A stretch of DNA of 35,845 bases from Psammoneis japonica. Its lineage: Eukaryota. Each line of letters starts with the position of its first letter. Positions within the stretch are counted from its first letter, which is position 1. Below, piece by piece: positions 1-35,845 of this stretch. The stretch is from assembly GCA_008632985.1 (NCBI GenBank), contig QPGO01000380.1, positions 1 through 35,845 on the forward strand, given 5' to 3'. The notes under the pieces were generated by a model, which ran no database searches, was not told the origin of the DNA, and saw only the letters and a program-made list of their open reading frames with translations. Made by a program: the position numbers and the translations under genes.

Positions 1-2339
1 CAGCTCTCCAAGGCTTGCCTCCCTTGGTTGTCGCAGCTGAGGTGGTGCTTGCAGCACTGGAGCACTCGGTCCATTGTTGTGCACCCTTGTTTTCAAAAAC
101 ATGTCATCACCAAAGGGAGTCATTTTGTGTGCAGCATTGTTCCTTTCTCGTGAAGACGGCTTCCACAGCATTGCCACCCAACCAAGTGCATGCAGGCTTC
201 CATCACACATCTTGTCCAATGGATCTTGTTTTTCTGCATCAGCAAGCACAGAGAAGCATCCACTCCTGTTGGCCTTGCCATTGTTGCCTGGTGCTGAAAG
301 GAATTGCAGCTTGCTTTGCTTTGTGCAGGCCTTTTGAAGCTCAACTGCAAGAGTGTTGCATGACATGGACTTGTCCGCCACACATCTCAGCTGCTTGAAG
401 AAATCTTGCTGCATTTCCTGCAGTCTGACCCCTCTTTGATCAGGGTTTTCATCTGTCATGAAAGCCTTCTTGAGTTGATTGAAATCAGCAAGGTTGGCAC
501 TGTCCTTGTTTTTCACACCAACATGCTTCCCCACTTGTGGCATCAGCGCACACCACATTGCATTGCTCCAGGACCAACAGCTGTTTCTGTTTGCCTTGAT
601 GATCACCATCTCTCTCTCTCTCTCTCTTCCAATGATGCCACATGCTGGCACATGGCTCCACACACCCAGTTGAGGTGTTGCACGGTGTCATGCTGTGGCC
701 AAGTCAGCACATGTCTTCTTGGAACAAACCAGTCAGCTGCCAAATCAGGTTCCATGGCTGGGGCCTTGGCATCCTTTGACATTGTGGATGTGAGCATCAG
801 CTGCACATTCCTTTCTCCTGCCGCACCATTGGGATGGGTGGCTGTCAGTTGTGTCAGCACCACAGTTGCTGTTGTGCTCAATTGGCCCATCATTTTGGTT
901 GTTGCAGTGACTGTGTCATTGACACATGCATGCCACATGCAATGTGTTAGAAATGGCTGAACAGCGCTGCTGGCAATGGGGGCAACAGCTCATGGCTTGT
1001 TGCCAGCAACAAAGGGAACAGACATGGAGCAGCACTCACCATGTGCCTTCTCCTCAAACAGAGAACACCATCTTTGACCCATGACAAGTCACTTCTTCTT
1101 GGTGTGTTGTGCTCATGATGGGGTCATCTTTCAGGGAATGTGTTTTGTGTGTTGCTGTCATTTCCCTGTGTTTTGAAAGACTGTGTGTCATTGTGCAACA
1201 TGCGCTTCAGCATTCTTTTGATGCAGCTTCCATTCAATGCCATCATCTTTGCACTCAACATGTGTGCATTCCACAAATGTCTTCAAGCAAATGTCAATGT
1301 TCACCCACACATTGATGGCGTGCTCTTTGAAATTGCACAATTTGCACATTAACACACCATTTTGAAATTTTGCATTCAAATGTCTCTGTCATCTGGGGAA
1401 GTGATGACACTTGCCCAAATGGCCAAAAAGTGGTCCACGCTTTCTTGTGATGATGGTGACTGTGCTGCATTTGTCACATCATTGCAACAACACACGACCA
1501 TGCCATCGCAGCCTGCAACAGCAACTGCACATGTTGCAGCACCAGACACACGACAATGCAAGTTGTCTTTCCAGTCATGCCCTTGTCATGAGCCAAAATC
1601 CAGAGGGAGCACAGATCCTGCCAAAAAGTCCTAGAGAGAATCAATCCCATCATCAAGCAAGGTTGATTGGATGCCAACAACAAGAGACAAAGGAAACTTG
1701 GCCCTCACAAACATGCTTTTGGAAGCAAACAAAAAAGGCTTGGCACAGGAAAGGCCCAGTTGAAGTGTGCTTGCCGCTTGACCCAGAGCCCGAAACAAGC
1801 AGAAAGGATTTGGAAAAGCAAATGTTGGACAGCTTGTCTCATCTGCTCCCCAAACCCAAGAGAAATGATGACTCAGTCATCAATGAAAGAGATGGCCATG
1901 ACTCATGCACTGGTGTGGATCATCAAGCAGCTGTGGCTGGTCATGTGTCATCTGTGCCTGGAGAGGTTGACACAACAATTGCAAATGAGCAACTGATGGA
2001 GCATGCAGGCAGATGTTTGGATGCCAAACAGTGTGATGCTGGTTTTGAGGATGACTTGTCCCATGAGTGCACCTCTCATCTGGGTGCAACCAATGACAAA
2101 ACAAACATTGACCCAAGAACAATGACCAAGAAAGAGGCAGACAATGCTGGCATGGATGCAATGCCAACAAGGGGAGAGGATGATGACAACAACAACAACA
2201 ACAAGCCCACTGTGTTTCCACCCCACACAAACGATCCTTCTCAGCCTGACAACCCAGCCCAACAGCAAATCTTGGTGTGTCGGTGGTCCCAAAACCAGTT
2301 TGTCTGGTGCACAACAGGAATGTTCTGTGAAGGATGTGG

Positions 2340-2930
2340 CGCTGGAAAGAAGACTGCACAAAAATGTTGGGAGAGATGACATTTGCTGCCTGGCAACAGA
2401 AAAGACTTGTGGTGTCAATGCATTTGCTTTGTCCAACCTTGTCAACAAGGGAGCCAACCTTTTTGCCAAGACGTGTCGATGCATGTCTGGTCCATCAGAG
2501 TGATCTCAAACAGATTGCATCTCAAATGCCAAAGGGTGTTCAGTTCAACCAGATTGTGTGGGATCCATTTAACTCCCCACTGTCTTGGTTCAGCAAATGT
2601 CTCACACAAGGAGAATTTTTCAAAAGGAACACAAATGGTTTTGCCAGCACTGGCAGCGTGCCTCTTCTCAAGGACAGAGGATCCATCCTCCCGCCATCCA
2701 ACAAGAAGGTGGTTGCCACACAGATGTCACAACTGGAGCATTTGAGCCATTTGGAATGTGACATTGTGTTTCTGTGGCAAGAGGGCCTGCTGGATAAGAT
2801 GTGTTTGTTGCACGGAACTGAAAGTGCAGATCCCATTTTGCTCAGGCGGGTGTTTGACAAAAAAAATGTTCTCAGTTGCCAAACTGTTGCAGGACCACAC
2901 ATCAAATGTTGATTGAGGAGTCAAATCTTA
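2340..2930 (+). pseudogene. Decayed coding remnant of an uncharacterised protein (frameshifted)
   Basis: Protein-like translation across two frames (RDDICCLATEKTCGVNAF ... GVQFNQIVWDPFNSP ... LLHGTESADP). No family can be assigned with confidence. Confidence 0.25.
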
Positions 2931-3362
2931 ACCAGGCAGCAAAGGAAAGGTGCAAAAAAATCCAGGATGTTGACATGATTTGTTTTGTGCAGCTGCAGAA
3001 AAAGCCAAAGCTGTTGAACAAAAGACAGTTGTGGAAATGGCATGGGCAGAAGTCCAAGATGCAGGTGAGCCTGGAAAACACAGCGTTGTCCCCAACAAGT
3101 GTGAGCAACAAATGAACTGTGTGTCCACAATGGTGTGGCATGACACAAAACAGAAAAAATGTTCTGGTCAAATGTCTTGTCTCTCTTTGCACCCCACTCC
3201 AAGACATCTCATGACAAGACCACATGTGTCAAATGCTCTGCAAAGCACGCAACACGGTTGCCCTGCCCCACCTGTCTGTGGTCCAAGAGACATGTTGGTT
3301 TCCAAGAAAGCACGCTGGCTTCCTTGCGCAACTGTGGTGACATGTGCAACAACAGGGCAACA

Positions 3363-4549
3363 GCCTCAGTTTGGTTGCACTGTGGGATTCCCCAAAATTC
3401 CCCGCGATTGCCACCTTTTGCCATGATTTTCCATGGGAAGCTTGGTTTCCCAGGGAATTGCCATGAACCACGCTTCATCATGTGCACACTCCACACATGA
3501 GTGAAAAATTGCACATTGGCAATTCCCCCACCCGTGCTTCCCTCTCATGCATTTCTGCACCTTCTGCTGGTGTGTGCCGGGACGCAGGAGCCAGACAATC
3601 GACTGACTGCAACAAAAATGGGCATCACGCCATGGCACGTTCACGTCCCATTTGTGACGGCTGTTGTCTGTCAATCACAACACCATTCAATGCATTCAAC
3701 AATGTCGATTGAACGGGAACTGTGGCACAAAACACAAGATGAAATGTGGTTGCACATGTGCAGAACACCAGTGCAATTGAGTTGTCAGTCATCAGTTTTT
3801 CTTTTGTCGTGCAGCCACAAATGCAAGCCATGAGGCACGCAGCAAAGGCCAAGGCAAAAGTGGAACCACACACAGCTGATGACAACAATGTGGCAGATTG
3901 GACAGTCACCTTCATTCTTCCATTTGACACATCTCATGTGCAGAATGAAGGGGGTTGTTTAGATCACTCTTTTGTCATGCATTCAGAAAGGCAAGCCATG
4001 AGGCGCCTGGTGTGAAGGACAAGGCAAAAGTGGAGCCGCACATGGTTGATGAAAATGTGGCAGATTGATTGACAATGTTTGTTCTTCCCTTTGACCCATC
4101 TTGTGCACAGAGTGCAGTGCATCATTTTTTCCTTCTTGTGTCGAGCGGTCACAAATGCAAACCACAACAGCTCCAGAGCAAAGGCCAAGGCAAAAATGGA
4201 GCCTCACATGAGCGGTGTCAATGTGTGTGATTCATTGGCAAAGTTTGTTCTTCCCTTGCTCTGCCATGAGGGGTGGCTTTGTGTTGATTTGTCAATGCAT
4301 CCATCATGGTCATCGGCGGCAGACCGTGGCCGCGGCTGGACAATGTGGAGTGAAGCACACCCGCCCATGCAAAACAATGTGGAAATTGCAGCACCGCGTT
4401 CATTTTTTGTTCCTTCCCCTGACCCCTTTCAGTCATTCCTTCCTGCCAAATTGCCCTCATTTCCTGGGTGTTCCCCAAATGGGTGAGGTGGTTCCCCCTT
4501 GCCCTTGCCATTTTGGGGAATCTCCAAATGGGCAAAACCAAACTGAGGC
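3363..4549. mobile_element. Non-autonomous TIR element (~1.19 kb)
   Basis: Perfect 14-bp terminal inverted repeat GCCTCAGTTTGGTT / AACCAAACTGAGGC, extended by an imperfect GATTCCCCAAAAT match. No transposase ORF. TSD not clean (AACA vs AACC). Confidence 0.6.
3824..4300 (+). repeat. Three degenerate ~170-bp direct repeats inside the TIR element
   Basis: Recurring AAGG(C/A)CAAGGCAAAA(G/A)TGGA...AATGTG...TTCTTCC core near 3845, 4015 and 4181. Confidence 0.7.
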
Positions 4550-4671
4550 AACCACTGATGATGAAACTGCGCATGACAAGGGAGATGAAAGATTGAACGA
4601 GCATCTGTTGAACAAGATGCACTGTCCAAACAAGACAAGCATTGTCAAGGAAATCAACAAAGAATTTTGGA

Positions 4672-5075
4672 GACGCGTTCCAGCTCTAGAGGTGGGACCT
4701 TGCACTGCTGAAAAGTGACACAATCATTTTTTGTCAAATGTCGCATGTTTTGCACATGCATTTCTGAGTGTTCTGTTGTAAAAAATTGCTCCACACTGCC
4801 TGTTTTGCGAAGCCAAAGGCTTTCTGTTGTCTGCGTTCACATCAATGAAAATGCACTGGGTGTGTTCTTCAATGTCTGAAGAACATGCCCGGACATGCTG
4901 CAAAGAATGCACTTCCAGCTGGTGCGAAGGAGGAGATGCATTTGCAAAATTGCCTCTTTTTCTGTTGGCAATCATTGACACATTCATTGCTTGACAATTT
5001 TACTGTGGAGCTCACATGTGGATTTCTGCGGGCCCTGTGTCACAAAAAGTCCCACCCAGAGGACTGGAACCCGTC
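4672..5075. mobile_element. MITE family A, divergent copy A1 (404 bp)
   Basis: TIR GACGCGTTCCAG...CTGGAACCCGTC. 4-bp TSD TGGA at 4668-4671 and 5076-5079. Internal similarity to 35347-35741 in the same orientation. Confidence 0.85.
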
Positions 5076-5079
5076 TGGA

Positions 5080-6165
5080 GCTCATTTGGGGACATCAACA
5101 CAGTCGCATTCTTGACGTAGTCTCTTGGTGAACTGGCCCAAATCATGCAACTGTCCTGTGTCTGGATCTTCTCTGTCATCACTCCTGGATGAGTCTTGGG
5201 CTCTCCTTCACTCCCAGCCTTGATCTTGCAAAATTCAGCAATGGACTTGACCACAGATTTGCCCTTGTGTGACACTGTCAACACATTGTCTACATTGACC
5301 AACAGCACCCAACAATGCTTGTGCTCATCTTCACAAACTGCTGCTTGCAAGCATGCACTGGGATCTGCTTGTGTTGGTTTGAAACCCATGTCTCACAAAG
5401 CAGAAGAACATGCTGCTTGCCATGAAAATCCTGCACTCTTCAGTTTGTGTGGCACTGTCACTGTGACCAGCATGCACCCTTTAAACTTGCCACACTCAGC
5501 TCCGCCTTCAAACCATGTCTTCTCTGCACATGGTGCACTCAAACAGGCATTCTCCAAGTTAGCTGCAGTCACATCCACATCATTCAAAGCTGCCAGCATG
5601 AAAGCAATCCACACACACTGTCCCTCAAAACAACGCTTGAGTGTGTGGTCAAATCTGGTGCCTTCGCAGTGTGGCCTCCAGCAAAAAACGGGGCCTTCCG
5701 GGTGAAATCCATCTCAACATCAAACACCATGTGGCATCATTGCATTTCCTGACACCCGCGCAGCTTCTGACTCCTTCCTTCACAAACTTGTTGTGGTGTT
5801 TTGCCATCGTGCTTTTCCCATGCCATTTTCACCTTGGTCATCTCCTCATCAATTGCCAGGCCCAGCAACCAGCCCCCATTTTGCGGCCAATCTGCAAAGC
5901 TTCATCAATGCTTTGATTTGTCCTCAGAGATGATGTGATTCCATTTCCTTGGCACGTGAGGCACCCACCAAGCAAACACTGGCTCATCAACAATCCAGCT
6001 CACAACTGCATGCTCTGCTGCTTTGATTGGGTTAGAATCCTTGAAGTCCTTTGACTTGGCCCAGTCAGAGCTGCCGCCCTTCCATGCCACCAGTGTCTTC
6101 CAGCCTTTTGTTGTCTTCTTCTTCTTGTCATGGCCTCCTGCAGTCTCAATTGCACCCTTGTCAGA
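5080..6165 (-). pseudogene. pol: Ty1/Copia (CoDi-like) pol fragment: pre-RT region and reverse transcriptase
   Basis: Degenerate motifs KTTKGWKTLVAWKGGSSDW...EPVFAWWVPH, IAFMLAALNDVDVTAANLENACLSAPCAEK, GFKPTQADP...LLVNVDNVL (YVDD region), SPRDYVKNA. Multiple stops and frameshifts. Confidence 0.85.
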
Positions 6166-6720
6166 TCCAACAACACCTTGTCCAAACAGCAGGTGGCCAC
6201 ATTGCTCCATCAACATTCTGGGAGTGCACCAGATGCCATCAATCAGAAGTGTCCCTGGGAGCTGTGTGGCAGGGAGATGTCATTCTCCACATTTTTCTGC
6301 CAGAACATTTTGGAGAAGCACCACTTCAAACCCCTGCATGATCTCATCTGATTGTGCATTCTCATTGATGTCACCAGCTGGAGTTGTTTGATTGCCATCA
6401 TCCCTGCAGCTCTCAACCTCCTTTGCCAGATCCTGCAGCCATGCAACCCTTGGACATCTGTCATTGTTGTGTTCCTGCAGGTGCCTGCAATGCTGTGTTC
6501 AGACTGCTCTTGTCCCCTGTTTGCCACTTGCTGGCACATGGTCTGTGGGCTGTCACTGTGTGGGGCACTGCCCCTGCTTTGCCTCCAAATTTTGACCGTG
6601 CCCATCTGCCCAAGCTGGCAGCATCCATTCCCTTCATGATGATTCTGTGGCCTTCTTGTTTGATGCTGAGCATCATTGTGCCTCCCAGCTGACAGTGCAA
6701 TGATTGATCATCATTGATGT
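6160..6720 (-). pseudogene. APE-type endonuclease remnant of a non-LTR retrotransposon
   Basis: Across frames: GGTMMLSI...LGRWARSKFGGK...VTAHRPC, DRCPRVAWLQDLAKEV...AGDINE, IDGIWCTP...GHLLFGQGVVGSD. These correspond to the APE GDFN, ID and SDH motifs. Confidence 0.7.
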
Positions 6721-6784
6721 TACAACCTGCAGAGATGTGAGGTGCCAGCTCCTGGCACTTCCTGAATCTTGCTTGGGGTCTTGA

Positions 6785-7179
6785 GACGCGTTCCAGACGC
6801 AGGTGGGAATCCGTGTGACATTGGGCCCGTAGACTTCTACGTGCGAGCTCCGTAATAAAATTATACGGTAATTAAAATGTCAATGATCGCCAACAGAAAA
6901 TGAGGCAATTTTGCGAACGCACAAACTCGCACATGCTTGAAGTACATCATTTTTTACTTGGCCAGTTACATTCTTCAGACATTGAAGAATGTAACTGGCG
7001 CATTGTCATTTCTATAAATTTGTTATATAAAACGTCTGGGGCTTCGCAAAACAGCGAGTCTGGACAATTTTTTTAAACATCACACGTAGAAATCTACGTA
7101 CGAAACATGCGACGGATGATAAAAATTGTTGTTGTCACACGGCAGCACTGCGAGCTCCCACCTAGGGCTGGAACGCGTC
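6785..7179. mobile_element. MITE family A, young copy A2 (395 bp)
   Basis: Perfect 12-bp TIR GACGCGTTCCAG / CTGGAACGCGTC. TSD TTGA at 6781-6784 and 7180-7183. Colinear reverse complement of 35347-35741. The only TpA-rich island in the window. Confidence 0.95.
6961..6999. repeat. Perfect 17-bp-arm hairpin at the centre of MITE A2
   Basis: GCCAGTTACATTCTTCA-gacat-TGAAGAATGTAACTGGC. Confidence 0.9.
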
Positions 7180-7183
7180 TTGA

Positions 7184-8430
7184 CTTGTGTGGTGCTGTTT
7201 TCCAGCAGTGCCCTGTTTCACTCATTCAAAAGACATCAATGCTCTTTTCAAGTGCAGTTTGATGAATGCTGTTGTTCTTTGTTTGGGTTGAGGGTGTTCT
7301 TCCATCATGTTGGCTGATTCAGTGACTTTCTTGGCACACAATTCTGCTGGTTTGCCAAGTGGTTGCCCGGTCTTTTTTCCAGTTTGCCTGGGTCAATCTG
7401 TTCAGACATCATCATCCGCCATCCACAAGGCTTGGTGCACTCTGAATTCTGCAGCACCTTGGGTTTAAGAAAGGCACCAAAAGAGCCTTTGACAGCAATT
7501 TTGACTGTCTCAACCAGTTCATCAACTTGGATGTGAAAGCCAAGGTGCATCATGTCAGCCCAATTGTCCTTTTCTGTGCCAGGTCTGAGTCAGTGAAGGT
7601 GCATCTTCATCTGCACAAACAGCAGTTTCTTGAGTTGGCTTTGGAGTGTGCCATCCTCTTGGATGACAGGTCTGTCTTTGGCGCCACTGGTCCAGGTTGA
7701 GATGGCAAAACCGTCTCTGGTCAACTCACACACTCAGTTGCTGATAAATCCAAACTTCCTGCTGAGAGTCTTTTCAGCATTTTCTTCTTTGTTCTGTTTA
7801 ACTGCCTTGGAGAGCTTGAGCATGAAGCATGTGAAACATTTTTGTTGCAGTTTCTCAGCATTTTGTTGCTTGCTCATGCTGAGTGTGGGAGCTGGTTGAG
7901 AGTGGTTGCCCCATGTGTCCTGATCACTGTCACTCTTGCCATCATTGCCATTGGCAGTGGGCTTGCTGGCCCTTGTTGGTTTCTCTTGGTCAGTCATCTT
8001 GGTGGCATGTTTGTTTTTCTCAACTTGCTTGTGCTGTGGTTTGCTGCTGCTCACCTTTGCCTTGGACCTGGCAGCAGTCGTTGCACTTGCATCCTTGTGC
8101 TTGGCAGGATTTTCTTTCTTGCCATTGTCTTTGCAGGTTTTCTCAGCATTGCCATTTTTCCTGGAAGGGTTTTGTTGTGGTTGCCAGTGTCCTTGGTGTT
8201 TTCCTGTTGTGTCCTTCTTTGCTGTTGGTTTCACAGCAATCTTCTTTTCCTTAGATTTGCTTGAGCTCATCATTGACATCCATGTTTTCAATTTTCTTGG
8301 TTCTTTGTGGAACTTGCACAGCACCCAAGTCCACATCTGAAAGCTCATCAAATGAGAGTCTGGGGTTGGGTTCTCCACTGAGGTCATCCTCTTGACTGTT
8401 CTCCTGTTCCACCTCACTTTTCAACATCAG
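7184..8430 (-). pseudogene. Lys/Asp-rich decayed ORF, possibly ORF1 of the LINE that carries the APE remnant
   Basis: Charged low-complexity translation, upstream of and on the same strand as the APE remnant. No diagnostic motif. Confidence 0.25.
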
Positions 8431-8719
8431 CCACATGCCCTCAGCTTCTACGCAGGTTTCTACGTGCCTTCTTGCGCTGATGTTGCCCTTCTCAGATGGC
8501 GCTGATTTGGCTCCAACAAGCCCATTCTGTCCACATTTGCCAATGGTGCATCCTCACCACAGCATGATGAGCAAAGCTCATCAGTGGAAAACGACAAGTG
8601 TCCCGGCCTTTTGGCTTGCATGCTGGTTGTTGTTTCTCACAATTTTCTGTTGTCTCAGAAAATTTTCCACACAGGTTCTGGTGCAAATTCTGCATGGATC
8701 TGCAGACGCTGCTGACGAT

Positions 8720-9130
8720 CTACATGTCACTTCCCCAGCCTGCTTTTGTCCTTGCAAATTGGTTCTCAATGCTGCTTCTTCTCCTTGCTGTGCAATCAAG
8801 TCCTTCACTCTTTGTGGTGCAAGTGCCACTTCTGTTGCGGCCCTTTTCAGCAAGAACATTGGTTGTCCTTTGGAGTCATTTGATTGTCGTCAATTTGCTG
8901 CTCCTGTTGGTCTTTCCATGCAAGATCTGGTGTTGTTTCTACGTGTTGCCTCTGACTGTCTACGTGTCACTTCTCCGGACTGCTTTCGCCCTTGCCAGTT
9001 GGTCTTCAACCTCTTCTCTTTTCTCTGCCATGCAATCAAGCACTTCGCTCTTTGTGGTGAATGTGCTGCTTTTTTTGTGGCCCTTTTCAGCAAGAACACA
9101 AGTTGTCCTGTGGCGCCATTTGATGGTCTT
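8720..9130 (+). repeat. Two ~170-bp direct repeats with 240-bp spacing
   Basis: CTAC(A/G)TGTCACTTC...GCAATCAAG...CTCTTTGTGGTG...GGCCCTTTTCAGCAAGAACA...CATTTGAT at 8720 and 8960. Confidence 0.8.
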
Positions 9131-10197
9131 TGGTTTGCTTCTCTCATCAGCTTTTCTGCACAAGACTCAGCATTTTTCCATGTTTCAAGAATGTTTTCTC
9201 CGATGACCTGCTTGTCATGCCTTCAAAGCTCCTTTTGTGGACCATTTTAAAAACCCATCTGAGCGCAATTGTCCATTGCAGTTGTGGTGTGCCTTCTGTG
9301 GCTGTCATCAACAAGCACGCAACAAATCACTCATGTGAATCATTCCTTTTCAGTTGTCTTGGTGGGGTGTCATCTTCTGGTGATGCCCATGCCGGCTGAT
9401 CCCACGCAAGCTCCTGCCACACTCAACTGTGTGCTGGGAGTGTGGGTCAGCCAGCGCTGGTGACATCACTTAAAAAACAGATCTGTTTTTTTTCTCCTGT
9501 TCCACCTCACAGTGAAATTCATCATCCACAGACTGGGCTAAAGAGGATGAATCCAAGGACAAGTTGGGGGATGAGTCAGATGAAGAAAAGTTTGATGACA
9601 AAGAGGAGGAAAAGGAAGAAGAGCTCAAGGTTGAGACAGAGGAGTTGTTGAGAAACAACTTGCTTCCTGGGGTTCTTTCCTTTGCTTTTCTTCTTTGTCT
9701 GCTTTGTTGATTTCCTGCTGGTCTTGTCACTGGCGCCATTGAGGTCATTGTCAATGTGCTTGTCAACAGGTTTTTTCATTGATGGGATGTCTTTGCCTTT
9801 GTCATCTTCCTGCAAGGAGTCAAAGGGGTTCTTTGAGTGGGCAAATCTTTTTGGCAGAAACCTGGCAAATCCATCTTCACCATCTGGCTCTTGTGTGACA
9901 GCAGGTTGCTTTTGGGCTTTGTGGTGTTCTTTGGGGTGAACATCCTTTGTGTTGTTGAAACTGTCCAAGATGCCCTCGTCTTGGGAGGGGAAATCAAAGA
10001 AGTTGTCAATGAGGGGTTGGCTCAGGTTCATTGTTTTTTTTGTTTTGTTTTTTGGGGGGGGTCCTGTTTTTCTTGGTTGCTTTTTTGCAGGAAGAGCAGG
10101 TGACCTTGCATTTGGCACTGCCATCAGAGTTCATCATGGTGAAGAGTTTGAAGATTTCCTGCATGGAGCAGTGAGCAACTTTGCACATTGATGTGCA

Positions 10198-10520
10198 CTG
10201 GAAAAGTGCTCATCTGTTGACTGTTGCGTCTGCACTTCTCTCTGCTCTGGCTTGCTTGATTGAATGTGGCTGGTCTCATTGTGGAAGGCAGTGCATTCTC
10301 TGTTGCCATTTTCTTCAGCTTGCACTGCAAAAATTCTGGTGAGCAACAAATGGCAATGCAACAGACAACAACAAATCTCACTTTGATGCCAAAACAAAGC
10401 TGAGCTGCCAGCTGCATTTTTTGCCTCTCTTGTCCACAGTCAAAGCCTCTCTGCACCTCAAACACAGTGCCCACATCCAAACATCATTTCTGAAAGACAA
10501 AGGGCAATTTGCCACCAGTG
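10198..10520 (+). repeat. ~320-bp dispersed repeat, copy 1
   Basis: Colinear with 12382-12715 (shared CTGCAAAAATTCTGGTGAGCAACAAATGGCAATGCAACAGACA). Confidence 0.85.
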
Positions 10521-11011
10521 TCATGCACACATTTTTGCCCTGCCGTTTGCCACTGCAATCTGGATTTCCCTGCATTTCTTGGTGAAATCACCTGAACATC
10601 AGATGGCCATTGATTTCATTCATCCTCACATGCTCACTTGTGCAACTCAACCTCACAAACAGCTCATTTGGCTGTGATTGGCATGGTTTCCACCCAGGGA
10701 CACACGGCATTTTGTCGCATTTGTCGACATTTTCTTAAATGAATTGATGATTTGTCGTGAAAAGACGCAAATTGCGACAAAATGTCAGGGTTGGCAACAA
10801 ACAGGACAGAAACATTGTTCAGCCAAGTTTTAAAATGATTGATGTCATTCACAACCAACCTGCACTTTGGCGATGTCGTTTCAACAAGTGGGGCAATTGA
10901 CAGAATTTGGCGATTGATGTCATCGACGAAAATTCATCCGACAAATTTTGTCGGACATCCGACAAATTTTGTTGGATGTTTGTCGGATGTCCGACAAAAT
11001 TTGTCGGCATG

Positions 11012-11140
11012 CGACAAGACATGACATGACACGACAAGACACGACATGACACGACATGACAAGACACGACACGACACAACACGACAAGACACGACACGAC
11101 ATGACACGTCACGTCACGACACGACACGACAACTCACGAC
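11012..11140 (+). repeat. Pentamer microsatellite (GACAC/GACAT/GACAA)n
   Basis: Directly visible 5-bp periodicity. Confidence 0.95.
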
Positions 11141-11356
11141 TCACGAACGAAACACCCACGCCCCCCGCACACGCCAACCACTGACGTCTCCATTGACACT
11201 GTGTCTCTTTTGCACGATGATGCAAAGCGACGATCATGCTGCTCTCGGCGGTCTCCAACATTTCACCCACAATCTCGTGGAGATGGCACGTCCATGCGAC
11301 TGGGCACTTCTGAATGTTGGGGAGCGTTGCGTTGTCGGCATGTCGCAAACATCCGT

Positions 11357-11475
11357 CTGTCGGCATTTGTCGGCTCTTGTCAGCGTTTGTCGGCTCTTGT
11401 CGGCATTTGTCGTATGTTGCCGGGGTTTGTCGGGGCTTGTCGGGGCTTGTCGGGGTTTGTTGGGGTTTGTCGGAC
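11357..11475 (+). repeat. 10-bp tandem repeat (GGnnnTTGTC)n
   Basis: Directly visible 10-bp periodicity. Confidence 0.9.
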
Positions 11476-12381
11476 ACGACAAAATTTGTCGCACGTCCGA
11501 CAAAATTTGTCGCATCCGACAAAATTTGTCGTGCGCATGACAAAATCGCCAAAACATCAACTGACAAGTGCAGTCTTCGCCAAAAGTTAAACTCATCATG
11601 TGGCACTGCAGTTGATGCAACGTTTGTGTTTGGGACACGCCATCGCCAATTAAATGATGTTTTTGTCTTGTTTGTCGCCAATGATTGAAATTTGTCTCAA
11701 AGGGCGTTTTTCACGACAAATCGTCCAATTCATTTGAGGGAATGTCGCAATTGGCGACAAAATGCCGTGTGTCCCAGAGCCTCCCTTGGGCAACATTGTG
11801 CATGGATGACATGTGTTCCAGCCGCACGCAACCCAAGCCATGCACAAAAACAACATTTGCACAATTTTTGCGCGGTCTCTCACTCACAAATGAGTTTTCA
11901 CCAACAAAAGCACAGATTTTCACAAATTTGACTGTTTTGCAACACTGACAAGGCTCACGTCAGTGTTGCAATGTGATTGTTTTTGTGCCATCTGTGTTTT
12001 TCATTGCAACAAACGAATCGCAACACAGCGGATGATGATCGGCCAAATTGTTGCTGTCATTTGGATGTCAACACAAGTGATTTGCATGTGATGCTTTCTG
12101 GCAGGTGTTCCACCTGCAAAGCAATCTCTGCGCACAATGAACTGCCATGCAATCAGCGTTGAGTCCACTTGGGAAGTTTGTGATGCACATCCAATGAGGA
12201 GTTGAACGCCAAAGAAAAAATTGTTTAAATGTCCACATTCTAGACACCTGTTAAAGCCCATCCACTCAAAAGCACTTCACACACAAGAAATGCTGCACAC
12301 AGGAGAGATGCATGATTCATGTGGTTCAAAATGGATTGTTGCTTTGTGCATCACCTGGGACTGGAACACGTCGGATGCATG

Positions 12382-12715
12382 CTGGAAAAGTGCTCACCAC
12401 CCATCATCTTTTGTCTGCTGCACGTGCACTTCTCTCTGCTCTTGCTTGCTGGACTGAGTGGGGCTGGTCTCATTGCAGAAGGCAGCATGTTGTCTGTTGC
12501 CATTTCCTCCAGCTTGCGCTGCAAAAATTCTGGTGAGCAACAAATGGCAATGCAACAGACAGCAACAAATCTCAATTTGATGCCAAAATAAAGAACAGCT
12601 GTCAGCTGCATTTTTTGCCCCTCTTGTCCACAATCAAATCCTCTCTGTGCCTCCAACACAGTGTCCATTTCCAAATGTCATTTCTGAGTGACAAAGAGCA
12701 ATTTGTCATTGGTGT
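12382..12715 (+). repeat. ~320-bp dispersed repeat, copy 2
   Basis: Colinear with 10198-10520. Confidence 0.85.
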
Positions 12716-13064
12716 GCATCCTCACAATTCCCATGGCATCAGCGCTGGCATCCAAGTCAGAGTGAAAAGCAATGCTGCAGCATCACGATGGCACTGTCAA
12801 TGAGTTCTGATGTGCAAAGGCTTCACAACAAACATTGAAGACAAAAATTGTGACTCATTTGACATCATTTGTGAAAGACCCCCCATTGTTGCACGCAAAA
12901 CATGGACAGAGCAACATGAAAATTGTGTGATGTGCACATGAAAACATTGAAGATGCAGCCACTCAAATGCAAAAATGATGATTTTAGAAAAATGTGTGCT
13001 GCAGGGCCCTGCCAGTGCAGACCAACATTGCCATTTGACTCTTCTGGCTGAGCTTGTGTGCAGC

Positions 13065-13950
13065 GTCCAAAGGGATTTGAAGCTGATGAAGGAGGTTCAA
13101 AAGACTTTGCAATGTGCCTGAATTGGACCCTGTGCAGACAGAAACAAGCCAGACAAGTGTGGAACAAGCACCGGGTTTAACAAGCTGATGAATGAGTTGG
13201 GTTTCACCCAGCCCAAGGTCAGCAAGCATCTGTGCACTGATGACAGTCCATTGGCAGGACCCGACAAGGAGGAAATTGGTCAAATCATCAATGAAGTGAA
13301 GGCCGCCAAACTGGACAACATGGCAGAGGGAGACATGCAAGACTTCCTTGGCATCCACATTGAAAGAAAACATTGCGGCACCTCACATCTTGTGCAACCA
13401 CCACACCGGCAACAATGTCAAGCCAAAGGATGTTCCAGCCTCATCCTCAAAATTGCCATCCAGGCACTCCAACTCTGAACCCTTTGACGGAAACTTCAAC
13501 CTTGGATCTGCCACTGGCAAACTGAGCTGTCTGGAGAAGGCCACAAGGAGTGCTGTTGCATGCATCACCCATCAACGTGCATGATTCGTGGCAGACCCTG
13601 AAAAAGAACATGGGCAAGCACTCAAATGGTCAGGATGCTGTCTCAAGGGTGCAAGGGACCAAAACACAATGCCAAAGCCTCAAAAAGGCAAAGACTCAGA
13701 AGTGCACGTCAATGACAACTTTAGCAGCAATTGGAGCCCCAAAGAGGCAGCTGCCAATTGTGATGCTGCCAGGTCCAGACATGAACACATTGTCCTGCAT
13801 GCCAGATGCCCTGTCCTTTGGAAATTGCAGCTGCAAACAGAGACCACATCAAGTTCAACCAAGAGTGAGTGCACTGCTCATCATGTGCATTGAGGAGCAC
13901 AGTGCCTCTCACAGAATTGCTCCAAGAAATGAAGCACAATGGTTTCCCAG
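13065..13950 (+). pseudogene. pol: Second Ty1/Copia pol fragment (RT C-terminal part and RNase H)
   Basis: LCRQKQARQVWNKH (from YGQKQAGRVWN), LGFTQ...CTDDS (YTDDS), QDFLGI, GKLSCLEKATRS, EVHVND (YVDAD), CPVLWKLQLQTETTSSSTKSEC (WKSQLQTEIALSSTESEY). Confidence 0.85.
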
Positions 13951-16399
13951 CTGAGTGCAAAAATGATGATTTTAGAAGAAAAAATGCACTGCAGGGCCCT
14001 GTCGGTGCAGACCGACACCATGTCAGATTGACTTGGGAGGCCATTGCAACTCGACTCTTCTCTCCAATTGCAGCCCAAATGGGTGATTTCAAAAGCAGTC
14101 TGCATTGCCTCCTTTGTCTGGGTGGGCCACCATGCCAACACCTTGGCTTGATGATTTTGTTTGACTTCCTTTCAGCTTGCATCCAACAAGACACTGAGGA
14201 AGCAGCGTGAGTCTTTGACAACATCCGTGGGGTCTTTGAGGTCTCATTGTTCTTGAAGGTGCATTGACAGAGTCGTGTTGACACCTGTTGACCAAAGTGA
14301 CCTCCAACAAAGGCTGCACCAATGGAAAACAGCAAAGGCTGTGTGTGGGGGGGGGGGGGGGTGAGAACAGTGCCACAGCAATTGCCTTTGTGACAACGCC
14401 CGCTGCCGCGGCCCCACAAACTCCTCCAAATGCTCCAAATGCTTTCTCCTCCACTTGAGTGAATGCCTCTTGAAACGAGATGGTGCCATCATGTGCTGAG
14501 CACATCCAGCAATGTGATTCAAAGGCCAGCTCAGTCAAGCAGACAACTGACTTGAGTGCTGGGCTTGCCTGAATGCCCCAACAAACTGTGGTGCCAGCAG
14601 CCCTGGCTGGCATCTGAAAGGCCTGCATTGAAGTTGACTTGCCAGCAACACACCAACAACAGAAGGGTCCACAGTTGTTGAAAAAGAGATGGCACTCATT
14701 CTCATCCAGTCTTCTCTTTGCATGCAGGAGAACATTCCCAGGTTTCAAGGAGCTGACAAGTCTTTGGAATCTTCCAAGCAGAGAGACTCCCTCTTGTTTT
14801 CTCATGCCACACTTGCAGTCAATGTGAACAACTGCACCACACCCATGCTCTCATTGTTCCATTTTTTTGAAAACAGCATGGTGATCACACAACTGCCCCT
14901 CCAACATGATCAAGTCACCTGGTTCAAAGAATCTGGACAAGCGCTGTTCTCTCAGGATGTTTTGATGGAACAGTGAGTCTTTGGTGGAGAGCCCAGCTCA
15001 AATGAAGCATTGGAGTTGAGTGGCTCTTGCATCACAGCCTGCTTCTCCAAATCAACTGTGCACTGTCAACATTGCATCCCTCCTGCCTCACAGCATCTTT
15101 GTCCAATTTGAAAACATCATCGGCGCCACACCACTCATGCTGCACTTGCAGCTTGCTCCTTGAAGAACAGCAACCCATTCCACCACATCCTCAAGAACAA
15201 TGACATGGGTGCACCTTTGTTTCTTGTTTCATCATTGTGTGAATTCTGCAATGCACGAATCAAAAACAGTCATGAAATCGTGTGGAACTGATTGACTTGA
15301 GTTGAAGCACGAATCAACCAAACAAGTGGAATTGTTCCACACTGTTCACTGCACGCAGGTCTGTGCATGAATGGCAAAAAACAGCAAAATCATTGAATCA
15401 AATTGAGCCAAGGAACAAATTAGGGTCCTGCCCTCCGATCGGTGAGGCGTTTTAAAAGGAACGGAAAAAGCACGATTTGGCGTGCCAAACCAAATGGCAG
15501 AGCACACGATGTTGACTTGTCAAGCTTCGACTCAACTGACAGGTGAGTGGGCTTGTACAAAAGCAAGCTTCATGGTGCATTGGCCAGCGTCAAAGACTTG
15601 CCGCCATGCTCACATGTGCGGGAATCTCAAGCAGCGCAGCTGTCAGTTGGCAGTGACATCCAAAGGCACAGTGCTGTGCTTGCATCATGCACTGGCTTTT
15701 TTTGTTTCACCATCCAACAGAAATCACACAACTCTTGATGGCACACAACAAGAGCCACAAGAGGAAACCGAAAAGGCTCCTTCTGATTGTCGCTTGTTTG
15801 GCATGGCTCAGAATGTAAACATCAAACTCCATTCGGGCCAAAAGCATTTCACGGTGTCAAATGCACGGCAACAAGGCACCTTCAATTCCGACAGCGGCGT
15901 GCACTCACAAAGCATGCACTGACAAAGCATTGTGCAAGCCAAGTGAATTCACCACCCATGATTGCTTCTTAAAGTCTGTGACATTGAGTCTGCCAATTGC
16001 ACCCATTTGATTTCACAAGAGCTTTCGACTGCCAGAAGTCAACGATTCTTGCAGCAGCCTCCATCTCAATCTGCGCGTGTCACATTTTTCACAGAGTCTC
16101 ATCCATTCACATCTGCTTGAGCAGATGTGACCAAAGCACGGCACTCAGTTTCAATTTCGATGTGGCACAAATTGGACATTCAAGAGCACAATGTTCGTCC
16201 ACCATGTTTTTCTTGGTGTTGTGTTTTGCTTGTTGAGTGCGCCCTGCAATCCTGTCCCTTGTTGAATCATGCCCGCTTGTTGATGCAGCATGGACATTCC
16301 CACACTTTGCCATCAAGCAAAGAATTGAGTTGTGCAAGTGAATGAAAGGTTGCAAGAATGCATGGACATCTGCCCCACACCACACACACACACATCATG

Positions 16400-18700
16400 T
16401 CATTGCAGATCCACTTGCCCATTGTTTTTTAGTTCACATGAATGCCACAATGCGCGCAGTGCCATGCCCATGAGCAAAAACCAAAATGTGAGTTTCGCCA
16501 GCACATTCATGAGTTGCGACATGCTTTGATGACAGGAGTCAGTGGGTGCAGGGCATTTTCGAAATGCAAACTGAACGGCATTCTTCAGAGCTGCCAGTGG
16601 TCCATTTCGTTTTTTCAAAGGAAGAATCGATTGTTGAGCACCCCTGATGCACTCCCCTGAACCTGCAATTTTACGCTGAAAGGTGAAAACTGGGTTGACG
16701 TGTTGATTTGCCACTGCAGCCTTCTCTGTTGTTGCATCTGCTGCCTTGCTCTTCAACATGTCAGCACAAGCAACTGCGGCCATGCCCTGACCCGTGACCC
16801 GTGGACATCAGTTGACTGAAAGGGCTCCAGTCTGGAGAAGAAAAAGGGTTGCCACTTGCACTTGCTCCAGGTGACGCGAAGGCACTTTTCAGGCTCGACT
16901 TTGGACGGTTCGTCTCTTCATCGATTGGGCATTCACCTTTCTTGGGAACAGCATTTCCAACTTGTTTTTTTGTGCAAGCAGCTTCCCAGGGGGGCATTTC
17001 ATCCGGAAAGTGTTCCGAGCCGATCTCCCAATTCTCCCAAGCTTTTGAACCGCGAAACTTCTTTGAGCTGAAATGCTTCGCGGTGATGTCAATCATTTCA
17101 ATGGAGAGCCCAAGGTGGTGTGGTGAGTCCTCATTTTCGCAAAGGTGCTTGAATGCCCAATCTCGGCTCGTGAAAAACGTGCTGTGTGACGTGCGGACTC
17201 TTTTGTCGCGACTGTCTGCGAATCCTGTTGTCTTGGCGGGTGAAGCCAACGATCGTGCGGTGTCTTCGCCTTCTTGGTCCTCGGAACTTTTTTCGATCAA
17301 AAGCATCTTCACAATTGGCGAGATTGCCCGCCTGATCTTCTTTGCATGCTGAGTCCCTGTGACTCTTGCTTCCGAGTGCAAGGGCAACCGCTGAGTCTGT
17401 GTCAAGTTGTGAGAGACAATGCCAAAACATGTTAGAAACTCGTGGACATTTGCACCAAATGGAAAGATTCGAATGGTGCCATGTGCTTGCAGCCCAGCTT
17501 GCCAGAATGTTTGCTTTCCAAGAAATTCCACATCTCTGTGGCATCATTCAAACATGTGACATTTTTGTCCCTTGACCATCCCTGGCAGAACAAAGCAGAG
17601 TTGGCACCAAGCTTGTCACAGCACTTGGCGGCCAAAGTTGCTTCATCTAGCACAAACTTTTGCAGGTGTCCCAATTTGAACTCATTGGCTGGGTCATCTC
17701 CAATTGACACAGCAAAGTCATGGACGGTTGTCAGCTTGCCATCAAGAAGCACGCAGTCATTGTTGGCACTTTTGACAACCGGTTGGAGAAGCTTGATGTG
17801 GATGGATTTGACTCATTCTTTCCAAGTGACTTCTTTGTCAGACGAAAGGCGCATCCTTTGTGAAGGCTGCTCAGCATTCTGGCTTTCACCTTCAGTGGAC
17901 TCTTCCCGTGCAATTGCCAAAATGTCGAGCAAAACACAATTGATTTCACGTGGTGCCATGATCCAGGCACGGCATTTTTCCTCGAACTCCGCAACCTCCT
18001 GACCAAGGGTTGTTTTGCTGTCAATTGACCAACCCTCATCATCAGGAAGATCTGATCACTGATCCACTGGCACTTGGGGTCGACTTTTCACTGCAACTCT
18101 GAACCTGTCCATTGGCATGTCAGCAAAACACCAACCCCTTGCTGGGAGCAGAAACTCCAATGGATCAACCTTTGGAGTGGTTGCAATGATGTGGAAAGAC
18201 AGGACGGGCTGCATTCGAGTGCACAGCTGCTTCTCTTTTTCTCTGTCACAAAGCTCGCCATCCTCCATCTCCAGGATTCTTTCAACCTCTCTTTTGAGGG
18301 AATGGAACGAGGATCCTAGATTGAGCTGCCCACTCCCACGAGTCATTCTGCTGCGGCCGCTGCTGCCAGTCAGACGTTCCACAATGCATTGATGTGCACT
18401 GAATTGTTCACTCCTTTTCGTCCGATTTGGCTTTTCCTTCTTGGGAGTCCATTCCTTGATGCTGAGATGGACAGGGATGACGTCCAGTTCTTCTGCAGAT
18501 GAGAGCACAACCTCAACAAAATCTGACTTCTTCAGTTGTTTGTTGCCCGGCATGATTTCACCCTGAGGATGCTGTGCTGCGAGAGCTCCAAGATCAAACA
18601 CACATGGTTCCTGAACTTCTGTTGCATCAGACCCCTGGGATGTCATGGCTGAAGGTGCTTTTCGACGACAATGACAACAATCAACTAAAAGCAAGAGACG
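16400..18700 (-). pseudogene. Long decayed ORF of unknown family
   Basis: Successive minus-strand ORFs (18056-18694, 17432-17752, 16761-17531, 16400-16783) with protein-like composition. No recognised domain. Confidence 0.3.
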
Positions 18701-18911
18701 GCATGTTGGGTGTCATCAGCGTTGGTTGTGATCCGCTGTCCGCGGAGCCATGCATTGCTTTTTTGTGCCAGAAATGTGCAGAAACCCACGTGTTTTCTCA
18801 CTTTTTGTCTTAGAGATTTCTGCACGAGGGCATGCCAAAAACTCCTGCAGTGACATTTGGAATTTTTGCGTTGGCGCACGCGCATTTTCAACAGATGCCT
18901 GAAATGACTGT

Positions 18912-21900
18912 AAGTTGTCATCAATCAACACTTGTCAATGATTCCTGATGGTGACCAAATCTGCAATGAGAGGCAAATCATGGAACATGTCTCTTTGGCA
19001 GATCAGAGCTCCTGATGAAACCACCAAAAATCTCAAAGTGGCACATCGTAGACTGTGCACAGTGGTGGCCAATGCGTTGTCAACAATCTGCTGAGCTTCC
19101 ATCATGTTGTGAGAGGAGGATGTCCCCTGACAACAGTTGGAACAATGTTGCCTGCAGTTTGATGCATTCTCTCACAAACAGCATCAGACTGTCGCCAACA
19201 GAATCTGAAACAGTTCACCAACAAATTCACTGCCCTTGTCATGAATGCAACGGTTTGGTCTTGGATGTCTTGCAAACCAGCAATTGGCAAACTTCATCTG
19301 CACATGATCTGAAGTCTTGTTTTTGATGCAAGACAATTCAACAAGATTGGCAACAGCATCAACGGCAGTCAATGTGCACCAAACTCAACTTCTTGTCCTT
19401 GCACTTGTGCTCTCCAAGGGCCAATTGAATCAACAGCAACTTCATCCCAAGGAACTGATGGAGCTTCTCTTGGTGGCAAATGGCCACATCCAACTCCCCA
19501 AAGTTTGTTCTTGTGGCATGCATTGCAGCGACAATTTTTGACCAATCGTTGCAGCGCCGGATGACAACAATGTGTGCAAATCGTGCAGCAAAGCAAGCAT
19601 CTGCACGCCGCAATGCCCCAGGACTTGATGATGCCATCTGATGATGGGTTCTGACGAAACAGTTGGCAAAGCAATTTTCCAATCATTCTCCTGTGCATTG
19701 ACCTCAGACCTCCAACAAATCAATGGAATTCCACCGACGCATCGAATTGGAAAATGAAGCGGATTTCTCTGCAGCTCTTGATTCAGCTGTTGATCTTCAA
19801 ACTGAAGCCTCTGTGTGTTGGGACAATTGAGAGGGTGCTGCATCTCTTCCAAACTTGGACAATTCAAAAAGCAATCCACCAACTCTTGATCTTGAACAGT
19901 GCAAAACAGAGCGCTCAACTCAGGACCCAAACCTTCTTCCAGCGACTCATCTTCTGGAGCATTGATCGGAGGAAGAGAAAAATCAACAAGGGTGCCTTTT
20001 GATTCCACCCTGGAGCTCTTCCCTTCCATGGTTTTTTCCACATGAGGAAATTGTGAAAAGAAATCAGCCAGAATGTTCTCCTTGCCTTCAACACAGCAAA
20101 ACTTGGGTCCGAGCTCTTCAAGGAAAAGGCGCCAATGAAGCACTCGTTGCATGTCAAGCGTCTTGAAGGTTCAATTCTTATGATCCGTGCAGACTGTTGT
20201 GTCAGCTCCAAGCAACACAGATCAAAACTCTTTAAAACAAAGAACTGCAGCAAGCATTTCCTTTTCCATGGCAGAGTGGTTCTTCTGAGCCAGATTGAGT
20301 TTTTGGGACCAACACGCAATCAACTTGCCATTCTGTGCAACAACCATGCCAAGCTGACAGTCACTTGCATCTGCACAAATCTGAAAAGGAAGGTTGTGAT
20401 CAGGGCAAGCAAGCAATGTGTCACCCACCACAACAGCCTTAATTTCTTCAAAGGCTCTTTGACAAGCTGGCATCCATTTGAAATGTTGTTTTTCCATCAA
20501 TTTCGTCGGTGGCACCAAAGCGTGCGATCATCGTGGCCACACATCACGACAATGAGTGATGGCCCCAATGAAAGATCTGAGTTCAGTGTTGTTCTTAGGA
20601 GGAGCAAGTCTGAGCATGGCTTTGACTTTCTTCTTCCAAGGCTTGATGCCCTCTGGGGTTGTCCAATGTCCAAGAAAATCAGTTTCCTGAACAGCCCATT
20701 CAGACTTGGGTGGGTTCACTTTCAATCCGTTCTCTTCAAGCCGTTGCAATGTGGCACTCAATGCTGCCAGATGATCTGGCCAAGTGATTGAGAAGAGACC
20801 AACATCATCAATGAAACAATCCATGTCAATGTCACTCAATGCTTCTTCGACAACTGATTGAGCAATGTCTGGAGCCAGTTTTAATCCCATCATGAGCCGA
20901 CAACATTGGAACTTGCCACAAGGAGTGACAACAGTGCACAATTCTTTCAACTCTTCATCCAATTCCAAGGCATCCATTCCTCTTCTTAAAAATGTCTAGA
21001 ATCCTTGGCAGAGGATAAAACAACCTCTTCAGTGCTTTGTTGAGCACGCAAAAATCGGACACCCTTCGCACTCGTTGACCCTTCTTGGGGACAACAAATG
21101 TGGGAGATGCCCATTGAGCAGGACCACAAGGCCTCAGCACTTCCATTTGAACCAGATGCTGAAGTTCCTTCTTGAAGACTTCTTCCTGAATCCTTGGAAC
21201 AGTGTGCGCTTGAGCGTGCGCGGGAATTGCAGCGGGGTCAATGTCCAAGTGGACCAGCTTGTGAGGATGCCAACCCAATTTTCCATCAAACAATTTGAGG
21301 AACTTGGCCAGCACTTGCTGTGATTCCAATTGCTGCTCTTTTTTGACAGATGGTGCTGCTTCTTGACCACTTCCCTCTGGCAATGCTGGCCCATGCTTGG
21401 CATCCAAGATTTGTGCAGAGAATGAGTGCAACTCAATTTCATCAACATCTTCATCTTCGACTTCTGCACCTGCCAGAGCAAAACAAGCATTCTCTGCATT
21501 GTCCCAAAAGGTGAGTTCTTTTGTGCACATGGACTCATCCAACCACTTCAAAGTCCTTGATGAAAAATTTACATTGATTCCTGCCTTGGTCAAAAAATCC
21601 GTTCCAAGAATCACGTCGCATCGGCATGGTGTTTGAAACACCAAAGCTTGTTGACAATCAATGCTCCTTGATCCATCACATTCAGGTGGCACGATTGTCT
21701 CCAAACCAATTGCTCTCTTGCTGTTCATCAGTCCTGCAGTGGCATTGCAAGCTGTTGTCTTTTCAAGCAAGTTTGGAGCAGCTCCATGCACCAAACATTG
21801 TTTGTGAATCAGAGTGGCAGCACTTCCTGAATTAAACAATGCTCTCAATGAATGAGATGAGTGAGTTCCATTCATTTGTTCACACACAAGGACTGATGCA
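18912..21900 (-). pseudogene. pol: G1 pol: protease, RT, RNase H, integrase
   Basis: LRALFNSGS...DVILGTDFL (PR); WASPTFVVPKK, TPCGKFQCCRL, FIDD (RT); ICADASDCQLG...EKEMLA (RNH); WDEVAVDSIGPW, CIHDKGSEF (INT). Confidence 0.92.
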
Positions 21901-22149
21901 GGTGCCACATTGGTGTCAATGCTTTCACCTTGGGCACAGGCATTCCGCAACAATTCAATCCTGTCAGCTCATTTTCATTTTTCTCACTCGTGATTTCATC
22001 ATTGTGCAACAAATGTGTGTCACACAAAGGTTCATGTTCAATTGGTGCACTTGCATCAACAGCAATGGCGTTGTCAACTTCAAAGCTGACACCAGGACTG
22101 GAGCGGCACTCCAAACTGCACCACAATCCAGGTCCTCCTGGACATGGAC

Positions 22150-23282
22150 CTTGTCCAATGTCTGTTCCTTCTGACATCTTGTCAGAACCTCCTGGCGGAC
22201 CGTGGCCTGCCATGTCGAAGTGGTGCACATCTGTGCCCTGTTCTTGCAACTGAGTGCCAGTTGGAGGAACTCGTCAAGCTGGATGAGCATTTGGTTCTCT
22301 TGAACTGCTCTGCACCTGATTTTGATTTGCACAATGACTCTGAAGTGAATTTTGCAGACCGCATCCATTGTCCATGCTGTCTTGGTTGCGGCCACGGCCA
22401 CATCTGCCTTGACCATGTCCAAAGCTGTTGTTGGCAATGTGACCACCGCCACGTCCACGTCCTGCAGGATTGAAACTCTGAGGACCACAATGCTGGCCTC
22501 CACAATTTCCTTGGCCTGGACATGGAGCCTCACCACATCCACGACCAAATCCTTGACCTGGCATTGGTGTTCCTCAACCACCGCCTCTCTGAAAACAAGG
22601 GTTTGGATCATGGTCAGCACTCTTGGGCACATCCTTGGCCTCTTGCGCTTTCTGGATTCATCTTCAGGCTTGCTGTTGCTCTTCTGATCAGCAAATCCTT
22701 TCTCATTGGACACACACTGAATGATGTTTTCCAAAGAATCTGTGCCGACATCCTTCCTGGCATGCACATGATTCTGCTTTGAGGTCATCGGCATTCCCGT
22801 GAATGCGTTGTTTTTGATTTGCTGCTCATTGAGCAAAAGCTCAGTGCCTGGCAGTTTGTTGACACAATGTGACATCTGAATCATTCTGTCAGCACTTTCA
22901 CAAGGAGAATCACCACAAGGTTTAGAAAATTTTTTCAAGAATTCAAACATTGCATCACGAGCTTGATGATCGCAGCATTGTTGATGGACCTGCCCATGGT
23001 CCGATCTGCTTCCGCAACACCCGAAACAAGATTGCTTCGCACATCTTGAGCATTGTCTTTGAGTGCTTCTTCAAAATGAGTGAATTTCTTGGGTCCTTCA
23101 TCACAGTCCAGATGCTCAACACAGCTCTCAAAGTGCTCTGCTGCACAAAGCAAACACTCAATGCCGTGCTTGCCAGTGAACTGAGGACAAATTTTCTGTT
23201 TCTTGGTGCCACCATTGCAGTTCTGTACGAGCTTCACTTTGGTGCCCAAAATTTCAGTGTTTGAAGGTTGGCTTGCACACAA
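22150..23282 (-). pseudogene. gag: G1 gag remnant
   Basis: KICPQFTGKHGIECLL...FTHFEEAL, followed by a Gly/Arg-rich tail, upstream of the protease. Confidence 0.7.
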
Positions 23283-23512
23283 AGCACGGTGCTCTCAGCG
23301 ATGCTCTCACCAAATGTGACAATTGCATTTGTGGCAAAGACTGCCACAACAAAGAAAAGAGAAAGAAAGAACAAGACACAGTGTGATCACAGTGAATGGT
23401 CTTGACAAGTTGTCCAAGAACACGTTCTAAAAATCACAAGGAAAAGCTGCGATTGACTGCAGCCACAGTGCTTGGGTTTCTGCAACAGAAAGAATTTCTT
23501 TGAGGTGTCAAC

Positions 23513-23846
23513 TGCAGTGTCGCACACCCCATTTTTCTGATGTGCAGTGTTGATGATCCCACCAGATGCAAGAGGAGCCATTGCAATGGGCATCGCTGAA
23601 AGCGACCTCATCACCTCGGTCTCTCTCTCACGACTTTGTTGTCACTCAAGTCTTCACCTCATTGGACCTTGCACTGTGATTGCAGTCAACTCAAGAGCTG
23701 GATGGAGACTGGGAACAACACAAACAGATTGAACAAACATGAGAAAAGAGAATTACGAGCAAGAGCAGCAGCTTGGGCTTTGACCACCAGAAGCAAGTGC
23801 AACAACGCAAATGACACAAGCAGAATTTGGCAAGCTGAGTGCATCA
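23513..23846 (+). repeat. G2 5' LTR (TG...CA)
   Basis: Start matches the reverse complement of 31297-31393, which abuts a PPT. Remainder matches 35214-35845. Ends in CA just before a TGG. Confidence 0.75.
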
Positions 23847-23848
23847 AT

Positions 23849-23866
23849 TGGAGTCAAAGGCAGAGT
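23849..23866 (+). promoter_or_regulatory. Putative primer-binding site
   Basis: TGGAGTCAAAGG 2 nt after the LTR end, conserved in G3 (35200-35211, minus strand). Cognate tRNA not identified. Confidence 0.5.
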
Positions 23867-23905
23867 CCTTGGAGAGGACTGTTTCGCAATTGCACTCCAT
23901 GTTGC

Positions 23906-25561
23906 ATGATGAGTGATTCTTTAAAAGAACCTTGCATCAATTGTGAGGCAAAATTTGAACATTCTGATTTGGACGACATGAAATTGAGTCAGTCGTGTGA
24001 TGATGGCAGCACTCGCACTTGGAAGTGTCCGTGCATTCATGGCACCCATGGCATTGAAGCTTTGTTGTTTGTTGAGGATCGTTTTTGCAAGATCGCCATG
24101 AAATTGGAGTTCACCACCGGCGAGGAATTGCTTGACAATTTTGAAGAAGTGTTGGCCGACGCTGCTGAGGACAAATGGGCGAATTTGACTGACGCTGTCA
24201 CTGATGCTGACAAAACTGTTGCGCGTTTTGATCAAGAGATGAGTCATTTTTACCTGTCTCATTGTGACAATGAGGCATGTGACACTGTGATTGAACACTT
24301 GCCAACCCTGAAGAAACTGTTCAAATTTGAAGCACAGGCGCGTGCTGATCGCATGGAGACCTCAACTTGCCACTCTGACAAGTTGCCAGGAAATGCTCCT
24401 CAAGTCAATGATGCTCAGAAGAAGAAGATGATCTTTGACAGCTTTCCTCATCAGCGGCATGAGATGTGCACTCAAACAGGACAATCAATGGCCAACGACA
24501 GTCTCACTGAGATCATTGGCTGCGCGAACAATGAGAAATCCTTTGCTGACAAGAGCAGCAACAAGAAACAGGACAAGAAGCAAAAGTGCCCTGTGCATGT
24601 GCTGGGCGCTGAAAAGAAGATGTGTCATGACTTTGTCGTTGTGAAAATCATGAGCCAGTTTAGAGTGGAGAAAGTGGGATCGTGCGAACAGGGAATCTTG
24701 CCAAATCCCTGTTTGTTCGCATTTGGATCGCATCAAATCGATCGTGCATTCGCATTGTGGATCGTGCGAATCAAGCCATCACGCACCATGCATGAGTGAT
24801 GTCATCGTGTGGAATCACGCCACCATTGTGGGCCAGACGACGGGCTGGTGTGCTTCACATGGATGCTCTCTCAGCGTCCTTCTGGAATTTCCTAAGACCT
24901 GGAGCCATGCCCTCCTGTGGTCGTGCTTCCCAGGTGCACGTTGACAACACTACGTTGTCACGCACAAGAGGCTTGTGCACGGTCTTGCCGTGTTGTCCAG
25001 CAGCGAGGCATGCTGCAAAAGAGCAACACTTCATCCTCTCAGGCTTCCAGGCAAAGTCAAGGGAACAATGCTTGAGCTGATCCAGAGCCCAGGTGCCCAG
25101 TGCACGCCAATCATGACCACAAATGGAAGGATTGCATTTTGAATCCGGACAGCCAAAACTGTCAACCAAGGACAGACCGTGGAGGTCATGGTGGAGTTCG
25201 AGGTGGAGGCTGTGGAAACTTCCAAGGTGGAGGTTCACAAGGCCAAGGAGGTCGTGGCAACTTCCAAGGTCAAGGACGTGGCAGCCATGGCAATCAAGGC
25301 AATTGTGGTGGCCGAGGACATGGCAACTGCCAAGGATGTCAAAATTCCCAAGGCGGAGGATCTCATCATCAAAATCAAAATGAAACCGAAGCCAACGGGG
25401 ACACCCAAGGCTGTGAAAATCTGGCTGGAACAGCTCCTCCTGGTGGCTGGCAAATGGAGTCACACCATTTTGATCAAGGAGGGCCTCGTGAGACACGAGG
25501 TGGAAATGGATGCAACCAAGGCGGTCGTTTTCCTCAAGGCCAATGCAGCTGGTGTAATTGA
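23906..25561 (+). pseudogene. gag: G2 gag, interrupted by a ~430-bp insertion
   Basis: MMSDSLKEP...KCPCIHGTHGIEALLFVEDRF, then CPVH...HKWKDCILNP knuckle and an RGG/Gly-rich tail. Confidence 0.8.
24587..25017. mobile_element. Insertion in G2 gag, probable solo LTR of another family
   Basis: Absent from G3 (empty site near 34470-34485). TG...CA termini with TSD AAAG, or alternatively a 7-bp duplication GCAAAAG. Confidence 0.7.
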
Positions 25562-26010
25562 CAAGGGATGGAAGTGCCCAAGTCAGAGCGTGTCGCTCAA
25601 TCTTTTTATGTTTCATGTGATTGTGATTGATGTGTGTGTTTTAATGTTGATGAAAGTGTGGGGGACCTGATGGAATCCTGTGCTGTGAATGAAGAAGAAA
25701 TGGGCAGCGCCTTGGAGCATGCTGCGCCAACCCCAAAAACTGCGACTCCCAAACCATTGAATGTGGTGCCTGTGACGTTGATGGCAGCGCACACAATTCA
25801 AAATCAAGAGAGCAAGTGAATGTTGTGTGTGTCATTAGATTCAGGGGGCACTGACACACTTGTGCATTCTTGAGTTTTGCCCAAGGGAGCCAATCCAACC
25901 ATGAATGATGAGGGACAACTGAGCTTTCAGACAGCAGCCGGATGATGTGAATCCTCCCGACATGTTGTCATGAAGGATTTGGTGCTTCCCAAGTTTGACA
26001 AGTCCAAACA

Positions 26011-29000
26011 CGGCAAGTGTCCCACACCGGATTGACAGAAGCTGCAGCTTTGCTGATTGAGCATCTCCGGCGACGAACCCCAGTGTCAGCATCCAATTTT
26101 CTTGCACCTGAAGAAGTCAGTGGGAAATTCAAGTCGTGGACAGAATCCACCTCTGCTTTGATCAAGTCCGGTCTTCATTTGGGCCGCTGGAAGGCTGTGC
26201 ATTCTAAGCACATGTGTTCTTCAGAAACGGATCCACAAGGTGACCCCACTGTGAAAAGCATTGAATTGGATGAAGTCCAAGACAGCCTGCAACAGATCCG
26301 CTTGAATCTGCTCAACTGCGCACTCAAATGGGGACATTCTTGCAACAGGTGGTGTGACGTGGTCAACATTGTGATCTTCAAAGAGCCAGGCAATGACAAG
26401 ATCCACCATCTCCACGTGATCCATGTGCATGAAGCAGACTTCCAGTTGATTGCCAATGTGAAATGGCGTGCCCTGGTGCAACATGTGGAACAACACCGAT
26501 CATTCAATCCAGGTGTCTACGGCACTCGAGCTTTCCTGTGTGCTCAGACTCCTGCATTCCTTGAAGTTCTGATGTTGGAGAGACATCAAGGGTCTCTCGC
26601 AAGACGTTGGTCACGAGTGACAATGACTGCACCTCGTGTTGTGACAGGAATCTCCCGGTCCTCATGGCGATCATGTCAGTCAGTTTGGGCATGGAACCAT
26701 CAGCAGTGGCTGCAGCAATTGCAACCAACCATCTAGCCAGGCACTGGTTGCCAACCTTGTTGGGTCTCTCTGAGGAATTTCACTCACACAATGCAGAACA
26801 CCCCATCTGCGGTGCTGGCCAAGGCAGTGGCAACTCACCTTTTTACTGGAACAACTTGTGCAGTGTTCGAATCACCAGATGGGTCTCATCAGCTCAACAT
26901 CTGCACAAGAGGACATGCAGACGATGCGCCCAAGCAGGTGAATGACTTCAGAGCATCTCCTCAGCCTTCTGCAGAAGATTTGGCTCCCAAATTGCAGCAC
27001 AATGACCAACTCTGGTGCAACTTGCTCCATGCCAGTGGACACAAACCAGAACTCCCCAAGTGTTCCTTTCATGCTGTCGATTGGGACTTCTCAGAATTTG
27101 GTGAACTGAGCCTCCAACCGCATGACCAAGACATGTCTGTGGAAATTTTCTCAGCCGATCACTCCTCTTCCAGACACAGCAAGCAGCTGTCTCGCTTTGC
27201 TCCGCACAAAACACTGCCAAAGAAACAGCAACAAGTGCTCCAAGCCAAGAGTGATGGAAAAGCGTCATTCACCAGGGCTGTCCCTCTAGACCAGACCAAA
27301 TTGTGGAGATGCTGCCACGCGTGTCATTTGCCGTTGATGTCTTTTGTTCTTGCTGGCTCTCACTTTGCTTCCAAAGTGTTGAAACAAATGCAGCAACGCA
27401 CTGTGAGAGTTGCATTTGCCAAATGCGGTTGCAACAGGAATGCAAAGTGCTTGACACTGTGTGGCCCTCAATCTCTTGGTGGTGGTGGATTTCGTTCTCT
27501 TGACGCAGAACAGGGAATTGCCCAAATGCAACAGCTGTTGAAACATTCTCGAGGCGCACAGCATCTTGTTCAAGACGATCAACCACACGCTGCGGCTCAC
27601 ATTGCCATTGCATGGAATCAGCTGCATTCAGGCACAGGGGTCAGCTTCCTCAGAGACATTGACACTCCTCATCCACATGACAAGTTGCTGTGGCTTGCAT
27701 CAGTTTGGTCTTTTCTGCAGAGCATTGAAGGCCACATTGCATTGTCCCAAGATGGAGCACTCCCCTTGCAGAGAGTCAACGATCAGTTTTTAATGGATGT
27801 TGCTCTGGAGTCACAAGAATTCACTTCAGAGAAATCCGATGGATCAATCATTGCCACTTGCATCTTCGGGTCCTGACAGTCTTGGATGTCACTCTGGCAG
27901 ACGGACGCTTCTTAGATGAGTCCAAAGTTTGCGGTGATCTCACTTGCCTCAGCAGTGACAGCACCCTCAACAACGTCGAACAGATTGCACCTTGCCACCG
28001 TGCATGGAGTCCTTGGATGTGGCCATGTGAGCTGTTGTGTCATCAAGACTCAGTTTGTTTGAAAGCTCCCTCAGGAGACTGGCTTGTGCCCCCTTCTGAA
28101 ATGAGGATGCAATGTTCAGCGCATTGGTCTCCCAAAGAATCACACCTGTGCGTTCGATCTCCGTCAGGATTTGACATTTTTCCAGTTCAGGACACTTTTG
28201 CCACGTCGCTGCACCAACTCGAAACGGTTCCCTCCCCCTCTGACTCTTCATTCCCAGTTGAGATTGTCTCCACAGATGACGGCAGATGGAGGTGCATTCC
28301 TCATTGCCCGAAACTCTTGGTTGAAACAAGCATTGCCTCCCTGGGAGTCCTCTCTCTTTTCAGACATTGATTTCCGCACTCCCGTTTGTGAACTGATGGA
28401 CCATTTTGCATCAAGTTGCCCAGTTGCGGGCAGCGACGGATCCGTGCTTCATCACGATGCAACCTTTGGATGGACGATTGCATTCAACGGCAGACCCTTG
28501 GTGGATTGTGCTGGTCCTGTGTTTGGTCGTTCGCCATCATCCCATCAAGCTGAGGCTTGCGGTTTTCTCTCCCTGATTCGGTTCATCCATTGTCTGACAG
28601 AGTTTTGCAAGATGTCAACGCATGAAGGTGTTGACAACTGGTGTGACAACAAGGCCTTGGTCCGTGTCCTTTCCAGATTGTCTTCCAGCCACCCGTCCAT
28701 TGACCCGTCGCCACAAGAGCATTCCGACAGAGACTTTTGTCTGCAACAACATGATGCCAATGTTCTTTCATCTGACTGGGATGTCATCAATGAAACACAC
28801 TTAACGCTTGAAGCCATTCCTCAGGCTCTAAATCCTTCTTCCCCCGGGCAGGCACTGTCCACAGCTTGGGTGAAAGGACACCAGGACAGACAAGCTCCAG
28901 TGGAGACTCTCCCACTGAATGCACAAGTCAACGTGCGTGCAGACAGGTTGGCAGGAAGACACCAAGGACAATGTGACGCAGACACAACGGAGGTGCTTCC

Positions 29001-30118
29001 CTTTCCCCATTGTCAATCACACCTTTGCCTCACCAATGGAACGGTCACTGCAGGAATGAAATCCACGGTCAGATGTGCTGCAACGGCTCCTGCTCTCTTG
29101 GCATGCATTCGGGAAAGAAACGATTGGGATGAATCTGTCACAGAAAAGATCGGCTGGAAGGTCCATGCAACATTGGGGTGCAGGTGCTCCAAGAAACTTG
29201 TCTCCACGGTTGAACTCATCCACGACCTCCTTCCAACAAACAAGATCACTCATCGGTGCAATCCTGTGCGGCCACATCATTGCCTCATGTGCGAACACCC
29301 CATGGAGGGTCGTGACCACATTTTAAGATGCCCCGCCAACGAGGCCTGGCATCGCAAATTCCTGCAGGGCTTGCAAAAATGCTGCGACAAAATTGACACA
29401 ATGCCACCTCTGCGTGATCTGCTGCTGACTTCCCTTGAGACATGGCTGGAAGGTGAGATGCAGCATGAATCTGACATTGCCCCGATGCTGCGAACGTCAT
29501 GGAAAGCCCAGTCAGAAATGGGATGGCGAAAAGTTTTTAATGGACAGTGCTCTGCCCTTTGGAATGTGTTTCAGGAGATGCATCTTCGTGAGATGGGTCT
29601 GTTGGAGAAACACAGGAAAGAGAATCGACCTCCTCCTGTGTGGGGAGTGCAGATGGGAACTTGCATTTGGAAGTCCTGGTGGGAACTGTGGGAAGAACAC
29701 AATCAGGAGGTTCATGGTCATGACGCGGATTCAAGGAAATCATCTTTACAGCGTCAGGTGGAAGCCGAGCTCATGGCTGTTTACAACAAAAGACAGGATT
29801 GTTTGTCTAAAGACAGAGAGGTGCTGCTGGATTCAGCAGACGACCACATGACCCACTCCACACTGCAGATTGTGAATTGGGTTGCTGTGGTTAAACCACG
29901 TCCAAAAGAAAGCCCAAAGAAGGCAATGCGCGAGGTGCTTCATGGCACTCACTCCATTGCAAGCTGTTTTGGATGGGCATCATCTCATGGTGATGCCCCT
30001 TTCGGCTGATCCCAAGAAGCTTCTGCCGCACTCAACGGTGCACTGGAAGTGTGGGTCAGCCGGCGCTGGCTTGGCTGGCAAAGGAGTGACAGCACTTTGA
30101 ATGTAGATCTGGTTTTTT
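26011..30118 (+). mobile_element. 5'-truncated non-LTR retrotransposon with RT, RNase H and Cys/His motif (Ambal-like)
   Basis: TSD TTTGACAAGTCCAAACA at 25994-26010 and 30119-30135, with the empty site present in G3 (33488-33504). Motifs SGLHLGRWKA, GAGQGSGNSP, GHADD, GPQSLGGGGF, SDGS...SSHQAEACG...WCDN...WVKGHQD...NVRADRLA, CLMC...DHILRC. Clade assignment is an inference. Confidence 0.92.
26017..30009 (+). pseudogene. LINE ORF2 remnant (RT-RNase H), frameshifted
   Basis: ORFs 26017-26736, 26607-26945, 26791-27876, 27858-28370 and 28171-30009 join into one polyprotein. Confidence 0.88.
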
Positions 30119-31243
30119 TTTGACAAGTCCAAACAAGTTGATGGAATTGTGGCTCAAGTGTTTGATTTGCCGTGCAAGCATGATGTGACATTGGGTCAAG
30201 ACTTCCTGGCTAAAGCCGGAACAGTGTTGGACTTCCGGTTTGGAGTCATGAAGTGGTTGGATGCTGCAATCCTGATGAAGCAATCCAATCATTGGAGCCA
30301 AGTGCAGAGTTGGTTGGATGTGCTGGATGATCACAAGGAGGACAAAGCCAGTGCAGAATCATCAAGTCAAACCTTCATGTCAGATGCGAAGCATGAAAAA
30401 GTGTCGACCGAAAAAGTGGCGCAATCGCAATCTCATTTGACGCAGGAGCAACGCGATGAACTTCAACCCGCACTTGAGAGTCATGAAACTCTTTTTGATG
30501 GAACCCTTGGCAAATGTCCACACAAGACTGTGCACTTGGAAGTTGATGCCAATGCTGTCCCCTTTCATTCTAAAGCCTGTGAAGTGTCCAAACAAGACGA
30601 GGCGGTTTTCAAGAAGGAACTGCAACATCTCTGCAATGTTGGTGTGCTGGAGCCAGTGGGACCAACTCAATGGGTGGCAGAAACCTTTGCTCCACTTGCC
30701 AAGTTGACCGGCAAAAGCAAATTGGAATGGACTCCAGAGTGTCAGAAAGCCTTTGAAGATGTGAAGACTTCAATGATGGATGATGCCCTTTGGGTCCACC
30801 CAAATCACAACAAGCCCTTCCATGTTTGCACCGATTCCGCCGATTGTCAAATGGGCACAGTGATCATGCAAGATCAAAAGCCGGCAGCACATTGGTTGCA
30901 GAAGCTCAGTTCAGCACAGCAGAATTGTTCAACCACCAAGAAAGAACTTCTCGCGGTGGCAATGTGTTTCAAAGAATTCCGTTCCATGTCACGGGGCTGA
31001 TTGTGCTGTTTTCACTGATCACAAAAATCTCACCTTTTGCACACTCAATTCTCAATGAGTGCTCAGGTGGAGGCTCTTCTTGGGAGACTTTGCTCCAACC
31101 TTTGAGTGTGTTGACAGCAAGGACAACCTGTTGGCAGACTGCTTTTCGTGATTGCCACGCATGGATCCACCAATGGAAGGGAAGTGCACTCCGAATGAAG
31201 GCCAACTGACAGATTTCAAGTCTTTATCTTGTCAGACCTTGCA

Positions 31244-31393
31244 TCAACAATCCCAGTCATTCGAATCTCCCGAATCTTGCAGCTGCTGATGCAAACGAGA
31301 TCGCTTTCAGTGAAGCCCATCACAACGGCTCCTCTTGTGTCTGATGGGATCATTGACACCATGTGTCAGAAAAACAGGGTGCGCAACACTGCA
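31244..31393 (-). repeat. G3 3' LTR (truncated)
   Basis: Begins TGCAGTGT on the minus strand and matches 23513-23610. Confidence 0.8.
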
Positions 31394-31405
31394 CTCTTCC
31401 CTTCC
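31394..31405 (-). promoter_or_regulatory. Polypurine tract
   Basis: GGAAGGGAAGAG immediately before the TG of the 3' LTR. Confidence 0.85.
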
Positions 31406-31519
31406 ATGATTTGAATCATGAGAATCATGCAGGACTCCAAAATTTTAAAATTTCAATTCAAATTCCATGAGAGGAAACAAGGGAAACCCAAGTGTTGGTG
31501 AAAAAACCCTTGACCTCAA

Positions 31520-33930
31520 ACTCGACACGGTGTGATGTGCCGAACATCAAGTTGTTCCACCACATGAGGCGCCCGTTGAACTGCAACAGTGCCATTGACA
31601 TGCACCTGAACAATGGGATGATGGCCATGTGCTCAAGGTGCGAGCTTTGAAGGATCAACTGTCTTGACAAGCACTTGATTGCCAACTTGAAAATCACAAG
31701 ATCATTGTTTGGCATTTGCTCTGTGGAGATTTGTGCCAATGATTGCTTGTCGATGTTCTTGAACAGTGGCAAGATCCGCCAGAACTGGCAGGTCTAAAAT
31801 CATGTCATGGTGGAATGCCATGGCACCGGGTGAAACCTTGAGAGCTTGGGATGCCGCGCATTGCATGGCATGCATTGCTGTTGCCAAAGCATCATCCACC
31901 AGTTGATTGCCTTGTCCGACATTCTGTGGAGGATGAAGATGAAGCAAAGTGCGCAAGACATTGCCAGCAGTTTGATGCACGCGTTTGCATGCCGCATTGG
32001 CTTGTGGATTTCTGGATGCAGTGGGCACATCTTCCACTCCTGCCTGTTGCAACAATGGTTGAAAATGTTCTCCAACAAATTCTCTGCCATTGTCATGAAT
32101 GCAACGGTTGGGACGAGGATGACGAGACAACCAACAATTTTGAAATTCCTGGGAGACATGTTCGGAGGTTTTGTTGTCCACACGGATGAGTTCAGCAACA
32201 TTCAAAACCGCATCAATGCAAGTCAAAGCGTTGAATTTGATCTCCTGGCCCTGAGTGTCAATCTTCCAGGGACCAATGAGGTCGACTGCAGCTTCACTCC
32301 ATGGTGACAAAGATGCTTTGCGTTCAGGTGGCTCCCCATGTCCAGGACCCAAAGTTTTCAAGTGTTGACAATCAACACAACAAAATTCTTTGCAGGTCCA
32401 ACAAAGGACAGGATGACAAAAATGAGAGCCAATGGTTGAATGCATGCAATGCATTCCTGCATGTCCCAACATCCTGTGATGCCATCGAATCATGTCAGGC
32501 AATGAAGCAGTGGGAATGCCGATTTTCCAGTCTGTTGGAGGAGCATTGGGATGAGCTCAACAACAAATCACAGGACGTTGGTTCACACATTCAATCACGA
32601 ATCGTTCCGGATGTTGTTGTTGCATGTTGTTCAATTCCACATCAACAAATTGACGCTGTTGAATTCATTGCACAGTTGTTGGGTTTTGCATTTCATCAAG
32701 TGAAGGACAGTCCAAATGGAGTGACAATCGCACAAAGGTCCTTGGAGTCATTGCCCAGCTCCACATGACAGTGAAACATGGTGAGGTCCAACTTGGTCAA
32801 AAATTCACACCCTGATCGTCGGTGTAAAACATCTTGAACAATCGGTGGAGGGCAAACTTTCCGCTTGAGAACCTTGTTCAACTCTCGAAAGTCAGATGCC
32901 CACCTCACTCGTCCATCTTTCTTGGGTGTCACAAAGGCTCCTGCTGCCCATTCCATTGGTCCCACTGGCTCTGGCACACCAATGTCACAGAGATGTTGCA
33001 GTTCCTTCTTGAAAACCGCCTTGTCTTGTTTGGACACTTCACAGGGCTTTGGAATGAAAGGGAACAGCATCAGCATCAACTTCCAAATGCACAGTCTCGT
33101 GTGGACATTTGCCGAGGGTTCCATCAAAAAGAGTTTCATGATTCTCAAGTGCGATTTGAAGTTTGTCGCATTGCTCCTGCATCAAATGAGTTTGCGATTG
33201 CGCCACTTTTTTGGTCGACACTTTTTCACACTTTGCATCTAACATGAAGGATTGACTTGACAATTCTGCGTTGGCTTTGTCCTCCTTGTGATCGTCCAGT
33301 GCATCCAACCAATTCTGCACATGGCTCCAATGACTGGATTGCTCCATTGGGATCGCAGCATCCAACCATTTCATGACTCCAAACCGGAAGTCCAACACTG
33401 TCCCGGCTTTGGCCAGGAAGTCTTGACCCAATGTCACATCACACTTGCACGGTGAATCAAACACTTGAGCCACAATTCCATCAACTTGTTTGGACTTGTC
33501 AAACTCGGGAAGCACCAAATCCTTCATGACAACATGTCGGGAGGATTCACATCATCCGGCTGCTGTCTGAAAGCTCAGTTGTCCCTCATCATTCATGGTT
33601 GGATTGGCTCCCTTGGGCAAAACTCAAGAATGCACAAGTGTGTCAGTGCCCCCTGAATCTAATGACACATGCAACACCTGCTTGCTCTCTTGATTTTGAA
33701 TTGCACGCACTGCCATCAACATCACAGGCACCACATTCAATGGTTTGGGAGTTGCAGTTTTCGGGGTTGGTGCAGTGTGCTCCAAGGTGCTGCCCATTTC
33801 TTCTTCATTCATGGTGTGGGATTCCATCAGGTCGCCACACTTTCATCAACATCAATGCATGTGTGCTCATCACAATCACACGAAACATAAAAAGATTGAG
33901 CAACACGCTCTGACTCGGGCACTTCCGTCC
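31520..33930 (-). pseudogene. pol: G3 pol: protease, partial RT, integrase
   Basis: SLDSGGTDT (PR); WAAGAFVTPKKDGRVRWASDFRELNK, TKLDL, TPFG (RT); WHHRMLGHAG...CVDC, VDLIGPW, IHDNGREF, NPQANA (INT). Confidence 0.92.
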
Positions 33931-33934
33931 CTTG

Positions 33935-35154
33935 TCAATTCAGCCAACTGCGTTGGCCTTGAGGAAAACGACCACCTTGGTCACACCCATTTCTGCCTCG
34001 CGTCTCACGAGGTCCTCCTTGATCAAAATGGTGCAACTCCACTTGCCAGCCACCAGGAGGAGCTGTGAAGCCGGATTTCCACAGCCTTGGGTGTCGCTGT
34101 TGGCTTGGGTGCCATTTTGATTTTGATGACAAGATCCTCCGCCTTGGGAATTTTGAGATCCTTGGCAGTTGCCATGTCCTCAGCCACCACAATTGCCTTG
34201 ATTGCCACAGCTGCCATGTCCTCGACCTTGGAAGTTGCCATGACCTCCTTGGCCTTGTGAACCTCTGCCTTGGAAGTTTCCACAGCCTCCACCTCAACCT
34301 CCACCATGACCTCCATGGTCTGTCCTTGGTCGACAGTTTTGGCTGTCTGGATTCAAAATGCAATCCTTCCATTTGTGGTCATGATTGTCATGCCCTGGGC
34401 ACCTGGACTCTGGATCAGCTTGAGCATTGTTCCCTCGACTTTGCCTGGAAGCCTGAGAGGATGAAGTGTTGCTCTTTTGCTTCTTGTCCTGTTTCTTGTT
34501 GCTGCTCTTGTCAGCAAAGGATTTCTCATTGTTCATGCAGCCAATGATCTCGGCGGGACTGTCGTTGGCCATTGATCGTCCTGCTCGAGTGCACATCTCA
34601 CACCACGAATGAGGAAAGCTGTCAAAGATCATCTTCTTCTTCTGAGTGTCATTGACTTGAGGAGCATTTCCTGGTGACTTGTTAGAATGGCAAATTGAGG
34701 TCTCCGTGCGATCAGCACGTGCCTGTGCTTCAGATTTGAACGGCTTCTTCAGGGTTGGCAAGTGTTCAATCACAGTGTCACGTGCCTCATTGTCACAATG
34801 AGACAGGTAAAAATGACTCATCTCTTGATCAAAACGCGCAACAGTTTTGTCAGCATCAGCAACAGCATCAGTCAAATTCGCCCATTTGTCCTCAGCAGCA
34901 TCGGCCAACACTTCTTCAAAATTGTCAAACAATTCCTCGCCGGTGGTGAGCTCCAATTTCACGGCAATCTTACGAAAACGATCCTCAACAAACAACAAAG
35001 CTTCAGTGCCATGGGTGCCATCAAAACGCGGACACTTCTGAGTGTGAGTGCTGCCATCATCACATGACTGGCTCAATTTCACGTCCTCCAAATCAGAATG
35101 TTCAAATTTCACCTCACAACCAACACAGGGTTCTTTCAACGAATCACTCATCAT
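33935..35154 (-). pseudogene. gag: G3 gag
   Basis: Near-identical to G2 gag but without the insertion. One frameshift in the Gly-rich tail. Confidence 0.82.
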
Positions 35155-35346
35155 GCAATGTGGAGCACAATTGCAAAACAGTCCTCTCCAGGGACTCCAC
35201 CTTTGACTCCAAATGATGCACTCGGCTTGCCAAATTCTGCTCGTGTCGTTTGCGTTGTTGTGCTTGTTTCTGGTGGTCAAAGCCCAAGCTTCTGCTCTTG
35301 CTCGTAATTCTCTTTTCTCACATTTGTTCAATCTGTTTGTGTTGTT

Positions 35347-35741
35347 GACACGTTCCAGCCCCAGGTGGGAGCTCGCAGTGCTGACGTGTGACAACAACAA
35401 CTTTTGTCATCCGTCGCATGTTTCGCGTGCAGATTTCTGCGTGTGACATTAAAAAAAATTGTCCAGACTCGCTGTTTTGCGAAGCCCCAGACGTTTTGTG
35501 TGACAAATTTATAGAAACAACAATGCGCCAGTTGCATTCTTCAATGTCTGAAGAATGCAACTGGCCAAGTAAAAAATGATGTGCTTCAATCATGTGCGAG
35601 TTTGTGCATTCGCAAAATTGCCTCATTTTCTGTTGGCGATCATTGACATTTTAATTGCCGTGTGATTTTGCTGTGGAGCTCGCACGCAGAAGTCTGCGGG
35701 CCCAATGTCGCATGGATTCCCACCTGCGTCTGGAACGCGTC
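35347..35741. mobile_element. MITE family A, copy A3 (395 bp), inserted in the G3 5' LTR
   Basis: TIR GACACGTTCCAG / CTGGAACGCGTC. TSD TGTT at 35343-35346 and 35742-35745. Empty site visible in the G2 LTR near 23714. Confidence 0.95.
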
Positions 35742-35845
35742 TGTTCCCAGTCTCCATCCAGTTCTTGAGTTGACTGCAATCACAGTGCAAGGTCTAACGA
35801 GATAAAGACTTGAGTGATGACAAAGTTGTGAGAGAGAGACCGAGG

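Follow-up and report, generated by a model that had tools for sequence, protein, structure and literature searches.

About 95% of the TA in the whole stretch of DNA analysed here (35,845 nucleotides; hereafter, the window) has turned into TG and CA, which is near saturation. We consider it likely that this window of dead transposons was changed after their insertion by a process that converts A:T to G:C only at TpA and that ran nearly to saturation alongside CpG decay of the 5-methylcytosine (5mC) type. That a TpA-directed hypermutation process is real is held here with high confidence.

Composition of the window and its elements

Dinucleotide counts gave 137 TA for the whole window versus 2427.4 expected (observed/expected ratio, o/e, 0.056), while 200 mononucleotide shuffles gave a mean of 2425 (sd 36, minimum 2338). 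TG (3825) and CA (3869) were both in excess with o/e 1.72, CG was depleted (831, o/e 0.40), AA had o/e 1.26, and the TG+CA excess of about 3226 comes close to the sum of the deficits in TA (2290) and CG (1225). The original prediction, which had roughly counted a hundred TpA outside the MITEs where a couple of thousand were predicted, and had noted abundant TG and CA and a near absence of Tyr from all six frames, agrees with these counts: 31 of the 137 TA lie in MITEs (23, 5 and 3 in copies A, B and C, respectively), and Tyr accounts for 70 of the 71,686 six-frame codons (0.10%), with Cys at 5.73% and His at 4.96%. Stop codons in the six frames are 138 TAA, 66 TAG and 1909 TGA. TpA o/e was 0.23 or lower in all 35 one-kb windows, and no boundary of the depleted domain was found within the 35,845 nucleotides. 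Thresholds given in the cited portions of a preprint on Bigelowiella natans (TpA at most 0.43 and CpA+TpG at least 1.52; Mettrop et al., bioRxiv 10.64898/2026.01.13.699255, 2026) hold for 34 of the 35 one-kb windows, the single miss having a CpA+TpG of 1.50.

The window is a transposon graveyard, composed of three Ty3/gypsy elements, a LINE-like insertion, MITEs and unrecognisable single-copy DNA. Its features are as follows.

1..35845, no strand: continuous TpA-depleted domain with TpG/CpA excess and CpG depletion (dinucleotide counts, one-kb windows)
4671..5077, minus strand: MITE copy C, an older, 71%-identical relative (sequence comparison)
6784..7180, plus strand: MITE copy A, young and TA-rich, with terminal inverted repeats (sequence comparison)
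12672..18674, no strand: single-copy stretch (contig depth 30-82)
18818..23070, minus strand: E1, decayed Ty3/gypsy retroelement (Pfam RVT_1 and RT_RNaseH_2; tblastn with 9 homologues)
23614..31241, plus strand: E2, Ty3/gypsy copy (self-BLAST; tblastn; Pfam RT_RNaseH_2)
28105..30006, plus strand: 634-aa open frame within the insertion in E2, LINE-like (homologue comparison)
31519..35845, minus strand: E3, Ty3/gypsy copy, inverted relative to E2 and truncated by the window edge (self-BLAST, tblastn)
35347..35742, minus strand: MITE copy B, within E3 (empty site retained in E2; 3-bp duplication)

The pol of E1 (PR-RT-RNaseH-IN) occupies 18818-21911, with a gag-side ORF upstream, to 23070; its RT/RNaseH stretch of 257 aa contains no Tyr and has an in-frame TGA at a conserved Arg. 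E2, which is about 91% identical to E3 and is without the integrase end, is split by a 4.1-kb insertion (26011-30118), and E3 has pol at 31519-33836 and a gag-like part at 34327-35151. The 634-aa frame is the relic of an unnamed family of TE proteins whose homologues have a weak, sub-threshold match to zf-RVT, and its Tyr content is 0.2% versus 2.3-4.3% across 8 homologues. MITE copy A holds 23 TpA in 397 bp; its family is present in very many copies, with contig depths summing to 77,846 where single-copy DNA has about 33. In the single-copy stretch there was no recognisable gene and no Pfam match at E<=0.001.

Direction, context and timing of the change

The change was polarised at 888 sites conserved in at least 60% of at least 30 of 104 homologues. 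At codon position 2, 21 of 40 TpA sites show A>G, versus 5 of 208 pooled sites outside TpA (ApA 1/60, CpA 0/51, GpA 4/97), a clear excess; the absence of such an excess over other A>G changes had been named in the original prediction as grounds for refuting it. At codon position 1, A>G by preceding base was 24/35 for T, 3/29 for A, 1/59 for C and 2/47 for G, and T>C was found in 15/40 cases before A and in 0/110 before T, C or G. Both this polarisation and the comparison of MITE copies A and B place the changes at TpA, almost only as A>G or T>C transitions.

The same direction is seen in conserved Tyr. The 40 such sites of the three Ty3/gypsy elements, judged from the 104 homologues, are now Cys 19, His 15, Phe 3, Trp 2 and Tyr 1 (E1: Cys 7, His 7, Phe 2, Trp 1, Tyr 1; E2: Cys 5, His 4, Trp 1; E3: Cys 7, His 4, Phe 1). 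The claim that conserved Tyr reads Cys or His in every retroelement therefore stands for these three, with 34 of 40 sites, and is weaker for the LINE-like ORF with 5 of 13 Tyr columns (Cys 3, His 2, Tyr 1, other 7, in an alignment of 30-34% identity). Both strands are affected, as seen in the TG and CA totals (3825 versus 3869) and in Cys:His ratios of 7:7, 5:4 and 7:4 in elements lying on either strand.

TpA has thus become TpG or CpA by A:T>G:C change at TpA on both strands, separately from CpG decay; polarised sites, MITEs and the E2/E3 comparison all agree with the distinct mutator that had been proposed. Deamination of 5mC also yields TpG and CpA and has left its mark in the window, with CpG o/e 0.40 and losses of conserved Arg (of 63, today Gln 10, stop 5, His 5 and Cys 3), but it has no route from TAY to TGY or CAY. 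Of the TG/CA excess, CpG decay explains no more than about one third. In the 2444 bp over which E2 and E3 align, TG<>CA leads all double differences at adjacent positions, with 42 cases; CpG decay can account for about 16 of them.

The process acted on resident DNA after insertion, independently for each copy, including a DNA transposon and single-copy DNA, and a very young MITE copy was spared. MITE copy B entered E3 after E2 and E3 had diverged, since E2 keeps the empty site at about 23714-23717. At the 23 TpA of copy A, copy B is changed in 17 (CA 13, TG 4) and copy C reads CA 10, TG 5, TA 2 and other 6. The substitutions between A and B (n = 34) fall on TpA of A in 20 cases and on TpA of B in only 1, and 24 of the 34, read from A to B, are T>C (15) or A>G (9). 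Pooled single-copy bins have 20 TA versus 522.5 expected (o/e 0.038) and repeated bins have o/e 0.052, where single-copy means present-day, judged at >=85% likeness, with duplication in the past possible. Since single-copy stretches are depleted like repeats, present-day duplication is unnecessary for the process, and the name "reverse RIP" used in the original prediction is misleading as a family label. Among discordant sites no strand-coordinated clusters were found (runs tests, P = 0.36, 0.93 and 0.65), a result that is neutral for a deaminase.

The base 3' of A in surviving TpA, with both strands counted, is A in 115, G in 56, C in 31 and T in 10. ATAT, ATAC, ATAG and CTAT have 0 survivors each versus 360-432 TG/CA counterparts. 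This suggests a susceptibility in the order TAT > TAC > TAG > TAA, an order derived from survivors rather than from events, to which context-dependent creation of TpA may contribute.

Comparison with known systems

The original prediction knew of no description of such a process. The preprint cited above reports the same TpA>TpG/CpA process as a hypermutation of integrated viral and other foreign DNA in B. natans. According to its cited portions, all but one of 231 single-nucleotide mutations in two viral regions of mutation-accumulation lines were A>G or T>C, all of those on TpA (10.64898/2026.01.13.699255). Points in common with the window are the restriction to A>G/T>C and to TpA, the two outcomes TpG and CpA, the presence of RT and transposase domains in TpA-depleted, CpA+TpG-enriched sequence, and the fact that single-copy DNA can be affected. 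The differences are that the rate there was measured in living lines, whereas the window is known from its footprint alone, with saturation (0.056) across 35.8 kb or more; the long-term footprint reported for B. natans is modest (Rho 0.45 in an NCLDV region, with clusters defined as at least three one-kb windows; 10.64898/2026.01.13.699255). The carriers there are giant-virus and virophage inserts, and here Ty3/gypsy, LINE-like and MITE elements. The hierarchy by 3' neighbour is visible in the window and is not discussed in the main text of the preprint.

Repeat-induced point mutation (RIP) of ascomycete fungi similarly inactivates transposons in place by dinucleotide-specific transitions on both strands with a strong skew. 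RIP requires duplicated sequence and a sexual cycle, and it is a C>T change, mainly CpA>TpA, that lowers GC, whereas TpA>CpA/TpG in the window raises it. RIP was rejected as an explanation because TpA is lost here, not gained, and the present-day single-copy bins reveal no dependence on duplication.

Candidate chemistry and alternative explanations

Of the possible chemistries we rank adenine deamination first, at about an even chance. Adenine would be deaminated to hypoxanthine, which pairs with C, by a candidate TadA/ADAT2-like deaminase, expected to carry an HxE-PCxxC site and acting on A only after T, so that TpA would become TpG, or CpA through the opposite strand. Its target would be domains of silenced chromatin and not repeats as such. 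The mutations at TpA have destroyed what the elements encoded (Tyr>Cys/His, Ile>Val/Met/Thr), with ordinary 5mC-type CpG decay alongside. TadA and ADAT2-ADAT3 share with this scheme the A>I chemistry and a 5'-T/U context, because their tRNA target A34 always follows U33; we know of no natural member demonstrated to be active on chromatin-embedded double-stranded DNA. Amphioxus ADAT2 is reported to deaminate DNA in the cited part of one study (PMC10354150), and the B. natans preprint, in the portions cited, proposes an ADAT2-like deaminase as a candidate (10.64898/2026.01.13.699255). Foreign or silenced DNA may be the target, as suggested by the young TA-rich MITE, the normal Tyr content of homologues and the B. 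natans precedent.

Because TpA is palindromic, the Tyr, MITE and polarised counts fit a lesion on A and a lesion on T equally, T>C appearing as A>G on the complementary strand. Oxidation of T in TpA by a TET/JBP-type enzyme to 5-hydroxymethyl- or 5-formyluracil, or another T modification, with mispairing with G, is the foremost alternative, though we regard it as unlikely. Dinoflagellate 5-hydroxymethyluracil lies preferentially in TpA and TpC, and 5-formyluracil leads to A:T>G:C transitions. However, at conserved sites T>C is absent at TpC (0/20), TpT (0/51) and TpG (0/39), and the 5'-T rule agrees with the U33-A34 context of TadA/ADAT2. B. natans moreover has, by the cited portions of the preprint, an ADAT2 homologue with a residue linked to DNA editing, a candidate only (10.64898/2026.01.13.699255).

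Two other readings are very improbable. Error-prone synthesis by a polymerase of the eta type, incurred at WA motifs while this chromatin is repaired, was a candidate of the original prediction and would give the A>G errors at WA for which this polymerase is known; WA covers ApA, yet A>G is found at 1/60 ApA versus 21/40 TpA and AA is enriched (o/e 1.26), which disfavours this candidate. The other reading involves no mutator, and attributes the depletion to selection against TpA (a TA-cutting nuclease, TA-targeting transposons or UA-labile RNA) or to a genome-wide low TpA. Mild under-representation of TpA is common, and 80 related RT loci in metagenomes have a median o/e of 0.705 with a range of 0.42-1.08, but even the lowest of these exceeds the 0.056 of the window more than sevenfold. 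Selection would not swap catalytic or structural Tyr for Cys or His in dead, stop-bearing elements, and a young MITE with 23 TpA lies within the depleted domain.

Less probable still is an origin in RNA, with retroelement transcripts hyper-edited from A to I in the manner of ADAR and then written back into the genome through reverse transcription and re-insertion. AID/APOBEC and ADAR of animals are likewise deaminase-type, context-specific hypermutation systems against selfish nucleic acids; APOBEC, however, makes C>U changes on single-stranded DNA during reverse transcription, and ADAR acts A>I on double-stranded RNA, whereas the substrate in the window is A:T pairs of resident double-stranded genomic DNA, a DNA transposon included. 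Three of the mutated elements are retroelements, and ADARs favour a 5' U according to the discussion in the B. natans preprint, as far as cited here. Against this, the MITE, mobile as DNA, is mutated alike, single-copy DNA without retroelement homology is equally depleted, the strands are hit equally, E2 and E3, once separated, arrived at different outcomes for shared sites, and the B. natans mutations, in the cited portions, arise within resident single-copy DNA.

A sequencing or assembly artefact, such as systematic miscalls at a modified base, can practically be dismissed, no support for it having been found and reads that fail to support the TG/CA alleles having been named beforehand as a refutation: contigs from an independent assembly of run X1 (about 30x; possibly the assembly's own sample, hence not fully independent) match single-copy parts of the window (4984-6811, 7152-8499, 12532-14333, 14373-16613 and 16611-18289) with 0 differing letters, so the depletion is not an artefact, 88% of sampled 31-mers are present, a TA-rich MITE lies on the same contig, and paralogues carry TG versus CA at shared sites.

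For two gene families of the window, most matches are without a name and the organism-named close homologues are diatoms only, Fragilaria crotonensis being the sole one for the 634-aa frame; B. natans, by contrast, is a chlorarachniophyte, a rhizarian alga. Because of these homologues, the window probably represents a second lineage with a B. natans-type process, in a diatom-type genome. To our knowledge, no natural case of programmed A:T>G:C change in genomic DNA had been described before one 2026 preprint. We see the odds as balanced that TpA-directed editing operates also in a diatom-type (stramenopile) genome, where it would reach saturation across whole transposon islands (36 kb or more, single-copy DNA included), would follow the TAT>TAC>TAG>TAA hierarchy and would accompany CpG methylation decay. 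If so, this would be a widespread and possibly ancient eukaryotic genome defence targeted to chromatin domains, a mirror image of fungal RIP in which GC goes up. The enzyme behind it would then be a naturally occurring editor of adenine bases in double-stranded DNA, of interest to both genome-defence biology and base-editor engineering for its TpA context and chromatin substrate. A second case, and a saturated one, from another supergroup would mean that the process is no peculiarity of a single strain. It would supply a clean footprint of long-term action (di- and trinucleotide rules, with retroelements, DNA transposons and single-copy DNA hit alike and CpG decay co-occurring), and would make the enzyme search comparative, through deaminase or TET/JBP genes common to the affected lineages. 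Such regions mislead annotation because their ORFs are long, with TAA and TAG gone, and their proteins are Tyr-free, and the local rise in GC has a bearing on how repeats are dated and genes predicted in these algae.

TpA depletion and reliability of the sequence

TpA occurs 137 times in the 35,845-base window against 2427 expected from base composition (observed/expected ratio, o/e, 0.056); the lowest count among 200 mononucleotide shuffles was 2338. The window-wide o/e values of other dinucleotides are 1.72 for both TpG and CpA, 0.40 for CpG and 1.26 for ApA. The deficits of TpA (2290) and CpG (1225) together roughly match the surplus of TG plus CA (about 3226). The window-wide loss of TpA with an excess of TG and CA, described in the original prediction, is therefore borne out. 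Every one of the 35 one-kb windows has a TpA o/e of 0.23 or lower, and 34 of the 35 pass the thresholds (TpA <=0.43 and CpA+TpG >=1.52) by which a preprint on B. natans defines its most extreme 5% of windows (bioRxiv 10.64898/2026.01.13.699255). Among six-frame codons, Tyr amounts to 0.10%, Cys to 5.7% and His to 5.0%, and TGA outnumbers TAA and TAG about ten- to thirty-fold; because TAA and TAG are so rare, long meaningless ORFs are found throughout the window.

Of the elements listed below, the three Ty3/gypsy elements have been called by tblastn with full-length homologues and by Pfam.

Elements in the window
18818-23070, minus strand: E1, decayed Ty3/gypsy element
23614-31241, plus strand: E2, decayed Ty3/gypsy element, interrupted by a 4.1-kb insertion at 26011-30118
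31519-35845, minus strand: E3, decayed Ty3/gypsy element, about 91% identity to E2
6784-7180: MITE copy A, with terminal inverted repeats
35347-35742: MITE copy B, with terminal inverted repeats
4671-5077: MITE copy C, with terminal inverted repeats
28105-30006, plus strand: LINE-like ORF of 634 aa, inside the 4.1-kb insertion

The sole local exception to the depletion is MITE copy A (6784-7180), whose 397 bp contain 23 TpA. TpA o/e is 0.038 in the bins with no second copy at 85% likeness or higher (5335-6668, 7336-8002 and 12672-18674) and 0.052 in the repeated bins without MITE copy A. Judging from the depleted single-copy DNA, targeting looks domain-wide rather than repeat-wide.

A search of sequencing runs gave one DNA run (X1) and no RNA run among the matches listed, and X1 contains 88% of the 31-mers sampled from 9001-19000. 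Contigs built independently from X1, at about 30-35x, have no differing letters at 4984-6811, 7152-8499, 9428-10354 and 12532-14333, and further X1 contig matches at 14373-16613, 16611-18289, 21492-22099 and 22695-23394 are likewise identical. Assembly and consensus errors are excluded by these contigs, whose support is not fully independent since X1 may be the assembly's own sample. An artefact is also opposed by the presence of a TA-rich MITE in the same contig and by sites where one paralogue has TG and the other CA.

Direction and sequence context of the change

Polarisation used an alignment of E1, E2 and E3 with 104 homologues at 47-66% identity. A codon site was retained when it had 30 or more homologues, of which 60% or more agreed; this left 888 sites. 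The 40 conserved Tyr sites in the three elements now read Cys (TGY) at 19, His (CAY) at 15, Phe at 3, Trp at 2 and Tyr at only 1, and the Cys:His counts by element (7:7, 5:4 and 7:4) are symmetric whichever strand the element lies on. At codon position 2, A>G was found at 21 of 40 sites preceded by T, and at 1/60, 0/51 and 4/97 sites preceded by A, C and G, respectively. At codon position 1, T>C was found at 15 of 40 sites followed by A and at none followed by T (0/51), C (0/20) or G (0/39), while A>G, a class consisting of Ile>Val, Met>Val, Thr>Ala, Asn>Asp and Lys>Glu, was found at 24 of 35 sites preceded by T and at 3/29, 1/59 and 2/47 sites preceded by A, C and G, respectively. In line with the original prediction, the polarised spectrum shows A:T>G:C in large excess at TpA relative to all other contexts.

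The window has undergone CpG decay as well, and the 63 conserved Arg sites of the elements now include 10 Gln, 5 stop, 5 His and 3 Cys; TGY or CAY cannot arise from TAY by this decay. Tyr amounts to 0.2% of the LINE-like ORF, against 2.3-4.3% in its homologues, and the 13 conserved-Tyr columns of a noisy alignment (30-34% identity) read Cys 3, His 2, Tyr 1 and other 7. As a baseline, TpA o/e is 0.42-1.08 (median 0.705) at 80 metagenome loci encoding related RTs; none of the 80 lies below 0.42, one of the two search patterns having needed intact Tyr and thus disfavoured mutated copies.

On both strands and with MITE copies excluded, the base on the 3' side of the A in surviving TpA is A in 115 cases, G in 56, C in 31 and T in 10. 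No ATAT, ATAC, ATAG or CTAT has survived, against 360-432 TG/CA counterparts each, and 30 TTAA survive against 633. From these survivors, rather than from observed events, the order of susceptibility would be TAT > TAC > TAG > TAA.

Action on genomic DNA and the candidate lesion

MITEs move as DNA. MITE copy B lies inside E3 with a 3-bp duplication, at a site which is empty in E2, and so it arrived after the divergence of E2 and E3. Where copy A has its 23 TpA, copy B reads CA at 13 sites, TG at 4, TA at 4 and others at 2, and 20 of the 34 substitutions between these copies fall on TpA of A and 1 on TpA of B. From the sparing of the young MITE copy, targeting looks time-dependent. Summed contig depth is 77,846 for the MITE family and about 33 for single-copy DNA, which points to a very abundant family with a genomic copy number of the order of 2000. 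Among the 40 of 687 matching rows that were listed, copy A differs from essentially all contigs at three positions only. Copy A is close to what most contigs read, and so the family has probably been active recently. In the orientation of copy A, lost TpA was resolved as 13 CA to 4 TG in copy B and 10 to 5 in copy C. This CA bias is nominal only (binomial estimate for copy B about 0.05); it could stem from strand-coordinated events in short elements.

Over 2444 aligned bp of E2 and E3, TG<>CA is the commonest adjacent double difference (42 cases), and TA is retained in both at 4 sites only. Such differences were rejected as a pure proof of ancestral TpA, because independent CpG decay yields the same pattern: CpG is kept in both copies at 29 sites and in one at 61, and under a simple model such decay would account for about 16 of the 42. 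We estimate that at about 26 sites an ancestral TpA was independently resolved, the opposite way in each copy. No strand-coordinated clustering was detected among the discordant E2/E3 sites (runs tests not significant), and so the strand bias of the MITE copies does not recur there.

Taken together, the MITE, E2/E3, single-copy and orientation findings rule out RNA editing with subsequent retrotransposition, and they argue against a strictly duplication-triggered process. The change is a TpA-specific A:T>G:C process that acts on both strands of genomic DNA after insertion, is near saturation and proceeds beside CpG decay. The separate TpA-specific mutator of repeat-rich DNA that the original prediction proposed is supported by the polarised spectrum, MITE copies A and B, and the Cys:His symmetry.

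For the lesion, we favour deamination of adenine, which would be converted to hypoxanthine by a TadA/ADAT2-like enzyme. In the tRNA substrate of TadA/ADAT2, A34 is invariably preceded by U33, and such an enzyme is favoured because the 5'-T rule mirrors this context. A further reason is that the only experimental study of the process, that of B. natans, found an ADAT2 homologue with a residue linked to DNA editing, and its authors proposed an ADAT2-type deaminase (10.64898/2026.01.13.699255). Since TpA is self-complementary, the sequence fits a lesion on either base. A thymine-side lesion of the 5hmU or 5fU type is the less likely alternative. ApA is stable (A>G at 1/60), and on this ground Pol eta-type WA mutagenesis, the other mutator of the original prediction, was rejected.

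Relation to known systems and other features of the window

The view that such a process had not been described has been overtaken by the 2026 preprint on B. natans. In its mutation-accumulation lines, 231 single-nucleotide mutations were found in an integrated NCLDV and a virophage, all but one being A>G or T>C; every one of these A>G and T>C changes was on TpA, and 324 low-TpA CDS were enriched in RT and DDE domains (10.64898/2026.01.13.699255). In the literature searched, mostly outside subscription journals, we found no description beyond this preprint and none for diatoms. Fungal RIP is opposite in direction, and it also differs in that duplication is not required in the process of the window. 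What is new here is the degree, i.e., saturation over at least 36 kb, the joint targeting of retroelements, a DNA transposon and single-copy DNA, and the 3' neighbour hierarchy; the lineage is probably also new for TpA hypermutation.

The 190 RT homologues are mostly unnamed, and every organism name on close homologues is that of a diatom (Amphora, Thalassiosira, Nitzschia (two), Chaetoceros and Ditylum (three)); one MMETSP entry with a truncated taxon name aside, the only other named one is Haematococcus (29% identity). In a tree of 45 rows (the window and 44 of the 190 homologues, i.e., the top 30, named ones and distant outgroups), the window RT falls inside a 100/98-supported clade containing all named diatom sequences, as sister to an environmental sequence and on a long end branch (0.86 versus 0.12). 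The LINE-like ORF has nine homologues at 24-34% identity, eight of them usable and one named (Fragilaria crotonensis). No homologue named as B. natans was found among the 190 RT and 9 LINE-like ORF matches, and the protein database gave no close paralogue from the same genome, with nothing above 66% identity. The host is probably a diatom or a related organism, and B. natans is a less likely source. The eight usable homologues of the LINE-like ORF have no Pfam family except a weak, sub-threshold zf-RVT match (in three of the four scanned), and this ORF probably encodes a C-terminal portion of a non-LTR retroelement protein.

In a Pfam scan of 132 stop-to-stop ORFs, RT, RNaseH and integrase matches all lay within the elements, and no recognisable gene was found in the remaining half of the window (1-18.8 kb, unannotated); three weak, sub-threshold matches outside the elements (LRAT, DUF3703 and Orf78) were taken as chance. 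The tRNA and Rfam scans of the window gave nothing, and self-BLAST gave no LTR pairs for intra-element dating at E<=1e-10. In the ESM Atlas, the gag-side ORF had no usable match and the pol ORF only a generic integrase zinc-binding cluster without useful taxa.

Several local features were also observed. The deepest CpG depletion (o/e 0.14-0.17, with TG/CA of 1.84-2.0) is at 1-3000, which is presumably older or more heavily methylated than the rest of the window. At 7001-10000, where no gene is recognisable, the AT skew is -0.31 (T greatly exceeds A on the plus strand) without a matching GC skew, and direct repeats with 77% identity (8712-8903 and 8952-9143) lie inside. A CpG-rich island at 10801-11800 (o/e 0.97-1.67 per 200 bp, the rest of the window being CpG-depleted) consists of tandem repeats with arrays at 11012-11131 and 11354-11546, including (CGACA) x24 and further units of 10, 20 and 40 bp of the type TTTGTCG...CGACAAAA. 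It contains no TA and is a member of a repeated family, with a summed depth of about 3900-5000 against 33; it may escape cytosine methylation. On either side of this tandem-repeat block is a direct repeat pair with 85% identity (10210-10534 and 12404-12729), possibly the terminal repeats of an element that was not recognised.

Follow-up and report, generated by a model that had tools for sequence, protein, structure and literature searches.

Loss of TpA sites in decayed repeats of Psammoneis japonica varies with the base that follows the mutated adenine

TpA is nearly absent from a 35,845-nt stretch of Psammoneis japonica DNA (the whole stretch analyzed, hereafter the window), which raises the question of what removed it and which flanking bases the process favored. 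Dinucleotide counts of the window gave 137 TA (observed/expected ratio [o/e], 0.06), together with an excess of CA (3869) and TG (3825; o/e 1.72 each). Among the NA dinucleotides, the depletion was limited to TA; AA, CA, and GA were not depleted, and AA and AG had o/e values of 1.26 and 0.92, respectively. The count of CG was 831 (o/e 0.40), and CpG decay also fed part of the CA/TG excess. All of the window is decayed repeat DNA consisting of gypsy pol fragments and MITEs (Table 1), and no intact host gene that could serve as a contrast for TA lies within the 35,845 nt. The TA remaining outside MITE copy A are spaced as expected from a Poisson process (gap coefficient of variation, 0.94; 10 gaps of <30 b compared to 10.5 expected), and no strand runs were found among the A:T-to-G:C changes (runs test, p = 0.69).

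Table 1. Repeat features of the window
Feature	Position	Strand	Remarks
Whole stretch	1..35845	.	Repeat-derived; probable near-saturating decay of TA to TG/CA and of CG to TG/CA; 114 TA outside MITE copy A
MITE copy C	4671..5076	-	71% identity to copy A; flanked by TCCA; 3 TA kept, all at ancestral positions
MITE copy A, unmutated	6785..7179	+	23 TA, TA o/e 0.73; 12-b terminal inverted repeats
Ty3/gypsy pol, decayed (RT, RNase H, integrase region)	19199..21848	-	RVT_1 E = 5e-13, RT_RNaseH_2 E = 3e-21; tblastn with P0001-P0006
Inverted duplication, left arm part 1	23614..26010	+	90-91% identity to 33487-35845, MITE copy B set aside
Inverted duplication, left arm part 2	30119..30689	+	Pairs with 32932-33503
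Gypsy RT/RNase H fragment, decayed; second element, inverted copy	30119..31172	+	Domain hits and tblastn
Gypsy RT/RNase H/integrase fragment, decayed	31522..33734	-	rve E = 2e-5 (below Pfam cut-off); tblastn
Inverted duplication, right arm	32932..35845	-	Carries MITE copy B
MITE copy B	35347..35741	-	91% identity to copy A; flanking duplication AACA

Two features of the window allowed the changes to be followed from a source to a copy. The first is MITE copy A, which has a 4-b target duplication (TTGA at 6781-6784 and 7180-7183) and was used as a near-consensus for consensus-to-copy rates. Normalization was by proxy, with this 395-b MITE as the unmutated reference. Because copy A is unmutated, its TA were not counted as survivors of the process. 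The second is the inverted duplication, the left arm of which is split by a segment (26011-30118) that is absent from the right arm. Insertion of MITE copy B postdates the duplication; the right arm carries it, and the empty site lies in the left arm near 23714.

The contexts of the surviving TA were far from random. Counting all 137 TA, there were 74 YTAR (34 TTAA, 18 TTAG, 13 CTAA, and 9 CTAG), 29 YTAY, 27 RTAR, and 7 RTAY sites. The 114 TA outside copy A comprised 71 YTAR, 22 YTAY, 18 RTAR, and 3 RTAY sites, compared to expectations of 28.4 for YTAR, 58.1 for the mixed class (YTAY and RTAR; 40 observed), and 27.6 for RTAY. A preliminary description of this DNA had reported a predominance of YTAR, a minority of YTAY and RTAR, and very few RTAY, and the counts bear this out. 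Its seven examples of YTAR (948, 1632, 8252, 12241, 17648, 26734, and 33240) are all YTAR, and the RTAY sites that it placed at 11413 (GTAT), 15556 (GTAC), and 23226 (GTAC) are exactly the three found outside copy A. Loss was uneven over the 16 NTAN contexts, departing from the flanking-dinucleotide expectation (χ2 = 86.8, df 15, p = 4e-12) and from the flanks of the pooled Y-R dinucleotides (χ2 = 115, p = 1.6e-17), a background (TA+TG+CA+CG) that neither decay process changes. The NTAN counts and consensus-to-copy rates that the preliminary description had proposed as a check revealed the unevenness that it anticipated. Both halves of the window showed the bias (p = 2e-12 and 2e-9, respectively), and it was kept when the three MITE copies and one duplication arm were left out (n = 97; observed/expected of 64/24.1, 30/49.4, and 3/23.5 for YTAR, mixed, and RTAY, respectively). 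Even in the TTAA context, TA made up 4.4% of the Y-R dinucleotides compared to 22% in the unmutated MITE. The frequencies of A, G, C, and T at the +1 position were.54,.26,.15, and.05 for survivor half-sites, compared to.20,.15,.35, and.30 for discordant (mutated) sites (p = 2.5e-15).

A TA site is its own reverse complement, and survivor counts therefore cannot separate a +1 effect on one strand from a −2 effect on the other. The agent might instead recognize the tetranucleotide as a duplex, with RTAY a good and YTAR a poor site, or might read a −2 purine, in which case the +1 assignment would be an artefact. The direction of change at the asymmetric sites (YTAY and RTAR) distinguishes these rules. 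There, 26 of 36 events (0.72) altered the A with a pyrimidine after it, the split being 11:2 in the MITE pair and 15 Cys to 8 His at Tyr codons after Y. If only a purine at −2 counted, RTAR should become RTGR and YTAY should become YCAY, but those 26 events ran the other way (binomial p = 0.011); under a purely symmetric duplex rule, the two strands should be hit equally often (50:50). Further, in the genome-wide MITE family, the RTAR sites showed T>C at at least 8 of 9 positions, and A>G as well at at least one. The use of both strands at asymmetric sites, seen in 10 of the 36 direction events and in 19 discordant columns with mixed flanks, is what a duplex rule would expect. On balance, a duplex or −2 rule is unlikely, and the effect is assigned to the base at +1 of the mutated A. 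The preference is a soft one, the purine-followed A having changed in 10 of 36 events. The decayed Ty3/gypsy pol at 19199..21848 was used for the Tyr-codon test; the Tyr-aligned codons, 135 in number, included 25 Cys, 23 His, and 1 Tyr. Taken alone, this contrast is weak (15 Cys:8 His after Y compared to 10:15 after R; Fisher p = 0.09).

The MITE copies gave per-target rates. Of the 23 TA in copy A, 17 became TG or CA in copy B, 1 became CG, and 5 were kept (two TTAA and one each of CTAT, ATAA, and TTAC). In 14 of the 17 single TA-to-TG/CA changes, the mutated A was followed by C or T, in line with the preliminary description. By +1 base, the targets changed were 10/15 for C, 4/9 for T, 1/7 for G, and 2/15 for A, that is, 14/24 Y-targets compared to 3/22 R-targets (Fisher p = 0.0023). 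The ancestral TA kept in copies B and C together were 4/6 for YTAR, 4/32 for mixed contexts, and 0/8 for RTAY. Similar trends were apparent when Logan contigs of one run/sample were placed on copy A (1968 contig pieces; summed depth of 49,000-502,000 over copy A compared to 34.5-36.9 in its flanks). At least 16 of the 24 Y-targets carried a transition (mean depth share, 0.18), compared to at least 5 of the 22 R-targets (0.048; p = 0.004), in a table that is depth-weighted and therefore counts inherited subfamily variants many times. Among the matches listed, the YTAR sites 6873, 7074, and 7163 showed no transition, and TACG targets were neither favored nor spared. There were also exceptions: 7024 (tTAt) carried T>C at 0.55 of the depth, 7013 and 7095 were altered in the unexpected direction, and 6955 (tTAc) and 7120 (aTAa) showed no change among the matches listed.

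The arms of the inverted duplication differ at 236 positions, of which 203 are transitions. In 43 columns, TG in one arm is opposed by CA in the other. This combination reflects independent hits after the duplication, and the changes arose in place, as DNA. The discordant share of Y-R columns again followed the flanks, with 18/120 for R_Y, 19/292 for mixed, and 6/165 for Y_R (R_Y compared to Y_R, p = 0.0009).

The size of the preference was derived from a one-flank additive model, which lets the fate of the A on each strand be set by its 3′ neighbor alone. This model fits the 16 NTAN contexts (deviance 10.3, df 12, p = 0.59), with log-survival relative to +1 = A of −0.42 for G, −1.13 for C, and −2.22 for T, i.e., a loss order of T, C > G > A. 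If TA originally made up 15-30% of the Y-R dinucleotides, a range that includes the share in the unmutated MITE (22%), the ratio of rates kY/kR is 2.3-2.8. The direction data give 2.6 (95% confidence interval [CI] of the share, 0.55-0.86, or about 1.2- to 6-fold), and the observed Y-target share of 0.72 agrees with the 0.70-0.74 predicted by the survivor fit. T and C at +1 were ranked inconsistently, with T > C in the window survivors and C > T in the MITE data. The excess of YTAR and the near absence of RTAY are so pronounced because the loss of ∼94% of TA amplifies a modest rate gap exponentially. This means that near saturation a 50-fold skew among survivors corresponds to a rate difference of only 2- to 3-fold, and a "target motif" should therefore not be read from survivors alone. 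The preference for TAY put forward in the preliminary description is real, in that TAY is lost faster than TAR; however, it is modest and not a required motif, as TAR sites were mostly lost too.

A second alternative is that most of today's TA were re-created by C-to-T or G-to-A changes at CA/TG and reflect an equilibrium between creation and removal. The context bias would then express a much stronger removal preference or a bias in creation (e.g., TCA to TTA). The equilibrium (harmonic) model is compatible with the counts (deviance 17.6, df 12, p = 0.13), 91 of the 114 survivors contain TTA or TAA (sum of context counts), and by arithmetic there are roughly 46 background transitions in 2,550 columns of the duplication, which could make several new TA. 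However, the fit is poorer than that of the survivor model (17.6 compared to 10.3), and it needs kY/kR = 9.5, hence a Y-target share of 0.90, compared to 0.72 observed (CI, 0.55-0.86). The positions of the TA also speak against re-creation. The eight TA of MITE copies B and C all coincide with ancestral TA, with no new one among them, and four TA are common to both duplication arms (TTAC at 23754/35305 and at 24251/34808, one TTAT, and one TTAG). Of the unshared TA in the arms, 7/9 are YTAR, whereas Y_R flanks occur in only 30% of the concordant TG/CA columns (p = 0.004). Re-creation as the main source is therefore rather improbable. The two shared TTAC sites had been listed in the preliminary description alongside the TAY motif; they are present as described, but they show ancestral TA retention and are no evidence for a TAY target.

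Thus, the reading that we consider probable is a near-saturating, DNA-level transition of TpA to TpG or CpA beside CpG decay, with a soft bias toward a pyrimidine at +1. Transposon-derived DNA would undergo this change next to ordinary CpG decay, each TpA offering one target A per strand. The chance of change would be set by the base 3′ of the A, with C or T about 2.5-fold over A or G (plausibly 2- to 6-fold), such that both targets would be fast in RTAY and both slow in YTAR, with one of each kind in YTAY and RTAR. From the footprint in the sequence, the agent may be a repeat-directed DNA adenine deaminase that makes inosine, which is read as G, from A, with a strict requirement for T at −1 and a soft preference for a pyrimidine at +1. 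Deamination of A leaves the same footprint as a change at the T of the opposite strand. A repair bias could likewise mimic an enzyme preference: the deaminase would need only T-A, and hypoxanthine opposite T would be removed in a context-dependent manner, leaving fewer mutations at TAR. Such a bias would give an identical footprint, nothing in the window points to it specifically, and we give it little credence.

RIP of Neurospora and other ascomycetes is a dinucleotide-specific transition hypermutation of repeats that kills transposons and has a ranked flank preference. The window resembles it in having a dinucleotide footprint with a flank preference in repeated DNA. However, RIP is a source of TA, by changing CpA to TpA, whereas the process here destroys TA; with TA almost gone and CA/TG in excess, the footprint is the opposite one, and RIP is rejected. 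Duplication as the trigger, another feature of RIP, found no support in the window. APOBEC3 enzymes deaminate C on single-stranded cDNA, leaving G-to-A footprints with a strong strand bias. They would share with the agent proposed here the deamination of polynucleotides, a strict −1 base with softer further preferences, and hypermutated mobile elements; in contrast, the changes in the window are A:T to G:C on both strands of resident DNA, without strand runs.

A closer parallel is found in Bigelowiella natans, in which integrated DNA of giant viruses and virophages undergoes TpA hypermutation, for which an adenine deaminase acting on DNA has been proposed (Mettrop et al., bioRxiv 10.64898/2026.01.13.699255). 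As in the window, the changes there are almost only A to G/T to C, all on TpA, giving TpG or CpA, and the long-term signature is TpA depletion with CpA and TpG enrichment; the B. natans changes are confined to foreign or repeat DNA, with TA kept in the host genes, and have been followed as de novo events in mutation-accumulation lines (bioRxiv 10.64898/2026.01.13.699255). A:T-to-G:C changes on TpA were found here in the MITE pair (17/23 TA), the 43 discordant columns, and the Tyr codons, and the composition has the same signature. The differences are that B. natans is another organism, that decay in the window is near saturation and on transposons (TA o/e 0.06 compared to a rho of 0.45 in the B. 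natans NCLDV region), and that the main text of the preprint gives no analysis of TpA-flanking bases (bioRxiv 10.64898/2026.01.13.699255). The parent process has already been reported there, and the flank rule goes beyond the dinucleotide. This 2026 preprint, with a main text at the dinucleotide level, was the one report of TpA-specific hypermutation found (bioRxiv 10.64898/2026.01.13.699255). The quantified rule (T required at −1; a pyrimidine at +1 favored ∼2.5-fold and at most ∼6-fold; TAG and TAA slowest) is a usable signature that can be compared with de novo mutations in B. natans and with candidate deaminases in vitro.

Can a known adenosine deaminase account for this rule? The native tetranucleotide of TadA is TACG (the U-A-C-G loop of tRNA-Arg), and the eukaryotic A34 has G, A, or C as its 3′ neighbor, with no known preference for a pyrimidine. 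TACG/CGTA was enriched 2.5-fold among the window survivors (p = 2e-4), a feature that TadA's native context would not favor and that is not expected from +1 = C alone. In TadA and ADAT2-ADAT3, the substrate A follows U/T (U33-A34), and the nucleosides on its 5′ and 3′ sides are accommodated in pockets; activity on DNA is known for an ADAT2, that of amphioxus preferring GAA, and the TadA-derived base editors ABE7.10, ABEmax, and ABE8e take A in broad contexts (PMC10354150). The T directly 5′ of the target A is found here, the depletion being specific to TA; the native 3′ C-G context is not, as T at +1 was lost no more slowly than C in the window. TadA-likeness of the agent is thus not shown. 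ADAR shares A-to-I conversion and a favored U/T at −1, and differs in preferring a 3′ G (5′-UAG-3′; PMC11334849) in place of a pyrimidine and in acting on duplex RNA or hybrids in place of resident DNA. The preliminary description had called the agent more TadA-like than ADAR-like; TAG is indeed spared relative to TAY, the opposite of ADAR, but nothing in the pattern is specific to TadA.

ADAR-type editing could also take place on repeat RNA, with reverse transcription fixing the edits, or on the DNA of RNA:DNA hybrids that repeat transcripts form. ADARs favor a U before the edited A, and dA in DNA/RNA hybrids can be deaminated by ADAR2 (PMC11334849, PMC5389660); an RNA guide would also account for the targeting of repeats. 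However, TAG contexts are spared in the window (o/e of 2.6 for TTAG and 1.65 for CTAG), contrary to the 3′ G choice of ADAR, and this flank rule argues against an ADAR-type agent. A 5′ A, the second choice of ADAR, is unused, given the o/e of AA. Moreover, a MITE, which is a DNA transposon, and duplication arms changed in place are affected, so an RNA copy was not the substrate, and an ADAR-type origin is very improbable. Polymerase eta inserts G for A after W (the WA motif of somatic hypermutation), with TA and AA both hot. Error-prone patch synthesis by such an enzyme recruited to repeat chromatin is hardly credible since, although TA to TG belongs to the WA-to-WG spectrum, AA and AG frequencies mean that the W is strictly T, and the changes are nearly all transitions.

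To our knowledge, motif-specific conversion of A into G in DNA by a natural enzyme is not established in eukaryotes. From the sequence patterns, we tentatively suggest a dedicated eukaryotic DNA adenine deaminase, neither ADAR nor off-target ADAT2/3, that would serve in repeat and virus defense in at least two distant algal lineages, although this broader proposal is one that we regard as more doubtful than not. If true, the genomes of P. japonica and the chlorarachniophyte B. natans would contain an A-to-G counterpart of RIP and APOBEC, and the +1 rule would provide an assay read-out for identifying the enzyme. Finally, A at +2 was not enriched relative to the MITE's own TA sites, yet it was enriched 2.3-fold in survivors relative to two backgrounds, and the motif may possibly extend beyond +1.

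TA dinucleotides numbered 137 in the 35,845-b window (observed/expected ratio of 0.06) and CG dinucleotides 831 (0.40), CA (3869) and TG (3825) each stood at 1.72, and AA, GA, and the other dinucleotides occurred at ordinary frequencies. Sorted by the bases on either side, the 137 TA comprised 74 YTAR, 29 YTAY, 27 RTAR, and 7 RTAY. However, 23 of these lie in one copy of a MITE (copy A) and are not survivors, because that copy is unmutated. The other 114 were 71 YTAR, 40 mixed (YTAY or RTAR), and 3 RTAY, compared to expectations of 28-34, 57-58, and 24-28, respectively, under two normalizations, one using flanking dinucleotide frequencies and the other the flanks of every Y-R dinucleotide, whose distribution is unaltered by TA or CG decay. 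Observed/expected counts over all 16 NTAN contexts showed that the loss was uneven (P = 4e-12 and 1.6e-17 for the two normalizations). The bias was seen in both halves of the window separately and persisted once every MITE copy and one of the arms of a large inverted duplication were removed, and the spacing of surviving TA was that of a Poisson process. The observation in the preliminary description that surviving TA are mostly YTAR was thus confirmed; the seven YTAR examples that it named are all YTAR, and its three RTAY sites are exactly the only three outside copy A.

Because TA is its own reverse complement, survivor counts cannot separate a pyrimidine directly 3′ of the A (+1) from a purine at −2 on the other strand. 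What separates the two assignments is the direction of change, TG versus CA. Each TA offers two targets, here called Y-targets or R-targets according to whether C/T or A/G follows the A, and the mixed sites, with one of each, are asymmetric. First, 17 TA of copy A show a single change in copy B, and in 14 of these 17 the mutated A was followed by C or T. The fraction of Y-targets hit was 14/24 (10/15 for C and 4/9 for T) compared to 3/22 for R-targets (1/7 for G and 2/15 for A; Fisher P = 0.0023), and at the asymmetric sites hits were split 11:2 in favor of Y-targets. Second, Tyr codons of the gypsy pol regions that became Cys or His are a coding readout of TA loss. Ancestral codons could be inferred for Tyr only, since no close intact gypsy pol relatives were found; they were taken from an alignment to the six homologous pol proteins recovered, of which the best shared 34% identity with the query and, by tblastn, 55% with the older element. 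Among 135 Tyr-aligned codons, 25 were Cys, 23 were His, and 1 was Tyr, with a Cys:His split of 15:8 after a pyrimidine and 10:15 after a purine. Pooled, the Y-target was chosen in 26 of 36 asymmetric events (0.72; CI, 0.55-0.86; P = 0.011). This means that the effect belongs to the base 3′ of the A, as had been inferred earlier, but it is soft.

The MITE, 395 b long, ends in 12-b terminal inverted repeats and is flanked by 4-b target duplications (TTGA, AACA, and TCCA). By depth, the family numbers more than a thousand copies. Copy A, with its 23 TA (observed/expected ratio of 0.73; 22% of its Y-R dinucleotides), is unmutated amid fully decayed DNA and is either very young or exempt. In copies B and C together, ancestral TA were kept at 4/6 YTAR, 4/32 mixed, and 0/8 RTAY opportunities, and all eight TA present are at ancestral positions. 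The wider family was sampled by aligning Logan contigs of X1, the single DNA run containing the window, to copy A at 80% likeness, which placed 1968 contig pieces on it (summed depth of 49,000-502,000 compared to 34.5-36.9 in the flanks). Run X2 covered just 2 of 30 bins and was set aside. Among the rows listed, with 18 weaker ones outside the listing, transitions fell on 16/24 Y-targets (mean depth share of 0.18) and 5/22 R-targets (mean share of 0.048; P = 0.004); being depth weighted, these shares include inherited subfamily variants. The two gTAc sites reached a depth share of 0.70, and the YTAR sites at 6873, 7074, and 7163 had no transition among the rows listed. Exceptions were 7024 (tTAt), where T>C reached 0.55, and 6955 and 7120, without change among the rows listed. 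At 7099-7100, gTAc in copy A is CG in copy B, both bases having changed, which would not be expected from one hit that strictly depends on TA.

Positions of the repeats, coding regions, and other segments discussed
Feature	Position	Strand	Remark
MITE copy A	6785-7179	+	
MITE copy B	35347-35741	-	
MITE copy C	4671-5076	-	
Large inverted duplication	23614-26010 + 30119-30689 vs 32932-35845		90-91% identity, ~3 kb aligned
Stretch confined to left arm	26011-30118		4.1 kb
Segment likewise missing from right arm	24590-25014		
Gypsy pol region for Tyr codons	19199-21848	-	
Gypsy pol region for Tyr codons	30119-31172	+	
Gypsy pol region for Tyr codons	31522-33734	-	
Long ORF without Pfam match	28105-30009		634 aa; inverted-duplication region
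Weak LRAT-domain match	14089-14805	-	E = 0.0025, 18.5 bits
Self-complementary region	10697-11775		with tandem arrays
(CGACA)n array	11012-11131		inside self-complementary region

The preference is modest. A Poisson model in which the +1 base of each strand adds to log-survival, and hence with one flank only, accounts for the full set of 16 contexts (deviance, 10.3; df, 12; P = 0.59), with coefficients relative to A at +1 of −0.42 for G, −1.13 for C, and −2.22 for T. If TA originally made up 15-30% of Y-R dinucleotides, the rate ratio of Y- to R-targets (kY/kR) is 2.3-2.8, which predicts the direction share seen. The survivor skew is strong because a 2-3 fold difference in rate is amplified exponentially at ~94% depletion. 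Even in TTAA, the best-protected context, roughly 69-84% of the sites are gone by arithmetic from the fitted rate constants. Therefore, the TAY target motif proposed earlier holds as a preference, whereas TAY is not required.

Several other explanations of the flank bias were weighed. Context-dependent repair of hypoxanthine is, by sequence alone, inseparable from a preference of the enzyme. An equilibrium between creation and removal of TA gives a poorer fit to the counts (deviance, 17.6), needs a 9.5-fold preference, and overshoots the direction data. A rule acting at −2, or on the palindrome of the duplex, in place of +1 is contradicted by the 26:10 split in direction. An ADAR-type agent, whose preferred context is 5′-UAG-3′ (PMC11334849), would act opposite to the pattern here, where TAG is spared, and so the earlier view that the pattern is not ADAR-like stands. 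Finally, polymerase eta-like WA errors would deplete AA too, but AA is at an observed/expected ratio of 1.26.

The native loop context of TadA is UACG, and early base editors had a YAC preference. Nothing specific to TadA was found in the data to bear out the suggestion that the enzyme is more TadA-like. The order of T and C at +1 is not the same for the window survivors as for the MITE data, and TACG is not spared in the MITE family table, unlike among the window survivors. According to PMC10354150, ABE variants tolerate a broad range of contexts around the A, and amphioxus ADAT2 on DNA prefers GAA. The earlier interpretation is thus partly supported, in that there is a preference for TAY and the pattern is unlike that of ADAR, with neither a motif requirement nor a specific pointer to TadA. 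The parent process, TpA hypermutation, matches that seen in viral DNA integrated into the Bigelowiella natans genome as described in the main text of a preprint (bioRxiv 10.64898/2026.01.13.699255), which proposes an ADAT2-like deaminase and contains no flanking-base analysis. That study lists 231 de novo mutations. A process of this kind had therefore been described before, and the measured, modest +1 pyrimidine preference is the added information. Literature searches for a published TpA to TpG process in diatoms or transposons turned up nothing beyond that preprint and work on RIP or APOBEC.

Between the two arms of the inverted duplication, 43 columns have TG on one side and CA on the other, the sign that a single ancestral TA was hit independently in each arm, although roughly 16 of the 43 may stem from CG instead by arithmetic from CG counts. 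Such discordance was found at 18/120 columns with R_Y flanks, 19/292 with mixed flanks, and 6/165 with Y_R flanks (R_Y versus Y_R, P = 0.0009). In the right arm, copy B is bounded by 4-b target duplications, and the left arm keeps the empty site near 23714, which places the insertion later than the inverted duplication. That the changes reached both a DNA transposon and a duplication made in place argues against an RNA intermediate. No strand-coordinated clusters were detected among the 43 discordant columns (runs test, P = 0.69), TG-versus-CA skews per 1 kb were small (variance of z, 1.6), and nothing pointed to long one-strand tracts. The 13 TA to CA and 4 TA to TG changes of copy B relative to copy A may reflect a bias toward one strand within this one young copy.

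Two wider features of the surviving sites were apparent. First, surviving TA adjoin CpG (TACG/CGTA) 2.5-fold more often than TG/CA do (P = 2e-4), for instance at 8449, 8461, 8940, 8961, 24951, 26518, 5118, and 19049, and the hexamer TCTACG is common to many of these sites. Regional heterogeneity was rejected as the source, since there is no excess of CpG at a distance of 2-10 b from the surviving sites (ratio, 0.75). Protection by 5-methyl-C at +1 found no support in the MITE family table, in which TACG targets change as often as other TAC. Second, A at +2 of the half-sites is enriched among the 114 survivors (+3 weakly), with TAAA at 71 versus 34.9 expected and TAGA at 44 versus 17.5 expected. 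Two backgrounds give strong support to a +2 rule (LRT chi2, 88.8; P = 6.5e-8), but the effect disappears when the TA sites of the MITE itself serve as reference (P = 0.72; n = 46 half-sites), which when unmutated already have 52% A at +2. This may be because of a wider target rule or else the native context of TA.

The window is decayed repeat DNA, with gypsy reverse transcriptase, RNase H, and weak integrase matches on both strands (Pfam); Rfam and tRNA scans of the window gave no match. The LRAT-domain match is below the Pfam cutoff of 24.3 bits and probably represents either noise or the remains of a gene. Long ORFs without a Pfam match probably stay open only through the depletion of TAA and TAG stops. 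The self-complementary region also holds 19-21-b palindromic units on TTTGTCGG/CCGACAAA.

Follow-up and report, generated by a model that had tools for sequence, protein, structure and literature searches.

We found one published precedent for targeted A>G mutagenesis of chromosomal DNA, a 2026 preprint on Bigelowiella natans in which an enzyme is proposed (Mettrop et al., bioRxiv 10.64898/2026.01.13.699255). The preprint describes hypermutation that is specific to TpA in integrated DNA of NCLDVs and virophages: in two viral insertions TpA changes de novo to TpG or CpA, with a rate near 6e-7 per site and generation, and in some of the lines the ongoing rate is about 1000 times baseline. It also reports transposon-type sequences that are poor in TpA, and puts forward ADAT2 as a candidate deaminase; it does not mention diatoms, and a term search of its main text for context, flanking and trinucleotide gave no match. 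The RIP system of ascomycete fungi also makes targeted, dinucleotide-specific transitions on both strands and destroys the coding capacity of transposons, but as described (PMC2621366) it changes C to T, mostly at CpA, and so creates TpA. In the diatom Phaeodactylum, the report on mutation accumulation gives an AT-biased spectrum (2.21), and TA is not among the mutagenic dinucleotides that it names (PMC6604790). A literature search that covered few subscription papers found no report of TpA erasure in a diatom.

Here we analyze a 35,845-nt stretch of DNA from Psammoneis japonica (the window), in which we found a process that matches the one in B. natans on spectrum and signature. In both, TpA changes by transition to TpG and CpA on both strands, regionally, in foreign or mobile DNA, which leaves TpA depleted and CpA/TpG in excess, and in both an ADAT-type deaminase is a proposal. 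Set against what the preprint describes, there are also differences. B. natans belongs to Rhizaria whereas the diatom is a stramenopile, and the targets here are MITEs and LTR and non-LTR retroelements. Erasure is nearly complete here (TA o/e 0.05, compared to 0.45 in the B. natans NCLDV region), and two further features are seen in the window, an order of preference for the base 3' of the A and a decay of CpG alongside. The process was observed de novo in B. natans, whereas here it is reconstructed from copies. We rejected RIP, a premeiotic and methyltransferase-dependent process set off by homology between repeats, as a candidate because the direction in the window is TA to TG/CA, not C to T raising TpA; TpA is removed, by the opposite chemistry.

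The whole explanation that we consider best, with a probability of roughly 0.58, is that a TpA-specific A>G process acts on silent transposon DNA, and that the TA-rich MITE copy called A2 is a recent arrival there. A second and distant lineage with near-complete conversion of its transposons would make TpA mutagenesis a general eukaryotic defence beside RIP and methylation, and would suggest that a natural DNA adenine deaminase exists, which is relevant to base editing. It would also distort age estimates of transposable elements (TEs), repeat annotation and protein calls, through changes of Tyr to His/Cys and loss of TAA/TAG stops.

MITE copies in the window

A2 is a 395-bp MITE copy with 23 TA and 26 CG intact (6785..7179, no strand assigned). 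It is bounded by perfect 12-bp terminal inverted repeats (TIRs; left 6785..6796, + strand; right 7168..7179, - strand) with longer imperfect subterminal pairing, and by a 4-bp target-site duplication (TSD), TTGA, on either side (6781..6784 and 7180..7183, both + strand). Both of its junctions are spanned by contigs of run X1 with 0 differences. A 17-bp palindrome lies at the center of the element (6961..6999, no strand assigned). In the related copy A3 both TAs of the palindrome are converted symmetrically, to TG in one arm and CA in the other, and the stem is therefore kept.

A3 (35347..35741, + strand) has the TSD TGTT and lies in a retroelement stretch that is duplicated in the window; the paralogous stretch retains the empty target site, a single TGTT (23714..23717, - strand). 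We place A2 and A3 in one subfamily because they have in common a minority letter at 6834 and the loss, in the same direction, of five TAs of the run X2 path. The third copy, A1 (4672..5075, + strand; TSD TGGA), belongs to a distant subfamily with about 71% identity, and has 3 TA left. The TSD is thus 4 bp long in 3/3 copies (TTGA, TGTT and TGGA) and variable in sequence, and the ends read GAC...GTC. The element may be Sola-like. A2 resembles MITEs, which are non-autonomous TIR DNA transposons, in its shortness, lack of coding capacity, TIRs, TSD and many copies. In run X1, 1968 contigs aligned to the A2 stretch, and those listed with foreign flanks numbered 16, 28 and 13 at three places at the left end, so the family is large. 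A metagenome scan with a 20-nt MITE motif gave 23 loci, none of which had similarity beyond the motif, and all are chance matches.

The earlier note had described A2 as a TpA-rich island with sharp edges at its TSDs. The island is clear: TA o/e is 0.73 in A2 (CG 1.39), the 2-kb flanks on its two sides have 0.06 and 0.07, the remainder of the window has 0.05, and the largest number of TAs in any other 395-nt stretch of the window is 7, as against 23 in A2. Over the whole window, o/e is 0.06 for TA, 1.72 for TG and CA, and 0.40 for CG. The edges are sharp in CpG, with 26 CGs inside A2 and 1 and 2 in its 500-nt flanks, but TA alone places them loosely: the outermost TAs inside are at 6830 and 7163, and the nearest outside are at 6721 and 7466.

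Direction, specificity and sequence context of the TpA changes

The reverse complement of A2 aligns to A3 over 395 nt with no gaps and 34 differences. These include changes at 19/23 of the TpA sites of A2: 13 have become TG, 4 CA and 1 CG, and in the remaining one a T>A change at the edge of a T/A run has moved the TA by one base. By comparison, 5/26 CpGs of A2 are lost in A3 (Fisher P = 4.8e-5 for TpA versus CpG loss), and 9/297 other bases differ (P = 1.8e-12 for TpA bases versus other bases). Among the changed TpA bases, 19/20 are transitions. The hand counts of the earlier note, about 18 of 23 TpA changed and nearly all to TG or CA, about 5 of 26 CpG lost and few other differences, agree closely with these numbers (17 of the 19 changes are to TG or CA), and the three pairs of motifs it quoted are all exact. 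At positions 80-81 of the A2 reverse complement (7099-7100 in A2), where TA reads CG in A3, both bases are changed.

TA is the older state, and the direction of change is TA to TG/CA. This follows from three kinds of data, of which the first is the MITE family itself, as seen in the assembled contigs of 4 of 9 runs (40 of 87 rows of differences). Run X2 holds 0.47 million letters and is assumed to reflect high-copy sequence; its contig 9 (6826-7050) has 6 differences from A2, of which two create an additional TA and none falls in the 17 TAs covered (17/17 kept). The five further TAs of X2 that are absent from A2 and A3 are at 6959, 7004, 7108, 7127 and 7146. At each of three TAs (6862, 6864 and 6943) T>C as well as A>G is listed for run X1, and an X5 contig from another study (depth 4) resolves the TAs at 6856, 6862 and 6864 oppositely to A3.

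The second kind of data is a protein outgroup test, made on columns that have Tyr in at least 60% of homologues. The change of TAY to CAY or TGY, which turns Tyr into His or Cys, is exactly a TA>CA/TG change. In the first set of retroelement proteins 1/20 Tyr-conserved columns is kept (7 His, 5 Cys), and in the copia-type remnant at 5080..6405 conserved Tyr is kept in 1/11 (6 His, 2 Cys). Together, the two protein sets keep Tyr in 2/31 columns and have His or Cys in 20/31 and Arg in 0, whereas Trp is kept in 26/26 and 6/7 in the same comparisons. With 0 changes of Tyr to Arg among the 31 columns, double changes of TA to CG must be rare.

The opposite polarity, in which TG/CA would be ancestral and A2 would have gained its TpAs by a RIP-like change of CA or TG to TA, is almost certainly wrong. 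The earlier note had named such an ancestry as the finding that would overturn its reading, and both the family and the protein data point to TA instead. What speaks for the opposite polarity is that the depth-weighted majority of X1 has the converted letter at three listed TAs (55% at 7024, 70% at 7100 and 62% at 7120), so that a naive majority consensus is not TA everywhere. Yet copies differ in whether a given site is TG or CA, and from an ancestral TA either is one step away; the 17 TAs covered by the high-copy X2 contig are all intact, and it has additional ones; conserved Tyr has gone to His/Cys; and, as the third kind of data, A2 retains 26 CpG, 26 TG and 31 CA, unlike a product of RIP.

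The changes are specific to TpA. Sorted by the preceding base, A>G between A2 and A3 affects 19/46 As after T, 2/77 after A, 3/57 after C and 0/43 after G (5/177 for the non-T total), and one of the two AA>AG changes is private to A2 and goes in the opposite direction. ApT, the dinucleotide of 6mA, was rejected as the target, since AT is not depleted (o/e 0.91). These counts bear on a quite unlikely alternative, that an error-prone polymerase of the Pol eta kind (WA>WG) replicates or repairs methylated heterochromatin and that the loss of TpA is a by-product of 5mC turnover. Pol eta prefers WA motifs. In favor of such a route, the window is poor in CpG (o/e 0.40) as well as in TpA (0.06), and CG methylation of TEs by DNMT5 is reported as established in Phaeodactylum (PMC9998398). 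But AA>AG is rare beside the change at TA, AA is not depleted (o/e 1.26), only 1/20 changes at TpA bases is a transversion, and the element at 10697-11775 is without TA (o/e 0.07) yet has a CG o/e of 1.33.

The base on the 3' side of the A also matters. Outside A2 there are 114 surviving TAs in the window, of which 62% are YTAR and 3% RTAY. The survivors fit an additive two-strand model in which the base 3' of the A sets the rate of independent hits (chi2 3.95, df 6) but not a flat model (chi2 107.7, df 9). The additive model, normalized by all TG/CA with the same flanks including those not derived from TA, gives the order of hit rates TAT > TAC > TAG > TAA. This order predicts which strand was hit in 36/47 non-tied events (13 ties set aside; 11/47 go against it); leaving out the A2-A3 pair it predicts 24/33 (P = 0.014), in events that are not fully independent. 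The skew of 13:4 between TG and CA in A3 (P = 0.049) is accounted for by context. We saw no significant coordination between strands: neighboring TG/CA-discordant sites agree in 23/44 cases, and in 12/18 within 30 nt, which gives no support for a processive enzyme. TATA runs are resolved on one strand in A3 and in X5, in numbers too few for a test.

Both strands of a single copy were hit in A3 (13 TG, 4 CA), which weighs against changes made at an RNA stage by ADAR-like editing of UA and then made permanent by reverse transcription. RNA editing would suit a window that consists mostly of retroelement DNA, and ADAR is described as favoring a U before the edited A (10.64898/2026.01.13.699255). 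Elements with TIRs and TSDs, however, have no RNA intermediate, and editing at the RNA stage fails because a TIR element was hit on both strands. An artefact of sequencing or assembly is opposed by contigs of X1, which may be the source sample, that have 0 differences from the TA-free flanks, and by runs X5 and X7, from two other studies, which carry converted copies. Even taken together, RNA editing and artefact are very improbable.

Rates of loss and the age of A2

With the slip site excluded, A3 has received 1.70 Poisson-corrected hits per TpA (95% 0.91-2.96), which is 8 times the 0.21 hits per CpG (0.07-0.50), in keeping with the earlier claim that TpA is lost far faster than CpG. Outside TA, TG, CA and CG sites there are 4 differences in 181 positions, 3 of them private to A2, so at most 1 belongs to A3. 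Per base, TpA loss is therefore about 150x background; the factor is 28x if the upper bound is used or if all 9 other differences are charged to A3. At least 28x background bears out the view that the process is fast relative to background mutation. These ratios are time-averaged and come from comparing copies; per TpA base, arithmetic on the numbers in the preprint puts B. natans at about 15,000x background, against 28-150x here.

TpA loss goes first, and does not need CpG loss. The 1.08-kb element at 10697-11775 has lost its TA (o/e 0.07) and kept its CG (o/e 1.33, with CGs partly in tandem repeats). The slower change of CpG to TG/CA seen here can be put down to deamination of 5mC in DNMT5-methylated diatom TEs, a process that cannot remove TpA and that in A3 is about 8x slower. 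The 10697-11775 element is non-autonomous, with imperfect TIRs of about 50-119 bp, internal 10-nt tandem repeats and, if its ends are moved in by one base, a possible 3-bp TSD of CAG.

Five letters outside TpA are private to A2 (6855, 6936, 7007, 7008 and 7142). At each of them A3 agrees with 95-99.8% of X1 family depth, and the A2 letter is carried by 0.2-3% of X1 depth. The claim that A2 is young thus needs a correction: judged from the sequence comparison, A2 would be young as an insertion and not as a lineage, with a neutral branch that is not shorter than that of A3. Because of these five changes, a tree built from non-TA/non-CG sites would give A2 the longer branch and would not date its exposure.

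A2 is nevertheless probably a recent insertion into already converted DNA. It has lost at most 1/27 CpG against A3, whereas pairs of retroelements in the window have lost about half of their CpG per copy at similar divergence. On this CpG clock, residence of A2 throughout has P of about 1e-7 at the point estimate and about 0.10 at the lower 95% bound of 3/181, and from pair to pair the calibration differs fivefold (0.17-0.93 hits on CpG for each 1% of divergence). Post-insertion losses of 0/23 to 3/26 in A2 translate into an exposure below 8-19% of that of A3. Among the X1 joints listed there is none for an empty site of A2, and contigs cannot show that an empty allele is absent; since the empty-site allele was not seen, the recency of A2 is inferred. 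Of the two parts of the earlier claim, recent insertion therefore stands as the best reading; the internal clock, in contrast, measures time spent in the compartment, and A2 is not the ancestral sequence. We rejected absolute dating because a mutation rate for the species is lacking.

The alternative is that A2 is an old resident, either shielded locally by a bound protein or open chromatin, or restored by gene conversion with an unconverted master as donor. Its five private letters, and its larger number of private changes at neutral sites than A3, suit this idea, as does the lack of an empty-site joint among those listed. On the other side, protection would have to end at the TIRs for TpA and CpG alike (1 and 2 CG in the flanks), the sister copy A3 was unprotected despite having the same sequence, and the TSDs of A2 are intact and identical; the contigs, too, are unable to exclude an empty allele. 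We regard an old, sheltered A2 as unlikely. Depth of X1 on the A2 flanks (6485-6756 and 7199-7436) is about 35, compared to 47-95 for several other single contigs listed, and from this low depth the A2 stretch may be hemizygous.

Proposed agent and the surrounding mobile DNA

The data show the direction, the specificity, the hits on both strands, the context order and the rate ratios. On either strand the A of TpA is changed to G by a process specific for this dinucleotide; the product is TG or CA, and with TpA gone from the site the process ends there. Hits on the A are faster when a pyrimidine follows it (TAT > TAC > TAG > TAA), and a slower decay of CpG runs alongside. The process would act on silent transposon-rich DNA after insertion. 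A2 would have come from a lineage outside the mutating compartment and jumped in too recently for conversion, while the exposure of its sister A3 has been long enough for some 1.7 hits on each TpA and some 0.2 on each CpG. The targeting would be by silent chromatin. We found no host gene in the window that could serve as an untargeted control, and all of the elements identified in it are mobile DNA and are converted. A2 itself is an unconverted reporter with 23 TpAs, already within converted DNA.

As the agent, we favor by a modest degree an enzyme with the TadA/ADAT fold, which would deaminate DNA adenine to hypoxanthine, read as G at replication. The TadA-derived editor ABE7.10 is reported to prefer 5'-YAY (PMC10188366), and the TAY preference found here is like it, which favors adenine deamination by such an enzyme. 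ABE7.10 likewise makes A>G changes in DNA, but it is laboratory-evolved, is guided by Cas9 and edits CA too, whereas the process here is essentially TA-only.

From sequence alone, a lesion on A is indistinguishable from one on the T of the other strand: T>C at TpA is A>G on the opposite strand, and TAY is RTA there. A thymine hydroxylase of the TET/JBP type could thus mark the T in R-TA of repeats, with the modified T or its repair giving T>C. In dinoflagellates 5hmU marks repeats and is reported to replace T preferentially in TA and TC (PMC11572971). Here, however, TC is not depleted (o/e 1.08) and 0/23 TCs changed between A2 and A3; the dinoflagellate mark is linked to silencing, with no T>C hypermutation in the account cited (PMC11572971); and we saw no evidence for such a mark in diatoms in the literature. 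A thymine lesion is an unlikely substitute for the adenine deamination that we favor.

More tentatively, diatoms may possess a natural DNA adenine-editing defence in which a TadA/ADAT-fold enzyme is recruited to silenced mobile DNA and deaminates the A of 5'-TAY until no TpA is left, homologous to the process in B. natans and perhaps ancient in SAR. If true, such a defence would be the mirror image of RIP, and fresh MITE insertions would be ready reporters of its action.

The DNA to the left of A2 is a decayed Ty1/copia-type pol remnant (5080..6405, - strand), for which five long homologues match RVT_2 above the cut-off; weak Pfam matches below the cut-off were disregarded. Its copia homology ends at 6405, and we found none beyond A2, so the idea that A2 interrupts this ORF is unsupported. 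The window also contains a decayed LTR-retroelement integrase (31702..32556, - strand), used as a protein outgroup, in which 5/5 Tyr-plurality columns read His or Cys. The integrase ORF has 252 homologues; among the 120 listed, 4 name a eukaryote, all of them diatoms. Another ORF of the window has a homologue in Fragilaria, and these homologues point to a diatom-like host. A scan of viral contigs with an integrase homologue gave 4 pattern matches, 0 of them confirmed. Among the copia homologues, the proteins P0133 and P0174 (from an ENA and a JGI/IMG record) have 0% Tyr and raised His+Cys, with His or Cys where Tyr is expected; they are 2/107 of those of at least 150 aa, and their composition is a hint that the same process may act in other samples or elements.

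Stop codons in the window, counted on both strands, are TAA 138, TAG 66 and TGA 1909. Erasure of TA removes two of the three stop codons, and as a result there are long, Tyr-free, spurious ORFs. Two inverted copies of an LTR retroelement (23614-26010 plus 30119-30689, versus 32932-35845) are about 91% identical; a non-LTR-like insertion (about 26000-30000) splits one of them, and A3 splits the other. Sites discordant for TG/CA are frequent, with 49 in five aligned blocks, one of which is the 10210/12404 repeat. A further repeat, at 3786-4257, consists of three tandem units of about 166-168 nt that are 72-77% alike.
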